A stretch of 64,000 nucleotides of DNA from Verrucomicrobiia bacterium (GTDB lineage: Bacteria > Verrucomicrobiota > Verrucomicrobiia > Limisphaerales > UBA1319), in NCBI GenBank assembly GCA_963664225.1, contig OY760937.1, positions 1,696,001-1,760,000 on the forward strand. The letters are read 5' to 3'. Both the position numbers and the translations under genes were made by a program. Numbering within the stretch: the first letter of the stretch is position 1; each line of letters starts with the position of its first letter. The notes beneath the pieces are model-generated. The model did not search any database. It was given only the letters and a program-made list of their open reading frames with translations, and had not been told where the DNA came from. Of the stretch, positions 1-64,000 are shown one piece after another.

Positions 1-654
1 GATTCTGAAAAGAAATGGATGTCCGGGCCTGCAGCCCAAGACTCGCGCGCCGTTAATCCTGGGAGCACTGGAAACTTTGGGTGTCAGAATATACGGCTCC
101 TCCTTCGGAATCTCGAGCACAGACGGACGCTCGCCCTCATATACAAACTTGGCGTCTCCCCAATCCGCATGGTCATCGGTATTCCCATCACCTGCGTCCC
201 CTACAAGCAATACCAGTTTCTTAAGTCCGGTCAGGTTAACGTCCGCCGCCTTTGCCTCCATGTCAGCCTTCATGACGCCGCTGTTCCAAAGCATTTTGCC
301 ATCCCCAACCAACCGAAATTCAATACTCGCCCTGGAACTGCCTCTCTTTTCGTCATCGACGCCAACCTTTGCAGTGAATCGTGTCGCGGCCCCTTTTAAA
401 TCAATTCTCAAAATGCTCCCCGCATGAGTCCCAAAGCCGTGATCGAACTTTTTCCCTGCCACAAATAGCGGCTGCCCATCCACGGATTTATTGACTCCAG
501 GGCTGCCAAATTCCTGCTCGGCCTGCGACAAATCCAGTTCATCCAACCATTGCGTCGCCGCCAACCCCGTAAAGCAGCCCGCGCATAAAAGCGCTGTCGC
601 CATGGTCCGCGCCAAACGCCCGGAATAATGAGTCAATCGATTCGGGATATTCAT
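1..654 (-). CDS. Secreted NPCBM/NEW2-domain protein, probably an alpha-galactosidase-type glycoside hydrolase (5' part only; runs off the window)
   Basis: Manual translation from ATG 654: signal peptide, then WLDELDLS..GKKFDHGFGTHA..F.AKVGVDDE..DHADWGDAKF (NPCBM-like), then ILTP..PRINGARVLGCRPGHPFLFRI, a typical linker before GH27 domains. Absent from the ORF track because it is open-ended. Confidence 0.75.
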   Translation of the reverse strand, partial: MNIPNRLTHYSGRLARTMATALLCAGCFTGLAATQWLDELDLSQAEQEFGSPGVNKSVDGQPLFVAGKKFDHGFGTHAGSILRIDLKGAATRFTAKVGVDDEKRGSSRASIEFRLVGDGKMLWNSGVMKADMEAKAADVNLTGLKKLVLLVGDAGDGNTDDHADWGDAKFVYEGERPSVLEIPKEEPYILTPKVSSAPRINGARVLGCRPGHPFLFRI

Positions 655-830
655 GGCACGACATTTAAACGTTCAGGCTTCCTTGTCGAGATGGAAAGCA
701 TCTTAAATGGAGGCCTCGCCAAAAGGACCCTTGATGAAGTCCGTCACACTGCGCCCGCGCCAACCTGCGCTGTTACTCACCCCTCATCGGGAAAACCCTC
801 ATGTCCTCCCACAATAACAGTCGACCGATT

Positions 831-1919
831 TTAATACTCCTCTTGCGGATTCGGCGCGCCAGTCCACGAGACATTATCGATCTGAATGTATTTCTCGTCA
901 CTGATCCCCAGCTCAAGCAATGCCGCATTATGAAAAAGGTCCATGCTGAATTTGGGTGAAGTTATTTTGGCGGCCGCCCGACGCCTCTTGAGTTCCTCCA
1001 ATGACAGAACATCCAGTGCCACAGGGTCCGTGCCCAGCCGCAATTGATTCAGCAAAACCGAGTATTGTAGCAGACCGCTCATTTCCCCTTCATACTGGCA
1101 CATCAGGGCATCGACAATATTGAGCACCACCTTATCCCCCACCTCAGGCAGCGCGTAAATCTCCGGTATCGCCGAAGCCAGCCGCTCGGAATCCTCAAAG
1201 CGGCGGGTGTTATCCACACTGCCCATGGCCATACTAAACAGGTTGCCAGTGACCCCTGCCTTGTAATGATTCAGCAAGGGCGGGATATTGATGATTTTGG
1301 TCAACCGGTGAGTCAACAACTTGCTCACATAGGATTTGCGCCCCACTCCCTCCCCCTTGCGCTGGAATTCCAAATCGCCAAAATACAACTGTCCTAACAA
1401 CGCGGTCTCGTAGAATACCTTTTCATCCCAACCTTCATCCTCCGCCCCCGCCACGCCAACCCCGTGACGCGCCGCAATACCCGCCATCCCGGTTTGCTGG
1501 AGTTGGGCCAGATGCTTGTCCCAAACCACAATATTCTCCGGCGGCACACCCGCGTTAAGAAGCCGGCCGATCACCGCCGCAACGACTGCCGGGCGCGTTC
1601 CCGCCCATATCCCAGGAGCGCAATAGACCTTTAGCCCGACCACATCCTTGGGGCTGAGATATTTGCGCCATGCCTCCACCGCATTCGTCGTTCCGGCCAA
1701 CCGCGCCATTCCCCGATCCAACATCTCCTCGATCGTCGGCGTCTGCGGCGCCAGATCGATCGTGGCACGTCCGTCCTGCACAATCACCACCCGCGCTTTT
1801 TTGACCTCTGGAGCCGGAGACAATAAGGGGCCTGTGGACATCCCTTGGGCTTGAAGCGCCAGAGGATGGCCAAAACACAGACTCCACAAAAACAAATGGA
1901 ACAAAACTGAGTGTTTCAC
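831..1919 (-). CDS. DUF362 domain protein (secreted)
   Basis: 362 aa; signal peptide; VVGLKV, IINIPPLLNH..AGVTG, DPVALD motifs; GTG start uncertain. Confidence 0.7.
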   Translation of the reverse strand: MKHSVLFHLFLWSLCFGHPLALQAQGMSTGPLLSPAPEVKKARVVIVQDGRATIDLAPQTPTIEEMLDRGMARLAGTTNAVEAWRKYLSPKDVVGLKVYCAPGIWAGTRPAVVAAVIGRLLNAGVPPENIVVWDKHLAQLQQTGMAGIAARHGVGVAGAEDEGWDEKVFYETALLGQLYFGDLEFQRKGEGVGRKSYVSKLLTHRLTKIINIPPLLNHYKAGVTGNLFSMAMGSVDNTRRFEDSERLASAIPEIYALPEVGDKVVLNIVDALMCQYEGEMSGLLQYSVLLNQLRLGTDPVALDVLSLEELKRRRAAAKITSPKFSMDLFHNAALLELGISDEKYIQIDNVSWTGAPNPQEEY

Positions 1920-2068
1920 TTAAAACTCGAAATCTCTTCGAGAACCGCCGTTCTTAACGCCAATGACTTTCCGCCGCAAGCCAAAGTTCGCCAAAGTGAA
2001 CCGCCTCAAAACCCCCTGCAATTAAGCCGTCCTCGACGAATCATCCATTCGAACGTATTCTCCCCATC

Positions 2069-2377
2069 ATGCGACCCGTGAATGTTCAGGTGATCGGAGA
2101 GGAATTGGCCGTCAAGTGGGACGATGGTGGCGAGAGCTTTATCCGCCTGGAAGCCCTGCGCCGATATTGTCCCTGCGCGGGCTGCCAGGGCGAAGTGGAT
2201 GTCATGGGCCAATTGCACAAAGGTCCGCCCGTCAAACTCTCTCCGGCCTCCTTTCAGGTCAAATCCATCGCGACTGTCGGCAGTTACGCCCTGCAACCCG
2301 TCTGGACGGATGGACATGCCACCGGCCTTTACAGCTTCGAGTACCTGCGCAAAATCGCCGCAGGACCGCAAATCTGA
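2069..2377 (+). CDS. DUF971 / gamma-butyrobetaine hydroxylase N-terminal-like protein
   Basis: LRRYCPCAGC and VGSYAL..WTDGH.TGLYSFEYL motifs. Confidence 0.85.
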   Translation: MRPVNVQVIGEELAVKWDDGGESFIRLEALRRYCPCAGCQGEVDVMGQLHKGPPVKLSPASFQVKSIATVGSYALQPVWTDGHATGLYSFEYLRKIAAGPQI

Positions 2378-2390
2378 TCCAAGACCGCGC

Positions 2391-2948
2391 GTGAAAAGCA
2401 TTTGTGTTTATTGTGGATCGAGCACCGGGCTGAGTCCCTCGTACACCCAGGCCGCCGCTGAATGCGGACGCGCCCTGGCTGCCCGGGATATCACCCTGGT
2501 CTTTGGCGGCGGCAACATCGGCCTGATGGGCGTGCTGGCGGACGCCGCCCTGGCTGCGGGAGGTCACGTCATTGGTGTTATTCCCCATGCGCTCGTCCGT
2601 CGTGAACTCGCACATCGCGGCCTGACCCAATTGATCACCGTCAGCTCCATGCACGAAAGAAAACAAAAAATGGCCGATCTCTCGGATGCCTTCATGGCCC
2701 TGCCCGGCGGAATTGGAACCATGGACGAACTCTTCGAAATCCTCACCTGGCTGCAATTGGGCATACATTCCAAGCCGGTGGGACTGCTCAATACTTCGGG
2801 TTTTTACGCACGGCTTTTGGATTTTCTGAGTCACATGCACGACGAACAATTCCTCCGAAACGGCCAGTTGGATCTGCTGCTCGTTGATGACGATTTGGAA
2901 CTCCTGCTCGACAAGATGGCTGAATATGTTCCGAACCACATAAAATAG
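2391..2948 (+). CDS. LOG family (TIGR00730) nucleotide monophosphate nucleosidase
   Basis: GTG start at 2391; ICVYCGSS, GGGNIGLMG, MHERK, PGGIGTMDE motifs. Confidence 0.9.
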   Translation: MKSICVYCGSSTGLSPSYTQAAAECGRALAARDITLVFGGGNIGLMGVLADAALAAGGHVIGVIPHALVRRELAHRGLTQLITVSSMHERKQKMADLSDAFMALPGGIGTMDELFEILTWLQLGIHSKPVGLLNTSGFYARLLDFLSHMHDEQFLRNGQLDLLLVDDDLELLLDKMAEYVPNHIK

Positions 2949-3038
2949 TCCCTGGAAAACCTGCAAATTGAGAGTTTCGGCCTTTGGGAGCCAGGTATTG
3001 CATGACATGGGGCGTTTAATTACTTTTTCAAAATACTT

Positions 3039-3908
3039 ATGAACACACCGCGCATTGCCATCATTGGAGGAACCGGCCTGTATGAAATCGAATCCCTCGA
3101 TCACCGCAAATGGGTGACTGTCAAAACCCCTTTTGGTCCCCCTTCCGATCAATTGCTGACAGGTGAACTGGCGGGACGCCCTGTCGTATTCCTACCCCGT
3201 CACGGGCGCGGACATCGCCTGCTCCCCTCCGAATTAAACCACCGCGCCAACATTTACGCCCTGAAAACCCTCGACGTCGCCTGGATCATCAGCGTCAGCG
3301 CCGTCGGTTCGCTCCAGCAAAAATACCATCCCTGCGATATCGTGTTTCCCGACCAATTCGTGGACCGCACGAAAAAAGCCCTCGAACACACCTTTTTCGG
3401 ACAGGGCATTGTGGCGCATATCTCCTTCGCCCATCCCATCTGCGAGGAACTCCGAAGCCTGCTCATGGATTGCGCCCGCTCCGTTGGCTCCAAAATCCAC
3501 AATGGCGGCGCTTATGTGAATATGGAAGGTCCGGCCTTCAGCACACGCGCCGAATCCCTGCTCAACCAGAAAGCCGGACTCGACGTCATCGGCATGACCA
3601 ACCTGGGCGAAGCCAAATGCGCCCGCGAAGCCGAGATCGCCTATGCGACCATGGCCATGGTTACCGATTACGATTGCTGGAAAGATGACGGCGAGCATGT
3701 CACCATCGAAATGGTGGTCCGCAACCTGCAAAAGAATGCCGAGCAAGCCAAACGCATCATCTCACTGGCGATACCCCGGCTTCCTGAAAAAACCGGCTGC
3801 AGTTGCCATTCCACGCTCCAAACCGCCATTCTGACCGATAAGAAACTCTGGCCCGCAAAGACAAAGGCCCGCATCAAGGCGATCCTCAAGCGGGTCTGCA
3901 ACAGTTGA
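3039..3908 (+). CDS. mtnP: S-methyl-5'-thioadenosine phosphorylase
   Basis: IIGGTG, FLPRHGRGH, EGPAFSTRAES, GMT, TDYDCW motifs. Confidence 0.92.
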   Translation: MNTPRIAIIGGTGLYEIESLDHRKWVTVKTPFGPPSDQLLTGELAGRPVVFLPRHGRGHRLLPSELNHRANIYALKTLDVAWIISVSAVGSLQQKYHPCDIVFPDQFVDRTKKALEHTFFGQGIVAHISFAHPICEELRSLLMDCARSVGSKIHNGGAYVNMEGPAFSTRAESLLNQKAGLDVIGMTNLGEAKCAREAEIAYATMAMVTDYDCWKDDGEHVTIEMVVRNLQKNAEQAKRIISLAIPRLPEKTGCSCHSTLQTAILTDKKLWPAKTKARIKAILKRVCNS

Positions 3909-3997
3909 GTCGAAAACAATCCGGGCCGGATGCGTGGAATCTTCCATGCGAACCGGCCCGGTGAATTGGCCCGTCAATTATTCCAGTTTCGACTCGC

Positions 3998-6169
3998 TCA
4001 GGACTTGGCGACTGGCTCGCTCTGGCCCTTTTCGGTCTTCCCATCGCCCTTGCCATTCTCGCTCTTGCCCTCGTTCTTGTAATGGCTCGCGTAATAGCGG
4101 TTCTGATAATAGTAATAGGAGTAGTAGGAAGAGTCCCGGCCCTCGAAATCGATGTCGTTGAGCGCAATGCCCAATATCCGGATGCCCGCGTCCTGAATAC
4201 GCTGCAGCGAGCGCCGGGCGTGTTCACGACGGATCTTATTGAACTTCGTTACAAAGACCACGCCATCGGACATCGCCGCCAGAATCAGCGGATCGCTGAC
4301 TGCGGATACCGGCGGGCAATCCAGGAAAACCCGATCGTATCGGTTCATTGCCTCCACGAGAAACTGCTGCATCCGTTTGGAACCCGATAACTCCGATGGA
4401 TTCGATGGAATCGCGCCGGCGCATACCACATCGAGATTGGGCACCTCGGTCGTATGGATAATGTCCTCCATCCTGGAAACGCTCCCATCCAGATAGCCGG
4501 AAAGTCCCACCGGGCTGTGCAATTGAAATGCTTTATGCACCGAGGGACGTCGCAAGTCCGCATCCACCAGCAAAGTCTTCAGTCCGGTTTGCGCCGTGAC
4601 AATGGCCAGATTCGATGCCAGCAGGGATTTGCCCTCCGATGGAATCGTGCTGGTCACCGAGAGCACCCGATACTGTTCCGCTTTGGGCATGAGCGCGATC
4701 GCGGCGCGAATCGTCCGGAATCCTTCCGCCGATGTGGATTGCGGATGCAAATGCGCCTGCAAATCGCGTTCGATGACGCTGTTGGATTTGATGTTCGAGA
4801 CGTAGCCCAGGAACGGAACCCTCAGATAGGTCTCCACATCCTCCTGTGTCTTGATCGAATCATCCATGTAATTCACGAAAAAGGCCAGACCACAGGCTGC
4901 CGCCAGCCCGCAAAACACACCTAATCCGAGTGTCAAGGCAACACGCGGCTTGACCGGGTTGAGCGGAGTCACTGCAGGATCGACCACGCTCATGTTGTTG
5001 ATCTTGCTGTTGGCCGCGATCTCCATCTGTTTCTGGCTCTTGATGACATCCATGAACAACTGGGTCTGAATCTGCGCCTCGCGGCTCAATGCGTCGTAGG
5101 CGATGCGCTGCTTGCCCATATCCAGTTGTTTTTGCTCCAGCTCATCCACGTACTTTTTCAACGAGGACTCCTCGGCTTTGGCCAGCGTCGCCGCCTTGCT
5201 GGTCGAATCGACAATGTTGGACGCCTGCTCCCGCAGCGATTTGCGCAGCGACTCGATCCCCTCGCGCATCTGCACCACAGTCGGGTATTTGTCCTTGTAG
5301 CGTTTGAGCATATTGGCCAGGTCCGCCTCTTGAATCGCCAGTTTGGCCTTCATTTGCTGAATCAACGGATCATTGGCCACCAGCGGAATCGACTCTATCG
5401 GAGTGCCGCTCTTGGCCATTGCCCGCATCTCCTCATCCAGCCGTTGCGCCATTTTCGACCGGGTCTGGGATTGAACGAAAACTTCCTGGGCCAGTTTCAA
5501 TCCCTGCAGCGTGATATTCTCGCGCTCTTCCAACGAGATATTATTGAGCCGCTCCTTGTACGTCTGAAGCGCCGCCTCAGCCTCCTCCACTTTGCGCTTC
5601 TGCGAATTGGACTCCGTCTTCAGCCATTCCTCCGCGTCGGTGGAGGCCTTCTTCTTCCGGTCCAGATTCGCGTTGATAAATTGCGCGGCAAGGGTGTTGG
5701 CGATCAACTCCGCCTTTGCCGGTTCGGTATGGTAAACACTGATGTCCACCAATCGGCTCATGCGGATCGGAGTCACGATCACATCCTGATTCAACGCCCC
5801 AACCACATCCATTCGCTTGGCGTAACGCGGATCCTCGTTCAGTTTTAGCTTGGCGACAACCGTCTGGAGCAGCACGCGGTTCTTGATATTCTTGTACTGA
5901 GTCTGCAGGTAGTCCTGCTCCCGGGAATCCACCGTGATGAAATCGCGCATGTTAAGCGGATTATCCGATTCCTTATCGATTTGCAGCCGCGCTGTCGCCT
6001 GGTAAATCCGCGGCGCTTTGACGAGGTAGAACATGCAGAGCACGAACACGGAAATGAAGGCCGTCACCACCAGCCATCGGCGTTCCAGAATGACATGCCA
6101 ATAATGGCGTATATTTGCGTTATCCTCCGTCGGCGCTGGAGCCTTCCGGGATTGCGTGGTCGCTTGCAT
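3998..6169 (-). CDS. Polysaccharide co-polymerase / BY-kinase (Wzc-like)
   Basis: Two TM segments flanking a coiled-coil region, Walker A SEGKS, DADLRRP, DCPP, C-terminal Tyr cluster YYSYYYYQNRYY; start chosen at MQATT. Confidence 0.9.
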   Translation of the reverse strand: MQATTQSRKAPAPTEDNANIRHYWHVILERRWLVVTAFISVFVLCMFYLVKAPRIYQATARLQIDKESDNPLNMRDFITVDSREQDYLQTQYKNIKNRVLLQTVVAKLKLNEDPRYAKRMDVVGALNQDVIVTPIRMSRLVDISVYHTEPAKAELIANTLAAQFINANLDRKKKASTDAEEWLKTESNSQKRKVEEAEAALQTYKERLNNISLEERENITLQGLKLAQEVFVQSQTRSKMAQRLDEEMRAMAKSGTPIESIPLVANDPLIQQMKAKLAIQEADLANMLKRYKDKYPTVVQMREGIESLRKSLREQASNIVDSTSKAATLAKAEESSLKKYVDELEQKQLDMGKQRIAYDALSREAQIQTQLFMDVIKSQKQMEIAANSKINNMSVVDPAVTPLNPVKPRVALTLGLGVFCGLAAACGLAFFVNYMDDSIKTQEDVETYLRVPFLGYVSNIKSNSVIERDLQAHLHPQSTSAEGFRTIRAAIALMPKAEQYRVLSVTSTIPSEGKSLLASNLAIVTAQTGLKTLLVDADLRRPSVHKAFQLHSPVGLSGYLDGSVSRMEDIIHTTEVPNLDVVCAGAIPSNPSELSGSKRMQQFLVEAMNRYDRVFLDCPPVSAVSDPLILAAMSDGVVFVTKFNKIRREHARRSLQRIQDAGIRILGIALNDIDFEGRDSSYYSYYYYQNRYYASHYKNEGKSENGKGDGKTEKGQSEPVAKS

Positions 6170-6201
6170 AGTCGAACTCAAGATATTGTTGCCAGACGCT
6201 A

Positions 6202-6822
6202 TTACCAAACGCTTTCGCGCACACTGATGGTATCCCCGGGCTCGAGGATTATCTTCTTGGCTGGATCAGTGATTTTCTTTAGCTGCTCAAGGCTGAAGGT
6301 CTGAACCTGCCCCTGGCGGCTGAACTCGATGCGGCTCTGATTGGCCACCCGCGTCAATCCGCCCGCCTGGCCGATGGCGTCCAAAATGGTCCATTTTTCC
6401 TCTCCAGGCAGGGGGATCGCGCCGGGTTTCACCACCTGGCCGATCATGTTGACATAGCGTTGACGATAATCTTTGACCGCCACCATCACCTGAGGATCCA
6501 CCAAATAATCCTTTCCGAGCATATCCTTGAGGATTTTTTCCACTTCAGTCGTGGTTTTGCCGGCCACATCCACATCGCCCAAAAGGGGAAACGATATTTT
6601 GCCACTGGCCTGCACACGCACTTCCCTGCTTAAATCCTTTTCCCCAAACACATCCACAATGATGATTTCCAAGGGGGCAAGGCGGTGATCGGTCAATGTT
6701 TTGTCTTCCACAACAATGGGTTGCCCCTCCTTTTCAGGAGCCGCACCGAGAACCAGATTTCCCGCAAAGGCAATGCCTGCAAGACACCCGAGAACCGTTT
6801 TCAGAAAATTTGCCAATCTCAT
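6202..6822 (-). CDS. Short OPX/Wza-family polysaccharide export protein (Poly_export + SLBB)
   Basis: GKISFPLLGDVDVAGKT, GQVVKPG, ILDAIGQAGG, LEPGDTISV; ends ..RESVW. Confidence 0.88.
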   Translation of the reverse strand: MRLANFLKTVLGCLAGIAFAGNLVLGAAPEKEGQPIVVEDKTLTDHRLAPLEIIIVDVFGEKDLSREVRVQASGKISFPLLGDVDVAGKTTTEVEKILKDMLGKDYLVDPQVMVAVKDYRQRYVNMIGQVVKPGAIPLPGEEKWTILDAIGQAGGLTRVANQSRIEFSRQGQVQTFSLEQLKKITDPAKKIILEPGDTISVRESVW

Positions 6823-6823
6823 A

Positions 6824-8080
6824 CTAGTAGCCGATAGCCAACCTGAGCGTAACCCGGCTGGCATTGTAGTCAATGATATTTGCATACCGCTGGGCGAATT
6901 GGACGCTAAACTGTTCGTACTGATAGGCTAGCGAGGTCGTCATCCACGCTCTCAGATAATAGGTCAGCCCCGCATTAAAAGAAATCCAATTATCCGACCG
7001 ATTATTATAATAACTCGCGCTATCGTAGCCAGACATCATGTAATTGACTCCGGCATTGGCCCTTAATTTCCCCGATGGAGTCAGTCTCTGGTAAACGTTC
7101 AGACCGATATTGTCGCTCGTGTATGCCACATTGACCTGCTGAACGGACACACTACTCACGCGCGAATATCTCAAATCCAGCAATGTCTTCAAAGAAAACC
7201 GGTAATTCAAAGATCCATCCACCACAGGGGTAAGGGATGACTCAGAGCTACCCGCAAACGTTCGGTTTTCCAAACCCGCTTTGATCGTCCCGGTCAATTT
7301 GCTATCAATCGCTCGTGTCATTCCCAGATAGCCCCCAATGCTCGCCATATGAGGGCCTTTAGGGATGGTAATGGTATTTGGATTCTGTGCGGTCTGCCCG
7401 TAAAAACTTTCACCAAAAAAACTCGTTTTGGGCAGTGCCTTCCACATAAAGCCCAGCGTGCCGCGCCACGAGTTCACATCCAGCAACGGGGTCCCCTTCT
7501 CGTAATCGGTCGCACTGTAATTCCCCATCACATAAACCGAGGTTTTGTCCGTCAGATTGTAGCCAAATTTGTAATTGTTGAAATTGGCGATTCGCCCGGC
7601 CCTGTAACCCAGATTCTCATAGGCTCCAACCGCACCGTTAAGAAGTTGGATGCGATCCACCCCCGTGACGTAGATCCGGCTTGTGACATACTGGGCGTTT
7701 ACGTCGAATGTGTGGTCTTCGTAATTCAGCCCGGCGGTTTTGGCGTAAACATTTTCGTCCATGGTGTAACCCACCGTCAGGTAATTGGGAGATCCCTCGG
7801 CGTTTTCCACCCAGGGATTATCCGATGCCTTGTGACCGAGCATCAATGTCAGGTTCGGGCTCAGCGTCGTAACGAAATCGCTTATTTTACCCGGTCCGTC
7901 CTGGCGAAATAAAATATTGTTGTCATAGCGCTCCGCCAAAACCACTCCCGGACGCAACGTGAGCGGACCCGTCGAATACGAAAGCACATCTGAAGCTTGA
8001 AATGCCTCCGCCGATGCCGCCACCATGGCAGCACCGCTGGCAAATACCCAATACGGGGGTTTTCGCACCCTAAACTTCAT
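6824..8080 (-). CDS. Outer-membrane beta-barrel protein associated with EPS export
   Basis: Signal peptide, YDNNI motif, alternating amphipathic strands, C-terminal aromatic residue (..LAIGY); directly upstream of OPX and Wzc. Confidence 0.8.
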   Translation of the reverse strand: MKFRVRKPPYWVFASGAAMVAASAEAFQASDVLSYSTGPLTLRPGVVLAERYDNNILFRQDGPGKISDFVTTLSPNLTLMLGHKASDNPWVENAEGSPNYLTVGYTMDENVYAKTAGLNYEDHTFDVNAQYVTSRIYVTGVDRIQLLNGAVGAYENLGYRAGRIANFNNYKFGYNLTDKTSVYVMGNYSATDYEKGTPLLDVNSWRGTLGFMWKALPKTSFFGESFYGQTAQNPNTITIPKGPHMASIGGYLGMTRAIDSKLTGTIKAGLENRTFAGSSESSLTPVVDGSLNYRFSLKTLLDLRYSRVSSVSVQQVNVAYTSDNIGLNVYQRLTPSGKLRANAGVNYMMSGYDSASYYNNRSDNWISFNAGLTYYLRAWMTTSLAYQYEQFSVQFAQRYANIIDYNASRVTLRLAIGY

Positions 8081-8397
8081 TGTTGAGGTCCACACAGCAA
8101 TTTTCGGGCCATAATTCGGCGCGATAATATTTGTTTAATCCGCTAATTATCAACTGATTACGCAATTCAATGCATCGCCCAGCGCAATCACATGATGGTT
8201 CCCGTCTTCTCAAATTCGCCCGGATCAATTTTCCAAGTATCCTCCAAGTGTATAAGAACCCTCTCGCAGCCGTCAAAACAATCCCCTCTTTTTCAATCCC
8301 CGCTTCGCTTCTTTTCTTTCATCGAAAATCGCATCCGAATCGCCTTGATTGACGACGGGCCAAACCCCAACGTGTCACCGCAAAACATTTTGGATAA

Positions 8398-9714
8398 ATG
8401 ACGATTCGGGATATGCAGTCACGTTCCACCAACACACAGTTTCGCGTTCAGGGCGGCCAGCCCTTGCACGGCGTTATTTCCCCGCAAGGCAACAAAAACG
8501 AGGCCCTGCCCCTGCTCGCCGCCTGTTGCCTCACAAGCGACCCGGTGACCTTCGAAAACATGCCCGACATCGAGGATGTCTGGGTCATGCGCGCCATCCT
8601 CCAGGAATTGGGCCTGAGCGTCAGCGCCGATCCGATCGAGGGAACCCTCTGCGTTCAGGCCATAAATGACCCAAAAATGACCCTGCCCGAGACCTTGAGC
8701 TCCAAATTGCGGGGCTCGGTCACCCTGGCAGGACCCCTTCTGGCTCGTTTGGGCCGGGTATTCCTGCCCCGGCCCGGCGGGGACCGCATCGGCCGCCGTC
8801 GCCTGGACACCCATATTCTCGCGCTCCAGGCGCTGGGCGCGGAGGTCACCACAACCGATCACGGCTATGAATTGGTGGCCAAACAATTGATTGGCGCCGA
8901 CATCCTGTTGGACGAAGCCTCGGTCACCGCCACCGAAAACGCCGTCAGCGCCGCTGCGTTGGCCCAGGGCCGAACCATCATCCGCAACGCCGCCAGCGAG
9001 CCTCATGTCCAGGGATTATGCAACCTGCTCAATAATATGGGCGCGCAGATTTCCGGCATTGGCTCCAACATTCTGACCATCGACGGCGTGAAAAGCCTCC
9101 ACGGCGCCACGCATCGGGTCGGACCGGATTATCTCGAAATTGGAAGTTTCATCTCCCTGGCTGCAGTGACCGGTGGTGAATTGTTGATCGAAAACGTGCA
9201 ATGGGATGACCTGCGCATGATCCGCAGCGTCTTCAGCCGCCTGGGCATAGAAATCCTGCCTCAGGGCAACAACCTGCTGGTGCCCGCCGGGCAATCCCTG
9301 GAAATCGCCACCGACATGGGCGGTGCCGTTGGCAAGATCGAAGACGCCCCGTGGCCCGGTTTCCCCGCGGACATGACCTCCGTGGCACTGGTCACCGCCA
9401 CCCAGTGCAAAGGCACCATTCTGATCCACGAAAAAATGTTCGAGTCCCGCCTGTTTTTCACGGATAGCCTCATCGCCATGGGCGCCCGCATCATCCTCTG
9501 CGACCCGCACCGCGCCGTGGTCATGGGCCGGGACCGCCTCCACGCCACGCGCCTGAGCAGTCCCGACATCCGCGCGGGCATGGCCCTACTGATCGCCGCC
9601 CTGTGTGCCCAAGGTGAATCAGTGATCCAAAACGTCATTCAAATCGACCGCGGTTTCACCAATATCGACCTCCGGCTCCAAAAACTCGGCGCACAAATCG
9701 AACGGTTCGATTGA
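8398..9714 (+). CDS. murA: UDP-N-acetylglucosamine 1-carboxyvinyltransferase
   Basis: [40 protein letters not shown] motifs. Confidence 0.95.
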
Positions 9715-9864
9715 AGGCGGGCCAAAATTCAGGTTTGTTCCTAAGCCAATCCTGTGCGCGGCAACCTCTTCGCCCAGGCCCATTGCCCTGTTTTCCCAGG
9801 AACACAATCGCCATTTGACGCTCGCCGGAAAGCATGTTTTTATCGGCCCAATCAAACACCGGCT

Positions 9865-12800
9865 ATGATCAAGAACATCATCCTTCTGCTCACGACCTTC
9901 TGCATTTTTCCCATTGTCCTGCACGCGGAAGGACCGGCGCAACTAAAGCGCGCCCCTGGAAAACAAGCAATAGCCGTCTATTGCCCGTCGGACGCCCGAC
10001 CCCTGGAAAACCTCGCAGCCCGCGAGATCCAACGTTACCTCTATCTCCGCTCCGGTTCCTTGCCGCCCATCACGCATCTCGCAAATCCCGAAGTTCTCCC
10101 CGGCGCGAATGCCGTCCTCATCGCCCAGAAAGACCGGCCGATCTGGAATTCCCCCGCACTGAGCGCTTCGTTACAGAAGGACATCCATGCCCTGCAACCC
10201 CAGCAGTACACCTTGAAAACCCTCGATACTGCTGCGGGTCGCTGCGTGTTGCTGGCGGGTGGGGATGATACCGCCACCCTTTATGCGGCTTACGGCTTCG
10301 TTGAAAAACTGGGCGTGCGCTTCTATTTGCATGGCGATGTGATCCCCGACCGGGACTCCACACCCTTCACCCTGCCCCGTGTGGACGAAGCCGCCCGACC
10401 ACTCTTCGAACTACGCGGCATTCAGCCGTTCCATGATTTTCCCGAAGGACCAGACTGGTGGAATACGGACGATTACCTCGCCATTGTCGCGCAACTGCCC
10501 AAGCTGCGCATGAATTTCATCGGCCTGCACACCTATCCCGAAGGCGCGCCCAACGCCGAACCCACCGTGTGGATCGGTCTGCCCGGCGATCTCGATGAGA
10601 AGGGCAAAGTCAAATTCAGCTATCCCTCCAGTTATCAAAACACCTCCCGCACCAATTGGGGCTATGCGCCGCGTAATACCTCCGAATTCAGCGGGGGCGG
10701 CTCTCAACTCTTCGAGCGTGACGCCTTCGGCGGAAACGTCATGGTCGGCCTTTGCCCCGAACCCTCCACACCGGAAGACTCGAACGAACTCTTCGAGCGC
10801 ACCGGGAACATGCTCTCGCGGACCTTTGGCTATGCGCACCAGTTGGGCGTTAGGACCTGCGTCGGCACGGAAACCCCGCTGACCATTCCCAAAAAACTCG
10901 ATGAGCATCTCAAGGCGCTGAATAAAAAGGCCACCGATCCGGAAGTGGCACAAGAGCTTTATGAAGGCATTTTCCAGCGCATCATGAAAACGCAGGCGCT
11001 CGATTATTATTGGTTCTGGACGCCTGAAACCTGGACTTGGGAGGGCACCAAAGAAGAGCAAGTCAAAGCCACCACCAACGACCTGATGTACGCCATGAGC
11101 GCCGCCAAACACGTCAAAGCCCCCTTCACTCTGGCCACCTGCGGATGGGTGCTTGGTCCTCCCGGAGACCGGGGATTGTTCGACCAGATTCTGCCCAAGG
11201 AAATGCCCATGAGCTGCATCAACCGCGAGGTGGGCAAAACGCCCGTCGAGTCCGGGTTCTCCCGTGTGCAAGGCCGCCCCAAATGGGCCATCCCCTGGCT
11301 CGAGGACGATCCCGCGCTCACGTCTCCGCAACTCTGGGTGGGGCGCATGCGTCAGGACGCGGTCGATTCGCTCGATTACGGCTGCAACGGACTGCTCGGG
11401 ATTCACTGGCGCACACGCAGCCTGAGCCCCAATGTCTCCGCCCTGGCCAAAGCCGCATGGGAGCAAACCTCATGGCGCACACAACAGGGTCCCGCCTCGG
11501 GCTGGCTGGGCGGACGTGACGCCAAGTTCCCCGACAACAAGATTGCTGACACATCCGAGCAACCCATCTACCAGTCCGTGCGCTACGGAATGAGCACGTT
11601 GCGTCTGGCCGTTCCCAACGGCTCTGTAACTGTGACACTGAAATTCTGCGAGCCCCACTTCGACGCCACAGGCAAGCGCGTCTTCGGCGTGAAAATCCAG
11701 GGCAAGTCCGTGCTGGACCACTTCGACATTTTTGCGCGTGTCGGCAAAAACAAGGCCCTCGATTTCACCTATCCTGATGTTCAAGTCACCAACGGCGTTC
11801 TGGAAATCACTTTCGAGCAACAGGTGGAAAGCCCCTCTCTTGCTGCGTTGACCGTCCAAGGCCCGGGCTTCTCCAAAAAAATCAACTGCGGCGGAGCGGC
11901 ATGGAAGGATTACGAGGCCGATCTGCCCGTGCTCCCACGCAATCAACCCACCACCGACTTCTACCTCGATTGGGCCAGCCAGGAATTCGGTCCGGAAGCC
12001 GGTCCTCAGGCCGCTCGCATTCTCTCAAAAATGGACGGTCAATTGCCACGCCCATCGGATTGGGTGGACGGCCCCGGCAATCTGAAGGCGGATACGCGGC
12101 CCTGGAGCGAAGCGGACCCGGAATACGCTTTTGTAAACGAACTCGAATCGTTGCGCTGCAAGGTTCGCGGACCGGGCAACAACGATCGTTATGAGTATTG
12201 GCTGAATTTATTCCAATCCATGCGCGCCATGGCAAAAGTGAATTGTGACTGGGGTCTCTATAATAATGCCATGAACGCCGTGCGTGCGGAGCCGGATTCC
12301 ACCGCAAAGATTCTTGTGGCCCGGGCAAAGGCCCTGCCTGCGCGCCGTCAAATAATCGCCGACTTACAGGTGCTTTACACCCATCTTTTGGCCTATATCT
12401 CCAACCCAGGCGAACTGGGCACTCTGGCCAATCTTGAGCAGCATGTTTTCGTGAAGCTGCTCAAAGAACCGGGCGAGGAGTTATCCAAAATCCTGGATGC
12501 CCCCCTGCCTGCCGACGCCCAAATGTCCGCCGCGTATCATGGTCCCACGCGCGTCATCATTCCCACCGTGCGCGGCAGCGTGGGCCAGGGGGAGGCGCTG
12601 CGCTTGAAGATCCTCGTGCTTGCCGAACAGCCACCCCGCTCAGCAGTGATTCGCTGGCGCACCATGGGCCAGGGATCCTTTGCCACCCTCCCGCTCGAAC
12701 ATGTCGCGCGCGGCGTTTACACCGCGCAATGGCCGCCGATTTCAGGCCGTCTTGCGGGAATCGAATACTATGTGGAAGTCAAACCCGCGCGTGGCAAAAC

Positions 12801-12867
12801 GATCCATTTCCCAGCCACAGCCCCCAAAATGAATCAGACCGTGGTGATCCATCCGGGTAATATCTAA
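9865..12867 (+). CDS. Secreted glycoside hydrolase-like protein with internal malectin domain
   Basis: Signal peptide MIKNIILL; GH67N-like region (YAAYGFVEKLGVRF), RGIQPFHDFPEGPDWW; malectin motif IYQSVRYG..VTLKFCE..GKRVFGVKIQG..FDIF. Confidence 0.7.
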   Translation: MIKNIILLLTTFCIFPIVLHAEGPAQLKRAPGKQAIAVYCPSDARPLENLAAREIQRYLYLRSGSLPPITHLANPEVLPGANAVLIAQKDRPIWNSPALSASLQKDIHALQPQQYTLKTLDTAAGRCVLLAGGDDTATLYAAYGFVEKLGVRFYLHGDVIPDRDSTPFTLPRVDEAARPLFELRGIQPFHDFPEGPDWWNTDDYLAIVAQLPKLRMNFIGLHTYPEGAPNAEPTVWIGLPGDLDEKGKVKFSYPSSYQNTSRTNWGYAPRNTSEFSGGGSQLFERDAFGGNVMVGLCPEPSTPEDSNELFERTGNMLSRTFGYAHQLGVRTCVGTETPLTIPKKLDEHLKALNKKATDPEVAQELYEGIFQRIMKTQALDYYWFWTPETWTWEGTKEEQVKATTNDLMYAMSAAKHVKAPFTLATCGWVLGPPGDRGLFDQILPKEMPMSCINREVGKTPVESGFSRVQGRPKWAIPWLEDDPALTSPQLWVGRMRQDAVDSLDYGCNGLLGIHWRTRSLSPNVSALAKAAWEQTSWRTQQGPASGWLGGRDAKFPDNKIADTSEQPIYQSVRYGMSTLRLAVPNGSVTVTLKFCEPHFDATGKRVFGVKIQGKSVLDHFDIFARVGKNKALDFTYPDVQVTNGVLEITFEQQVESPSLAALTVQGPGFSKKINCGGAAWKDYEADLPVLPRNQPTTDFYLDWASQEFGPEAGPQAARILSKMDGQLPRPSDWVDGPGNLKADTRPWSEADPEYAFVNELESLRCKVRGPGNNDRYEYWLNLFQSMRAMAKVNCDWGLYNNAMNAVRAEPDSTAKILVARAKALPARRQIIADLQVLYTHLLAYISNPGELGTLANLEQHVFVKLLKEPGEELSKILDAPLPADAQMSAAYHGPTRVIIPTVRGSVGQGEALRLKILVLAEQPPRSAVIRWRTMGQGSFATLPLEHVARGVYTAQWPPISGRLAGIEYYVEVKPARGKTIHFPATAPKMNQTVVIHPGNI

Positions 12868-12890
12868 ACTCCAATTCCGCTTGGAATAAC

Positions 12891-12931
12891 GTCCGGGCGC
12901 ACGGCCTCAATTGGTCGTGCGCCCGGACTTT
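12891..12931. terminator. GC-rich hairpin between convergent genes
   Basis: gtccgggcgcacg...cgtgcgcccggac stem followed by ttt. Confidence 0.55.
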
Positions 12932-12941
12932 GCTTACATCC

Positions 12942-13892
12942 TCAAATCTTCTCGAACTGCTGCAGCACGTAGTCCCGCGAGGCTTTAACCTCCTCCAGCG
13001 TGAGGTGCTCCAGGGCCAGATACAAATCCCGGTTCAGGCCCGCCAGCAGCCGCAAATACAACGGGTAATCCAGCACGCCCTGTCCTGCCGCCGGGAGGTC
13101 CGTGCCCGTCGCGGACGGCTTCACATCCTTGGCATGCGCCAGCACGGTGTGTTTGCCCACGCGCTGGAATATGTCCTTCAGGATCGACTCCATGTAGGGA
13201 AAGTCCTCTTTGCGGAAATAATTGCACGGGTCCATGATGAGCTTGAGCGCGGACGACGATTCGTCCTTGAACAACCTCTGCGTCCGCTCCGCCGAGCCGA
13301 TGATGTTCCTCCAGTAGGGTTCGATGGCCACCACCGCCCCGCTTTTTTTCGCCAACGTCACCAACCGCCCTATTGCGGCGCGGCATTGCTGATAACCCGC
13401 CTCCGTCTCGTTCTCCGGGGATTCCGCCCACTCCGATTCCCGGTTGAGCGTGCCTGTTTCCGTGGCCACGATCGGGCTGCCGAGTCTCTTCCAATTGGCC
13501 AGCAGGAACGCCATCCGGTCCTCGCCCTCTTTGCGTTTGGCCGCGTCGGGATGCACCACGTTGAAGTAACCATACAACCCCGCGATCTTGATGCCCTCCT
13601 GCGCAAGACTTGCCGAAATCTTGTCCGCCAGCGCCCAATCGGGTTGCAGCGGATTGAATCGCGCATCCGCAAACGAATACTCGCACACCACTCCCTCAAA
13701 ACCATCCGCCTTGATCTTTCGCGCCGCCTCAGCCACGGGAAGCCCGCTGTAGGGACCCGTGAACACAGCCAGGTGAATCTTCTTTTTGGCCGTCTCCCGC
13801 AGATCGGCCCTTGCGGTCACCCCGCAGGTCAATGCCGCCGCAGTGACCCCCGCCGTTTTCAACCACTTTCGACGATTCCACACTGTGCTCAT
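12942..13892 (-). CDS. Sugar phosphate isomerase/epimerase (TIM barrel), Tat-exported
   Basis: NRRKWLK twin-arginine signal; AIEP, MDPCN, HAKD, GQGVLDY, LEH motifs. Confidence 0.85.
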   Translation of the reverse strand: MSTVWNRRKWLKTAGVTAAALTCGVTARADLRETAKKKIHLAVFTGPYSGLPVAEAARKIKADGFEGVVCEYSFADARFNPLQPDWALADKISASLAQEGIKIAGLYGYFNVVHPDAAKRKEGEDRMAFLLANWKRLGSPIVATETGTLNRESEWAESPENETEAGYQQCRAAIGRLVTLAKKSGAVVAIEPYWRNIIGSAERTQRLFKDESSSALKLIMDPCNYFRKEDFPYMESILKDIFQRVGKHTVLAHAKDVKPSATGTDLPAAGQGVLDYPLYLRLLAGLNRDLYLALEHLTLEEVKASRDYVLQQFEKI

Positions 13893-13954
13893 TTCTATTC
13901 CTTTGTTTGAAACGTTTTGTATGAAGTCGGAATTTTAGTCGCCGCCTCTCACAC

Positions 13955-14341
13955 CTATTTAATCTTGTACGCGAGACCTTGAAAAACCGCAATCACCACA
14001 CCCTCGATGTTTTTGATTTCCACCAGATAGGTGCCCAGCTTGGAATTGGTGCTCACGGGACGCGCCTCAGCGGTCAGCGTGCCGGTGCCCGCGCCGGCCT
14101 TGATATAGGAAATGCTGGCATTGATCGACACCGAGACCATCGCCATAGAATTGCACGCCGCGGCAAACGCGTAATCGGCCAGCGTAAAAATCGCGCCGCC
14201 ATGCACCACCTTGTTCCCGTTCAAATGGCACGGCTGGATGTCCATCGTCACAACGGCCCGTCCATCCCCCAGCGAAACCAGTTTCAAGCCGCAGTGCTCG
14301 GCAAACTGGTCTCCCTTCAATAATTGTCTCACGGCTTCCAT
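13955..14341 (-). CDS. PaaI family hotdog thioesterase
   Basis: HLNGNKVVHGGAIFTLADYAFAAACNS motif. Confidence 0.9.
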   Translation of the reverse strand: MEAVRQLLKGDQFAEHCGLKLVSLGDGRAVVTMDIQPCHLNGNKVVHGGAIFTLADYAFAAACNSMAMVSVSINASISYIKAGAGTGTLTAEARPVSTNSKLGTYLVEIKNIEGVVIAVFQGLAYKIK

Positions 14342-14438
14342 GGCCCCTTTCTACCTCCGAAACCGCCCGGCACGCAAGCCAAGCCTGACCAACAGTCCCC
14401 ATGCCGCGCCGCTGGACCAGCTCAAAATGGTTTGCTGC

Positions 14439-15257
14439 TCATTTTGTCCCGGAGGTCAGTTGCTCGCGCATCCATTCCGGACGGTTGGTGGTAATCCCAT
14501 CGACTCCAGCGGCAACCTCTTTTCTTGCCACCTCCGCATCATCCACGGTCCACGTGTAGAGCTTGAGTCCGGCGTCATGCACTTTCTCGACAAACTCCCT
14601 ATTAATGGGAAATCCGGAGTTCACGTTCAGTCCATCCAGATTCGCCACCCTGGCCTTTTGGATCAACTCCTCGACTGCGGGAAACTGTTTTGTTTTGGAA
14701 TCCGATGAAACCAGCCACAGGACTTTCAGTTGTGGAAACTTCGCCTTCGCCTGTTGCATGGTTTTGTAATCGAAGCCAATAATCACGGTCTGCTCAGGTT
14801 TCTTTCCGCCGCGCTTTAACGTTTTTCGCAATTCAGGCAGAATCCTGGAGGAGGATTTGATTTCAATGAACAGCCGTTTCCCCTCAGGTACGAGCGGCAA
14901 CACCTCATCGAGCAATGGTATCTTCTCTGAGAACCCCCGGCCCTGCCATGAACCCCACTGGCCCACTTCCAATTGACGCAGTTCCGCCGCAGTCTGCGTT
15001 TCCACTTTGTTGGTGACGCCGGATATCCGCGCCGTGTTGCCATCGTGAATCACCACTATTTTCCCATCCTTGCTCAAACAAATGTCCAGCTCGTCGGCAT
15101 CGGCCCCCTGTTTGTATCCCAGTTTAAACGAGGAAAGCGTGTTTTCCGGCGCATCATGTGAGGCGCCCCTGTGGGCAATGATTTCAACCGCAAAAACGGG
15201 ATGGCTTCCAAGCAGACACATTGCAATTATTCCTGTTATTATCCACTTGTTTATCAT
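14439..15257 (-). CDS. Glycerophosphodiester phosphodiesterase
   Basis: IIAHRGAS..APENTL, ELD, IEIK, WTVD, GVDGITTNRP. Confidence 0.92.
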   Translation of the reverse strand: MINKWIITGIIAMCLLGSHPVFAVEIIAHRGASHDAPENTLSSFKLGYKQGADADELDICLSKDGKIVVIHDGNTARISGVTNKVETQTAAELRQLEVGQWGSWQGRGFSEKIPLLDEVLPLVPEGKRLFIEIKSSSRILPELRKTLKRGGKKPEQTVIIGFDYKTMQQAKAKFPQLKVLWLVSSDSKTKQFPAVEELIQKARVANLDGLNVNSGFPINREFVEKVHDAGLKLYTWTVDDAEVARKEVAAGVDGITTNRPEWMREQLTSGTK

Positions 15258-15458
15258 GAGTGATTTTATGTGTTGTCATGCCTTGCGCTGATACTTAAGG
15301 ATGACCTTATGATTTGATGGTTTCAACCATGAAAAGCCCGCTTTTGAGAAAGCGCGGAACGTGGAGAATCTCCCCACTCACGTCCGCAACTCGGGTCGAT
15401 TTGTCCACTGGCTCAAGTCATTTGACAACGCGGAACTCGTGACTGACTTTTTTCCGTT

Positions 15459-18080
15459 ATGTGGACACATTTCTTTTTAACGGCGATGATCCTCGAGCTG
15501 GGTTTCAACGCGATTGCTGCGCCCATCAACACCACGCTGGTGCTGCCATCGAATTTGCCAGTTCAGGGCTTCGCCACGACGAATGCTTTCCCTGGGCTCA
15601 CCTTCAATTCGCCGTTGGCCCTGGTGACACCGCCGGGCGAAACGAACCGGCTTTTTGTGGTGGATCAGGATGGACGCATTGTCGTAATTACGAATCTCGC
15701 GCAACCCAGCAGCACGGTGTTTTTGGACATTGCAGCGCGCATCCGGTCCGGCGGCGAGGAGGGTCTGCTCGGTCTGGCGTTCGATCCGAACTACGCCTCC
15801 AACGGCTACTTTTATATCTTTTACACCGCCATCGCCACAACCAGCGCGGGCACCGGACTCCATGAACGGTTGTCGCGATTCCAGGTGTCGCCGGACGATC
15901 CCAACCGTGCGTTGCCGGACTCCGAGGTTCCGCTGATTCTTCAGTACGATGAGGCCTCTAATCACAACGGAGGACAAATCGCCTTTGGACCGGACGGTTA
16001 TCTCTATGTGGGGCTTGGTGATGAGGGTGGAGGGAATGATTCGTATCAAAACAGTCAGCGCATCGATAAGGATTTCTTCTCGGGAATCCTGCGCATCGAT
16101 GTCCATTCCCAACCTGGCAATGTTGCGCCCAACTCGCATCCCTCCGTGGCGGGGAATTATTTGGTGCCTGCGGATAATCCATTTGTTGGTGCAACGGAAT
16201 TCAATGGCCTGCCGGTCGATCCAACGAAGGTGCGCACGGAGTTCTGGGCGGTGGGTTTGCGCAATCCGTGGCGGTTCTCCTTCGATCCTCTGACCGGAAC
16301 TCTTTATTGCGCGGATGTAGGCCAGGATGCCCGTGAGGAGGTGGACATTATCGTTCGCGGTGGTAATTACGGCTGGAACTACATCGAGGGAAATATCCCG
16401 GGGCCGCGCAAAGCACCTGCGGGATTTCAATCCATCGCGCCGATTTTGGATTACGCGCACGGCACCGCCACCAACCAGGGCAAATCGATCACGGGCGGCG
16501 TGGTGTACCGGGGGCAGCGCATGACCTCGCTGACCGGGGCATACGTGTTTGGAGATTATGTCAGCGGCAATATCTGGTCCGTTCGCTATGACGGGACCAA
16601 GACAACGCCCATGGAGTGGCTGACGCGCGATTCGAGTATTTCAGCTTTTGGAATTGATCCGCGCAACGGTGATGTTCTCTTCTGCAACCTCTCCTCAGGC
16701 ATGATCAAGCGCCTGACGTATGCCTCGGATACCACCGGCACTCAGTTGCCTCCCAGTCTTGCGGATACGGGCGCGTTCGTCGATCTGCAGACATTGCAAC
16801 CCGCCCAAAATATAACGCCCTACGACATCAATGTTCCTTTCTGGTCGGACAATGCGCGCAAACAGCGCTGGTTTGCCCTGACCAGGACGGGCTCCGCTGT
16901 TTCATTCAGCCGAACCAACCATTACGGATTTCCAGAGGGCGCGATCTGGGTCAAACACTTTGACCTGGAACTCACGAATGGCGTGGCTTCGTCGTCGCGA
17001 CGATTGGAGACGCGTTTCATTGTGCGTAATGCAAGCGGGGTGTACGGAGTGACCTACCGTTGGGATAATTCGCAAACCAACGCCTACCTGGTGGCTGACG
17101 CGGGATTTGACGAGACGTTCACCGTATGGGATCAGGGTGTGGCACGATTCCAGACCTGGCATTATCCCGGACGCGCGGAATGTCTGGCCTGTCACACCGC
17201 CGCAGGAGGGTATGCGCTTGGCTTCAATACCGCTCAGTTGAACAAGACTGTTCAGCGTTCCGGGGCGACTGTCGATCAAGTCGGGGCCTTGAGCGACGCA
17301 GGCTATTTCGATGTTCCCGTGAATGATCGTGCAACATTGCCTGCTCTGGCGGCGGCCAACGACACCACGACCAGCCTGGAGTATCGCGTACGTTCCTACC
17401 TGGAAGCCAATTGCGCCCAATGCCACCAACCGGGCAGCGCGGGTGTGGGGTATTTTGACGCGCGCACGATCACATCGACGGCGGCCGCGGGCTTGATCGA
17501 TGGGCATCTCAACGATGCCAAAGGCGATCCCAACAACCACGTGATCAGCCCTGGGCATCCGGAATTTTCGATACTTCTGACGCGTATTTCTCATAATGGT
17601 CCGGGACGGATGCCACCGCTCGCGACGACGGTTCTCGACACCCAAGCCATTGCATTGGTCAGCGCATGGATCACCAATGACCTGCCATCGTACCTGAGCC
17701 TCGAGGCCTGGCAGTTGAAGTATTTTGGATCGACAAATGCGCCCAACGCCGGGCCAGACGCCGATCCCGATCAGGATGGCTTTGGTAATATGTGGGAGTA
17801 TCTGGCCGGGGGAAATCCCATGCAGGCCGATCGTCCCTGGCACTTTGAAGTGTCCGTTCAACCGGCTACATCTGTGGCGACGTTGACGTTCCCGTGGCTG
17901 GCCAACCGGAATTTTGTTGTGCAGACCGCGGACGCATTGGAGTCTCCAATTCAATGGCGGAATTTGGATGTTCCTTCAAATCGTCCCCATTACCCCGCGC
18001 AAACTTCCACCGCAACGGTTGAGGACGCCTTTGCTCCGGGCACCAATAAATTCTATCGCGTGATCATGAACGCGCCGTGA
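15459..18080 (+). CDS. PQQ-dependent sugar dehydrogenase (GSDH-like) fused to a c-type cytochrome region
   Basis: GGEEGLLGLAFDP, NHNGGQIAFGPDGYLY, GLRNPWRFSFD; CxxCH motifs CLACH and CAQCH; C-terminal DPDQDG..EYLAG module. Confidence 0.85.
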   Translation: MWTHFFLTAMILELGFNAIAAPINTTLVLPSNLPVQGFATTNAFPGLTFNSPLALVTPPGETNRLFVVDQDGRIVVITNLAQPSSTVFLDIAARIRSGGEEGLLGLAFDPNYASNGYFYIFYTAIATTSAGTGLHERLSRFQVSPDDPNRALPDSEVPLILQYDEASNHNGGQIAFGPDGYLYVGLGDEGGGNDSYQNSQRIDKDFFSGILRIDVHSQPGNVAPNSHPSVAGNYLVPADNPFVGATEFNGLPVDPTKVRTEFWAVGLRNPWRFSFDPLTGTLYCADVGQDAREEVDIIVRGGNYGWNYIEGNIPGPRKAPAGFQSIAPILDYAHGTATNQGKSITGGVVYRGQRMTSLTGAYVFGDYVSGNIWSVRYDGTKTTPMEWLTRDSSISAFGIDPRNGDVLFCNLSSGMIKRLTYASDTTGTQLPPSLADTGAFVDLQTLQPAQNITPYDINVPFWSDNARKQRWFALTRTGSAVSFSRTNHYGFPEGAIWVKHFDLELTNGVASSSRRLETRFIVRNASGVYGVTYRWDNSQTNAYLVADAGFDETFTVWDQGVARFQTWHYPGRAECLACHTAAGGYALGFNTAQLNKTVQRSGATVDQVGALSDAGYFDVPVNDRATLPALAAANDTTTSLEYRVRSYLEANCAQCHQPGSAGVGYFDARTITSTAAAGLIDGHLNDAKGDPNNHVISPGHPEFSILLTRISHNGPGRMPPLATTVLDTQAIALVSAWITNDLPSYLSLEAWQLKYFGSTNAPNAGPDADPDQDGFGNMWEYLAGGNPMQADRPWHFEVSVQPATSVATLTFPWLANRNFVVQTADALESPIQWRNLDVPSNRPHYPAQTSTATVEDAFAPGTNKFYRVIMNAP

Positions 18081-18088
18081 CACGCTCT

Positions 18089-21000
18089 TTAAGCGCGGAT
18101 CATCGCCTTGATGGAGGCGATTTTCTGATCGAGCTTTTGCGTGGAGACCGGTTCGGCGGTGCCCAATTCCTGGGCGAAGCACGAGACCTTGAATTCCTCG
18201 GTCATCCAATACAACTCGCTCAATGGCCCGCGGGCCGCGGGTGGTATCGAGGGGGAACGCAAAAAGGCCCGCAGGTTTTCGACGTAGGGACGCATGCGCG
18301 CGGCCTTTTCCAGATCCTTGGAGGAATTCACCGACGCCCGCTGTCCACGGATGATCATGGCCTTGAGATAACGCGGCACATGGGCGAGGCGGCCGAACGG
18401 AATGAATCGTGGAAATTGCTGTGGCAGCAGGCTGTCGAGGTCCTGGCGCATGTCGGGATAGGTCGTGCGGCAGATCAAGACCTCATGGCGCAACTTGAGT
18501 ATCTCGCCAATCAAGGTGGAGAATCGGGTCACCAAACCTGGAATCTGGCTGCGGATGTTTTCCAGCAACGCGGCAAAGGCCGCCGCCGTTCTGGGCGCGG
18601 GCGGTGACACGCGGAGCAGATGGTTCTTAAGATTCACCAGCGCGGCCTCTTCCAGGTCGTCCAGTGTTCCCATGGTGACCAGATAAGGCTTCCACTGCTT
18701 CAAAACGCGCAGGTCTTTTTCAATCCAGGCCAACTCGCGAAGCAATTGGCGTTCAGCCAGACGAATGACACCGGCCAGGTGACTGGCCTCAGCCTCAGCG
18801 GGCTTTTGAAAGAGCCTCAGGCATATATCGTCGCCTTCAATTTGAAGACCCGGATGCGCATGGAGCGGAAACCCGGCGATGTCGGCCACCACGATGTCTT
18901 CGGGCAGGTCGCTGAAGCTCCAATCCGAAAGCCCGTAGCGTTCCCATTGCTCCACGGCCTTGCGCCATGCGGCGGTCTCGGCAGTGGTGTCGTGCGATTC
19001 CAATTGGACCCGCAACGCGGTCAGGTCGCGCCCTGAAGCCAGCGTCTTTTCGTCCTTGTCCACGATCTCGAACCGGGGACGCAGGTGCGGCGGAAGCAGG
19101 TCGATGTTCCACGATTGAGCAGGCACGATGACGCCATACCGATCCCGGATGAACGCGATGAGCGCCGGGAGGAAGGTCTTTCCCTCCGGAACAACAGCCT
19201 GGGCCATTTCCTTTGCCTTGGGAGGCAGCGGCATCAGAGTGCGACGCAAATCTTTCGGCAGAGCCTGCAGCAGGTGCAGGATTTGGGGCTCCCGCAAACC
19301 AGGCACCACCCAATCCAACAGGCCCGGATCGATCACCTGAGCCAGCGGCGCAGGCAGGCGCACCGTGACTCCATCGCTTTCCTTGCCGGGCGCGTAGGCA
19401 TAGGCCAATGGCACACTTCGTTCGCCCACGTCCAGGGTGTCTGGAAATTCGCCCGACTCGAAAGCCGCTGCCTTGTCCCCCAGCAAATCCGCGGGCATCA
19501 TGCGCAGGAATTGCGGATCGCCGGTGATGCGCTCGCGCATGACGCGGTTCAAATCCGCCACGGAGGAAACATTTTCAATCCGCTGGACGTAGTATTGGAA
19601 AAACAGTTCCTCGAGATCGGCCGCCACGCGCTGGGAAAGGCGGGTCTGCCAGATCTCGATTTTCTGCCGCAACTGGTGGTTGTGCTCCAGAAAACGCAAC
19701 TGGCCCGCAAGTCGTGAAAAATCGTGTGTCCCCTCAGCCTCGAACTCCGCCTGCTCGCCGGCAGCCGCATGGGCAATGGGCGCACGAACGCTGCGTCCGG
19801 CGCGTGGCTTGAAGTGATCGAGCAGGCCGTTCTCAACCAGTGCCGAACGGGCGAATATTGCAGTGGCTTCGGCCGGATTTTCCTGCCCATACGGGATGGA
19901 GCGTTCGAGCACTTCGAGACCGTTAAGCGTCAGGCGCTCCGTGGCCAGCACGCGACCGGAGAGCCCGTCCCAGCGTGGATCGCGCACGGTGCGCCGGGTG
20001 ACATGCCCGCCCAGATCGACAATCCACTGGGGATTGATCTCCGCCACGGTTCGGACGAACAGCCGCGAGGTTTCCAGAATTTCACCAGATACGATCCATT
20101 TGGGTTGCGCAGTCTTGTCGCCGGATTGCTTATCTGGAGCTTCTTTCCCGCGTTTCGAATGCGAGGTCTCGTTGCGGTTGAATATTCCCGAGCCGGGAAA
20201 CACCATCGCAATCCGGTTGCCAGCCAGTGTGTAGAAATTGCGTTCCTTCTTCGCCGCCACATGACCCCACAGCCCGGTCAGGATCGAACGGTGTATGGCA
20301 TCGAATGTGGCCGGAGTCTTGCTCACGGCGGTATCGCTGATATCGGCCAGGGCGTCGCGTAATTGAAAATGGATATCGCGCCATTCCCGCATGCGGGGAT
20401 AGGAGAGGAAGTGGGTTTTGCAGAACCGGCGCAACTGGCTCTGGGTCTTGAGCGAGTCCATGGAATCGTGATAGGCGTTCCAGATGTTCAGCAGGCTCAG
20501 GAAATCCGAACGGGGATCCAGGAATTTCTTTTGCGCGGCATTGGCGGCGTCCTGCTTGTCGAGCGGACGTTCCCGCGGATCCTGAATGCTCAGGCCGGCG
20601 GCGATGATCAACACTTCCGGCAGCGCCCCTTCGTGCCGCGCCTGGAGGATCATGCGGCCGATGGTGGGATCCACCGGCAGATGCGCCAGTTCACGGCCCA
20701 GCTCCGTCAGTTCCTTGCGCTCATCCAGCGCCGCAAGTTCCTGCAGCAGCAGATAACCGCTCTGGATGGCCGCGGGCGCAGGAGGATTGATGAAGGGAAA
20801 GGTCTCGATTTCACCCATGTGAAACGCCTTCATGCGCAGGATGACTTCCGCAAGGTTCGCACGCTGAATCTCAGGCTGGGTGTAGGGCGGACGCCCCTGA
20901 AAATCCTCTTCCGCATAAAGCCGGATGCACACGCCCTGCGCTACACGACCGCAACGGCCCTTGCGCTGGTTGGCGCTGCTCTGGGAAACCGGTTCCACGG

Positions 21001-22171
21001 GCAGGCGCTTGGTGCGCGTGCGCGGATTGTAACGGCTGATGCGCGCCAGGCCCGTATCCACAACGAACCGGATGCCGGGAACCGTCAGGGAAGTTTCGGC
21101 GATGTTTGTGGCGACCACAATCTTGCGCCGTCGTGAGGGGGAAAAGACCCGTTGCTGGTCTTCAATCGACAGGCGGCCAAACAGCGGCACCAGTTCGGCG
21201 GAACCGCCCAGACTGTTCTTCAAGCAATCGCAGGTTTCGAGAATGTCGCGTTCGGTCGGCATGAACACCAGCACATCGCCTTCGCCGGGCTCGGTGGCCA
21301 GGTCCTCGACAGCCCGGATGGCGGCATCCACGTAATCGCTATCCTCCAATTCCTCGCCGGTTTCTGACGGCGGCGCGTGAATGACATCCACGGGATACAT
21401 GCGTCCGGAGACTTCAATGATGGGCGCGTTGTCGAACGCCTTCGAAAACGAATCGGTGTCGATGGTGGCCGAGGTGATGATCACCTTCAGATCGTCACGC
21501 TGCTTCATCAGGTTGCGCAACAGGCCAAGCAGGAAATCGATGTTCAGGGAGCGTTCGTGAGCTTCATCGATGATGATCACCTCGTAATCGCTCAGAAACG
21601 GATCGGCCTGCGCCTCGGCCAGGAGGATGCCGTCGGTCATGAACTTGATGTAAGTCTCGGGCCCGGTCTGGTCCGAGAACCGGAATTTGCAGCCGACCTC
21701 GCGGCCCAGTTCCAGGTCCAGCTCCTCGGTGAGCCGCCGGGCCAGGGAGAGCGCGGCCACACGCCGGGGCTGGGTGCAACCGATCATGGCGCGCACGCCG
21801 TAACCAGCCTCAATGCACATCTTGGGTAATTGCGTGGTCTTGCCTGAACCGGTTTCTCCGGCGATCACCAGAACAGGATGTTTGCGAAGCGCCTCCACGA
21901 TTTCCTGGCGTCGCGCGGTAATCGGCAACGCCGGAGGGTAGCTCAGCGAGGGAAGGTTTTTCTGGCGCTCATGACGCAGGGCCTCCGAATTCCGGGCCGC
22001 GCCAAGCCAGCGCTCCAGTGGCGCACGCACGGTGACACCGCGGCGACGCCCATCGAGCCACCGGGCCAATGGCACGCCAATCCGCAACTGGTCCCTGAGC
22101 AGGCCCAGCGGCAGCAGACGCTTCAGCTCGCCAATCATGGCGGCTTCATCCATTCCCGACGTATTTGTCAA
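18089..22171 (-). CDS. hrpA: ATP-dependent RNA helicase HrpA
   Basis: GETGSGKTTQLPK, DEAH, SAT, QRKGRCGR, C-terminal EEFKVSCFAQELGT; exact start uncertain. Confidence 0.93.
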   Translation of the reverse strand: MTNTSGMDEAAMIGELKRLLPLGLLRDQLRIGVPLARWLDGRRRGVTVRAPLERWLGAARNSEALRHERQKNLPSLSYPPALPITARRQEIVEALRKHPVLVIAGETGSGKTTQLPKMCIEAGYGVRAMIGCTQPRRVAALSLARRLTEELDLELGREVGCKFRFSDQTGPETYIKFMTDGILLAEAQADPFLSDYEVIIIDEAHERSLNIDFLLGLLRNLMKQRDDLKVIITSATIDTDSFSKAFDNAPIIEVSGRMYPVDVIHAPPSETGEELEDSDYVDAAIRAVEDLATEPGEGDVLVFMPTERDILETCDCLKNSLGGSAELVPLFGRLSIEDQQRVFSPSRRRKIVVATNIAETSLTVPGIRFVVDTGLARISRYNPRTRTKRLPVEPVSQSSANQRKGRCGRVAQGVCIRLYAEEDFQGRPPYTQPEIQRANLAEVILRMKAFHMGEIETFPFINPPAPAAIQSGYLLLQELAALDERKELTELGRELAHLPVDPTIGRMILQARHEGALPEVLIIAAGLSIQDPRERPLDKQDAANAAQKKFLDPRSDFLSLLNIWNAYHDSMDSLKTQSQLRRFCKTHFLSYPRMREWRDIHFQLRDALADISDTAVSKTPATFDAIHRSILTGLWGHVAAKKERNFYTLAGNRIAMVFPGSGIFNRNETSHSKRGKEAPDKQSGDKTAQPKWIVSGEILETSRLFVRTVAEINPQWIVDLGGHVTRRTVRDPRWDGLSGRVLATERLTLNGLEVLERSIPYGQENPAEATAIFARSALVENGLLDHFKPRAGRSVRAPIAHAAAGEQAEFEAEGTHDFSRLAGQLRFLEHNHQLRQKIEIWQTRLSQRVAADLEELFFQYYVQRIENVSSVADLNRVMRERITGDPQFLRMMPADLLGDKAAAFESGEFPDTLDVGERSVPLAYAYAPGKESDGVTVRLPAPLAQVIDPGLLDWVVPGLREPQILHLLQALPKDLRRTLMPLPPKAKEMAQAVVPEGKTFLPALIAFIRDRYGVIVPAQSWNIDLLPPHLRPRFEIVDKDEKTLASGRDLTALRVQLESHDTTAETAAWRKAVEQWERYGLSDWSFSDLPEDIVVADIAGFPLHAHPGLQIEGDDICLRLFQKPAEAEASHLAGVIRLAERQLLRELAWIEKDLRVLKQWKPYLVTMGTLDDLEEAALVNLKNHLLRVSPPAPRTAAAFAALLENIRSQIPGLVTRFSTLIGEILKLRHEVLICRTTYPDMRQDLDSLLPQQFPRFIPFGRLAHVPRYLKAMIIRGQRASVNSSKDLEKAARMRPYVENLRAFLRSPSIPPAARGPLSELYWMTEEFKVSCFAQELGTAEPVSTQKLDQKIASIKAMIRA

Positions 22172-22322
22172 ACGCGCGCCAGCCTAGCACGTCCATGCGA
22201 ATCGCAACAAACGCTATTTTATCGAAAGCTGTAATTGAAAAGGTGCGCCGCTTTGAAAAAAAAGAAATCGCGGCCTGTGCGAAGCGAAAAGAATTTTACC
22301 TCCAGGGATGCGTCCCTCCTGC

Positions 22323-22357
22323 AAAAAAACGGCGCGAACTTTTAAGGGTCCGCGCCG
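22323..22357 (-). terminator. Rho-independent terminator after glnA
   Basis: Minus strand cggcgcggac..gttcgcgccg followed by T7. Confidence 0.75.
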
Positions 22358-22429
22358 CTGGAGTGCAGCAGTTCAAGGCGCCGTCTCTTCCCGACGCCTT
22401 TGTCTGACCTAACCATTAACCACTAACCA

Positions 22430-23842
22430 CTAAGCATCGTAATACATGAAGAATTCGTAGGGATGCGGACGCAGGCGCAGTGCGTCATGCTCCTTGCGCT
22501 TGGTGGCGGTCCACATTTCGAGGAAGTCCTTCGAGAACACGTCGCCCTTGAGCAGGAATTCGTGATCCTTCTCCAGACATTCGAGGGCTTCGCCCAGGCT
22601 GCCGGGAACGTTGGGAACCTTCTTGAGTTCCTCGGGGGGCAGCTCATAGATGTTCTTATCCAGGGGTTCGCCCGGATCAATTTTGTTAAGGACGCCATCC
22701 AGACCGGCCAGCAGCAGCGCGGCATTGGCCAGATAAATGTTCGCGGAGGGATCCGGCGGGCGGTATTCGATGCGCTTGGCCTTGGGATTCTCGCTGTAGG
22801 TCGGGATGCGCACCGCGGCGCTACGATTGCGGGAGCTGTAGGCCAGGTTCACGGGGGCCTCGTAGCCTGGGACCAAACGCTTGTAGCTGTTGGTGGTGGG
22901 GCTGCAGATGGCGCACAGGGCGCGCGCATGCTTGAGGATGCCGCCGATGTAGTGGATGGCCATCTGGCTCAGGCCGGCATACTCGCTGCCGGTGAACAGG
23001 GGCTTGCCCTTTTTCCAGAGGGACATGTGGACGTGCATTCCCGAGCCGTTATCGCCAAACAGGGGCTTGGGCATAAATGTGGCCGTCTTGCCGTGTCTGG
23101 CGGCGACATTTCGCACCACATACTTATAGACCATCAAGTTGTCGGCGGTCTTGACCAGGGTGTTAAACCGCATGTCGATCTCCGCCTGGCCCGCGGTGGC
23201 CACTTCGTGGTGATGACGCTCGATCTTGACGCCCAATTGCTCCATGAGCATGCACATCTCGGTGCGGATGTCCTGCTGTGTATCGGCAGGCCCGACGGGG
23301 AAGTAACCCTCTTTGTAGCGGATCTTGTAGCCCTGGTTGGGCATTTCATCGCGGCCCGAATTCCAGATGCCTTCGCCCGAATCCACGCTGTAGAAGGTGC
23401 CGTTGGTCTTGGAATCGTACTGGACGTTGTCGAAGATGAAGAACTCGGCCTCAGGACCGAAGTAGGCCGTGTCGGCCAGGCCCGTGCTGATGAGGTATTT
23501 CTCCGCCTTCTGGGCCATGCCGCGCGGATCCCGGGAGTAAGGCTCCAGGGTGCCGGTCTCGGCGATGGTACAGGTCAGGGAGAGGGTCGGAACCGCGCAG
23601 AATGGATCCATGAAGGCGGTGTCCGCATCGGGCATGGCCAGCATGTCCGAGGCTTCGATGGATTTCCATCCGCGAATCGACGATCCGTCGAATCCGAGAC
23701 CTTCGGTGAACGACTCTTCATTCAGTTCGTCGATTGGCATCGTGAAGTGCTGCCAGACTCCGAAGGTGTCCACAAACTTTATGTCCACCATCTTGGCCTC
23801 TTTTTTGCGGGCCAACTCAAGTACACTTTTTGCTGTGCTCAT
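22430..23842 (-). CDS. glnA: Glutamine synthetase type I
   Basis: [42 protein letters not shown] adenylylation-site region. Confidence 0.97.
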
Positions 23843-23973
23843 TTGTTTGTTATTTCTTTGGTTCTTAGAGTTGCGCCGCCGGGCGGTTCGGGTGTTTCCA
23901 CCCTGACCTGGCCCGGCGGCGCTGAATTTTATTTAATCGATTGTTGTTGAGTGTTTTTGTTCAGGTTCAAAGG

Positions 23974-25521
23974 TCAGCTATGGTAACCTTCCTCACCGTG
24001 TTCGACCAGATCCAGACCGATGGTCTCCTCGTCTTCATCAGGCCGTAATCCAATGACCGCCTTGACGATGAACGCGATGACTGTGGTTCCCACAATCGCC
24101 AGCACCAGGGTGATGCCGATGGCCTTGACTTGCTCCAGCCACAAGGTCTTCCCGACGATGTCCTTGAGGTTGGTCAGGAGGTTGGCGTTGACATCAGCAG
24201 TCGCCAGCACACCCGTAAGGAACGCACCGAGTGTTCCGCCCACGGCGTGAACGCCGAAGGTGTCCAGCGCGTCGTCGTAACCGATCCAGCCCTTGAGCTT
24301 GAAGCAGGCGAAGAAGGGAATCAAACCAGCGGCGATGCCGATGATGATCGATCCTGTGGTATTCACGAAACCAGTGGCGGGCGTGATCACAACCAGACCG
24401 GCGACCGCGCCGGAGCAGAAGCCCAGCACGCTGGGTTTGCCCTTGATGATGTATTCCGCCATGGCCCATGTGAATGAGGCAACCGCAGTCGCCAGTGTGG
24501 TGGTCATGAACGCGTTGGCCGCGATACCATCAGCCGCCACGGCGCTGCCGGCGTTAAACCCGTACCAACCCACCCAGAGCATGCCAGTGCCGACCATGCA
24601 CAAAACCATGCTGTGCGGGGGCATCGGTTCCTTGGGGAAACCCAGGCGCTTGCCCAGGATGATGCACAGAATCAACGCCGACCAACCCGAGGACATATGC
24701 ACCACGGTGCCGCCCGCGAAGTCAATCGCCTTGATGGTGGCCTTGGCGTTCCACACGCCGTTCATCATGCCGTTGATACCCCACACCATGTGGGCCAGCG
24801 GGAAGTAAACCACGAACATCCACAGTGTGACGAACAGGAGGATGGCCGAGAATTTCATGCGTTCCGCAATCGCGCCAATGATCAGGGCCGGTGTGATGAT
24901 CGCGAACATCAATTGATACATCGAGAACACGTTGTGCGAGACCCAGTAGGAGTAATTGGTGTTGGGGTTCGAATCGACTCCGCTCAGGAACGCGAACTTG
25001 AGATTCCCCAGGATGCCGCCGATCATGTCGTCGCCATCGGCGAAGATCAGGCTGTAACCGCAGAGCCACCACAAGATGCTCACCAGGCCGGCGATGCCCA
25101 AACATTGGGCCAGCACGGAGAGAACATTCTTGCGGCGCACCAGGCCGCCGTAGAATAGTGCCAGACCAGGCAATGTCATGAACAGCACAAGAGCCGAGGA
25201 GGTCATCATCCAGCCGTTATGGCCCGGACCCGCGCCGCTGACCTTGCTGCTGACTTTGGCGTCCGCTGCGTCCGAACCCCGCGCGCCGTTATTCACATAC
25301 GCCTCAAGGTCGGCCAACCGTTGCTCCACATTGGGTTCGGCCTTGGCCGCTACCGCGTTGGTTGCTGCGGCGGCGGTTGTGGCCGCTACCGCATTTGTGA
25401 CCGCGCTAACTGCATCTGTGACCGCCGCTGCTGCGTTCGTGGCGGCGTCCTCAGACCGTCCCACTGTCAACGACAGTGCCAGAGCGGCGAGGACCCATAC
25501 CTTTAATATAATGTTCTTCAT
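23974..25521 (-). CDS. amtB: Ammonium transporter
   Basis: Start at MKNII (25521); LVLFMTLPGLALFYGG, DFAGGTVVH, GWYGFN, DDALDTFGVH, EHGEEGY. Confidence 0.95.
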   Translation of the reverse strand: MKNIILKVWVLAALALSLTVGRSEDAATNAAAAVTDAVSAVTNAVAATTAAAATNAVAAKAEPNVEQRLADLEAYVNNGARGSDAADAKVSSKVSGAGPGHNGWMMTSSALVLFMTLPGLALFYGGLVRRKNVLSVLAQCLGIAGLVSILWWLCGYSLIFADGDDMIGGILGNLKFAFLSGVDSNPNTNYSYWVSHNVFSMYQLMFAIITPALIIGAIAERMKFSAILLFVTLWMFVVYFPLAHMVWGINGMMNGVWNAKATIKAIDFAGGTVVHMSSGWSALILCIILGKRLGFPKEPMPPHSMVLCMVGTGMLWVGWYGFNAGSAVAADGIAANAFMTTTLATAVASFTWAMAEYIIKGKPSVLGFCSGAVAGLVVITPATGFVNTTGSIIIGIAAGLIPFFACFKLKGWIGYDDALDTFGVHAVGGTLGAFLTGVLATADVNANLLTNLKDIVGKTLWLEQVKAIGITLVLAIVGTTVIAFIVKAVIGLRPDEDEETIGLDLVEHGEEGYHS

Positions 25522-25561
25522 ATAGTCCGATGTTTCGAATTGGTTTGTTGATCGTCCAACT

Positions 25562-25909
<348 letters not shown>

Positions 25910-26012
25910 TTATTGAGATTTTTGTTTGTCAGTTACCAGTTACCTATCCATCCGTTACCAAACCGTCTGTTTCTGTTGATCGCACCGCGCTTGTGCGTTC
26001 GCAGGGGGTCTA

Positions 26013-26028
26013 AGCAGCGGGCGTGCCA
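26013..26028 (-). promoter_or_regulatory. Sigma-54 (-24/-12) promoter of glnK-amtB-glnA
   Basis: Minus strand TGGCAC-GCCCG-CTGCT matches TGGCAC-N5-TTGC(A/T) with correct GG-N10-GC spacing, ~110 bp upstream of glnK. Confidence 0.8.
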
Positions 26029-26207
26029 CCATGAAATATGAGCCAGAACTATTGTTGTATAATACTGTATTGGAATAGTTTACATAAGTATCTAAAAGCG
26101 CGCACCGCCGGTTGTGGCGTTTTGAACTGTTGCTTTTTGACCACCTTGTCGAATTAGGGCCAGACCAGCGGGATTGATTTCAGCTCCAGGCCTGCCCATA
26201 GTCGGCC

Positions 26208-28559
26208 ATGCGCCTGAATAATCGTTTGCTGGCCGTGTTGTGCTCCACCGTGCTGTTTTCGGTGTGGAGTCTGGCGGCGGAGCCGGAGCCGGTGTTTTTT
26301 GCCACGAAGCTCGATGAGATCGAGGCGGCCATTGTCTCGACCATCAAGGAGGGGGAAACGCCCGGCGCGGTTTTCTGGCTGGAACGCAACGGAACGAGTT
26401 TTCACCATGCCTACGGGGAGCGGGCGATTGTGCCGGAGCGGGAGTTTAATTCCGAGGATACGATTTACGATGCGGCCTCCCTGACGAAGTCCCTGGCAAC
26501 GGCCCCGGCAATACTGCTTTTGATCGAGCGCGGCCAGTTGCAGTTGGACGCGCCGGTGAGCCGGTATCTGACGAACTTCACGGGCGGGGGCAAGGAGGCG
26601 ATCACCGTGCGCCATTTGCTGACCCACACTTCAGGGTTGCGACCCGGCATCGGCAATGAGCCGCCGTGGACGGGTGTGGAGAGCGCGATGCAACTGGCCT
26701 GCGCGGAACAGGTGACGGCCCCACCGGGAACCATTTTTCGCTACAGCGACATCAATTTCATCGTGCTGGGGGAAATGGTGCGGGTGGTGAGCGGTCACCG
26801 ATTGGATGAGTTTTGCGCTCAGGAAATTTATGGGCCCCTGAAGATGAAGGATACCGGGTTTCTGCCTTCGACGAATCGGCTCGCGCGCATCGCCCCCACG
26901 GAGCTGGTGGAAGGCCGGATGCTGCGGGGCGTGGTGCATGATCCCACGTCCCGGCGCATGGGCGGCGTGGCCGGACACGCGGGGCTGTTCACGACCGCGG
27001 CGGACATGGCCCGTTACGTCCGGATGCTTTTGAACGAGGGCAGTCTGGAGGGCGTGCAAGTCTTCAAGCCGGAAACGGTGCGGTTGATGACTTCGGTGCA
27101 GTCGCCTGCGGCCGTCGAGAGTCGGCGTGGTTTGGGTTTGGACATCGATTCGGGTTACAGCCGTCCGCGCGGCCGGTTGTACCCGATTGGCTCTTTTGGC
27201 CACACCGGTTGGACCGGCACCTGCCTCTGGATCGATCCGTTTTCCAAGACCTTCTGGATCTTCCTCTCGAACCGGGTGCATCCCAAGGGCGAAGGCAATG
27301 TTCTGGATCTCGAAGGCCGGCTGGGAACGCTGACGGCCGAGGCGGTGATCGGTTTCAATTTCGCGTATGTGCCCGGAGCGTTGGCCGCGCGGACAACGTC
27401 GGTTTCCACGGCACAGGCGCCGCTGGTCACGCGGCAGGTCCTCAATGGCATCGATGTTCTGGAGAAGCAGAATTTTGCGCCCCTCAAGGGACTGCGCATC
27501 GGCTTGATCGCCAATCACACGGCGGTGGACCGTCAGCACCGTTCGACCATCGACCTGCTCAAGGCGTCCACGAATCTGACTCTGAAGGTGTTGTTCAGTC
27601 CGGAGCATGGGATTCGCGGGGAGCACGATGAAAAGATCGGAGACAGCGTGGATGAAAAGACGGGGCTGCCGGTTTACAGCCTTTACGGGGAACATCGCCA
27701 GCCCCTGCCGGAACAATTGAAGGACCTGGACGCGCTGGTGTTCGAGATCCAGGACATTGGCTGCCGGTTTTACACCTATATTTCCACGTTGGGCCTGTGC
27801 ATGGAGGCGGCCGGGCAGGCGCATCTGAAATTCTTCGTGCTCGATCGCGTCAATCCAATCGATGGACTGGACATCGACGGACCGGTGTGGAACGGGGCGC
27901 GTTCGTTCACGGCGTTTCACAAGATACCCGTGCGGCACGGGATGACAGTGGGCGAACTGGCCCGGATGTATAACGCGGAATGCGATTTCAAGGCCGATCT
28001 GCAGGTGATTCCCGTGGAAGGCTGGAAACGGGAGTTCTGGTTCGATCAGACGATGCTGCCGTGGATCAATCCCTCGCCGAACATGCGCAGTCTGCCTGCG
28101 GCGATTCTCTATCCGGGCGTCTGTCTGCTGGAGGCCGCGGAGCTTTCCATGGGCCGGGGAACGGACAGGCCGTTTGAAATGATCGGCGCGCCGTATATCA
28201 ATGATGTGACACTGTCAGCGGAGTTGAACCGCGCGGGACTGCCGGGAGTGCGGTTTGTGCCGGTGCGTTTCACCCCAACCGCGAGTGTGTTCAAGGACAA
28301 GCCGTGCGGCGGGGTCTCGATTTTGCTGACGGATCGGGAGACGTGCCCCGTGCTCGATCTGGGTCTGGTGTTGGCGCGTACGCTGCACCGGCTCTATCCA
28401 AAGGATTTTACTCTGGAAAGAATGAACAACCTCCTGGGCGACACGCAAACCCTTGAGATGATCAAATCGGGCAAGTCCAACGCAGAAATCAAAGCCGCAT
28501 GGAAAAGCCCTCTCGACGATTTTAAAAAGCGACGCGCCGCGTTCTTGATTTATAAGTAG
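26208..28559 (+). CDS. Serine hydrolase (beta-lactamase fold) fused to exo-beta-N-acetylmuramidase NamZ (DUF1343) domain
   Basis: SLTK (SxxK), YSD, HTG in the N-half; NGIDVL..LFSPEHG..SLYG..IQDIGCRFYTY..RHGMTVGELA..PSPNM in the C-half. Confidence 0.88.
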   Translation: MRLNNRLLAVLCSTVLFSVWSLAAEPEPVFFATKLDEIEAAIVSTIKEGETPGAVFWLERNGTSFHHAYGERAIVPEREFNSEDTIYDAASLTKSLATAPAILLLIERGQLQLDAPVSRYLTNFTGGGKEAITVRHLLTHTSGLRPGIGNEPPWTGVESAMQLACAEQVTAPPGTIFRYSDINFIVLGEMVRVVSGHRLDEFCAQEIYGPLKMKDTGFLPSTNRLARIAPTELVEGRMLRGVVHDPTSRRMGGVAGHAGLFTTAADMARYVRMLLNEGSLEGVQVFKPETVRLMTSVQSPAAVESRRGLGLDIDSGYSRPRGRLYPIGSFGHTGWTGTCLWIDPFSKTFWIFLSNRVHPKGEGNVLDLEGRLGTLTAEAVIGFNFAYVPGALAARTTSVSTAQAPLVTRQVLNGIDVLEKQNFAPLKGLRIGLIANHTAVDRQHRSTIDLLKASTNLTLKVLFSPEHGIRGEHDEKIGDSVDEKTGLPVYSLYGEHRQPLPEQLKDLDALVFEIQDIGCRFYTYISTLGLCMEAAGQAHLKFFVLDRVNPIDGLDIDGPVWNGARSFTAFHKIPVRHGMTVGELARMYNAECDFKADLQVIPVEGWKREFWFDQTMLPWINPSPNMRSLPAAILYPGVCLLEAAELSMGRGTDRPFEMIGAPYINDVTLSAELNRAGLPGVRFVPVRFTPTASVFKDKPCGGVSILLTDRETCPVLDLGLVLARTLHRLYPKDFTLERMNNLLGDTQTLEMIKSGKSNAEIKAAWKSPLDDFKKRRAAFLIYK

Positions 28560-28621
28560 GGATGGTCCTTGGTCGGAAAAAGGGGGCAGGAGGGCGGCGG
28601 ACGGAAGTCCGAGCATCAATA

Positions 28622-30480
28622 CGCACTTTACCCCGCTTAAAAACAAGAAATCTCCAATAGAATCAAGGGTGTGGAGCTCATTTTGAATTTCAACAAAATG
28701 GCTACAGCTTGATTCCGAGCAGATTCAGGATTTCCTGCTGCTGTTCGTTGGGCTGAGAGATTTGCTCAAAGTGCACGCCGCCCACGCTGACTTGTTGTTT
28801 GCGGATGCCGCGCAAATGCTCAATCACATTTTCCATGGTCCATTGACGTTTCTTTCCTTTGCCATCCTTTTCAAAGAGCGGCTGCAATCGTTGCTTCATG
28901 TGCCAGTAAACGTAATAGGCGAGCATGCATAAAAACACATGGCTGCGGATGCGATCATCCTTTTTGTGATACACCGGCCGAATCTCCAGGGCCACGGTCT
29001 TGAGGGTGCGGAAGGCCTGCTCGACAAAGGTGAGGCTTTTGTAGGTGGCCACCACTTGGGCCGTCTTCATCTGGCTTTCCGTCACGGTGGTGGTAATAAT
29101 GTAACAGCCGTCCAGCAGTTGTTCCTGCCCGATGGCTTCCTGCTTCAAATGGTATTCCAGCCGCCCCTCTTTAACCTCCCAGTGGATGAATTTACCCATT
29201 TTGTATTTTTCCAGCAGCCGCCCCACCTGGGAACCGAGTTTCTCAGGGGTCCTTTTTTTCTTGGGCTCGACGAGCTTGTCCATACCCTGGCGGGTGAGCT
29301 CGAGCAACCGTTGGCGGGTGGCCGTTTCCCGGGCCTGAGTGTCTGGATTGCGGCAGAGACAATAGCGCTGGCCGGGCTTGTCCGGGTCGGTCACCTCGGC
29401 GATCTTCTTTTCGTCGAACAATTCGAGTTGGATGACTTTGCGCTCCAGCAGTTCGAACATCTGCCGATGGGTCAGCGCGCTGAGCGTGTGCAGGCCCTGG
29501 ACCTTTTCAAGCTTCTGCGCGTTGGCCTGGGTGATCATGCCCCGGTCGCCCACGAAGGTCACCTCGCTCAAACCGTATTCACGGCGCAGCTCCTGGATTT
29601 TATCGATCACCGTCTGGGCATCCTGCGTGTTGCCCGCAAAGAGTTCGATGCCCACCGGACAGCCCCGCTCGTCGCAGAGCAAACCCAGGACCACCTGCTC
29701 GTGTCCGCTCTTGCAGTCCCGGTTGTAGCCGAAAAGCACGACGTCGCTTTGCTCGTAGGCCCCCTCAAAATAGCTGCTGGTGATGTCGTAGAGCACGACA
29801 TGGCCATTGCGCAGATGTTTTTTGGCCAGGGCTTTTTGAATGGCCTCCTGGCGCTCCAGCAACCGGTCCATCGGCCGGTAGCAGTGGTCTTCAACATCCA
29901 CCTCGCCAGTGACCCCGCAGATCTCCCACAGAGCGCTGTTTTTGGTCTGGTGGGACAGGGCCAGTTTGCTGCCCGCATAAACCACCCGGCCAGCAATCAT
30001 GGCCAGGCAATCCCGGACCCACGGCTCGTTGCGGGAGTAAAGAATGGTGTCCAAACCCAATTGGCGGGCCGTTTCCACAACGGCATGGCTGGCCCCGTAT
30101 TCCCTGGAATCGGTGCATTGGAAGGCGTTGGGATCCTCCTTGGGGACGACCTTGCCCTGAAAGGCGGCCTGGATCAGCTTGAGCTGGTCCAGGGACACGC
30201 CGGTGATGCGCCCGTGCTGGGTGTGTTTGACAGCTTGGGTGTCGGAGTCGCGGTAGGAAGAGCGGATCAGGCCGATGGGATTGGCCCTGTGGCTTTGGAT
30301 TTCGAGGTGGAAACGCTTGCCGGACTTCATAATGGCCACATAATACGTTACGTGCGTTTTATAGTCAAATATAATATCGATATATGTATGGCTACATATG
30401 AACTATTACATTCCCCCTCAATCCCTTGCGTTTAAAGGCGATAAGCCCGATTGGCGGCTAATTTAAGGGGGTAAAGTGCG
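28622..30480 (-). mobile_element. IS1634-family insertion sequence (1859 bp)
   Basis: Terminal inverted repeats CGCACTTTACCCC (from 28622) and GGGGTAAAGTGCG (to 30480); 6-bp direct repeat TCAATA at 28616-28621 and 30481-30486. Confidence 0.92.
28702..30339 (-). CDS. IS1634-family DDE transposase
   Basis: LYDITSSYFEG, GYNRD, VGDRGM, YKSL..VEQAFRTLK, IRPVYH, HVFLCMLAY. Confidence 0.92.
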   Translation of the reverse strand: MAIMKSGKRFHLEIQSHRANPIGLIRSSYRDSDTQAVKHTQHGRITGVSLDQLKLIQAAFQGKVVPKEDPNAFQCTDSREYGASHAVVETARQLGLDTILYSRNEPWVRDCLAMIAGRVVYAGSKLALSHQTKNSALWEICGVTGEVDVEDHCYRPMDRLLERQEAIQKALAKKHLRNGHVVLYDITSSYFEGAYEQSDVVLFGYNRDCKSGHEQVVLGLLCDERGCPVGIELFAGNTQDAQTVIDKIQELRREYGLSEVTFVGDRGMITQANAQKLEKVQGLHTLSALTHRQMFELLERKVIQLELFDEKKIAEVTDPDKPGQRYCLCRNPDTQARETATRQRLLELTRQGMDKLVEPKKKRTPEKLGSQVGRLLEKYKMGKFIHWEVKEGRLEYHLKQEAIGQEQLLDGCYIITTTVTESQMKTAQVVATYKSLTFVEQAFRTLKTVALEIRPVYHKKDDRIRSHVFLCMLAYYVYWHMKQRLQPLFEKDGKGKKRQWTMENVIEHLRGIRKQQVSVGGVHFEQISQPNEQQQEILNLLGIKL

Positions 30481-30579
30481 TCAATAGCCAACATCGAACA
30501 GCCAACGCTCAATATCGATTAACGCCAGGGTTGGCTCGGCGGGAGCATCGCCCTACCCGCAAAGGGGCAAAGGCGGAAA

Positions 30580-31023
30580 TCAGCGTGGAGTCATGGAGGC
30601 GATGGGATTCCAAACGCGGGCGAAGCCAAGGTTCTCAAAATCCCTGACATTGGCTGTGGCAAAATCGGTCACTCCATGGGATTGAAGAGTGCGGGCGAGA
30701 CGCAGGTCGATGATGCGCCGCCGGGCAAAATCCGGACGGGCCGTTTCCTGCCAAATGCCGTCCATGACTTCAGCGTTTTCAACCAGCGCCCATCTGGGAT
30801 GGCGGCGAAAGAGCTGGCATTCCGCAACCGCTTCAACAGCCCCAAGCGGAGGGGAAATGACAGCCGGATTGCGCATGGCCATGTAAAACTCCACCAGCAC
30901 AAGTTCAGCAATCACAACCTGGGAATCGTCCCGCAAACCATCGAGAAAGGCTGCGGCTTCAGAACGCCAGGGAGAATGTGCCACCCGGGCGTAAATCAAA
31001 ATGTTGGTGTCAATGCCTATCAT
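30580..31023 (-). CDS. PIN-domain (VapC-like) toxin
   Basis: IDTNILIYA, E in LVEFY, IIDLRLA, TANVRDF. Confidence 0.88.
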   Translation of the reverse strand: MIGIDTNILIYARVAHSPWRSEAAAFLDGLRDDSQVVIAELVLVEFYMAMRNPAVISPPLGAVEAVAECQLFRRHPRWALVENAEVMDGIWQETARPDFARRRIIDLRLARTLQSHGVTDFATANVRDFENLGFARVWNPIASMTPR

Positions 31024-31274
31024 GAAAGATGCGGCTCCATATCGGCTCGCACGGCATCACGCAGGGCTTCCGGATCCGTCATCAGGAGCTTTGCCTGAAT
31101 GGGGGGAGGGAACGTCCAACTCTCTCCGGAATCGCCCTTACACTTGGGGTAAGCGCGCGTAATGGCTTCGGCTCCCCGGCGGATGACTTCGGCGATGCTC
31201 CAGTCCTGCTCGCGGGCAACGCGTTGCACATCCCGGTAGAGCGGCTCAGGCAGTTGAATTTGCGTTCTTACCAT
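31020..31274 (-). CDS. RHH/CopG-like antitoxin
   Basis: MVRTQIQL..SIAEVIRR; 4-nt overlap with the PIN gene. Confidence 0.8.
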   Translation of the reverse strand: MVRTQIQLPEPLYRDVQRVAREQDWSIAEVIRRGAEAITRAYPKCKGDSGESWTFPPPIQAKLLMTDPEALRDAVRADMEPHLS

Positions 31275-31369
31275 ACATCAAACGTTAAGCGATTAAAGAA
31301 TGATGTCAAATGTGACGTGCAGAGGCTGTTTCCGAGGGAAGGCCCAGGGCTGGCGGTGGATGAACCACT

Positions 31370-31939
31370 TTAGCAGCGTTGGAGAACCGCGTTCCGTTCG
31401 GTTTCATCCAAAATCTTCCATTGGCCGGCAGGCAGGCCGCCGAGGTCGTAGCCGCCGATGTGCACGCGCATGAGGCGCAGCGTGGGATGGCCAATGGCGG
31501 CGGTCATGCGGCGGACCTGGCGATTCTTGCCCTCGCATAGTTCGAGCGCGATCCAGCAATCGGGCACGGATTTGCGAAAGCGCACGGGCGGAATGCGGGG
31601 CGGGATTTCCGGTTGGGGATCGAGGAGCCATGCCCGGCATGGCAAGGTGCGCCGCCCCTGCAACTCAACGCCCGCCTCGAGCTTTTGGAGGCTCGCTGCG
31701 GCTGGAATGCGTTCCACCTGGACCCAATAACGCCGCACATGGCCCTGAACAGGGTTCAAGAGGCGGGCGTTCAATGCCGCTTCGTCGCTGAGCAGGAGCA
31801 GGCCTTCCGAATCCGCATCCAGGCGACCCATCGCATAGACTCCCTTGGGAAAATTAAATTCCTCGAGCGGCCTGTTGGCGGAGCCATCGGACGTGAACTG
31901 GCAAAGGACGCCATAAGGTTTGTGGAATGCAATCAGCAT
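31370..31939 (-). CDS. rRNA pseudouridine synthase (RluE-like)
   Basis: FHKPYGV, GRLDADSEGLLLL, EGKNRQVRRMTAAIGHPTLRL. Confidence 0.9.
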   Translation of the reverse strand: MLIAFHKPYGVLCQFTSDGSANRPLEEFNFPKGVYAMGRLDADSEGLLLLSDEAALNARLLNPVQGHVRRYWVQVERIPAAASLQKLEAGVELQGRRTLPCRAWLLDPQPEIPPRIPPVRFRKSVPDCWIALELCEGKNRQVRRMTAAIGHPTLRLMRVHIGGYDLGGLPAGQWKILDETERNAVLQRC

Positions 31940-32011
31940 GTAGCGAAAACCGCCGCGGCCGGATTGGAACCCGACTCGCGGCGGTGCAAGTGTTGTAAAT
32001 GTTGCAGCCCG

Positions 32012-33367
32012 TCAAACGGATTCAGGATCCGGGTGCGTATAGCCCGCGCGATACGGACGGCGCAGGAGGCGGTTGGCTTCCTCGTCGCCAATGACCTGGC
32101 CCTTGACGGGATCCCAGGCCAGCGAGCGGCCGAGCTTCATCGAGAGGTTGGCCATGACACACGACGAGCTGGAGATATGCCCCTGCTCGATGTCGGCCAC
32201 CGGTTTGCCCCGGGACTCGATATTGGCCAGGAAATCCTTCATGTGCCAGCGCGTGGCGGAGGCGCAATGTCTTTCGAGGTCCTTCTCGGTCTGATCCTCA
32301 GGATACTTGTCGTATTCAAAAAGCGGTTCGCCGCTGAGTGTGGGTTTGCTCTCGCCAGCGGGGAAGTAATCGTAATTGAACACGCTGGTCTTGAGTGTGC
32401 CCTTGTCGCCGTAGAACGTCGCGCTCCAGGGATATTTGGCATCGGGCGATTCGCCCCAGGTGCGATGCGTCCAGATGACCTTGGTTTCGCCAAAATCAAA
32501 CGTGGCCTCCTGGGTGTCCGAAATGTTCGCCTTGCTGGCTTTGTCCACCAGAATGCCGCCGGTGGAGCTGATCGTTTTGGGCCAGCCCAGATCCATCATC
32601 CAACGGGTCATGTCGAACATGTGAACGCACATGTCGCCCACGATGCCGTTGCCGTATTCCATGAAGGCCCGCCAGCCGCGCGGGTGGACCCACTGGTTGT
32701 AGGGCCGCATCGGCGCGGGACCGGTCCACATCTCGTAATCCAGATGCTCGGGCGGTGTCCCGTCCGGCGGATTGCCCGAGGCGCGCATGTGCCAGTAACA
32801 GCAAATCTCGACCATGCCAATCTTCCCCAGCAGGCCCTCCTTGATGACCCGGTCGCGGGCCTCGATGAGATGGGGCGTGCTGCGGCGTTGCGTGCCCACT
32901 TGAACCACCTTTTTGTATTTGCGTGCCGCGGCGACCATGGCCTGCCCTTCCACCACATCCACGCCGACCGGCTTTTGCACATAGACATCCGCGCCCGCCT
33001 GCACCGCGGCCGTCATCGCCAGCGCATGCCAATGATCGGGCGTGCCCACGAGCACGATGTCCAAATCCTTTTCCTTGAGCATCTGCCGGTAATCGCCGTA
33101 GAGGCGCGGTTTTTTCTTTGAAATCTGGCGTTCGGCCACGATCTCGGCGGCTCCAGCGAGCATGTGCTGATCCACATCGCACAGGCTCACGACTTCGACC
33201 GGCGCGACCTGGATCAGGCGCAGCAAATCGCTCTTGCCATACCAACCGGTGCCAATGAGGCCCACGCGATATTTTTTATCGGTCACGTACTCCGCGGCAT
33301 ACGAGGACGGGATTGCGGCCATGGCAAGGCCGGCCGCGCTGAGTTGTAGGAATTTTCGGCGGTTCAT
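32012..33367 (-). CDS. Gfo/Idh/MocA oxidoreductase, Tat-exported
   Basis: MNRRKFL signal, GLIGTGWYG, TPDHWH, QKP, VGTQRRS. Confidence 0.9.
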   Translation of the reverse strand: MNRRKFLQLSAAGLAMAAIPSSYAAEYVTDKKYRVGLIGTGWYGKSDLLRLIQVAPVEVVSLCDVDQHMLAGAAEIVAERQISKKKPRLYGDYRQMLKEKDLDIVLVGTPDHWHALAMTAAVQAGADVYVQKPVGVDVVEGQAMVAAARKYKKVVQVGTQRRSTPHLIEARDRVIKEGLLGKIGMVEICCYWHMRASGNPPDGTPPEHLDYEMWTGPAPMRPYNQWVHPRGWRAFMEYGNGIVGDMCVHMFDMTRWMMDLGWPKTISSTGGILVDKASKANISDTQEATFDFGETKVIWTHRTWGESPDAKYPWSATFYGDKGTLKTSVFNYDYFPAGESKPTLSGEPLFEYDKYPEDQTEKDLERHCASATRWHMKDFLANIESRGKPVADIEQGHISSSSCVMANLSMKLGRSLAWDPVKGQVIGDEEANRLLRRPYRAGYTHPDPESV

Positions 33368-33503
33368 GGGCGCAAAATAACCTTTATTCTTTTTTTCACA
33401 AGTCTTTTGGAAATGAGCTTTTTTGTTCCGACCTCATAAGGCCCCCAGACCCATATTTACAGGCGAGCTTGACTGCGGGGCGCTGGAATGGTAGCCAAAA
33501 CTC

Positions 33504-35585
33504 ATGTCGATTTCTTCAAGATGGGGCATTTCCAACCCGGTACTCTGTTGCGCCGCGTTGTGCCTGGTGTTGTGGACGGGATGCACGCCGCCGGGCCCCA
33601 AGGCCCTGCTGACGGGCGAGCGCCTCATTCACGAGGGCAAATACGAGGAGGCCATTGCCAAATTAAAGGTGGCCACCGAGTTGCTGCCCACCAACGCCCA
33701 GGCTTGGAACCATCTTGGTCTGGCCTATCATGGGGCCGGACAGGTGGACAACGCCGTGCATGCCTATCAAACCGCTCTTTCCCTGAATCGCAACCTGGCC
33801 GCCACGCGTTTCAATCTGGGCTGCCTCTTTCTGGAACAGAACAATCCAACCGCAGCCGTCTCCGAACTCTCCTCCTATACGGTTTTTAACCCGGTCTCCG
33901 CCGAGGGCTGGGGCAAACTCGGCCTGGCCCAACTCCAATTGGGACAGTTGAACCCCGCCGAGCAATCGTTCAAACAGGCCTTAAAATTGGAGAGCCGTTT
34001 CCCATCCGCACTCAACGGCCTGGGTCTGATTCAGTTGCGCCGCAACCGCACGACCGATGCGATGCAATATTTCGGCATGGCCCTGCGCCAGCAGACCAAC
34101 TACGGCCCGGCCATCCTCAATGAAGCCATTGTTTATCAGCAGTATCTGAAGAATCGTCCCGTGGCGTTGCAGAAATACCGGGAGTATCTCCTGGTCAACC
34201 CGGGCGCGCCGGACGCCCAGGCCGTGCGGGACATGGTCCATGTCCTTGAATTGGAGCTGGGACCCGCCTATGCACCGGTGGTGACAAATCCCCCGCCCCT
34301 CTTGGCCACGGTGGTGACGCAAACAACCGTGCTCGCCAGCGCCCCATCCAATACCGTTCATCCTGCGCTGACGAACATCAAGGCATCGGTCCTTGTCCCC
34401 GTGGTGACCAACCTCAAAGCAACCATTGCAGCGCCCGCAGTAGTGACGCCGCCCGCGCAGAAGACGCTCGTGGAATCCGAACCGGTGCTTAAAACGAACG
34501 CTCCTCAAACCGTTGTCGCCCGGCCCGAACAACCCAAAATCAAGCCTTCGCCTGTTGTCGTGCCTGTGGTTGCCAGCAAGCCTGTGGAAGCTCCTGCAAA
34601 AGTGGCGGAAGCCCCAATCGTTGCCGAGAAAGTGCTGAACACGGTGCCTGTGGCCACTCCGCCCCCTGCGCCCGTCCTGACCACCCCAGTGGTTGAACCC
34701 GTGACAATTCCCGTGATCACCGAAACACCCGGCGCCACACAAACCATAACCTATGCCTCCGCACCCCTGGCGGAGCCGCAAACCATTAATACCACGGTCC
34801 CAGTCCAAAATGCCCCGGTCCCAGCCCAAACCAACGAATTCCCTTCCGCCCAAAAACCGCCAAAAAAATCGCTCATCCAAAAAATCAACCCGGTCAACTG
34901 GTTGAGTTCCAGCGCGAAAACCCCGAAGACCCCGAAAACCGGGAAGATCGTGACTCCGCTCACCACGGCCAATCGCGTCACATCGTCCACCCCGGCGGAA
35001 ACCCTGGTTATCCCTGGCACTCCTAATTCATCCCAGACCGCGAGTGCGGTGCCGCCTCAGACCACTTCCCGGATCGCGCGGTATCCGTTCGTCTCCCCGC
35101 CCCTGCCCCAGGCGGGCGACCGCCCGGCTGCGGAACGCGCACTGCGAGAGGGAAGCCAGGCTCACACTCTGGGGCATTGGCCGGATACGCTTGCGGCGTA
35201 TCGCAAAGCGGCGCAAGCGGATCCCTCCTATTTTGCCGCGCGCTACAACCTGGCCCTGGCGCTCCTTCACGAGCAGGCTCTCTCGCAGGCGCTGCTGGAA
35301 TTTGAGACCGCGCTGGTCATCGATCCATCATCCTTTAACGCCCGTTACAATTTCGCCCTGGCGCTCCAGGAGGCCAATTATCCCACCGATGCCGCCAATG
35401 AATTCAACAAGCTGGTCGCTCTTGCCCCTGCGGACAACCGGCTGCATCTGGCCCTGGGCAACCTGTATGCCCGGCAACTGTTCCAGCCCCAGATGGCCCG
35501 CAAGGAGTATCTGCGGCTGCTGGAACTCGAGCCTGGCCATCCCCAGGCGCTCGCGATCCGCCAGTGGCTTGCAGAAAATCCTTAA
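33504..35585 (+). CDS. Tetratricopeptide-repeat lipoprotein with Pro/Val/Thr-rich linker
   Basis: Lipobox-like WTGC; N- and C-terminal TPRs (AWNHLGLAY, ARYNLAL) around a low-complexity spacer. Confidence 0.8.
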   Translation: MSISSRWGISNPVLCCAALCLVLWTGCTPPGPKALLTGERLIHEGKYEEAIAKLKVATELLPTNAQAWNHLGLAYHGAGQVDNAVHAYQTALSLNRNLAATRFNLGCLFLEQNNPTAAVSELSSYTVFNPVSAEGWGKLGLAQLQLGQLNPAEQSFKQALKLESRFPSALNGLGLIQLRRNRTTDAMQYFGMALRQQTNYGPAILNEAIVYQQYLKNRPVALQKYREYLLVNPGAPDAQAVRDMVHVLELELGPAYAPVVTNPPPLLATVVTQTTVLASAPSNTVHPALTNIKASVLVPVVTNLKATIAAPAVVTPPAQKTLVESEPVLKTNAPQTVVARPEQPKIKPSPVVVPVVASKPVEAPAKVAEAPIVAEKVLNTVPVATPPPAPVLTTPVVEPVTIPVITETPGATQTITYASAPLAEPQTINTTVPVQNAPVPAQTNEFPSAQKPPKKSLIQKINPVNWLSSSAKTPKTPKTGKIVTPLTTANRVTSSTPAETLVIPGTPNSSQTASAVPPQTTSRIARYPFVSPPLPQAGDRPAAERALREGSQAHTLGHWPDTLAAYRKAAQADPSYFAARYNLALALLHEQALSQALLEFETALVIDPSSFNARYNFALALQEANYPTDAANEFNKLVALAPADNRLHLALGNLYARQLFQPQMARKEYLRLLELEPGHPQALAIRQWLAENP

Positions 35586-35618
35586 ACCCGGCCACGACTT
35601 CTGATAGAGTCTCCAGCC

Positions 35619-36317
35619 ATGCACGGAATTGTTTTTGCCCCACACCTGCTGGCAGCAGCCAGTTTGGACTCCAAAGGTCTGGACCTCTCCAGCATTGCGG
35701 TGGGCTGGTTCGATGGTTTGGTCGTCCTGATGCTCGTTGCGGGCTTGCTGCGGGGGCGTCGCCGGGGCATGTCGGCGGAGTTGCTGGACCTTATTCTGTG
35801 GATCCTGATTGTGGTGGTGGGCGGATTGGGACACTCCGCTTTGGGCAAGGTGGTCTCGAACATCACAGGCACAGGTCTGATGTTCTCTTATATTGTCTCC
35901 TATCTGGGAATCGCCATATTCCTGGGCTTCATTTTCACGATGCTCAAGCACGGCGTGGGTGAAAAACTCATCGGCAGCGACGTGTTCGGGAACCTCGAGT
36001 ATTACCTGGGCATGTGTTCCGGCATGATCCGTTTTTTCTGCATGGTGTTCATGCTCATGGCGGTTCTTAACGCCCGGTTGTACACCAGCGACGAATTGAA
36101 GGCCCAGATCAAATACCAGGAAAAAGAACTCGGCAGCGTCTTTTTCCCCACCGTGGGCATGATGCAAAAGAGTGTCTTTCAGGATTCGTTCGTCGGGAAG
36201 TTCACCAAGGACAACCTCTCCATGCTGCTGGTGACTCCCATGCAGCCGGAAGCGCCCAAGGAAGGCATTGGCCACCGTCGTGAAAAAGAGGTCAACGACG
36301 CCCTGGGCATCAAGTAA
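35619..36317 (+). CDS. CvpA-like membrane protein
   Basis: WFDGLVV..GLLRGRRRGMSAEL; four hydrophobic segments. Confidence 0.65.
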   Translation: MHGIVFAPHLLAAASLDSKGLDLSSIAVGWFDGLVVLMLVAGLLRGRRRGMSAELLDLILWILIVVVGGLGHSALGKVVSNITGTGLMFSYIVSYLGIAIFLGFIFTMLKHGVGEKLIGSDVFGNLEYYLGMCSGMIRFFCMVFMLMAVLNARLYTSDELKAQIKYQEKELGSVFFPTVGMMQKSVFQDSFVGKFTKDNLSMLLVTPMQPEAPKEGIGHRREKEVNDALGIK

Positions 36318-36354
36318 CCGGCGCGGATTTCCTGGCGTCACGTTTGCCATCCAC

Positions 36355-38175
36355 ATGGCGGGACTTTTTTCCGAATCCAATCTCGATCAGGTTCGAGCCG
36401 CAAGCGACATTGTCGATGTCATTGGCGCGCATATTCAGCTCAAGCGCCTCGGCGGCAGCTTCGTGGCCTTGTGCCCCTTTCACAAGGAAAAGACCCCCAG
36501 CTTTCATGTCAATCCGTCGCGCCAGATTTTTCATTGTTTTGGATGCCAGAAGGGCGGCGATGTTTTCACCTTTGTCCAGGAATACGAAAATGTGGACTTC
36601 GGCGAGGCGGTCCGACGCCTGGCGGAACGGGCCGGAATCGTTCTGGAGACGGACCAGACTCCCGGACAATCCCGCGCGCGCGAAATCAAGGAAACCTTGC
36701 GGGACATTCACGAGCAAATTGCGAAGCATTGGTCCGCGGTCCTCGCCTCGGATCCGAAGGCGCAGATTGCCCGCGACTACATTGCCAGACGCCAGCTCAG
36801 TGACGAAGCCGTAAAGCTCTTTCGCATCGGCTTTGCGCCCGACGCCTGGGAGGACACCGTGCAATGGGCCACGGCTAAAAAATACGACCTGTCGATCGTG
36901 GAACAGGCGGGGTTGATTCTAAAACGGGACAACGCCCAGGGCTACTACGACCGTTTTCGCGGACGCCTCATTTTCCCGATCTGCGACGAGCAAGGCCGGG
37001 TCTGCGCGTTCAGCGGACGCATCCTGGCGGAGGACGTGAAAACCGCCAAATACGTCAACTCCCCTGAAACGCCGATCTTTTCCAAACGCAAAACCTTCTT
37101 CGGACTGGATAAATCGAAACGCGCCATTCTCGACGCCCAATTCGCTCTGGTGTGCGAGGGCCAGATCGACCTGATCTCCTGTTTCATGGCGGGCGCCCGG
37201 AACATCGTCGCGCCGCTGGGCACGGCCTTCACCTCGGAACACGCGCGCATTCTCAAGCGCTTTGTCAACGAAGTGGTTCTCTGCTTTGACTCCGACAAGG
37301 CCGGCCAAACCGCTGCCGTCCGCGTTCTGGACGACCTCCTCTCCAGCGGTCTGGCGATTCGCGTGGCCGTGGTGCCCGCGCCCCATGATCCGGACAGCTT
37401 CATCAAGGCCAACGGCGGCCCGGCATTTCTGGATCTCATAGCGAAGGCACGGGGCTTTTTCGATTTCTACCTCGATTACCTGTGCCGGGGAAACGATCCG
37501 GCCACGGACCGGGGGCGTTCGGCCATCGTCAAGGCAATGGGCGAAGCGCTCTTGAAAACGGGTAGCCCGGTCCTCCTGGATGCCCACGCGCAGGAGACCG
37601 CCCTGCGGCTCGGTGTGGGAGCGGGCGCCATTCGCGCCGAATTTTCAAAATTGGGAACCCATTCACGGCCCGCACCCATCGAAGAGGACCCGCTGGAGGA
37701 GACCGACGCTCCGGAAGTGGTGCGGCCATCGACCAAGGAATTCTGGTTTCTCAAATGCCTGTTTGCCGACGAAGTGGACACCGCCTGGGTGGCCGCCCAT
37801 CTGGACCCGCAATGGATTGAGCACGCGGATGTGCGGCAAATTGTAACCCACTTTCTGGCGGCCCATCGGGAGGCGCGATGGAACGGTGCGGCGTCGATTC
37901 TGGGCGGGTTGGAAAACGAGACCGCGCGGCATTTGCTCACCGAGGCCCTGACCGATCGCCGGCCAATCCCCAACGCGCGGCTGCAATTGGAGGACATGGT
38001 GCTGTGGCTGCGCAACCAGCCGATGGAACGTCAGCTTGCGCGATTGACGCAGCTCTTGTCCAAGCCCGAACTGAGCGACAGCCAGCGCTTGAATTTCCTC
38101 GAGCAGCTCACCGCCTTGCGCCAGCAAAAACAGACTCCCCTCCAGCCATTGCCCGGCTCGGATTACACGGGTTAA
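36355..38175 (+). CDS. dnaG: DNA primase
   Basis: CPFHKEKTPSF..CFGC zinc finger, DRFRGRLIFPI, KYVNSPET, EGQID, FDSDKAG, DPD; ATG at 36355. Confidence 0.96.
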   Translation: MAGLFSESNLDQVRAASDIVDVIGAHIQLKRLGGSFVALCPFHKEKTPSFHVNPSRQIFHCFGCQKGGDVFTFVQEYENVDFGEAVRRLAERAGIVLETDQTPGQSRAREIKETLRDIHEQIAKHWSAVLASDPKAQIARDYIARRQLSDEAVKLFRIGFAPDAWEDTVQWATAKKYDLSIVEQAGLILKRDNAQGYYDRFRGRLIFPICDEQGRVCAFSGRILAEDVKTAKYVNSPETPIFSKRKTFFGLDKSKRAILDAQFALVCEGQIDLISCFMAGARNIVAPLGTAFTSEHARILKRFVNEVVLCFDSDKAGQTAAVRVLDDLLSSGLAIRVAVVPAPHDPDSFIKANGGPAFLDLIAKARGFFDFYLDYLCRGNDPATDRGRSAIVKAMGEALLKTGSPVLLDAHAQETALRLGVGAGAIRAEFSKLGTHSRPAPIEEDPLEETDAPEVVRPSTKEFWFLKCLFADEVDTAWVAAHLDPQWIEHADVRQIVTHFLAAHREARWNGAASILGGLENETARHLLTEALTDRRPIPNARLQLEDMVLWLRNQPMERQLARLTQLLSKPELSDSQRLNFLEQLTALRQQKQTPLQPLPGSDYTG

Positions 38176-38250
38176 CGGAGTCAGGATAACCAATAAGGCA
38201 CGCCCTCAACCTGTACTTCTCCACCATGGGAAGGACGAGCGTTGGACGGT

Positions 38251-40487
38251 TTATCCCGAAGGGATTACATCATTCAGGCCGGGGTTGCGAGGAACGAGCT
38301 ACCCCGGGTTGCGCACGCCCACGCACCACCAACTCTGTAGGAGTTGGATCAATCCCATACATGCCGTTCGTCGGATTCAATTTCGGATCGTTTTAAAAGG
38401 ATTGCGCGGACGGGACGATTGCGGGTGAGGTTGATCGAACGTGGCTGGATGATCCGCATCCGGAATCGTGGCACGTCCCGTTCCAGTCTGGCGGACATGG
38501 TGGCTTAATTTCCATACAACCACTGCGGCACCAAATTTCCATCTTATTATCCCGAAGGGATTAAATCATTCAGACCGGGGTTGCGAGGAACGAGCTACCC
38601 CGGGTTACACATGCCCACGCACCACCAACTCTGTAGGAGTTGGATCAGTCCCACACATGGCGTTCGTCGCATTCAAATTCATATCGTTTTAAAAGGATTG
38701 CGCGGACGGGACGATTGCGGGTGAGGTTGATCGAACGTGGCTGGATGATCCGCATCCGGAATCGTGGCACGTCCCGTTCCAGTCTGGCGGATATGGTGGC
38801 TTAATTTCCATACAACCACTGCGGCACCAAATTTCCATCTTATTATCCCGAAGGGATTAAATCATTCAGACCGGGGTTGCGAGGAACGAGCTACCCCGGG
38901 TTACACATGCCCACGCACCACCAACTCTGTAGGAGTTGGATCAATCCCATACATGGCGTTCGTCGCATTCAATTTCGTATCGTTTTAAAAGGATTGCGCG
39001 GACGGGACGATTGCGGGTGAGGTTGATCGAACGTGGCTGGATGATCCGCATCCGGAATCGTGGCACGTCCCGTTCCAGTCTGGCGGATATGGTGGCTTAA
39101 TTTCCATACAACCACTGCGGCACCAAATTTCCATCTTATTATCCCGAAGGGATTAAATCATTCAGACCGGGGTTGCGAGGAACGAGCTACCCCGGGTTGC
39201 GCATACCCACGCGCCACCAACTCTGTAGGAGTTGGATCAATCCCATACATGGCGTTCGTCGCATTCAATTTCGTATCGTTTTAAAAGGATTGCGCGGACG
39301 GGACGATTGCGGGTGAGGTTGATCGAACGTGGCTGGATGATCCGCATCCGGAATCGTGGCACGTCCCGTTCCGGTCTGGCGGATATGGTGGCGGTATAAT
39401 CTCCATTCAACCGCTTCGGCGCCGGATTCCCATTCCATTATCCCGAAGGGATTAAATCATTCAGACCGGGGTTGCGAGGAACGAGCTACCCCGGGTTGCA
39501 CATGCCCACGCGCCACCAACTCTGTAGGAGTTGGATCAATCCCATACATGGCGTTCGTCGCATTCAATTTCGTATCGTTTTAAAAGGATTGCGCGGACGG
39601 GACGATTGCGGGTGAGGTTGATCGAACGTGGCTGGATGATCCGCATCCGGAATCGTGGCACGTCCCGTTCCAGTCTGGCGGATATGGTGGCGGTATAATC
39701 TCCAATCAACCACGGCGGCACTGGATTTCCATCTCAATATCCCGTAGGGATTAAATCATTCAGCCCGGGGTTGCGAGGAACGAGCTACCCCGGGTTGCGC
39801 ATACCCCCCCACACCACCAACTCTGTAGGAGTTGGATCAGTCCCACTCATGTAGTTCTTCGCATTCAATTTCGTATCGTTTTAAAAGGATTGCGCGGACG
39901 GGACGATTGCGGGTGAGGTTGATCGAACGTGGCTGGATGATCCGCATCCGGAATCGTGGCACGTCCCGTTCCAGTCTGGCGGATATGGTGGCTTAATTTC
40001 CATACAACCACTGCGGCACCAAATTTCCATCTTATTATCCCGAAGGGATTAAATCATTCAGACCGGGGTTGCGAGGAACGAGCTACCCCGGGTTGCGCAT
40101 CCCCCCCCCATCACCAACTCTGTAGGAGTTGGATCAGTCCCACACATGGCGTTCGTCGCATTCAATTTCGTATCGTTTTAAAAGGATTGCGCGGACGGGA
40201 CGATTGCGGATTGCGGGTGAGGTTTATCGAACGTGGCTGGATGATCCGCATCCGGAATCGTGGCACGTCCCGTTCCAGTCTGGCGGATATGGTGGCCGTT
40301 TAATCTCCAATCAACCACTGCGGCACGGGATTTGGATCTCATTATCCCGAAGGGATTAAATCATTCAGACCGGGGTTGCGAGGAACGAGCTACCCCGGGT
40401 TGCACATGCCCACGCACCACCAACTCTGTAGGAGTTGGATCAGTCCCACTCATGTCGTTCTTCGCATTCAATTTCGTATCGTTTTAA
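38251..40487 (+). repeat. Tandem array of ~297-bp REP-like units (7 full units plus an 8th head)
   Basis: Marker ATCCCG(A/T)AGGGATT at 38253, 38549, 38845, 39141, 39440, 39739, 40037, 40344 (periods 296,296,296,299,299,298,307). Confidence 0.97.
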
Positions 40488-40502
40488 AAATTCACGGTAT
40501 TC
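40440..40502 (-). pseudogene. 3'-terminal fragment of a Y1/HUH (IS200/IS605 or RAYT-like) transposase
   Basis: Translates EYREFLKRYEIECEERHEWD*; shorter versions (LLKRYEIECDERHVWD*) occur in each repeat unit; resembles the ..YDERYVWD* C-terminus of this family. Confidence 0.65.
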
Positions 40503-40588
40503 TGATTTATGGGCAATCTTCCTCAATGTCTCCCAGCCCGCACGCTCCCGCACCGGCCAGGCAGCGGGGTGGACAAAAGCTCCGATTG

Positions 40589-40617
40589 TTGACCTGCAGT
40601 GAAAAAGGGTTTAAATC
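40589..40617 (+). promoter_or_regulatory. Putative sigma70 cassette promoter (Pc-like)
   Basis: TTGACC-N17-TAAATC, ~70 bp upstream of the attI-like GTTGGGC (40688-40694); spacing conserved in three copies. Confidence 0.5.
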
Positions 40618-40705
40618 CCATACATGCGACGAATTAAGAATGGATTCCGGCCGGTCCAATTCACGAACCGCTGGTCGCATTGTCAAAGTTGGGCTTCTGA
40701 TCGGT

Positions 40706-41002
40706 ATGAAAGCGCGCTCCATGTTCCTGCTGTCCCTAATTCTGATGTTCGGGGCACTGCTTATGGTGCTTCGGGGACGGTCTCAACTTAACGAGTCTTT
40801 TCAGGCTTGGCATAGTGGCGAGCATGAGGTTTTTCGGCAGTTTGCCCATCGAGGTGGATGGTTTATTTACCCTGCTTGGGCGCTCGCTGTCGGCGGCGTG
40901 GCATGCCTGTTCGCCTCGTACCGCAGACACGAGCCCGCGTGGCGATGGACGGTGGTGGCCCTGCTTGTGCTCTTCCTCCTTTTCGGCCTCGCGCCCGTAT
41001 GA
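40706..41002 (+). CDS. Cassette A: small membrane protein (98 aa, ~3 TM)
   Basis: ATG 12 nt after GTTGGGC; hydrophobic; intact in duplicate 60185-60481. Confidence 0.7.
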   Translation: MKARSMFLLSLILMFGALLMVLRGRSQLNESFQAWHSGEHEVFRQFAHRGGWFIYPAWALAVGGVACLFASYRRHEPAWRWTVVALLVLFLLFGLAPV

Positions 41003-41009
41003 AACCGAA

Positions 41010-41135
41010 GTTCAACCAGTTCACCACACTGAACTGCCGCCAAGCGTTGCAGTTTCGATGCGCCGGGTTCTTCGGGCGTTGCATTTGCTGGCAGCTCCCG
41101 TTTACGGCGCCCGTCGGTGAGCCAGAGCGTTAACC
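41010..41135 (+). other. attC-like recombination site
   Basis: R'' GTTCAAC ... R' GTTAACC (imperfect), inner TCACC/GGTGA arms; located between stop and next ATG. Confidence 0.6.
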
Positions 41136-41152
41136 GCTATACATCACGCACT

Positions 41153-41440
41153 ATGAAATTCTTTACCACCCCCGATGACAAATTTGTGCATCTTGCAGAC
41201 GATGACAAGCAGCGGGCTGCGGCTTTGGACCTTCTGGAGAGTTCTCGCTCGGCCTATTATTTTGGCGGGCTCCTGGTCATCGCGGTCGCGGCGTGCTTGG
41301 AATTGAGCGGGCACGGTATGGGAGGTTTCGCCATTTTTGGCGTATTGTGTACTTGTCTTGCCTTCAAGTATGAGTCAGACATACGGACACTTAGGATGGT
41401 TGACAATATGCGGAAGAGATATGAAACCAGAGTTAGTTAA
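41153..41440 (+). CDS. Cassette B: small membrane protein (95 aa, 2 TM)
   Basis: ATG 41153; stop TAA lies inside the next R'' box; duplicate 59747-60034. Confidence 0.75.
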   Translation: MKFFTTPDDKFVHLADDDKQRAAALDLLESSRSAYYFGGLLVIAVAACLELSGHGMGGFAIFGVLCTCLAFKYESDIRTLRMVDNMRKRYETRVS

Positions 41441-41513
41441 CAAAACGCTCCAGGCAATCGCCGTCAAGCGCTTCGGTTGGCATGTCGGCTGTGCCTGATC
41501 TTGCTCGTTAGGC
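41435..41513 (+). other. attC site
   Basis: AGTTAAC-aaaacgCTCCAGGCA ... TGCCTGAtcttgctc-GTTAGGC; perfect GTTRRRY; ATG 10 nt downstream. Confidence 0.8.
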
Positions 41514-41522
41514 CTCTTTTAT

Positions 41523-42038
41523 ATGTCGCGCGCGAAGGTCAGATGGATTTGGGTTTGCAGCGCGGTCGCCGTCTTGATATTGGCGGCTGTGGCGTTGGTT
41601 TGCTGGCACGGCGCAGCCGAGCCTCTCGGGAACTTTCCGATTTCGCTCCATGGTACAACCAACGATCCGATACGTGGATTGGTGGCCTCCTTCAGCGTGA
41701 CCAACGAGAGCCGGATGAGCATTTACTACTGTATTTGTCCGGTTCAAGTGAAGTCGGACGGTGCATGGCCAGACTTGCGGATTCCGCGCAGCGGCGGCAG
41801 TGAGTTGGCATCGGGCGGGGCTGACGTGTTTTCTGTCGTGGCGCCGGCAGCCGCGCAAGAGTGGAGAGTTCCGGTGGTGTGGGGATACAGACCCACAGGG
41901 TATCGGTCCGTCACGGGACGGGTGAAATACAATCTCCGCTTGAATTGGGACCGGCTGCGACATGGACGGTTCCCAACGCTGGACAACCACGCACAGTTCA
42001 CGCTGCATGCCAGCTATTCCCCGACGTTCAGCAAATGA
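41523..42038 (+). CDS. Cassette C: membrane-anchored/secreted hypothetical protein (171 aa)
   Basis: N-terminal hydrophobic anchor; intact in duplicate 59149-59664. Confidence 0.75.
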   Translation: MSRAKVRWIWVCSAVAVLILAAVALVCWHGAAEPLGNFPISLHGTTNDPIRGLVASFSVTNESRMSIYYCICPVQVKSDGAWPDLRIPRSGGSELASGGADVFSVVAPAAAQEWRVPVVWGYRPTGYRSVTGRVKYNLRLNWDRLRHGRFPTLDNHAQFTLHASYSPTFSK

Positions 42039-42226
42039 GAAACGGCTTTCATGGTTTCTGAGCTGTCGGAGTAAAGGGATTCGCCGGGCGCAGGACAAAA
42101 TTCAGGAAGCTGGTAAAAGCCTAAACCATACGAACCCAGCCAAGACGCCAATCGGCGTTGTGGGGCATATAATCCGGTGCGGTGGCATCCTCCAAACCGT
42201 CCAATCATTCAGAAAACGCGAAAAAG

Positions 42227-42264
42227 TTCTCCCTCTCCGCTCTGGGGAGAGGGCCGGGGTGAGG
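42227..42264 (+). repeat. REP-like palindrome (second family)
   Basis: ttctCCCTCTCCgctctggGGAGAGGGccggggtgagg hairpin. Confidence 0.65.
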
Positions 42265-42449
42265 TGGCTTTTCGATTCCCATCCACTCTAATTCTCCGCG
42301 TTCTCCGCGCCTCCGCGTGATGCCTTTTTTCGCGCCCCATTCCTTCGCCCGTCAACCCCGCGCGGCGGTATCCTCCAAACCGTCCAATAAACCCAGGGCT
42401 CGCAATACTCCTCCTTCTTGTATCTGATTTTCCATCTATTCTTGTTTTG

Positions 42450-42645
42450 TTTGAAAAGACGGAATAAATGGAACTGTCCTGCCGCCTGCAGGCGGCAGGA
42501 CAGTGGCGCGGACGAGCTCGTTTCCTTCTTGCATTGGTTTTTAACCAAATGCGCGAGGAGCCAGAGCCGTTCGTGCCTGTGTCCTAAACTCGAACCGTTG
42601 CTTGAGCGGCCCACCAAGGCCTGCTCGTATTTACAAGAATGAGCC
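42450..42645 (+). ncRNA. IS110 bridge RNA (predicted)
   Basis: 5' 14-bp hairpin; target loop with TTTCCTTCT (42521-42529) and AGGAG (42556-42560); donor loop with ACCGTTGCT (42594-42602) and TACAAG (42632-42637); guides match the element junctions; RNA ends approximate. Confidence 0.8.
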
Positions 42646-42653
42646 AGAACACT

Positions 42654-43580
42654 ATGACCACTATCTACGCTGGTTTGGATATTGCCAAGCTGAGTCTTGA
42701 TCTCCAACTGGCCGGTCGTTCCCACCATCTGCCCAATACCGCCGCCGGTCATCGCCAGCTCGTCAAACTCCTGGCGCAGCATCCCGGCGCTCACGTCATC
42801 TGTGAAGCCACCGGCGGCTACGAGCGTGAGGTGGCTGACGCCCTCCATCATGCCAGCATTCCTGTCAGCATCATCAATCCCGCCCGCGTCCGGCATTTCG
42901 CCCGCGCCCAGGGACAACGGGCCAAAACCGACCGTATAGATGCCGCCGTCCTCTCCGCCTATGGGCAGGCCTTCGCCCCCAAACCCACGCCCGCGCGTTC
43001 CGAGGTGGAGGAGCAGTTGACCGAACTGGTTCGCCGCCGCACTCAGATCCTTGATCTGCTTATTAGCCAGCGCCATCAGATCGAACGCCTCACGCTGCCC
43101 AAGTTGCGCCGCCAGGCCCAGAGCCTGCTGCGTCGATTGGAACGGGATCTGGAGCATATCGAGACCCAACTCAAAGCGCTGCGCCAGAAAACCACAGAAT
43201 TGGATGAGCGCGCAAAGAAACTCGAGGCTATTACTGGGGTGGGCGCGATTACCGCCTTGGGGGTTTTGGCTGAGCTGCCCGAGTTGGGCACGCTCAATCG
43301 GGGGCAGGCCGCCGCCTTGGCCGGACTGGCTCCACATCCTCGAGAAAGCGGCCAGTGGCAAGGCCGCCGCTCCATCGGTGGCGGAAGAGCCGCCGTTAGA
43401 CGTGCCCTCTACATGGCCGCCCTGGTGGCTGCGCGCTGCAATCGCCAACTCAAGGAGTTCTAGGAACGACTCCGATTGGCGGGCAAGCCCGCCAAAGTCG
43501 CGCTCACCGCCGTCATGCGCAAACTCATTGTCCTGATGAACCAAATCCTTAAAAACCCAGATTTTGCACTCTCAAATTAA
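42654..43580 (+). pseudogene. IS110 recombinase interrupted by one in-frame TAG (43461-43463)
   Basis: GLDIAK, CEATG, KTDRIDA (DEDD) and GLAP..RESG; frame resumes after the stop: ERLRLAGKPAKVALTAVMRKLIVLMN..*. Confidence 0.9.
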
Positions 43581-44117
43581 ATACCGTTGCTCCTGGGGGG
43601 AGTTCTCCATGGTTAAATCTTTTCCTCCTGGTTCTAATCTGTGTTTCTCTGAGCCATCTGTGGATTTCCCCTGCTTATCCCTATCCGTGCCATCCGTGAT
43701 ATCAGTGGTTAAAAATCCTGCTCATCCTGCTTATCCATGTTGATATTTCTTCACCCACCTCTTTCCATGTAACTTGTAATGAAAGACATCCCACTTTGGG
43801 TTCATGGGGAGGGCGGTCGTCCTTTCAGATCTGACTTTTGCCGGACCCTCAATCGCCGCCCGGCCATTCCCGAAACTCTTGCTGAATTCGTTTCGTATAT
43901 ACTCACATGCCCTTTATAAGGACTTTTTTCCCTTGCCGAAGAATTTTGTCCTGCGCCCGGATTCGCCCTCAGCTTGGATCGGTTCTGGACTTGCAGCAGA
44001 AAACCAGCACGCGGGAAAACCCTGTAAAACGCCACGAAAGCGCATGAGAAGGCCCATTCCAACAATGGCTTCAAATATTTTAATGAATCAATCAATGAAG
44101 AAGTGCGTCCGATCCAA

Positions 44118-46550
44118 ATGAAAAATATCACCGCACTCTTCCTTGCTGCATGCATTATCGAATGCAGTTCGGTTCTGGTTTCTGCGGCGATAATTAACAA
44201 CAGCCCGACCCGCTCGAACGGGGCCGACGGCGGAGAAGAATTCATCGGACCGCTGTCCGGCTGGGACAACGTCAAGAGCTACGGCGCCGCCGGTGATGAT
44301 TCGCGCGACGACACGGCATCGATCCAGAATGCCTTGAATGCCTGGGGAACTTCCGGGCACAGCAAGGTGCTCTTTATTCCCGCCGGGACCTACCGGATTA
44401 ATCGCACACTCGCTGCGGCCAACAAATCCGGTTGCCAGCTTTTGGGCGCCGACCCATCGACCGTGACCTTCAAGTGGTGTGGGGCGGAGGGCACGAACAT
44501 GTTCGACTTTAATTCTGTCACCAAAACACGCATGGGCCGGTTCACGCTCGATGGCGGCGGCACGGCCGGGGTGGGCTTCTGGCTGTGGGTGTCCAACGGC
44601 ACGGCGAATGCCAGTTCCATGGAAGATGCCGTCTTCAAGAACATGCGCATCGGCCTGCGGTTTTGCGACCATCCGGGTGAAGTCGCCGGGCCGCCGAACT
44701 ACATCTGTGATTTTCCCATCGACCGCTGCCAGTTTCTCAACTGCACGGTTGCGGGCATCAACCAGAACAATCCCAACACGCTCAACCTGCCCGCTGAGTA
44801 TTGCCTTTTTGACCATTGCGGCTTTGGCGTGACCGACGATCTTGCGGGAACCTCGGGCCACGGCAATATCCAGATTTACAACTCAGTGTTTCGGCATTCG
44901 ACCTTTGCTGACGCGGCCTTTCGTCCCGACGCCTCATTCTCCTCGTTCCGGGGGAATTACTCGATTGGATCCCAAATGTTCGCGAGCATCGCATGGAACG
45001 GACGCAATGGCCTCGGCCTGACGCTGCAGGACAACGTGATCCTGGACCCCGTGGACACGCCGATCCGCATCCTGTGCGCCGGGGCCTTGTCGCTGATCGA
45101 CAACGTGATTCGATACAACGGCACCGTGGCCCAGGTGGGCGTGGGCGGCGCCTATGCGGATGACACGATATCGGTTGGCAACACCTATTGTAAGACAAGT
45201 CGGACAAACCCGATTTCCTCCTCGGGCCGCGTGACCAGACTGGACGACCTGTGCGTGAGCGCCAGCGCGATCACCAATACCGAGCCGGTCCTGCCGCCAA
45301 CACCGCCGAACAAAAATCGGTTCATTTGCGAACTCCCGGCCAACGCCACCGGTGCGGATATTCAGAATGCCATCGATTCCCTCCATGCCAGCCATAACGG
45401 GCAGCGTGCCGTCATTCACATTCCGGCGGGAGTTCACACGGTCACCAATACGATTACCGTACCCGCCAATAGCGATATTCAACTGGTCGGCGACGGGGTG
45501 TTCTCGAGCGTTTTGCGCTGGGCCGACGCCCCGGCGAACCATGGATCGATGCTCCTGAAGCTGACCGGCCCCAGCCGGGCGACGGTGCGGGATCTGTTGA
45601 TCAACGCCAATGGGAATTGCGATCGCGGCCTGGTGACCGATGTGGCCGACGTGCCTGGTGACCGTGTTTACATGAGCCAGATCGGTTGCGATAACTTCGG
45701 CCCCGCTGTTTCCACGTATCGCTGGTCGGACATATTGATCCACGGCCAGTCGAACGCCATCGTGGACATCAACACCGCGGAATTGAACTACTCCGGCAAC
45801 GCGGCCTACAGCAACGGGGTCGTCGTCGTTGCCGGCCCCTCCGTGAGCGTTTATGGCAATACGCCGGTCGGTTCGCCCTTTGCCGGTGGACGCACCATCA
45901 TCACCGGCGTCAATATTGGCGGTTATGAAGTTCACAATAATGCGCAACTACTGGTTCAGGATTCCTGGTACGAGGCGCATCCCATCGAAAACCCGCGTTT
46001 CCTGAACCTGACCTCGTCAGGCACGGTGACCCTGCAAGGCAATCTGATAGCCCCTTGCAACGGCCCCGTCACCGCCGGGACACCGGGGATCGACATCGAC
46101 GGCTTCCAGGGCCGCTTCTCCCTCCTGAGCAGCTTCTTCAATCACTGCAATACCAACGCCCATTCCACAACCGTGGTCCTCGCGCCGAACACCGGAACGA
46201 ACTGCAACGTTCTGGTCATGGGCTCAGTCGGTGACGATGGTAGTGTCAACGGCCAGTGGTTCTTTAACAAGTCGGCCACCGCCAACGTCGGATTCCTGAA
46301 TAATAATTTTTATACCGTCGGCCTGGGTCTGACCCAGAACACCAATTCGGGTCGCGAGGACGCTGCATTCCTGCGGACCATGCTCGCCCAGTCGCGAACT
46401 CAAAAACGAGTGGCCTGGCCCTTGACAGCCACACCGACCGGCACGTCCGATGTTCGGTGCTTCCGGGTTTTTGTCATCAACGCCATTTCGGCCAACATGG
46501 TCATTTACAGATCCGCCTCCGGCCTGCCCGGCATCACCCCGCTGCGGTGA
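44118..46550 (+). CDS. Secreted pectin-lyase-fold (tandem beta-helix) protein
   Basis: Signal peptide; NVKSYGAAGD..DDTASIQNAL..FIPAGTYRI and a second IQNAID..IPAGVHTVTNTI repeat. Confidence 0.8.
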   Translation: MKNITALFLAACIIECSSVLVSAAIINNSPTRSNGADGGEEFIGPLSGWDNVKSYGAAGDDSRDDTASIQNALNAWGTSGHSKVLFIPAGTYRINRTLAAANKSGCQLLGADPSTVTFKWCGAEGTNMFDFNSVTKTRMGRFTLDGGGTAGVGFWLWVSNGTANASSMEDAVFKNMRIGLRFCDHPGEVAGPPNYICDFPIDRCQFLNCTVAGINQNNPNTLNLPAEYCLFDHCGFGVTDDLAGTSGHGNIQIYNSVFRHSTFADAAFRPDASFSSFRGNYSIGSQMFASIAWNGRNGLGLTLQDNVILDPVDTPIRILCAGALSLIDNVIRYNGTVAQVGVGGAYADDTISVGNTYCKTSRTNPISSSGRVTRLDDLCVSASAITNTEPVLPPTPPNKNRFICELPANATGADIQNAIDSLHASHNGQRAVIHIPAGVHTVTNTITVPANSDIQLVGDGVFSSVLRWADAPANHGSMLLKLTGPSRATVRDLLINANGNCDRGLVTDVADVPGDRVYMSQIGCDNFGPAVSTYRWSDILIHGQSNAIVDINTAELNYSGNAAYSNGVVVVAGPSVSVYGNTPVGSPFAGGRTIITGVNIGGYEVHNNAQLLVQDSWYEAHPIENPRFLNLTSSGTVTLQGNLIAPCNGPVTAGTPGIDIDGFQGRFSLLSSFFNHCNTNAHSTTVVLAPNTGTNCNVLVMGSVGDDGSVNGQWFFNKSATANVGFLNNNFYTVGLGLTQNTNSGREDAAFLRTMLAQSRTQKRVAWPLTATPTGTSDVRCFRVFVINAISANMVIYRSASGLPGITPLR

Positions 46551-46714
46551 ATCCGCTACGTGATCGTTAAACCTGCCCGGGCGTGCAGCCGGTTGACCAG
46601 CGGTCAACGGAAAGTCAACCGGTTGAACGCTCTTTTCCGCACGAAAAAAGTTCCCGGCGGTCGCGATTCTTAATGAGCTTTACACGACGCTGGTAAGGTC
46701 GCAAAATTGGGCTT

Positions 46715-48712
46715 ATGTCGAATAGTCTGCCTGTGACAAGCCTGACAGGGGAGCGGTCACTGACGCAAGTTGCCGCAAACCAAGTACTAACGGAGCTGGA
46801 TGCCGCGATCAAGCGCACCCAGGATTACCTCCTTGGCCAGCAAACACCCGAGGGTTACTGGGTGGGCGAACTGATTGTGGACTCCACCATCGTCTCGGAC
46901 ATGGTGGCCTATCGCCACTGGAGCGGTAAGGTCGATCCGGAATGGCAGCGCAAAGCGGTCAATCACATTTTTTCGCTGCAACTCCCTGAGGGCGGCTGGA
47001 ATATATATCATGGGGGTCCGGCGGAAGTGAATGCCACCGTAAAAGCCTACCTGGCTTTGAAGCTCGCCAGAGTGCCCTTGACGGACCCGCGCATGCTCAA
47101 GGCCCGCAGCGTCGCCCTGAGCCTGGGCGGTGTGGCCCGCATGAACACCTTCTCCAAGCTCTACCTTGCATTGCTGGGTCTCTATTCGTGGGAATATGTG
47201 CCCACCATTCCGTGCGAGGTCATCCTGGTCGGTAAGTGGTTCCATGTGAACTTCAACGAGATGAGTTCCTGGAGCCGGTCCATGCTTGTGCCGCTCTCGA
47301 TCATCAACCATTTCAAGCCGACCCATGCCCTGCCGGGCATCAACCTCGATGAGCTGTATCCGGAGGGTTTTCACGAACGCGACCTGGCGTTGCATCCAGA
47401 TCCCAACCTGTTCACCTGGAGGAATTTTTTCCTGTGGCTGGACCGCCTGCACAAGTTTGTGGAAAATTACAAGCTCCAGCCGTTTCGCAAACGGGCGTTG
47501 CGCAAGGCCGAGCAATGGATGGTGGAGCGCTTCGAAGGGACCAACGGACTGGCCGCCATTTTCCCGGCCATACTCAATTCCCTCATCGCCCTCAAGGCCC
47601 TGGGTTATCCGGATAATCATCCCGATGTGCTTCGGGCTGAACGCGAATTGAAAAGGCTGGAACACGAGACCCCCGATACGGTGCGCCTGGAACCGTGCCT
47701 TTCCCCCGTCTGGGACACCGCCATCACCATCATTGCCCTGCACGAATCGGGTCTGGCCAGCGACCATCCGGCCCTGCAGAAGGCGACCAGTTGGGTGCTC
47801 GACCGCGAGATTCGTTTTCGCGGCGACTGGCAGTTCAAGAATCCCGCCAAGGTGGAACCGAGCGGCTGGGTGTTCGAGTTCGATAACAAGTGGAATCCGG
47901 ATGTGGACGACACGGCCATGGTGCTGCTGGCGCTGCGGAAAATTCCGACCGGTGATCCGGCCCGACGCGATGCCGCCTTTAAACGCGGGCTGGATTGGAT
48001 GCTTACTTTTCAGTGCAAGGACGGCGGCTGGGCGGCGTTCGACAGGGACTGCACGAACGGCATTCTGGAGAAGGTTCCGTTTGCCGATCACAACGCGATG
48101 CTCGATCCCGAGTGCGCGGATATTACGGCGCGCATTCTCGAGTTGCTCGGTTACGAAAAGTTTTCCGTGGAAAACGACCAGATCAAGGAGGCCTTGAATT
48201 ACCTTCAAAGGCATCAGGAGGAGGACGGCTCCTGGTATGGCCGCTGGGGCGTGAATTACATTTATGGCACCTGGCAGGTGCTGCGCGGTTTGCGCGCCCT
48301 GGGTCTGCCCATGCAAGAGGATTGGCTTCTCAAGGCCCGCAGCTGGCTGGAGAGCGTGCAGCACGAGGACGGCGGCTGGGGCGAGCGCTGCAATACCTAT
48401 GACGATCCCGTGTTCAAGGGGCAGGGACCGAGCACGGCCTCGCAAACCGCCTGGGCCGTGATGGGCCTGTGCGCGTTCGACGACCCGCAGATTCCCGCAT
48501 TGCGCCGGGGGATCGATTATTTGTTGCGCACCCAGAATGCGCAGGGCGACTGGACGGAGGCTGAAATCACCGGCACCGGTTTTCCCAAGGTCTATTATCT
48601 GAAATACGACATGTACCGGATCACCTGGCCGCTGCTCGCGCTGGCGACCTACCGCAATCTGCTGCATCAGGCCATTCTCAAGGGCAACGGCCACTGGCCG
48701 ACGGCCTCCTGA
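46715..48712 (+). CDS. shc: Squalene-hopene cyclase
   Basis: DVDDTA catalytic motif, SPVWDT, multiple QW repeats (Q..DGGW, Q..DGSW), GTGFPKVYYL. Confidence 0.95.
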   Translation: MSNSLPVTSLTGERSLTQVAANQVLTELDAAIKRTQDYLLGQQTPEGYWVGELIVDSTIVSDMVAYRHWSGKVDPEWQRKAVNHIFSLQLPEGGWNIYHGGPAEVNATVKAYLALKLARVPLTDPRMLKARSVALSLGGVARMNTFSKLYLALLGLYSWEYVPTIPCEVILVGKWFHVNFNEMSSWSRSMLVPLSIINHFKPTHALPGINLDELYPEGFHERDLALHPDPNLFTWRNFFLWLDRLHKFVENYKLQPFRKRALRKAEQWMVERFEGTNGLAAIFPAILNSLIALKALGYPDNHPDVLRAERELKRLEHETPDTVRLEPCLSPVWDTAITIIALHESGLASDHPALQKATSWVLDREIRFRGDWQFKNPAKVEPSGWVFEFDNKWNPDVDDTAMVLLALRKIPTGDPARRDAAFKRGLDWMLTFQCKDGGWAAFDRDCTNGILEKVPFADHNAMLDPECADITARILELLGYEKFSVENDQIKEALNYLQRHQEEDGSWYGRWGVNYIYGTWQVLRGLRALGLPMQEDWLLKARSWLESVQHEDGGWGERCNTYDDPVFKGQGPSTASQTAWAVMGLCAFDDPQIPALRRGIDYLLRTQNAQGDWTEAEITGTGFPKVYYLKYDMYRITWPLLALATYRNLLHQAILKGNGHWPTAS

Positions 48713-48763
48713 GAAGCCGGTGGCTTTCTCGAAGAGGCGGTTTCAGGCCCGGGATTGGTACGT

Positions 48764-48792
48764 AAAAAAGGACACCCTTGCGGGTGTCCTTT
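48764..48792 (-). terminator. Rho-independent terminator after rpsA
   Basis: aaaggacaccc-ttgc-gggtgtccttt with T6 on the minus strand. Confidence 0.8.
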
Positions 48793-48827
48793 GTGCTGTT
48801 GCCGGATTATGACCGGCAGATCGGAAA

Positions 48828-50492
48828 TCAATCGACCTTGGTATCGTCCGCGGCGTCGAAGGCGTGTTGCAGGGCCACGAGGTCTTCGCCCGGTTTGAGG
48901 GCGTCGAGGATGGCTTGCTCGGCCTTGAGCTGGTCGGGGGTGTAATTCGCGGCCTTGATGGACAGACCGATGCGGCGCTCGCCCTTGTCGATCTTGATCA
49001 CGCGGGCGGACACGTCCTGGCCCACCTTGAGCATGTTCTTGATCTTGTCGATGTGCTGCTCGCTGACCTGGGAGATGTGCACCAGGCCGTCAATGTCGTG
49101 CTGCAGGCCCACAAACGCGCCGAAGCTGGCGAGCTTGGTGACTTTGCCGGCGATGAGATCGCCCACGCGATAGAGCGTGTCGATGCTCTCCCACGGATCG
49201 GTGGAGAGTTGCTTGACGCCCATGGCGATGCGCTGATTGGACTTGTCGATTTCCAAGACAATGGCTTCGACATCCTCGCCCTTCTTGAGCACTTCGGAGG
49301 GGTGATTGATCTTGCGCGTCCAGGAAATGTCGGAGACGTGGATCATGCCGTCCAGACCATCTTCCAGTTCGATGAAGGCACCGTAGCTGGTGAGGTTGCG
49401 GATCTTGCCGGTGACCTTGGTGCCCGGAGGATACTTCTCGGCGGCCTTGTCCCACGGATTGGTCTCGAGCTGGCGGATGCTGAGGGAGATCTTCTGCTCC
49501 TCGCGGTTGATGCCCAACACGATGGCTTCGACTTCCTGATCGACCTTGAGCACATCGGCCGGTTTGGCCACGCGCTTGATCCAGGAGAGTTCGGTGACAT
49601 GGACGAGGCCTTCGACACCGGGTTCGAGTTCGACGAACGCGCCGTAGGGAACGAGATTGACGACTTTGCCTTTGACCTTGGTGCCCACGGGGAACTTGGT
49701 CTCGATCTGGTCCCAGGGATTGGCCAGCTTCTGCTTGAGACCGAGGCTGACGCGCTCTTTTTCCTTGTTGATGTCCAGGACGACCACGTCGATGTCCTGA
49801 CCGACTTTGAGGAGTTCCGAGGGGTGCCCAATGCGGCCCCAGCTCATGTCGGTGATATGGAGCAAGCCATCGATGCCGTTGAGGTCGATGAACGCGCCGA
49901 AATCGGTGATGTTCTTGACGGTGCCCTTGCGGATGTCGCCCGGGGTCATCTCGGTGAGGAGTTTGCCACGGCGTTCGTTGCGTTCCTGCTCGATCAATTC
50001 GCGGCGGGAAAGAACGATGTTCTGGCGCTCCTGGTTGAGCTTGACGACCTTGAAGTCGTAAGTGTTGCCGACATAGGCGGCCAGGTTCTTGGGCGGGACG
50101 ATGTCGATCTGCGAGGCGGGCAGGAAGGCCTCCACGCCGATATTGACGAGCAAGCCGCCTTTGACCACGGCCTTGACTTTGCCGGCGATGGTTCCGCCTT
50201 CGTTGCAAATGGTGAGGATCTTATCCCAGTTCTGTTTGAATTCGGCTTTTTCCTTCGACAGGATGACATTGCCATCCTTGTCTTCGAGCCGTTCGATGAG
50301 GACGTCGATCTGGTCGCCGATTTTGACGGCCTTGACGTCATCGAATTCATTTCCGGAAATGACGCCTTCGCTTTTATAACCGATATCGACGAGGACTTCC
50401 TTGGAACGCACCTCAATGACGGTGCCTTTAACGATCTGACCAGGAGCAAAGCCAAACTGGCTCTGCTTCATGGCCTCTGCCATGGTTAGCAT
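48828..50492 (-). CDS. rpsA: 30S ribosomal protein S1
   Basis: Repeated S1 domains (FGAFIDL..DGLLHITDMSW etc.), 554 aa. Confidence 0.97.
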   Translation of the reverse strand: MLTMAEAMKQSQFGFAPGQIVKGTVIEVRSKEVLVDIGYKSEGVISGNEFDDVKAVKIGDQIDVLIERLEDKDGNVILSKEKAEFKQNWDKILTICNEGGTIAGKVKAVVKGGLLVNIGVEAFLPASQIDIVPPKNLAAYVGNTYDFKVVKLNQERQNIVLSRRELIEQERNERRGKLLTEMTPGDIRKGTVKNITDFGAFIDLNGIDGLLHITDMSWGRIGHPSELLKVGQDIDVVVLDINKEKERVSLGLKQKLANPWDQIETKFPVGTKVKGKVVNLVPYGAFVELEPGVEGLVHVTELSWIKRVAKPADVLKVDQEVEAIVLGINREEQKISLSIRQLETNPWDKAAEKYPPGTKVTGKIRNLTSYGAFIELEDGLDGMIHVSDISWTRKINHPSEVLKKGEDVEAIVLEIDKSNQRIAMGVKQLSTDPWESIDTLYRVGDLIAGKVTKLASFGAFVGLQHDIDGLVHISQVSEQHIDKIKNMLKVGQDVSARVIKIDKGERRIGLSIKAANYTPDQLKAEQAILDALKPGEDLVALQHAFDAADDTKVD

Positions 50493-50811
50493 ACTATTGT
50501 TTTACGATCTGATTGCGGGAGGCTTGGTCGGCAGCACCTTGGAGAGCATGCCGGACAAAGACTCCATTGCCTAACAAACCAAACGCTGTCTGACAACGGA
50601 GGGTTGATGGTTCGTTTAAGCGTTAACTTTTTTTTCTCAGCCTTAATGAACAACCGCACACACGGAGTTCAGGCAAATTCAACCTTAAGCCCTATCATGC
50701 CGATGGCAAGCGTGAAAAACGCAAATAACGGCGGCCAAAATCCGTCCCGTTGGCCCCGTCCTTTTCGCTGGCCAGAAATCGGTTTTCAGGCATCGTAAAA
50801 CCCTGGAAATT

Positions 50812-51957
50812 GTGGAAACAACGCTCGATAAAAAACTGAATGTGAGCCATTTCGAGCCGGATTTGCCTCCGGCATCGATCAGGTGCGTCCTGCGGCATTG
50901 TGCGGCGTCCATCGGCATCTATGGGGCGCTGCTGGCGTTCATGCTCACCAATCCCTGGTATAGTTCGTTGCTGCAATGCTCGATCGGCGGGGTGACCGGC
51001 GCGCGCTTTTACGTCTGGCTTTACCTGATCTATGCGGTCGTGGCGCCGGCGGTTTATCTGGCGTTCAGACCGGCTTCGTTGCGCGTCTCCAAGAACCTGA
51101 TGATCGTTGGTTACCTGGGGCGCCTCCTCGGGAAACTCCTGGGCTTCCGCAGGAGCGCCGTCAGTGACTGGCTTCCCACTTATCATGAGCGCAATGCCCT
51201 GATGTTTCTGCTGATCAAGCTGATCTATGGGCCGATGATGGTGAATTCGGTGTGTTACGGAGTGGACAAGGTCGGCTACTGGCTGCCCTTTCTCACGCGC
51301 AAAACGGCATGGATCAACACCTTGGACGTGGGTTATACGATATTTGTGGCCGGAGTGTTCCTGGTGGATTCGTGCCTGTTTTGTTTTGGGTATCATGCCG
51401 AGGCGGGATTTCTGCGCAACCGGGTCCGCTACGTCGAGACGAGCCTGTTCGGTTTGACGGTGTGTCTGCTGTGCTATCCGCCGTTCAACGAAGTGACCAC
51501 GCATTTCTTTGGCACGTCCAACAATTCCGAAAACATCCTGTTCCGTGGCGATTTGCATCATCCGGTCACCTGGCTCCTGCGGGGCATGGCGGTGTTTTTC
51601 CTGCTGATGCTCATCTCCTCCTCGCTCTCGCTTTTCACCAAGGCCAGCAACCTGACCAACCGGGGCATTGTCACCCGGGGCACCTACGCGATTGTCCGCC
51701 ATCCGGGTTACACGGCCAAGAACCTCTTCTGGCTGAGCACCCTCATTCCGCTGTTTTTCAACATCAATCCATCCGCGCCGTTTTTCAGCTGGACGGGTTA
51801 CCTGCTGTTTTGCCTATCGACCATCGGCGGTTTTATCGCCTGGTCCACGATCTATTGTCTGCGGGCGCTGACCGAGGAGAAGTTGCTGATGCGCGACCCG
51901 GAATACGTCGCCTATTGCAAAAAAGTCCGCTGGCGCTTCATTCCCGGTGTGATCTGA
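50812..51957 (+). CDS. Isoprenylcysteine carboxyl methyltransferase (ICMT/PEMT)-family membrane protein
   Basis: SNLTNRGIVTRGTYAIVRHPGY, RALTEEKLL..Y..YCKKVRWRFIPG. Confidence 0.82.
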   Translation: METTLDKKLNVSHFEPDLPPASIRCVLRHCAASIGIYGALLAFMLTNPWYSSLLQCSIGGVTGARFYVWLYLIYAVVAPAVYLAFRPASLRVSKNLMIVGYLGRLLGKLLGFRRSAVSDWLPTYHERNALMFLLIKLIYGPMMVNSVCYGVDKVGYWLPFLTRKTAWINTLDVGYTIFVAGVFLVDSCLFCFGYHAEAGFLRNRVRYVETSLFGLTVCLLCYPPFNEVTTHFFGTSNNSENILFRGDLHHPVTWLLRGMAVFFLLMLISSSLSLFTKASNLTNRGIVTRGTYAIVRHPGYTAKNLFWLSTLIPLFFNINPSAPFFSWTGYLLFCLSTIGGFIAWSTIYCLRALTEEKLLMRDPEYVAYCKKVRWRFIPGVI

Positions 51958-51986
51958 ACGACCCGTGCCGCAAGATTTCCGGGCAT

Positions 51987-52016
51987 AAAAAAACGGCGGT
52001 TTAACCCGCCGTTTTT
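51987..52016. terminator. Bidirectional terminator
   Basis: A7-CGGCGG-loop-CCGCCG-T5 between convergent genes. Confidence 0.8.
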
Positions 52017-52042
52017 GAAAACTTCACTCACCGAACACTGGT

Positions 52043-53413
52043 TCAAGACCAGTATTCGCGCGGATCGGTGATTTTGCCCGTCAACGCGCTGGCGGCCACC
52101 GTGGCCGGAGAGGCGAGGAACACCTGCGAATCCTTGTGCCCCATGCGACCGGGGAAATTACGGTTGGTGGCGCTGATGCACTTGAGCGGCGCATTCATGC
52201 GACCGAACGTATCCACCGGCCCGCCCAGACAGGCGGCGCATCCGGCGTTCTCGGTCATCTGCACACCGGCGGCCACGAGAATCTCCCACAGAGTCTGTTC
52301 GCCCCAGCGGGTCGATTGCAGATCGTGTGCGATCTCGGGCGTGGCGGGCACGCCAAAGGTGTCGATGGCCACATGTTTGCCGCGAACGATGCGGGCGAAA
52401 TCCAGGAAATCGCTCGTTTTGCCCCCCGTACAGGACCCGATGTAAGCGCGGTCCAGTTTGATATGGCCCAATTCCTTGGCCAGCTTGCGTTGACCGGGAT
52501 CGGGATGGCAGGCCACCGTTGGCTCGAGCTTGTCCAGATTGATGGTCAACTCGGAATAAAACTTCTCGTTGCCCGAACGTTCCACCGGTTCATAGGTCGA
52601 TTTGGTGCCGTTTAACTTGCAGCGCCAATCGACATAGGCCCTGGTCTGGTCGTCGAACTCGAAAATTCCGTTCTTGCCGCCGGCCTCGATCGCCATGTTC
52701 GCGATCGTCATGCGGTCGTCCATGGTGAGACCGGCCGCGCCGGGACCGTCGAACTGCATAGCGCGGTAGGTGGCGCCGTCGAAGCCGACGGTGCCGATGC
52801 AATCCAGGATCACATCCTTGGCCATCACGCCGGGCTGGAGTTTGCCTTCGAGCCGGAAATGCATGGTGGCGGGAACCTTGAGCAAGAGCTTTCCCGTGCC
52901 CATCACGAAGCCTGCGTCCGTGTTTCCAATGCCGGTCGCGAATTGGTTGAATGCGCCCGCCATGCACGTGTGGGAATCCGTGCCGAACAGCACTTCGCCC
53001 GGACGGGTATGGCCCTTCTGGGGCAGCGCCGCGTGGCAGACGCCCGCGTAACGGGAGCCGAACTGGCGCTTCTGAGCCCCTTTGGCCACATCGAACACCC
53101 AATGCCCGTTGGGATCGTCAATCACGTCGTAGAAATAGGGCAGGCCCTGTTCCTTTGAAAACTCGCGCAACAGATCCACATTGCGGTTTGATTTGCTGTC
53201 GGCGGTGAAAATGTAGTGATCGGGCATGATCACAATTTTCTGCCGATCCCACACCTTCGCGTTCGCGCCGAATTCGCGCTTGAACACACCGATGGTGCCC
53301 GGACCGCAGACATCGTGGGTCATGAGCACATCCGCGCTGACCCAGACATTATCGCCAGCTTCCACGCGCGCCCTGCCCGATGCCCGCGCCAATATTTTCT
53401 CTGTAAGCGTCAT
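52043..53413 (-). CDS. leuC: 3-isopropylmalate dehydratase large subunit (aconitase family)
   Basis: MTLTEKIL, HDVCGPG, DSHT, IGSCTGG, CAACLGG, NRNFPGRMG; substrate (LeuC vs HacA) not certain. Confidence 0.8.
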   Translation of the reverse strand: MTLTEKILARASGRARVEAGDNVWVSADVLMTHDVCGPGTIGVFKREFGANAKVWDRQKIVIMPDHYIFTADSKSNRNVDLLREFSKEQGLPYFYDVIDDPNGHWVFDVAKGAQKRQFGSRYAGVCHAALPQKGHTRPGEVLFGTDSHTCMAGAFNQFATGIGNTDAGFVMGTGKLLLKVPATMHFRLEGKLQPGVMAKDVILDCIGTVGFDGATYRAMQFDGPGAAGLTMDDRMTIANMAIEAGGKNGIFEFDDQTRAYVDWRCKLNGTKSTYEPVERSGNEKFYSELTINLDKLEPTVACHPDPGQRKLAKELGHIKLDRAYIGSCTGGKTSDFLDFARIVRGKHVAIDTFGVPATPEIAHDLQSTRWGEQTLWEILVAAGVQMTENAGCAACLGGPVDTFGRMNAPLKCISATNRNFPGRMGHKDSQVFLASPATVAASALTGKITDPREYWS

Positions 53414-53762
53414 AAACTACAGGGGAATCTATCGGACCCTCCGTCCGACTGCAACTGGGGAAAAATGGACGAAAATCGCTTTCAAGCTTCCGATCTCAAG
53501 CAATCAAACGGTTTCATGGTTTGAATTGGAGTTGAGACAGGATGTGGAGGATGAACAGGATTGAGGGGATGCCAGCGGCGTGAATTCTCCTCGAAAAGTG
53601 CAAACAGGGGCGCGACGTCCTCGATTTATTTTGGCCCAGTGATATTGCCTTGTTCAGGAAGCCATTTCAGGTATTATCGTTAAATAATCCACTGGAGGCC
53701 CGGTTTGTTTCCGGTGTTTGAGTTTCGGACAAAACGCACGTTTAGAACGGAATCAAAAATTT

Positions 53763-53981
53763 ATGTCGCTTTGGCAAATCTTCGTCTCGGTCTTCAGCAT
53801 TAGCTTTGCCGTGTTCATTTTGTGGATGCTTGTTGATTGTATTCGGAACGAGGAGGACAAGAATGAGCGCGTGATTTCAGCGATGCTTATTTTGTTTTGC
53901 GGTTTTATTTACGCTCCGGTTTATTTTGTGCAGCGGCATCTTCCAAGGCGTGAAGAGATGAAGAAGCGATTGCACCCCTGA
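53763..53981 (+). CDS. Small 2-TM membrane protein (PLDc_N-like)
   Basis: LWMLVDCIRNE..LILFCGFIYAPVYF pattern. Confidence 0.6.
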   Translation: MSLWQIFVSVFSISFAVFILWMLVDCIRNEEDKNERVISAMLILFCGFIYAPVYFVQRHLPRREEMKKRLHP

Positions 53982-54036
53982 CAGTTCCTTCTCCCGGCGC
54001 TTGGCTTTCTGATTCAAACATGGTTTAATCCAAGGC

Positions 54037-54813
54037 ATGGGATTGCCAAAGCACAAGCCGGTTCCGCTCAAGACATTGGTCGAATATTGTGACCGGATGC
54101 TCGAAATTGAGGGATTCGCCGATTGGCCGGGCGCGGTCAACGGCCTCCAGATGGAGAACGGCGGACAGGTGACGCGGATCGTTGCCGCCGTCGATGCGAG
54201 TCTCGAAGTGGCCCGGTGCGCAGTGGAGGCGAAGGCGGATCTTTTACTGGTGCACCACGGTCTGTTCTGGGGCGAACCCCGGCCGTGGACCGGTGGGCGG
54301 TATGAGTTGATGCGGTTGCTCTGCGAGAACAAGGTGGCCGTTTATAGCGCACATCTGCCTCTGGACGCGCATCCCAAACTTGGGAACAACGCCCTGCTTT
54401 GCGCGGCGCTAGGTTTCAAGCGGTTGACCCCGTTCTTTACCGAAAAAGGGCGTGCCCTTGGTTTTCAAACCATCATGGACATCCCGCTGTCTGATTTAAC
54501 CGTGAACCTCACCCAGGCAGTGGGGGCGACCCCTGTGGTGCTGGCGTGCGGTCCGGAACGTTGTCGGCGGATTGGCGTGGTGACGGGGGGCGCGGGAGGG
54601 GAACTCCGCCAGGCCGTTTCCGAGGGGATCGACACGTTCATCACCGGCGAGGGACCGCACTGGTCTTACGCGCTGGCGCAGGAACTGGGCGTTAACGTGC
54701 TCTATGGCGGTCATTACGCCACCGAGACTTTTGGGGTCAAGGCGCTGGCGGCGCATCTGGCCGCGCGCTACGGCCTGCCGTGGGCGTTCATCGATCAACC
54801 GAGCGGTTTGTAA
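54037..54813 (+). CDS. Nif3/YbgI-like dinuclear metal center protein
   Basis: NGLQ, VHHGLFW, HLPLDAHP..GNN, TGE, GHYATE. Confidence 0.92.
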   Translation: MGLPKHKPVPLKTLVEYCDRMLEIEGFADWPGAVNGLQMENGGQVTRIVAAVDASLEVARCAVEAKADLLLVHHGLFWGEPRPWTGGRYELMRLLCENKVAVYSAHLPLDAHPKLGNNALLCAALGFKRLTPFFTEKGRALGFQTIMDIPLSDLTVNLTQAVGATPVVLACGPERCRRIGVVTGGAGGELRQAVSEGIDTFITGEGPHWSYALAQELGVNVLYGGHYATETFGVKALAAHLAARYGLPWAFIDQPSGL

Positions 54814-54914
54814 TGTACGCCGATACGCTTTGACGGTTCGGAGGGGCTGGCCCATATTTGCAGCGCAATATTTTACGCGCGGGAAAAAACGTGTTAAATT
54901 TGGCGCTGGATTAA

Positions 54915-56276
54915 ATGGCTGACCTGATTACAGAAACGGAAACAAGCGGATCGTCCTCCACGGGAACCCTTGGCGGTTCCTATCGATCAGTGCCGGTGCC
55001 CAAGGGGGTTGGGTTCTGGCGAAAAATGCTGGCTTTCAGCGGACCTGGCTACCTGGTGGCGGTGGGTTACATGGATCCCGGCAACTGGGCCACAGACCTC
55101 GCGGGAGGATCCCGGTTCGGCTACACCCTGTTGAGCGTGGTGCTGCTCTCGAGCATCATGGCCATTATCTTGCAGACGCTGGCGGCCAGGCTCGGAATTG
55201 TCACCGGACGCGACCTGGCGCAAGCCTGCCACGATCAATATTCACCCGCCGTATCCATGGCGCTGTGGATCATGTGCGAGGTCGCCATTTGCGCCTGCGA
55301 CCTGGCCGAAGTCATCGGATCGGCCATCGCCCTCAAGCTCTTATTCAACATCCCATTGGTGTGGGGCGTTTGCATCACCGTGCTGGATGTATTCGGCATT
55401 CTGTATCTGGAGAAGAAAGGTTTTCGTTATATGGAAGCCCTGGTGGTGGTGCTAATTCTGACGATTGGCGGGTGTTTCCTGGCCATCATATTGATGTCGC
55501 ATCCCTCCATCAGCAGTCTGCTCAGCGGATTCATCCCGCGCACCGAGGTGGTGACAAATCCCGTCATGCTCTACATGGCCATCGGCATTCTGGGGGCCAC
55601 GGTCATGCCGCATAATTTGTATCTGCATTCCTCCCTGGTCCAAACCCGCAAATTCGACCAGGACAACGCGGGCCGGATCGAGGCCATGCGTTTCGCCACC
55701 CTGGACGTCGTGGTGGCGTTGGGCACGGCGTTGTTCATCAATGCGGCCATCCTGATCGTGGCCGCGGCCACTTTTCATGTGAACGGACAGCAAAACGTGG
55801 CGGAAATCCAGGACGCCCACAAGATGCTTGCGCCGATTTTGGGAACGCAGGTCGCGGGCATTTTGTTCGCGCTGGCCCTGCTGGCGTCCGGCCAGAACTC
55901 CACGCTCACCGGCACACTGGCCGGGCAGATCGTCATGGAAGGCTTTTTGAATCTGCGGATGCGGCCGTGGTTGCGGCGGTTGATCACCCGCCTGATCGCC
56001 GTGGTGCCTGCGGTCATCGCCAGCGCCATCTATGGCGAAAGCGGCACGGCCAAGCTGCTGATCTTCAGCCAGGTGATCCTCAGCATCCAGCTCTCCTTCG
56101 CCGTGGTGCCCCTGGTCATGTTCACGAGCAACCGGCGCATGATGGGGCGTTTTGTGAGCCCCTGGTGGTTGCAGGGGCTGGCTTGGCTGGTAACCGCCGC
56201 CGTGGTGATTTTAAATGTAAAGCTCCTGATGGATTTCGTGGGTGTCAGCGAATGGCTGACCGCCTTGATGAAGTAA
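54915..56276 (+). CDS. mntH: Nramp divalent metal transporter
   Basis: [24 protein letters not shown]. Confidence 0.95.
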
Positions 56277-56288
56277 CTCCCGCCACTT

Positions 56289-56717
56289 ATGTATAAAAAA
56301 ATCCTCGTCGCCCTCGATAATACGCATGCGGACGAAAGTCTCCTCCCGCATGTGGCGCGGATGGCGGCAATATGCGGCGCGGAACTGCTCCTGGTGCACG
56401 TGGCGGATGGCTGGGCCGCGCGCAATTACGAGCGCTTTCAATTGCAGGAGTCCGAGGAGATGAAAACCGACCGCGCCTACCTGGACCAAAAGGCGGAGGA
56501 ACTCCGTGCCCAGGGATTGAATGCCACCGCGCAGCTCGCGCTTGGAAATCCGCCCGAAGAGATTCTGAAAATATCCGAGATCGAGAATTGCGACCTCATC
56601 GCGATGACCACCCATGGGCACCGGTTCCTGGGGGATTTGCTTTACGGAAGCACCATTTCAAAGGTTCGGCATCACGCGCAGGTTCCCCTCCTGATCGTCC
56701 GCGCGCAGAAGGTTTAA
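56289..56717 (+). CDS. Universal stress protein
   Basis: YKKILVALD, DLIAMTTHGH..GS..VPLLIV. Confidence 0.9.
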   Translation: MYKKILVALDNTHADESLLPHVARMAAICGAELLLVHVADGWAARNYERFQLQESEEMKTDRAYLDQKAEELRAQGLNATAQLALGNPPEEILKISEIENCDLIAMTTHGHRFLGDLLYGSTISKVRHHAQVPLLIVRAQKV

Positions 56718-56993
56718 GCCCCTCGCAAATATTCATCCCCCGAGAAGGATAGGATGAAACTGATGGTGCTGCAGAGACTGTTGAAACAGGAGTTGGGCTC
56801 ACCGTGTGGCAATGATCCATTGTGACCTTGCCTCCGTACGGCGTCCGGCATTATCCACCCGGAGCAATCCTGTAGGCGTTGAAGCAAATTCGCATCCCGG
56901 CGTTGTCGCACGATCCGAATCAGCCCACGGACGTGCTGAAGGTCGATGTGGACGAGGACGGCAACGGCGGCGGTAAAGAAATTGGTGAGGTGT

Positions 56994-57086
56994 GATCAAC
57001 GCTCCGACTCAGGCACGCTGGGCCAATGATGTTCTGCTGCCAACTGAGACGCGATCCCAGCGTTGCCTGCAGCCGGTTTGTTGGAC
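56994..57086 (-). other. attC site
   Basis: Minus strand GTCCAAC-aaaccggCTGCAGGCAacgctggg ... cccagcgTGCCTGAGtcggagc-GTTGATC, 4 nt after the cassette F stop. Confidence 0.75.
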
Positions 57087-57090
57087 TGCC

Positions 57091-57480
57091 TCACTCAAGC
57101 TCGCTTTCTTTCAATGCCATCTTCATCGGCACTCCAGCATCCGCAATTTGGCGTATCATGCCAGCCTGAGCCGAGTTCGCCACATGATTGGTAGCATCAA
57201 CGAACAACACTACTGCGGCACTGACCCTCTTGAAGCGTGCACACTCCGACTTTAATTCATCTGCGGTCATATACTTCTTGTTCACAAATACGGCACCCGT
57301 CGCATCGATCTTGACCTTGGCCCACTCCGAGACTGAGGGTGCGGGTGAACCTGCGGACTGCCCCGGGAATACTCCGCTGCTTTGGTTCGCAGGGGCTTCG
57401 GAGTTGGTTGACTGGGTCTCCTGTTTGCACCCGGCAACCACAAAAAGCACAGCGCATCCTATTAGTAATGGGATTTTCAT
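57091..57480 (-). CDS. Cassette F: lipoprotein (129 aa), possibly ExbD-like C-terminal fold
   Basis: Lipobox VVAGC; bounded by attC sites; fold assignment tentative. Confidence 0.7.
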   Translation of the reverse strand: MKIPLLIGCAVLFVVAGCKQETQSTNSEAPANQSSGVFPGQSAGSPAPSVSEWAKVKIDATGAVFVNKKYMTADELKSECARFKRVSAAVVLFVDATNHVANSAQAGMIRQIADAGVPMKMALKESELE

Positions 57481-57495
57481 ATGATATTTATTCGT

Positions 57496-57561
57496 GTCCA
57501 ATGCTCAAGGTGACCCACGAGCGTCCGCAGGGCGCGAGTTGGGTCCACCGTATGGTTGGAA
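57496..57561 (-). other. attC site with degenerate core
   Basis: Minus strand TTCCAAC..GGTGGACCC ... GGGTCACC..ATTGGAC (GTT core changed to ATT). Confidence 0.7.
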
Positions 57562-57981
57562 CTTTCGTCTATGTCGAACGAGGTCTCTCTTGATCCCAAA
57601 GACAACTAACGACGGCAAAATGAGTGCCACCAGGCCACATGAGATGATCTCATTCTTCAGAAGCGCGTCAGGAGCTTCGAGAACTGATGTTCTTGGAGCG
57701 TCCGGATCGAAGAAGACAACCAGCGCAACGCTGGGTCGGAGTTTGCCGCGTTCTGGATTCGGCATGCCCGTTTGTGTCTGACCCGTGTAAACACGATTCT
57801 TTACAGTATATTGGTAGCGAACCGTTTTGTGGAAGCTGACCGTCGCTTCGGTCACAGCACCCTGGCAGTGACTCGCGTGTTTCGTGAGCCGCCAGAATGT
57901 GGGAATATTCAAGCTGCCTGTCCCGACCGCCGTGATGAGCGCAAGAATCGGCCAAAATGTGATGAGGACGCCTCTATTCAT
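57505..57981 (-). CDS. Cassette E: DUF3592-like membrane protein (158 aa)
   Basis: TM, then G.VT..VRYQYTV....Y.G....V.FDPDAP..S, then TM. Confidence 0.65.
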   Translation of the reverse strand: MNRGVLITFWPILALITAVGTGSLNIPTFWRLTKHASHCQGAVTEATVSFHKTVRYQYTVKNRVYTGQTQTGMPNPERGKLRPSVALVVFFDPDAPRTSVLEAPDALLKNEIISCGLVALILPSLVVFGIKRDLVRHRRKFQPYGGPNSRPADARGSP

Positions 57982-57989
57982 GTGCCTTG

Positions 57990-58048
57990 GCCCAACGCCA
58001 ACGTCAGCGTTGGGGCGGAACCCCATTCGTTGCGCCGCCTGGTTCGGC
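57990..58048 (-). other. attC site (59 bp)
   Basis: Minus strand GCCGAAC-caggcGGCGCAACG..ggggttccgcccc..AACGCTGAcgttggc-GTTGGGC; ATG 9 nt downstream. Confidence 0.8.
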
Positions 58049-58591
58049 TTTTATCGGCCAGTACCTGGCATCACGCGTAAGAACCAGCTCCCCGTTTTTA
58101 TACACTGACAATCGTGAGAATGACTCCGTGTCCGAATAGGTTCCCACAGAAATCTCCATAAATTCTCCATGTGCGCCAGATGATGCGGTGAGCCGCTTTT
58201 CGGGGTACACAACAACTGTGCTCACTGCAAGACTGCCGCCGGTAATCCCCCAGGACTTTATGGCCGAAGCCTTCTCATCATATGCTATGACGGCGCGCAG
58301 GGGCTCTTTGACGTATTGGGAGTCCATGCTGCACACGATATATTTGCCGCCAATCGTTTTCATGGTCACCACGGATTCTTCTGTGAAGGCCCGGCCGTCC
58401 CGGAGCTTGAAAGCAGAGCTGCACTTGGCAACCTTCCAGAATGGCAACGATGCCAGTTCAGTGCGCAGCGCGTTGGTGTCACCAGGGGCCGCGACCAAGG
58501 TATTGAATTGCTCTAGTGTCATCGGATCCTGACCCCGCGCGACGCCCGCGATAAGCAACACCGAGAAGTAAATAAGTAAAGTTGTTTTCAT
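58004..58591 (-). CDS. Cassette D: secreted hypothetical protein (195 aa)
   Basis: Signal peptide MKTTLLIYF..ARG; C-terminus runs into the attC (..AEPGGATN..). Confidence 0.75.
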   Translation of the reverse strand: MKTTLLIYFSVLLIAGVARGQDPMTLEQFNTLVAAPGDTNALRTELASLPFWKVAKCSSAFKLRDGRAFTEESVVTMKTIGGKYIVCSMDSQYVKEPLRAVIAYDEKASAIKSWGITGGSLAVSTVVVYPEKRLTASSGAHGEFMEISVGTYSDTESFSRLSVYKNGELVLTRDARYWPIKAEPGGATNGVPPQR

Positions 58592-58686
58592 AATGCGATT
58601 AAAGTGACATACCGTCTTTGATTATGCGCCGAGCAACTCGTATCTTGGACCGGGCAGAGTCCATTCTCAATTCGTCGCATATACGG

Positions 58687-58715
58687 AGTTTAAACCCTTT
58701 TCCAATGTTGGTCAA
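58687..58715 (-). promoter_or_regulatory. Putative sigma70 cassette promoter (Pc-like)
   Basis: TTGACC-N17-TAAACT on the minus strand, pointing into cassettes D-E-F. Confidence 0.55.
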
Positions 58716-58799
58716 TGTCAGAGGTTTGCCCACGCCGCTCGCTGGCCGACGTGGGAGTGAGCGGGCTGGGAGACATTGAGGCAGATTGTCCGTAAATCA

Positions 58800-59055
58800 G
58801 AATACCGCGAGTTTATAAAAGGATACGAAATTGAATGGGACGAACGCCATGTATGGGACTGATCCAACTCCTACAGAGTTGGGGGGGGGTATGCGCAACC
58901 CGGGGTAGCTCGTTCCTCGCAACCCCGGTCTGAATGATTTAATCCCTTCGGGATAATGGAATGGGAATCCGGAGCCGAAACGATTGAATGGAGATTATAC
59001 CGCCACCATATCCGCCAGACCGGAACTGGACACGCCACGATTCCGGATGCGTATC
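58800..59055 (-). repeat. Partial copy of the 297-bp unit including transposase 3' fragment
   Basis: AATCCCTTCGGGAT at 58941-58954; plus strand 58800-58862 translates EYREFIKGYEIEWDERHVWD*. Confidence 0.9.
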
Positions 59056-59148
59056 ACCCATGCAACCCTGAGTGGAATGCAATCATCCAGCGCCGGGTCG
59101 CGAGGCACGAGCTTTATTCCGACAGCTCAGAAAACACGAAAGCAGTTT

Positions 59149-59664
59149 TTATTTGCTGACTGTCGGGGAATAGCTGGCATGCAGCGTGAACTGTGCGTGG
59201 TTGTCCAGCGTTGGGAACCGTCCATGTCGCAGCCGGTCCCAATTCAAGCGGAGATTGTATTTCACCCGTCCCGTGACGGACCGATACCCTGTGGGTCTGT
59301 ATCCCCACACCACCGGAACTCTCCACTCTTGCGCGGCTGCCGGTGCCACGACAGAAAACACGTCAGCCCCGCCCGATGCCAACTCACTGCCGCCGCTGCG
59401 CGGAATCCGCAAGTCTGGCCATGCGCCGTCCGACTTCGCTTGAACCGGACAAATACAGTAGTAAATGCTCATCCGGCTCTCGTTGGTCACGCTGAAGGAG
59501 GCCACCAATCCACGTATCGGATCGTTGGTTGTACCATGGAGCGAAATCGGAAAGTTCCCGAGAGGCTCGGCTGCGCCGTGCCAGCAAACCAACGCCACAG
59601 CCGCCAACATCAAGACGGCGACCGCGCTCCAAACCCAAATCCATCTGACCTTCGCGCGCGACAT
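59149..59664 (-). CDS. Cassette C' (paralog of 41523-42038)
   Basis: 171 aa, a few substitutions. Confidence 0.75.
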   Translation of the reverse strand: MSRAKVRWIWVWSAVAVLMLAAVALVCWHGAAEPLGNFPISLHGTTNDPIRGLVASFSVTNESRMSIYYCICPVQAKSDGAWPDLRIPRSGGSELASGGADVFSVVAPAAAQEWRVPVVWGYRPTGYRSVTGRVKYNLRLNWDRLRHGRFPTLDNHAQFTLHASYSPTVSK

Positions 59665-59673
59665 ATAAAAGCG

Positions 59674-59752
59674 GGCTATCGTTCAGGCTCAGGCACAGCC
59701 GACATGCCAACCGAAGCGCTTGACGGCTACTGCCTGGAGCGTTTTGTTAACC
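59674..59752 (-). other. attC site with degenerate core
   Basis: Minus strand GGTTAAC ... TGCCTGAGCctgaac-GATAGCC. Confidence 0.65.
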
Positions 59753-60034
59753 AACTCTGGTTTCATATCTCTTCCGCATATTGTCAACCATCCTAAGTGT
59801 CCGTATGTCTGACTCATACTTGAAGGCAAGACAAGTACACAATACGCCAAAAATGGCGAAACCTCCCATACCGTGCCCGCTCAATTCCAAGCACGCCGCG
59901 ACCGCGATGACCAGGAGCCCGCCAAAATAATAGGCCGAGCGAGAACTCTCCAGAAGGTCCAAAGCCGCAGCCCGCTGCTTGTCATCGTCTGCAAGATGCA
60001 CAAACTTGTCATCGGGGGTGGTAAAGAATTTCAT
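59747..60034 (-). CDS. Cassette B' (paralog of 41153-41440)
   Basis: 95 aa, identical except the last residue. Confidence 0.75.
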   Translation of the reverse strand: MKFFTTPDDKFVHLADDDKQRAAALDLLESSRSAYYFGGLLVIAVAACLELSGHGMGGFAIFGVLCTCLAFKYESDIRTLRMVDNMRKRYETRVG

Positions 60035-60051
60035 AGTGCGTGATGTATAGC

Positions 60052-60177
60052 GGTTAACGTTCTGACTCACCGACTGGCGCCGTAAACGGGAGCTGCCAGC
60101 GAATGCAACGCCCGAAGAACCCGGCGCATCGAAACTGCAACGCTTGGCGGCAGTTCAGTGTGGTGAACTGGTTGAAC
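60052..60177 (-). other. attC-like site (copy of 41010-41135)
   Basis: GTTCAAC ... GTTAACC on the minus strand. Confidence 0.6.
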
Positions 60178-60184
60178 TTCGGTT

Positions 60185-60481
60185 TCATACGGGTGCGAGG
60201 CCGAAAAGGAGGAAGAGCACAAGCAGGGCCACCACCGTCCATCGCCACGCGGGCTCGTGTCTGCGGTACGAGGCGAACAGGCATGCCACGGCGCTGGCAG
60301 CGAGCGCCCAAGCAGGGTAAATAAACCATCCACCTCGATGGGCAAACTGCCGAAAAACCTCATGGTCGCCACTATGCCAAGCCTGAAAAGACTCGTTAAG
60401 TTGAGACCGTCCCCGAAGCACCATAAGCAGTGCCCCGAACATCAGAATTAGGGACAGCAGGAACATGGAGCGCGCTTTCAT
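60185..60481 (-). CDS. Cassette A' (paralog of 40706-41002)
   Basis: 98 aa, a few substitutions. Confidence 0.7.
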   Translation of the reverse strand: MKARSMFLLSLILMFGALLMVLRGRSQLNESFQAWHSGDHEVFRQFAHRGGWFIYPAWALAASAVACLFASYRRHEPAWRWTVVALLVLFLLFGLAPV

Positions 60482-60644
60482 ACCGATCACAAGCCCAACT
60501 TTAACAATGCGACCAGCGGTTCGTGAATTGGACCGGCCGGAATCCATTCTTAATTCGTCGCATGTATGGGATTTAAGCCCTTTTCCACTGCAGGTCAACA
60601 ATCGGAACAGGTCGCGCACAATGCCGGATGCGTCCCATCCGCGC

Positions 60645-60748
60645 AATCCTGTAGGGTTGCAATCTTTCAGCCCCGGGTCGCGAGGAACGAGCCACCCGGG
60701 GTCATCGTCCACCCTCCATAATTTCCCCAACGCAGTAAACGTTGAATC
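60645..60748 (+). repeat. Diverged REP-like head in opposite orientation
   Basis: aatcctGTAgggtt..ttcagccccgggtcgcgaggaacgagccacccgggg..caacg..cgttgaatc. Confidence 0.8.
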
Positions 60749-60862
60749 AAATTCGCATCCGGCATTGCAGCGCGATCTGAATCGGCCAGAGGGCGTGATG
60801 AGTGACTTCGACGCGGCTTCGTTCAACCCGTGAAAGCAAATAATCCTTCGCTCCGCTCCGGA

Positions 60863-61540
60863 TTATCTACATTCCTTTTTTTGTTGGGCGGCTCGCATTT
60901 CACGTCGATAACGCATCATGACCAGATGGATGCAAGGTGGCACTGCTAGAAGCAAACCCACCACGGCAATGATACAGGCGAGAGAATGCGAACATAAATG
61001 CACAAAAAGGCCGCTGATGCTGGTCCTCTGCGACAACCTAATCCGTAGGCTCGGCTTCGTCGCATCGATAGCAGCCATCGGCTTGTCGTTCTGAAATGAA
61101 ATCTCATAGTTCTTGCCGACTTCGCCCGTGAACGTGAGCGTGTGATATGCAACTTTCTCAGCATAAAAAGCTGTGTCTGGATTAGGCGAAATCCCCTCGG
61201 CGAGAATATTCCCATCACAAATGATGCTTTGCCTAACCGGAATATGAGTCGGAAGGTCACGAATCACTCCGGGTGCATTCGTTCTCGGACATACGACATC
61301 AACCCAATAAACGCCCTTGAATGCCACGGTGAACCCGTTGGTAAAAGAGAAATCCCCATCATAACGAATGCTCTTCTCAAAGGCAGGTTTGGCCATCCGC
61401 TCATTACGCGATGCTAACTGCCAAACTAATACTGCTGTCACTAACGATAAAAGCGCGAGAACTGTGAACACAATCGTTGAGGATTTCAGTCCCAACATGG
61501 GTTCTGACGTCATCGGATGGTCTGTTGTGAAAACATTCAT
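60863..61540 (-). CDS. Cassette-like gene G: membrane protein with two TM anchors
   Basis: Lower GC; ATG 14 nt after GTTAGGT (61554-61560); no clear downstream attC; start uncertain. Confidence 0.7.
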   Translation of the reverse strand: MNVFTTDHPMTSEPMLGLKSSTIVFTVLALLSLVTAVLVWQLASRNERMAKPAFEKSIRYDGDFSFTNGFTVAFKGVYWVDVVCPRTNAPGVIRDLPTHIPVRQSIICDGNILAEGISPNPDTAFYAEKVAYHTLTFTGEVGKNYEISFQNDKPMAAIDATKPSLRIRLSQRTSISGLFVHLCSHSLACIIAVVGLLLAVPPCIHLVMMRYRREMRAAQQKKECR

Positions 61541-61722
61541 GACATCCACTGCCACCTAACATTAAGCAGTGTATGCGCCGCACCCTAGGTTGCAAGCGCG
61601 CAGACTTGTCCAGAGCCTCACGAGGGCATGGCGCAGACATTGCTTAACGTTGGTCAACATCAGAGCTTCTGACCACCCCGCTGGCTGGCCGGTTTGGGAG
61701 CGGAGAGCAGAGGGCGGGTCGC

Positions 61723-62120
61723 TGATCCAACTCCTACAGAGTTGGTGGTGCGTGGGCATGTGTAACCCGTGGTAGCTCGTTCCTCGCAACCCCGGTCTGA
61801 ATGATTTAATCCCTTCGGGATAATGAGATGGGAATCCGGTGCCGCCGTGGTTGATTGGAGATTATACCGCCACCATATCCGCCAGACTGGAACGGGACGT
61901 GCCACGATTCCGGATGCGGATCATCCAGCCACGTTCGATAAACCTCACCCGCAATCGTCCCGTCCGCGCAATCCTTTTAAAACGATACGAAATTGAATCC
62001 GACGAACGGCATGTATGGGACTGATCCAACTACTACAGAGTTGGTGGTGCGTGGTTATGTGCAACCAGGGGTAGCTCGTTCCTCGCAACCCCGGGCTGAA
62101 TGATTTAATCCCTTCGGGAT
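61723..62120 (-). repeat. One full 299-bp unit plus one REP head
   Basis: AATCCCTTCGGGAT at 61808-61821 and 62107-62120. Confidence 0.93.
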
Positions 62121-62372
62121 AATGAGATGGCAATCCGGCGCCGCAGATGGATGAACAGGATGGGGTGTGGATTGGCAGGGACGGGAATCCGCAGATGGAG
62201 ACCGGGAGGAACGGACTCAACCGCAAAGAGCACAGTGCCGGGAAAAAGGCAATGGACCACTGAGGCACGGAGGGGGACAAAATAAATTTATGCGTTTTAG
62301 TCCTGCACCCCAGGCAAACAGTGCGCCTGGTTTCAAATTGTGTTTTTCACGCTCTCTGGTTAGATTGGAAGG

Positions 62373-63194
62373 ATGTTGTTGGAGTTCACAAAAATGAACG
62401 GGGCGGGGAATGACTTTGTGCTGGTGGATAACCGCGAGCGCAAGATTCAACTGACCCGGACGCAGGTGACGCAATTATGCCACCGCCAGCGGGGCGCGGG
62501 CGCGGATGGCCTCATCCTGCTCGTGCCGTGCGCGAGCGGGCGCGCCGATTGGGCCTGGGATTTTTATAACAGCGACGGCAGTTCCGCGGAGATGTGCGGC
62601 AACGGCGCCCGTTGTTTCGCCCGGTTCGTCCAGAAACTGACCGGTTCCGCCAACACCCTCTCCTTCGAGACCACGGCCGGGGTGATCTCCGCGCGGATTC
62701 TTGGGGACCGGGTGGCGGTGAACCTGACCGCGCCAACGAACCTCCAACTCAACCTGAAGGTGCCCCTGACGAGCGGCGTGCAGACCGTTCACTCGATCAA
62801 CACCGGCGTGCCCCATGCCGTGCTGATGGTGGAGGATGCGGACAAGGCGATGGTCCAATCCTGGGGATCGGAACTGCGTTTCCACGCCCAGTTTCAACCG
62901 AAGGGGACGAATGTGAATTTCGTGCAGGTGACCGGCCCTGGGGCGATCCGGGTGCGGACCTATGAGCGCGGTGTGGAAGGGGAAACGCTGGCGTGCGGCA
63001 CGGGAGTGACCGCTTCGGCCCTGATTGCCGCAAAGGTGCACGGGTTCAGCTCGCCCGTTCGGGTGCGCGTGCAGGGCGGAGACACGCTGGAAGTGAGCTT
63101 CAAGCAAAATAACGGCGCTTTCGAAGAGGTTTGCCTGACCGGCCCCGCGGATTTTGTTTTCAAGGGGCAAATCGAGATTGGACTGGCCAAATAG
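62373..63194 (+). CDS. dapF: Diaminopimelate epimerase
   Basis: KMNGAGNDF, EMCGNGARC, GVPHAV, ERGVEGETLACGTG. Confidence 0.96.
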   Translation: MLLEFTKMNGAGNDFVLVDNRERKIQLTRTQVTQLCHRQRGAGADGLILLVPCASGRADWAWDFYNSDGSSAEMCGNGARCFARFVQKLTGSANTLSFETTAGVISARILGDRVAVNLTAPTNLQLNLKVPLTSGVQTVHSINTGVPHAVLMVEDADKAMVQSWGSELRFHAQFQPKGTNVNFVQVTGPGAIRVRTYERGVEGETLACGTGVTASALIAAKVHGFSSPVRVRVQGGDTLEVSFKQNNGAFEEVCLTGPADFVFKGQIEIGLAK

Positions 63195-63234
63195 GCGGCA
63201 ATCCGCCACCATTTTCTTTTACTGAGGTATTGCC

Positions 63235-64000
63235 ATGTTTACCGGAACTTACACCGCAATTGTCACGCCATTTAAGAACGAACAGCTCGATGAACCCGCT
63301 CTGGAGAGTCTGATCAAGGCCCAGATCAAGGGTGGCGTCACCGGCATCATACCGGTGGGCTCCACCGGCGAATCGCCCACGCTGAGCTACGAGGAGCACA
63401 TTCACGTCATCGAGCTGGCGGTCAAATTTGCGGGCCAGAAGATCAAGGTCATTGCCGGAGCGGGCGCCAACGCGACCCACGAGGCCATTTTCCTGGCGCA
63501 GGCGGCGGAGAAGGCGGGCGCGGACGCCTGCCTGCAAGTGGTTCCCTATTACAACAAGCCGACACAGGAGGGGCTGTTCCGCCATTTCCAGGCGATCTCC
63601 CAGGCCACCCATCTGCCCATCATCCTTTACAACATCCCCGGCCGGTGCGGTGTGGAAATCGCGGTGGAAACCATCCAGCGCCTGGTCAAGGAGTGCAAAA
63701 ACATCGTCGGCAGCAAGGAATCGACCGGCAACCTCGACCGCATCAGCCAGATGCGCGCGGTGCTGGGCGACCGTTTTTCCATTCTCTGCGGCGATGACTC
63801 GCTCACCCTGCCCTTCATGGCCCTGGGCGCGGACGGCGTGGTCAGCGTGGCTTCCAATATCATCCCCAAGGAAATGAGCCAGTTGGTCCTGGCCATGTCC
63901 ATGGGCAAGCTGGATATCGCGCAGAAGATCCATTACAAATACTTCCAGCTTTTCCGCGATCTTTTTATCGAGACCAATCCCGGCCCCATCAAGGCGGCAT
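63235..64000 (+). CDS. dapA: 4-hydroxy-tetrahydrodipicolinate synthase (runs off the window)
   Basis: Manual translation MFTGTYTAIVTPF..GSTGESPTL..PYYNKP..LYNIPGR..SKES..ETNPGPIKA. Confidence 0.95.
   Translation, partial: MFTGTYTAIVTPFKNEQLDEPALESLIKAQIKGGVTGIIPVGSTGESPTLSYEEHIHVIELAVKFAGQKIKVIAGAGANATHEAIFLAQAAEKAGADACLQVVPYYNKPTQEGLFRHFQAISQATHLPIILYNIPGRCGVEIAVETIQRLVKECKNIVGSKESTGNLDRISQMRAVLGDRFSILCGDDSLTLPFMALGADGVVSVASNIIPKEMSQLVLAMSMGKLDIAQKIHYKYFQLFRDLFIETNPGPIKAA

Follow-up and report, generated by a model that had tools for sequence, protein, structure and literature searches.

The region analysed here raises the question of what kind of element it represents, since small genes separated by putative integron recombination sites lie there among repeats of transposase origin. 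The window is a stretch of 64,000 nt from the genome of a Verrucomicrobiia bacterium (GCA_963664225.1 OY760937.1:1696001-1760000), and the region occupies its positions 38,251-62,120. An earlier note on this DNA had described integrase-less attC cassette arrays embedded in HUH-transposase-end/REP sequence, arranged in four like groups, each headed by a shared leader.

The attC sites were sought using a covariance model (R2) trained on 31 attC sites from intI-linked arrays in other genomes of the same order, none of them from the genome under study, and run over the whole 64-kb window on both strands with filters off. The model contains 20 base pairs, nine of which show compensatory changes in the seed. 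Seven sites were found at E < 0.001, with scores of 23.2-56.4 bits (E-values from 8.5e-4 to 2.5e-12). Two of them lie on the plus strand, at 41010-41135 (23.2 bits, E 8.5e-4) and 41435-41513 (43.5 bits). The minus-strand sites are 56994-57086, which scores highest of all (56.4 bits, E 2.5e-12), 57496-57561 (28.8 bits, its R' box degenerate, ATTGGAC), the short site 57990-58048 (31.2 bits), 59674-59752 (38.0 bits) and 60052-60177 (30.9 bits). All seven are located between small ORFs and on the same strand as these ORFs. A marginal site, a 102-nt near-perfect hairpin with AAC/GTT ends (61554-61655; 18.6 bits, E 0.013), was scored on the plus strand, opposite to that of its ORF, and the remaining matches in the window reach at most 11 bits (E ≥ 1.2).

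One might instead take these features for plain operons of small genes with hairpin terminators, in which case both the attC calls and the association with the leader would be artefacts. The DNA folding of the spacers is indeed undistinguished (z from -1.6 to +1.2) and the hairpin 61554-61655 is marginal. The attC assignment rests on the covariance model and not on hairpin energy. However, the seven matches stand far apart from the next best E-value of 1.2 found in the 64 kb beyond the marginal site. The window sites also agree with the consensus of the lineage, at the R, L and bulged positions among others, and attC matches are clustered genome-wide: 28 matches at E ≤ 0.01 form 15 clusters (150 of 2246 candidates were scored), and another 30 come from 14 chosen loci. 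This makes terminators a very improbable explanation, already close to refuted.

An integron integrase is missing from the genome. The best score of the IntI profile TIGR02249 across the whole single-contig genome was 82 bits, the cut-off being 265, and no intI gene or sizeable fragment was found in the window or the rest of the genome. Among the 11 genome matches to the tyrosine recombinase family PF00589, none falls within 1696001-1760000. The two best tyrosine recombinases are XerC/XerD-like and score higher as XerC/XerD than as IntI; a third is also best against the XerC/XerD models, at scores well under the cut-offs, and two more are weak generic matches. A complete integron was rejected on these grounds. 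In the order as a whole, IntI above the cut-off occurs in 68 of 201 genomes.

The left array, with two attC sites, and the right array, with five and the marginal one, both show at least two attC sites within 4 kb and no integrase near, which is the hallmark of a CALIN; at least 12 CALINs were counted in this one genome. The GTT of the R' box is kept in 25 of 38 of the genome's attC sites and lost in 13, which points to relics and not to uniformly functional attC sites. Among the R' boxes of the window, GTT is kept in six of eight, the exceptions being GATAGCC and ATTGGAC. Thus the arrays of the window are relic integron cassette arrays (CALINs). The integrase-less nature of the arrays was correctly recognised in the earlier note, but its suggestion of service in trans by an IntI is not supported, given the absence of intI from a single-contig genome and the one third of R' boxes that lack GTT.

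Seven small ORFs behind leaders were inspected, and a simple hydropathy scan revealed an N-terminal hydrophobic segment in each. In the Pfam search six had no match, and the seventh (ORF173) had only a sub-threshold match to DUF3592. The left array encodes, on the plus strand, products of 98 aa with three hydrophobic segments (40706-41002), 95 aa, membrane-like (41153-41440), and 171 aa with an N-terminal hydrophobic segment (41523-42038); the R2 search of the whole window placed no attC site downstream of the last. The minus-strand ORFs on the right encode about 130 aa with a lipoprotein-like signal (57091-57501), 173 aa with two hydrophobic segments (ORF173, 57505-58026), 195 aa with a signal peptide-like N-terminus (58004-58591) and 230 aa with two hydrophobic segments (60863-61555, ATG at 61540). 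The left array is bordered by a plus-strand IS110-family element (42424-43808; transposase 42639-43463, PF01548 and PF02371), which some contigs skip and which sits in a different REP family (42171-42388).

The four groups reported previously do share the leader and small ORFs, but those starting at 40706 and 60481 are one set. The minus-strand segment 59112-60606 is an inverted duplicate of 40581-42076 (97.5% identity over 1496 nt, 37 differences), containing a leader core, ORFs 60185-60481, 59747-60034 and 59149-59664, and the attC sites 60052-60177 and 59674-59752. Consequently, there are three distinct cassette sets, one doubled as an inverted 1.5-kb copy. The codons that differ between the copies comprise 10 non-synonymous and five synonymous changes.

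The repeats surrounding the arrays have a definite source. Upstream of the left array lies a tandem array of 7.5 units of 296 nt (38251-40489, plus strand; 94% matches, TRF score 3796), and the units derive by deletion from the only matching RAYT (Y1/HUH) locus of the genome, 3202079-3203060, as the note's assignment to HUH-transposase ends had anticipated. Nucleotides 1-103 of the unit carry the RAYT right-end (RE) hairpins in reverse complement, nucleotides 104-150 likewise the last 15 RAYT codons, and nucleotides 151-296 make up a spacer, C; tblastn detected LKRYEIECDERHVWD in every tandem unit. The native locus has the order RE'-C-LE-RAYT-RE, where LE is the left end. An intact RAYT lies there, outside the window: the gene 3202502-3202957 matches PF01797 with 73 bits, contains HVH (HUH) and RKYITEQ (YI..Q) motifs and is flanked by inverted REP structures repeated at about 50 genome loci. 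The features that define a RAYT/REP system are present at this locus, and the window holds only remnants, corresponding to aa 125-151 and 137-151.

The longer remnant, aa 125-151, adjoins the left array on the minus strand (40443-40523; tblastn E 1.5e-9, phmmer E 1.1e-9). On the right, all pieces are on the plus strand: an LE piece at the distal end of the array (56865-56897, of which 56870-56892 equals 3202458-3202480 at 100%); a RAYT remnant (aa 125-151, by tblastn) followed by the RE hairpins, then by spacer C and by hairpins a-b of LE, which break off at 59112 (58779-59112); a full LE structure (60631-60755, 93.7% identical to 3202355-3202480); and one and a half units (61722-62154) that read RE, C, RAYT remnant, RE, C. 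The right-hand layout can be written as RAYT remnant-RE-C-LE(a-b), cargo, C-LE, cargo, leader piece, RE-C-RAYT remnant-RE-C. The enrichment of REPs beside cassette groups, on which the note's proposal also depended, is real: RAYT-type REPs were observed beside 8 of 15 attC clusters, against 0.5 expected.

It might be supposed that the modules composed of LE, cargo and RE are non-autonomous IS200/IS605-like elements moved in trans as single strands by the RAYT 3202502-3202957, which would have spread the platforms. The modules 56865..58958 and 60631..61827 do have the architecture of the RAYT locus, with cargo replacing the gene, and RAYT remnants adjoin the leader. The intact RAYT with its two motifs, the REP enrichment near attC clusters, the REP-leader junctions of at least four or five types and the REP-derived sequence bounding the duplicated segment on both sides are also in keeping with such movement. 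However, none of the modules recurred at another, separate locus, and neither a target-site signature or motif nor an empty site was detected. The sole recent duplicate is local, inverted and devoid of RE, and the linkers correspond to the native RE'-C-LE spacer, as expected from tandem duplication. RAYTs are generally regarded as movers of short REP/REPIN units, not of kilobase cargo. Transposition of the modules, and with it the HUH-mediated copying put forward in the note, therefore seems unlikely.

Each array has at its head one portable leader, the arrays themselves being nested in the remains of the REP-transposase locus. The leader defined previously as 40490-40670 is a real shared element, with a core of 115 nt, but its first 35 nt overlap the RAYT remnant, to which 40490-40523 belongs. 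The core shows no indels among the full window copies, and 11 full and five partial copies were found in the genome, mostly before different cassettes, so its recurrence was correctly foreseen. Copy 1 (40580-40694, plus strand) carries TTGACC-17-TAAATC, an inverted ATGCGAC/GTCGCAT pair and the end CAAAG↓TTGGGC, and copy 2 (58610-58724, minus strand) carries TTGACC-17-TAAACT. A further 115-nt core lies in the inverted duplicate (60493-60607, minus strand), and BLAST alone revealed a 51-nt piece that ends right after TTGACC (61652-61702, minus strand). Leaders are often REP-preceded (7 of 15 nhmmer matches, plus the piece 61652-61702). An attC site follows on the same strand within 2.5 kb in 13 of 16 copies, nine of them within 600 nt, and in three no attC lies downstream. 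Since one full copy heads a 443-aa PQQ-propeller gene without its own attC, the leader is not confined strictly to cassettes. The first ORFs after leaders are mutually unrelated (DUF4279, PQQ propeller, PP-binding, DUF6714 and unknowns). None of the outcomes that the note had named as refuting its proposal came about in the terms used there: the covariance model scores the sites, variable cassettes follow the leader, and enrichment of REPs is seen.

The leader, a portable and genome-specific element, gave no Rfam match at E ≤ 1 at any copy, and none of its 16 predicted pairs shows a compensatory change across 13 copies, which speaks against a structured RNA or riboswitch. A sigma-70 scan passed only one of two checked leader copies in the scanned stretches, where the totals of hits were not above those of shuffles, and the evidence for a promoter is thus thin.

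The leader may also be regarded, in line with the central idea of the note, as a true attI-type docking site with a Pc-like promoter, where an IntI, now lost, inserted cassettes at CAAAG↓TT of many satellite platforms. Conservation breaks off exactly at CAAAG, with TT retained next in 8 of 13 copies and then an RGGC-like tail, and the first ORF begins 2-20 nt past the leader end in most copies. The plasmid attI1 (NZ_CP051717.1) ends in ...aaacaaaG↓TT, and attI1 gatgttacgcagcag is identical to the leader GATGTTGACCAGCAG at 12 of 15 positions, although this resemblance is short. As in attI/Pc regions, the leader stands at the array head, has G↓TT followed by RGGC and an upstream TTGACC reading into the cassettes; in one relative the attI region shows TTGACC-17-TAGAGT some 50 nt upstream of its GTTAGGC. 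In a metagenome relative, at about 93-94% identity, the REP and leader head and the distal cassette recur and three proximal cassettes differ, a sign of cassette turnover.

The R'' of the first cassette was also paired by hand with the 7-mer of the leader junction. At 338 kb, ACATAAC/GTTATGT pair 7/7 at the junction versus 5 in the array; at 222 kb, 6 versus 5; in the window, 5 plus 2 G-T versus 5+0; and at 846 kb, 5+1 versus 4+2. However, about seven junctions were tested, for which the chance of one perfect 7/7 is estimated at roughly 3-35%, and the leader-proximal cassettes 1959228, 58807 and L060 pair no better at the junction. In 23 internal cassettes R'' pairs more with its own 5' end (mean 5.30 Watson-Crick pairs) than with the array neighbour (4.87); in the attC 41435-41513, R'' AGTTAAC pairs 6/7 with GTTAACC at the 5' end of its own cassette.

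The note had expected the leader beside an intact intI as its attI/Pc region, and this was not borne out: BLAST gave no matches in 40 relatives, a pattern search of genome contigs gave none, and at 24 loci of relatives linked to intI no match to the leader profile rose above noise. The attI of a same-genus integron is not homologous to the leader, and leaders also occur within arrays (one 56 nt past an attC) and ahead of non-cassette genes. A multi-copy element away from intI and without sequence homology to the relatives' attI thus differs from a usual attI/Pc. The missing adjacency weakens the view that the leader is an attI, not that it works like one, and the evidence for attI function is suggestive at most. 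We regard a true attI as possible but rather doubtful.

Among known systems, CALINs are the nearest. About half of CALIN-bearing genomes in the survey lack IntI (Cury et al. 2016, PMC4889954), and the arrays studied here likewise have at least two attC sites within 4 kb without intI, are small (2-5 sites), carry cassettes of unknown function and lie in a genome without IntI. They differ in that at least 12 occur in one genome, many with the same 115-nt leader and a RAYT-derived repeat frame; neither leader heads nor framing by RAYT repeats is described for CALINs in the part of that survey considered here. In integron mobilization units and MITE-flanked integrons (Poirel 2009, Gillings 2009, both reviewed by Delihas 2011, PMC3184786), small non-autonomous repeats also bracket cassette segments and a transposase could act in trans. 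According to the same review, the repeats there are MITEs of the DDE type that carry terminal inverted repeats and 5-bp target duplications; they surround a class 1 integron that is defective and plasmid-borne. The ends here, in contrast, are of REP/RAYT (Y1/HUH) type, there is no intI remnant inside, no target duplication is seen, and mobility would be conjectural. The Neisseria REP2/Correia repeats resemble the leader as short conserved repeats with promoter-like hexamers just upstream of many unrelated genes (same review), but the leader is associated with attC cassettes, has at its end a G↓TT site of crossover type and lacks terminal inverted repeats. As in REP/RAYT systems (REPINs, BIME clusters), one RAYT gene lies between inverted REPs, with about 50 dispersed loci and REP tandem arrays; unlike in these, the units retain RAYT coding-end pieces, and kilobase cargo (leader and cassettes) occupies the place of the gene between LE and RE.

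The explanation to which we incline, with moderate confidence, is that the arrays are CALIN relics within RAYT-derived sequence, with the leader as a probable promoter, spread by recombination and local duplication in a genome that lost its IntI. Since the modules were duplicated as blocks, the associations cannot be counted as separate events, and REPs and cassettes may both merely accumulate in dispensable intergenic DNA. The loss of GTT in R' boxes and of TT at leader ends, and the 10 versus 5 codon changes in the duplicate, are signs of decay. Whereas the attC sites, the derivation of the units from RAYT, the numbers of copies, their associations and the lack of intI rest on direct observation, we infer the order of events, the mode of duplication and the promoter activity of the leader as follows. 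The cassette content would have been fixed earlier by an IntI that the lineage later lost. The arrays now lie within copies, degenerate and in part tandem, of the one RAYT locus that matches in this genome; in these copies the gene is mostly or wholly gone and a cassette set with its leader stands in its place, antisense. Unequal or ectopic recombination, together with local duplication, between REP-containing linkers is the most likely way in which the modules increased in number. The arrangement appears unusual and decaying: its kind, the CALIN, is already known, and its REP-framed, leader-headed form is undescribed. In this organism the leader is most probably a promoter with a short 5' region that would keep cassettes expressed far from an integron Pc, and its sharp CAAAG↓TT end suggests that it may also have been a cassette-joining point.

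The repeat-rich region is bordered by dnaG (36268-38175) on the left and dapF (62373-63194) on the right, in a host genome consisting of a single contig of 5.78 Mb (the window is G000:C1:1696001-1760000). It comprises two repeat-rich zones on either side of ~14 kb of ordinary genes, which include a pectate-lyase-like gene, squalene-hopene cyclase, ribosomal protein S1, an aconitase-family gene, NIF3, Nramp and Usp. The left zone, on the (+) strand, begins with a tandem array of 7.5 units of 296 nt (38251-40489). Behind it come the leader and three small ORFs, and then further repeats with an IS110-family element. The right zone, followed along the (-) strand from 62154, starts with 1.5 units, a 51-nt leader piece (61652-61702), a 102-nt hairpin, ORF230 and a REP structure; next come the leader core with the three ORFs of the left zone, one unit, a full leader, ORF195, ORF173 and ORF136, and a REP piece at 56865-56897 terminates it. 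No synteny was found 3' of dnaG with the same-genus genome G001, whose dnaG shares just 69% DNA identity.

The shared part of the two zones is an inverted repeat: the sequence 40581-42076 matches 60606-59112 with 97.5% identity over 1496 nt. Among the 37 differences, 10 codons are changed non-synonymously and 5 synonymously. The contigs of four sequencing runs showed no array polymorphism; they match either the window or the other duplicate copy and break at the repeats. The IS110-family element (42424-43808, transposase 42639-43463) sits within a separate REP family, copies of which are found at 42171-42205 and 42354-42388, and exactly this stretch is absent from contigs in two sequencing runs. 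An attC-targeting insertion sequence was ruled out here, as the insertion is in that different REP family and not in an attC.

The genome contains nine Y1_Tnp genes, and the origin of the 296-nt unit can be traced to one of them, a RAYT gene located at 3202502-3202957 and ending in ...YEIEWDERHVWD. Reverse-complemented, the 3' flank of this gene gives unit nt 1-103; nt 104-150 of the unit correspond to the last codons of the gene, and its 5' flank is 93.7% identical to window 60631-60755. The native locus (G000:C1:3202079-3203060) has the order RE'-C-LE-RAYT-RE, where LE and RE are left-end and right-end hairpin structures and the spacer C is the other 146 nt of the unit. This RAYT locus is the template of the unit. 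Amino acids 137-151 of the transposase are kept in every unit, and amino acids 125-151 are kept beside full leaders (tblastn E 1.5e-9 and 3.2e-10). The tandem array therefore consists of multiplied copies of a RAYT locus with an internal deletion. On the (+) strand, the order in the right zone is RAYT remnant-RE-C-LE(a-b), cargo, C-LE, cargo, leader piece, RE-C-RAYT remnant-RE-C; the cargo lies antisense at the place of the transposase gene and is joined by the native inter-element spacer. The only intact RAYT of this REP family possesses a second right-end structure and C spacer 5' of the gene. The same REP hairpins also occur evenly spaced at G000:C1:619967-622516 (~614 nt), 3530783-3531222 (~191 nt) and 4443805-4444619 (~236 nt).

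Plain single-strand DNA folding of the spacers was uninformative (z from -1.6 to +1.2); as folding energy alone did not discriminate, a lineage-specific attC model was built. Of 201 genomes from the host's order, 68 encode an integron integrase scoring above the TIGR02249 cut-off. Seed sites were taken from the array side of several relatives' intI loci with a crude R''/R' and hairpin scanner, used solely for this purpose, and 11 of them were aligned and folded. Under strict settings the scanner returned only 61554-61655, and relaxed settings brought up 84 background pairs per 400 kb. The consensus combines paired R'' and R' boxes with a spacer left unpaired and an L stem in which two bases bulge out; its fold has 20 pairs, nine of them with compensatory changes. 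The resulting model R1 detected 31 sites in the relatives' loci, from which alone the model R2 was made. The search of the entire 64-kb window with R2, on both strands and with filters off, yielded seven matches (56.4 to 23.2 bits, E 2.5e-12 to 8.5e-4), the same number of attC sites as had been called from the sequence in the earlier note. All seven lie between small ORFs and on the same strand as these. A marginal match, 61554-61655, scored 18.6 bits (E 0.013), and all remaining ones reached 11 bits at most (E 1.2). This marginal match is an almost perfect 102-nt hairpin with AAC/GTT ends, standing in place of the leader right after TTGACC; its first box, GACCAAC, overlaps TTGACCAAC, native to three other leader copies. 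It could be a recombination joint.

Genome-wide, R2 found at least 28 matches at E<=0.01 in at least 15 clusters (150 of 2246 first-look candidates scored). On 14 chosen loci, the filters-off search added 30 array-strand sites at E<=0.05 and one opposite-strand echo of a site already counted. At least 12 clusters contain two or more attC sites. No integron integrase was found in the single-contig genome, the best TIGR02249 match being 82 bits against a cut-off of 265. PF00589 has 11 matches in the genome and none within the window. Among five recombinase genes scanned, the top two are XerC/XerD-like (251-296 bits), the third has its top score with Xer models (190 bits, far under their cut-offs), and the remaining two gave weak generic matches only (62-93 bits). 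The XerC/D-like gene at 5.336 Mb (locus G000:C1:5334753-5337440) was ruled out as IntI, being of Xer type and beside topoisomerase III. On the same strand, 3' of this gene, come a 41-nt stretch resembling the leader (E 0.0085), a beta-lactamase-family/PBP-like ORF of 485 aa and an attC that scores weakly (23 bits).

The attC sites are eroding, with GTT retained in 25 of 38 R' boxes in the genome, yet traces of how cassettes were assembled can still be read in them. Over 23 internal cassettes, R'' forms on average 5.30 Watson-Crick pairs with the cassette's own 5' end versus 4.87 with the adjoining array box, and several pair 7/7 with their own 5' end. The clusters are therefore CALINs as defined by Cury et al. 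2016 (PMC4889954), where four untested routes for CALIN origin are listed. The same-genus genome G001 carries only a partial intI (G001:C39:24000-37032; 221 bits over model positions 61-264), accompanied by a single good attC; the attI there ends in ...aataaatactGTTAGGC. This points to ongoing integron loss in the genus. Within the same order, the IntI at L028:1501-2457 is 55.8% identical to the class 1 IntI1 over 319 aa.

The leader core is conserved over 115 nt with no indels. The profile search found 11 full and four partial copies, and one more, 61652-61702, was found by BLAST only, which makes 16. A same-strand attC lies within 2.5 kb downstream of 13 of the 16 copies and within 600 nt of nine, and the first ORFs behind different copies are mutually unrelated. 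A RAYT-type REP is located within ~420 nt upstream of 7 of the 15 profile matches, with at least four or five different types of REP-leader junction. When attC clusters were picked without reference to REPs, a RAYT-type REP lay within 2 kb of 8 of the 15 clusters listed (0.50 under random placement, 0 of 5000 permutations reaching 8), associations that are not independent events because blocks were duplicated. At G000:C1:1957600-1964200, four leaders lie within 5 kb on one strand, with three attC sites and several REP variants in between. One of these leaders lies 56 nt past an attC, and a (CCCTCAG)n heptamer run precedes one leader, with a short related stretch at two other copies. Outside the host genome, the leader was found only in two short metagenome contigs from a ~93-94% identical relative; one of them carries the same REP and leader with three different proximal cassettes and rejoins the host genome inside the attC 1958335-1958427. 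BLAST against 40 relatives and a search of genome contigs with two sequence patterns returned no leader, and in neither set did a leader adjoin an intI.

Several identities of the leader were rejected. A structured RNA of Rfam type found no Rfam match, and covariation was seen in 0 of 16 pairs over 13 copies. A decayed piece of RAYT coding sequence was not recovered from the core either by tblastn (amino acids 64-97, E 9.4) or when 11 copies were searched in three frames with profiles and phmmer (E 0.34 or worse); the real RAYT-derived piece by the leader is amino acids 125-151 only. A leader peptide is contradicted by variation without third-codon-position bias, as judged by eye, and an attC by the lack of an R2 match at any leader. 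The leader contains TTGACC-17-TAAAYY pointing at the ORFs; in the sigma-70 consensus scan only copy 58715-58687 of the two checked passed, and totals were not above those of shuffles. Conservation stops at CAAAG, followed by TT in 8 of 13 copies. A plasmid attI1 ends in ...aaacaaaG|TT and has a box that matches the beginning of the leader core at 12 of 15 positions, and the attI region of one relative has TTGACC-17-TAGAGT ~50 nt ahead of GTTAGGC. Pairing by hand showed that R'' matches the leader junction 7-mer better than the array box in four leader-proximal cassettes (7/7 in one) and not better in three others. No similarity was found between the leader and the attI regions beside relatives' intI, including the same-genus partial intI. 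The motifs, the junction pairing and the cassettes of the metagenome relative make an attI-like past of the leader seem plausible.

The arrays lack an integrase, lie within RAYT-derived repeats and share a portable leader at their head. The observation of the earlier note is confirmed with corrections, and its interpretation is partly supported; the proposed service in trans by an IntI is not supported, the genome having no IntI and the sites eroding. CALINs are common. The literature search found no paper on REP/RAYT-framed cassette arrays or on a multi-copy leader at CALIN heads. The nearest known cases are MITE-flanked integrons and promoter-bearing repeats, as treated in Delihas 2011 (PMC3184786). 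It is conceivable, though rather doubtful, that the leader is a portable docking-and-expression site with an attI-like end and a promoter, lodged in a RAYT element in replacement of the transposase gene, and that REP/RAYT-linked copying produced more than 12 small integrase-less platforms loaded by an IntI acting in trans. If true, this would constitute a second, transposon-like route for spreading integron cassettes and keeping them expressed chromosome-wide.

The genome offers a concrete testable case: it has at least a dozen CALINs, and many of them share a single leader, which has a crossover-type G|TT at its end and lies within transposase-derived frames. A leader with promoter activity would account for stranded cassettes remaining in use without an integron Pc; were it a docking site as well, no multi-copy, intI-independent attI-like element would precede it. 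Mobile frames would connect attC/IntI with REP/RAYT, the two known systems built on single-strand hairpins. Should promoter, docking and mobility all prove untrue, the region would represent a clear case of an integron decaying in a Verrucomicrobial genome rich in repeats.

Follow-up and report, generated by a model that had tools for sequence, protein, structure and literature searches.

Positions 42419-43591 (+) of the window, that is, of the whole 64,000-nucleotide stretch of DNA that was analysed, are confirmed as a 1,173-bp insertion sequence of the IS110 group with the core dinucleotide CT on either side. The left junction carries its CT at 42417..42418 (+) and the right one at 43590-91, as claimed together with the termini in the first-pass annotation; the motifs listed there are all present, while four of the coordinates it implied were slightly off and have been corrected. 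The layout is of the long/short type: a non-coding left end of 235 nt (42419..42653, +), which codes for the predicted bridge RNA and opens with the right donor half TGTAT (42419-23), is paired with a right end of only 9 nt plus core, ATACCGTTG followed by CT (43581..43591, +), where the left donor half is ACCGTTG (43583-89). ATAC (43581-84) and GTAT (42420-23) form a sub-terminal inverted repeat of 4 bp; the available text of PMC11208160 describes one of 2-3 bp around the donor. The genome, that of a bacterium with its closest database relatives among Verrucomicrobia, contains five copies of the element, and the comparison of their ends that had been suggested as a check gives a uniform answer, with identical termini and CT flanking both junctions in 5/5. 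These copies belong to two subfamilies, A/B/C, which includes the window copy, and D/E, which are 93% identical overall (D/E differ from copy B at 81/1171 positions). The genome also carries a second family with a third target specificity.

The site occupied by the window copy is a REP-like repeat, interrupted so that its left half (42397..42416, +) ends in the left target CCTCCTT and its right half (43592..43612, +) begins with the right target CCTGG. The empty target reconstructed earlier by joining the two halves does exist uninterrupted elsewhere in the genome, where a 22-mer around the site has 15 exact copies, and unoccupied copies of the repeat number 36 at up to 3 mismatches. Assembled contigs of four (X1, X3, X4 and X20) of 23 sequencing runs were placed on the window. 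In three of the runs, contigs with a loose end at 42418 carry on as in the uninterrupted repeat; the contig joints listed are repeat-to-repeat joins, not circle junctions.

The coding part of the element is an IS110-family recombinase gene (42654..43580, +), which has 308 codons in the intact copies. Its start is most likely the ATG at 42654, since D/E read AAG at 42639. The product matches PF01548 (E 9.3e-20) and PF02371 (E 2.4e-18) in Pfam, as well as the NCBIfam model NF033542, 'IS110 family RNA-guided transposase', on which it scores 202.3 bits (cut-off 140). A phmmer search of the PDB aligns residues 5-301 of 308 with two recombinases, those of ISCro4 (9t56, E 5.6e-39) and IS621 (8wt6, E 7.6e-39). 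By column count in the 8wt6 alignment, D9, E51, D93, D96 and S232-G233 align with D11, E60, D102, D105 and S241-G242 of IS621, which are named as its catalytic residues in PMC11208158. The earlier proposal of an IS621-like bridge recombinase orthologue with a different target is thus supported in both parts: homology to the recombinases of IS621 and ISCro4 extends over the full length of the protein, and the target differs.

In the window copy, an in-frame TAG at 43461-43463 takes off the last 39 of the 308 residues, although all the catalytic residues (D, E, D, D, Ser) are retained. This stop is one of three changes private to the copy, the other two being located at 42467 and 43550. A reading of TAG as a sense codon was rejected, since the codon is TAC in 4/4 other copies and the other 13 of the genome's 14 IS110 genes contain no internal stop. 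Contigs of three runs show C, not G, at 43463, but they collapse the repeat copies and do not settle the TAG. A minus-strand ORF of 418 codons at 42288-43544 was likewise dismissed, as an artefact arising antisense to a G+C-rich gene. Copy B encodes an otherwise identical protein free of the stop, so that the repaired recombinase envisaged in the first-pass annotation is not needed for an assay.

The left end folds far better than expected for its composition, with a z-score of -8.45 for the single sequence and 0/200 shuffles folding equally well. A small imperfect hairpin (42431..42472, +), which may belong to the RNA or to a promoter region, lies upstream; one of its pairs is disrupted by the private A at 42467. 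It is followed by a 5' stem-loop (42473..42504, +) with a 4-nt loop, in which the perfect 14-bp hairpin claimed ahead of the loops is recovered. Next comes the target-binding loop module (42505..42577, +), which consists of an outer stem (42505-19/42564-77) and an inner stem-loop (42531-52), the inner stem being formed by GCATTGGTT (42531-39) and AACCAAATGC (42543-52) with one A bulged. The donor-binding loop module (42589..42643, +) is built in the same manner, with an outer stem at 42589-91/42641-43 and an inner stem-loop at 42604-26, where GAGCGGCC (42604-11) pairs with GGCCTGCTC (42618-26) and one T is bulged. The order of parts, from 5' stem-loop to target-binding loop to donor-binding loop, is the IS621-type order that had been proposed.

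An RNAalifold consensus on 9 related left ends shows covariation of the RNA structure. In this alignment 94.9% of the cells are paired, compared with 34-44% when the partners are slid, and compensatory changes occur in 26/59 base pairs, a value equalled by 0/500 shuffles. They are found in 6/11 pairs of helices 1-2 of the upstream hairpin (81-89% of cells paired), in 10/14 pairs of helix 3, the 5' stem-loop (99.2% of cells paired), and in 10/23 pairs of helices 4 and 5 of the target module. Helices 6 and 7 of the donor module are invariant and consequently uninformative, neither for nor against the structure. Conserved G-U pairs are observed on the + strand only. The claimed bridge RNA architecture, in which two stem-loops with large internal loops come after the 5' stem-loop as in IS621, accordingly has stems that covary. 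In an Rfam scan of 42300-43700 (E up to 10), no family reaches its gathering score; the best sub-threshold match is small-SRP, on the opposite strand within the coding sequence (26.8 vs 55.2 bits), and the left end is matched by microRNA models that recognise the hairpin and by nothing else.

The donor loop is complementary to the element's own ends in exactly the manner described before. The left donor guide, ACCGTTG + CT (42594..42602, +), reads ACCGTTGCT and is the same as the right end plus core (43583-91) at 9/9 positions, and the right donor guide TACAAG (42632..42637, +) complements the core CT and TGTA (42419-22) at 6/6. With both strands of the window counted, the 9-mer ACCGTTGCT is present at three places, where 0.61 per 128 kb would be expected by chance, and from this expectation its chance occurrence inside the 235-nt left end has a probability of about 1e-3. 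A genome-wide search for further bridge RNA copies with a conserved donor-loop 11-mer gives 13 matches, 10 of them the known copies and 3 in unrelated, coding-looking sequence. The donor-loop module as a whole shows just 3 differences between subfamilies A/B/C and D/E.

The target loop is complementary to the flanks, and here the earlier description stands only in part: the guides are at the places given, while their match to the site is partial, covering 5/7 left positions, the core and then three core-contiguous right positions. The left target guide, TTTCCTT + core CT (TTTCCTTCT; 42521..42529, +), leaves two mismatches among the seven left target positions of the window site, and in the right target guide (42553..42560, +) AGGAG (42556-60) complements the core CT and CCT. 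The left match is 4/7 in copy B, with one mismatch adjoining the core, 3/7 in each of two elements from other genomes (L024 and L026) and 2/7 in a further hit (L042).

Both loops also contain the handshake positions expected from IS621, in which the bases that follow a core complement on its 3' side are paired to position 7 (and 6) of the non-cognate, not of the cognate, DNA (PMC11208158). In the target loop (42561..42562, +), C42561 is a possible partner for the G at donor position 7 but not for target T7, and the C after AG is invariant in 9/9 sequences. In the donor loop, the AA at 42638..42639 (+) could likewise pair with the two Ts at target positions 7 and 6, but not with donor G7. The window copy agrees with the rule in both loops; in subfamily D/E, target C7 and C6 have no pairing partner in the donor-loop handshake positions.

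The relation between guides and flanks can be followed across copies. The left guide of D/E differs from that of copy B at 7/7 positions, and the flanks are altered in the matching direction, from CCTT-CT-CCT in the other subfamily to TTCC-CT-CCC in D/E. On the right side, A42556 is G in D/E, where the right flank reads CCC, not CCT. Whereas one subfamily is inserted in the REP-like repeat, the sites of the other are unrelated. When 16 insertions representing 9 guide classes are taken together, own guides match 146/198 flank positions, and 0/20,000 permutations of the guide classes equal the observed score. A covariance model built on the 9 left-end sequences has hits in 20/150 other genomes of the same order. 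Among 16 hits new to the analysis, 4 of them lacking a determinable flank, own guides match 85/108 determinable positions compared with a permuted mean of 41.6, and again 0/20,000 permutations reach the observed value. Guides and flanks therefore covary in relatives as well as in this genome, in keeping with what had been expected of other copies.

These observations bear on the reading in which the internal copies of the end sequence are DNA sites for the transposase, that is, sub-terminal repeats and not RNA guides, with the structure being incidental. The motifs are indeed direct or inverted copies of the termini, like classical transposase binding sites. DNA sites, however, do not account for 26/59 pairs preserved by compensatory changes or for G-U pairs conserved on one strand; it is the flanks, and not the ends, that the first loop matches and covaries with; and in the solved complex of the homologous IS621 the guides are RNA (PMC11208158). 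Such a reading is hardly credible.

The element is very probably an IS110-group copy whose left end encodes an IS621-type bridge RNA that guides it to its own ends and to the target repeat. In the mechanism suggested by the pairings, the left end would give rise to a bridge RNA of about 170-190 nt comprising the 5' stem-loop, one loop that binds the target and one that binds the donor. Its donor loop would pair with the joined ends ACCGTTG-CT-TGTA, presumably in a circular intermediate, and its target loop with a pyrimidine-rich site of consensus xxTCCTT-CT-CCT in one arm of the REP-like repeat hairpin. By analogy with IS621, the RNA would be bound by the recombinase, and a tetramer of this DEDD/Ser enzyme would carry out the chemistry, exchanging strands at the CT core as in the solved IS621 complex.

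Transcription of the RNA may likewise be supposed from the IS621 precedent. A hexamer scan for a sigma-70-type promoter across the computed RE-LE junctions of 8 elements reveals no conserved pair, and a promoter scan of the left end of the integrated copy reveals none on the + strand, both with the proviso that the promoter rules of the host may differ. Metatranscriptome contigs (one run, share 0.06) include none over 42405-42892, which has no bearing on expression. On the coding sequence, 7/8 metatranscriptome pieces are 90-95% alike and the maximum is 95-99%, indicating that they derive from a relative.

Alternatively, the structured left end might serve only as a 5' untranslated leader of the recombinase mRNA, governing its translation or stability and guiding nothing. 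This would suit the position of the last stem (42641-43), which stops 10 nt short of the start codon at 42654, and the scan in which neither a separate terminator nor a separate promoter was found; a leader, however, has no need for loops that covary with flanks and ends, which makes this explanation very unlikely. A dual role of the left end, as guide and leader, is possible.

Within the bridge RNA interpretation, the state of the window copy itself has to be considered. Since the nonsense codon removes the last 39 residues, the copy is, as judged from its sequence, probably not autonomous. A more severe reading accepts the element family as described and takes the window copy for an inert fossil that is neither transcribed nor mobilised. 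In its favour, the copy has the sole internal stop among the 14 IS110 genes of the genome, and one of its three private substitutions, that at 42467, breaks a pair of the upstream hairpin; in addition, copy C of the same subfamily has lost 18 bp in frame from the RuvC domain, which indicates that decay is under way in this subfamily. On the other hand, every stem from 42473 onward is the same as in intact copy B, and so are the ends, the core and the guides; the identical protein is available from copy B, and the IS621 bridge RNA is functional when expressed in trans according to the available text of PMC11208160. With guides and ends intact and a full-length protein encoded by copy B, the window copy could still move in trans, and the fossil state is rather unlikely, though far from negligible.

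The closest well-characterised system is IS621 of E. coli, also of the IS110 group (PDB 8wt6-8wt9). The two elements share the domain pair and the catalytic residues over a full-length alignment, the long left and short right end, the CT core and the order of RNA parts; the four guides obey one and the same strand logic, and the handshake positions agree with the IS621 rule. Both insert into a repeated palindromic element, which for IS621 is REP (PMC11208160, available text), and, judging by the bases that PMC11208158 names, the right donor half reads as in IS621. In contrast, the two have different left donor halves, targets and host phyla, the protein has 308 residues compared with the 326 implied for IS621 by the Tnp domain range in PMC11208158, and the present element, known here from sequence, has no recognisable sigma-70 promoter at its junction. 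The IS621 donor string quoted for comparison in the first-pass annotation (ACAGTAT-CT-TGTAT) does not appear as text in the available part of PMC11208160; it agrees with the donor bases dA6, dT7, dT10 and dT12 in Hiraizumi et al. (PMC11208158). In a protein search of a plasmid collection, none of the best 30 of 2,626 matches is labelled IS621. Published work on the ISCro4 recombinase reportedly concerns its engineered use. This enzyme (PDB 9t56), compared by protein alone, is the best sequence match in the PDB, yet a distant relation.

ISPpu9 and ISPpu10 of Pseudomonas putida are also multi-copy IS110 elements; in the available texts (PMC12288879; 10.64898/2026.03.19.712850), REP sequences are the sites of ISPpu9, while ISPpu10 occupies a conserved intergenic sequence present in identical copies. 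Host, repeat family and guides set both apart from the present element. The IS1111 group belongs to the same recombinase superfamily and, according to the accessible portion of PMC11208160, follows the same principle of RNA guidance. In that group, a long right end holds the bridge or seek RNA and the inverted repeats near the termini measure 7-17 bp, whereas the present element has its RNA in the left end, a right end of 11 nt including the core and an inverted repeat of 4 bp.

The two subfamilies in one genome deserve separate consideration. Outside the target loop, the left ends of A/B/C and D/E differ by 3%, yet 10/13 guide positions are changed, which is more than the difference of either subfamily from orthologues that are 15-22% diverged. 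It is a speculative and quite doubtful suggestion that the co-resident subfamilies represent natural re-targeting in which the guide block was swapped as a unit, perhaps along a dedicated or favoured route. Guides might be changed in this way if elements exchange their target-loop modules, or through selection for non-overlapping targets among co-resident elements; slow point mutation is the alternative to replacement of the block.

With regard to novelty, the finding is less new than was held at first, as such RNAs have already been predicted by the thousands, in 85.7% of the ISfinder IS110 elements according to the available text of Durrant et al. (PMC11208160), and the present element does not change the understanding of how bridge systems work. 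A full-text literature search found no paper joining bridge RNA and Verrucomicrobia, although the supplementary tables of large surveys may list the element. What is added is a compact (308-residue) and naturally multi-copy bridge-recombinase system from Verrucomicrobia. It constitutes a clean natural experiment, in which near-identical elements in one genome share the same donor loop and have wholly different target guides and insertion sites, and it offers three evolution-tested guide-target pairs, together with the intact recombinase gene of copy B, ready for the testing of an orthologue.

CT dinucleotides at 42417-18 and 43590-91 frame the window element (copy A, 42419-43591), one of five copies in the source genome, a single contig of 5.78 Mb. 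All five (A-E) start with TGTATCTG, finish with ATACCGTTG and carry CT on both sides; these identical ends and flanking dinucleotides fix the boundaries proposed in the first-pass annotation. Copy B (99% identity to copy A) is intact, as are copies D and E (94%), which are identical to each other, whereas copy C (98%) has an 18-bp in-frame deletion in the RuvC domain and copy A an in-frame TAG. Copies A and B differ at 10 positions. Three changes are private to copy A (42467, 43463 and 43550), and the remaining seven all fall within the 36 bp of 43200-43235, where copy A bears the D/E bases and not those of B/C. These seven positions are synonymous, leaving the protein unchanged, and the tract looks like a short gene conversion between the subfamilies A/B/C and D/E. 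The deletion of copy C (C1:3172070-3173222) corresponds to window 42881-42898 and removes six residues, VRHFAR, just ahead of the third and fourth catalytic Asp. Short direct repeats flank the missing bases, a pattern suggestive of replication slippage.

The element encodes one + strand gene with both Pfam domains of IS110 transposases (PF01548, E 9.3e-20; PF02371, E 2.4e-18), scoring 202.3 bits against the NCBIfam equivalog NF033542, 'IS110 family RNA-guided transposase' (cut-off 140). The most likely start codon is the ATG at 42654, since the D/E copies have AAG at 42639; the intact copies then have 308 codons. A phmmer search of the PDB returned only two distinct sequences, the recombinases of ISCro4 (9t56; E 5.6e-39) and IS621 (8wt6 and five further entries; E 7.6e-39), both aligned over residues 5-301. 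By counting of alignment columns, D9, E51, D93, D96 and S232-G233 align with D11, E60, D102, D105 and S241-G242, the composite active site described for IS621 in PMC11208158. In copy A the TAG at 43461-63 is followed by 39 further in-frame codons; the same codon is TAC in the other four copies. The protein of copy A keeps all catalytic residues and loses its 39 C-terminal residues; copy A probably relies on copy B as its source of recombinase. Of the 14 IS110 genes that the family search detected in the genome (five belong to the window element, five to a second family, four to a third), that of the window copy is the only one with an internal stop. At 43463, contigs of three public runs have C, but as they merge copies they do not settle the TAG.

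The motifs of the 235-nt non-coding left end (42419-42653) claimed in the first-pass annotation are all present on the + strand, although some coordinates were slightly off and are corrected here from the sequence. The 14-bp hairpin spans 42473-42504. In the first loop, TTTCCTTCT (42521-29) and AGGAG (42556-60) surround an inner stem (42531-39 with 42543-52); in the second, ACCGTTGCT (42594-602) and TACAAG (42632-37) surround another (42604-11 with 42618-26). ACCGTTGCT has three matches in the window on both strands against 0.61 expected, one being the right end and one the loop copy. The left end folds with z = -8.45, and none of 200 shuffles folded equally well. Nine left ends were aligned: those of copies A and D, one second-family copy from the same genome, and six from other Verrucomicrobia assemblies, whose recombinases are 60-81% identical to that of copy B. 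In the consensus predicted by RNAalifold, a hairpin at the 5' end precedes two stem-loops, both of which contain a large internal loop. Standard pairs fill 94.9% of the helix cells, compared with 34-44% when partners are slid, and 26 of 59 pairs are changed on both sides (11.1 ± 2.1 in shuffles; 0/500 reach the observed value). Compensatory change affects 10 of 14 pairs in the 5' hairpin and 10 of 23 in the two first-loop stems. The second-loop stems are invariant across the nine left ends and hence uninformative either way, which fits the remark in PMC11208160 that, of the two loops, the donor loop is conserved. Conserved G-U pairs assign the predicted structure to the + strand. No Rfam family matched, and no conserved sigma-70-type promoter was found at the computed junctions of eight elements or in the integrated copy; for IS621, a promoter at the junction is documented in PMC11208160. 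In the one public RNA run, the contigs leave the left end uncovered.

In the second (donor) loop, the 5' side repeats the element's final 7 nt and CT (9/9), and the 3' side is the complement of CT and the element's initial 4 nt (6/6). The same strand logic is described for IS621 in PMC11208160, where left guides pair with the bottom strand and right guides with the top strand, the core being included in each. According to the handshake rule set out in PMC11208158, following strand exchange positions 7 and 6 of the other DNA pair with the bases immediately 3' of each core complement, and these bases must be unable to pair with their own DNA. Consistent with this rule, AG in the target loop is followed in 9/9 sequences by C, which could pair with donor G7 but not target T7, and AG in the donor loop is followed by AA, which could pair with target T7 and T6 but not donor G7. 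In D/E, target positions 7 and 6 are C, and the donor-loop handshake bases do not fit. The 'core' positions of the left donor guide (aligned with 42601-42602) are CT only in the window element, D/E and six new hits of the covariance model described below. Other relatives (among comparison loci L021-L026, L028 and L011 and the new hits) have AT, TT, CC or AC there, yet their right ends finish with CT; judged from these bases, pairing of the left donor guide with the core is impossible in many relatives. The right donor guide is often TGCAAG, which makes a G-T wobble with TGTA.

In the first (target) loop, the 5' side agrees at the window site with five of seven left-flank positions and the core, and the 3' side complements the core and CCT. 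Covariation of guides with flanks is stronger evidence than this match. Copies D/E differ from B at 81 of 1171 positions overall, and at all seven of the left guide (TTTCCTT to CCATTCC); the three positions just 5' of GGAG (42554-56), picked post hoc, also differ. The flanks shift in the matching direction (...TTCC-CT-CCC... in D/E versus ...CCTT-CT-CCT...). Over 16 insertions in nine guide classes, 146 of 198 flank positions agree with the element's own guides; on a per-class scale, permutation of the classes gives a mean of 48.6 versus 75.2 observed, a value reached in 0/20,000 permutations. All 15 insertions with a right flank match their guide at the three positions to the right of the core. 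A covariance model built from the nine left ends (178 positions, 48 pairs) recovers the ten copies of the first two families in the source genome and gives hits (E ≤ 0.001) in 20 of 150 other genomes of the same order, with none in the one same-genus and one same-family genome searched. In 16 previously unused hits, the donor-loop ACCGTTG is nearly invariant and the target guides are very diverse. Their ends were placed by CT-TGTAT ~54 nt upstream and ACCGTTG-CT 920-1170 nt downstream, yielding at least one flank in 12 hits and none in four. Own guides match 40/54 left and 45/54 right positions, i.e. 85/108 against a permuted mean of 41.6/108 (0/20,000 reach 85); the misses include one element with only two of seven left positions matched. 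In one orthologue, L025 (CAYPTV010000092.1), a deletion has removed part of the target-loop outer stem together with the right target guide. The record is labeled Bifidobacteriaceae, its closest relatives are all Verrucomicrobia, and the label may reflect a binning error.

Insertions A and C sit in a repeat whose uninterrupted form, ...ATACTCCTCCTT-CT-CCTGGGGGAGAAGG..., occurs in the genome as 15 exact 22-mer copies and 36 at ≤3 mismatches; a small hairpin (CCTTCTCC / GGAGAAGG) has the insertion site in its 5' arm. Public-run contigs (three runs) ending at 42418 run on into the unoccupied form of the site. Depth in public contigs swings several-fold over the repeat flanks. This REP-like family has at least 36 copies genome-wide (e.g., C1:157683-158372; window 42160-42416 and 43592-43830), often in short tandem clusters of ~134-bp units, each with the hairpin CCTTCTCC-TGGG-GGAGAAGG; the window element splits one unit. 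IS621 and other IS110 elements likewise target REP elements, as reported in PMC11208160. The second family has five copies, almost identical and 1,197 bp long (G000:C1 3487118-3488314 plus four other places, among L006-L015), with ends TGTATGTTTG...ACACCGTTG-CT, the nearest at C1:1761757-1762772, ~1.8 kb past the window end. It shares its donor halves with the window element and differs in its target guides: the left guide reads TTCCAAT-CT and the right-guide complement CT-GCCGTA, and its sites read TTCCAA(C)/TTCCAG(T)-CT-GCCGT(A/T), within another repeat family (CGTAGCGCAG..TTCCA..-CT-GCCGT.TCGC...). The third set consists of four copies (G000:C1 968338-969477, 2964981-2966120, 3179621-3180760 and 4663911-4665050), hits of ~1,140 nt with the same score of 176.7 bits against NF033542.

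As every defining feature readable from sequence is present, the window element is assigned to the IS110 group. The complementarities, the covariation of structure and of guides with flanks, the homology and the active-site residues are shown by the sequences, and the steps of its mechanism are modeled on IS621 as described in PMC11208160, PMC11208158, PMC13626964 and the preprint 10.64898/2026.08.31.748434. The left end would be transcribed and the RNA bound by a recombinase tetramer, the donor loop holding the joined ends and the target loop the insertion site, with strand exchange at CT proceeding via a phosphoserine intermediate. The kind of element is already known, since bridge RNAs have been predicted by the thousands, and in 85.7% of ISfinder IS110 elements, as stated in PMC11208160. 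A search of article full text found no paper that joins 'bridge RNA' with 'Verrucomicrobi'.

In the left end outside the target loop, subfamilies A/B/C and D/E are 3% diverged, the closest pair in the data, and their guides differ at 10 of 13 positions, the most different in the data. Orthologues at 15-22% divergence differ from them at only 3-7 of 13 guide positions. From these comparisons, the difference between the two subfamilies, which selection on point mutations may suffice to explain, looks like a re-targeting event captured in one genome.
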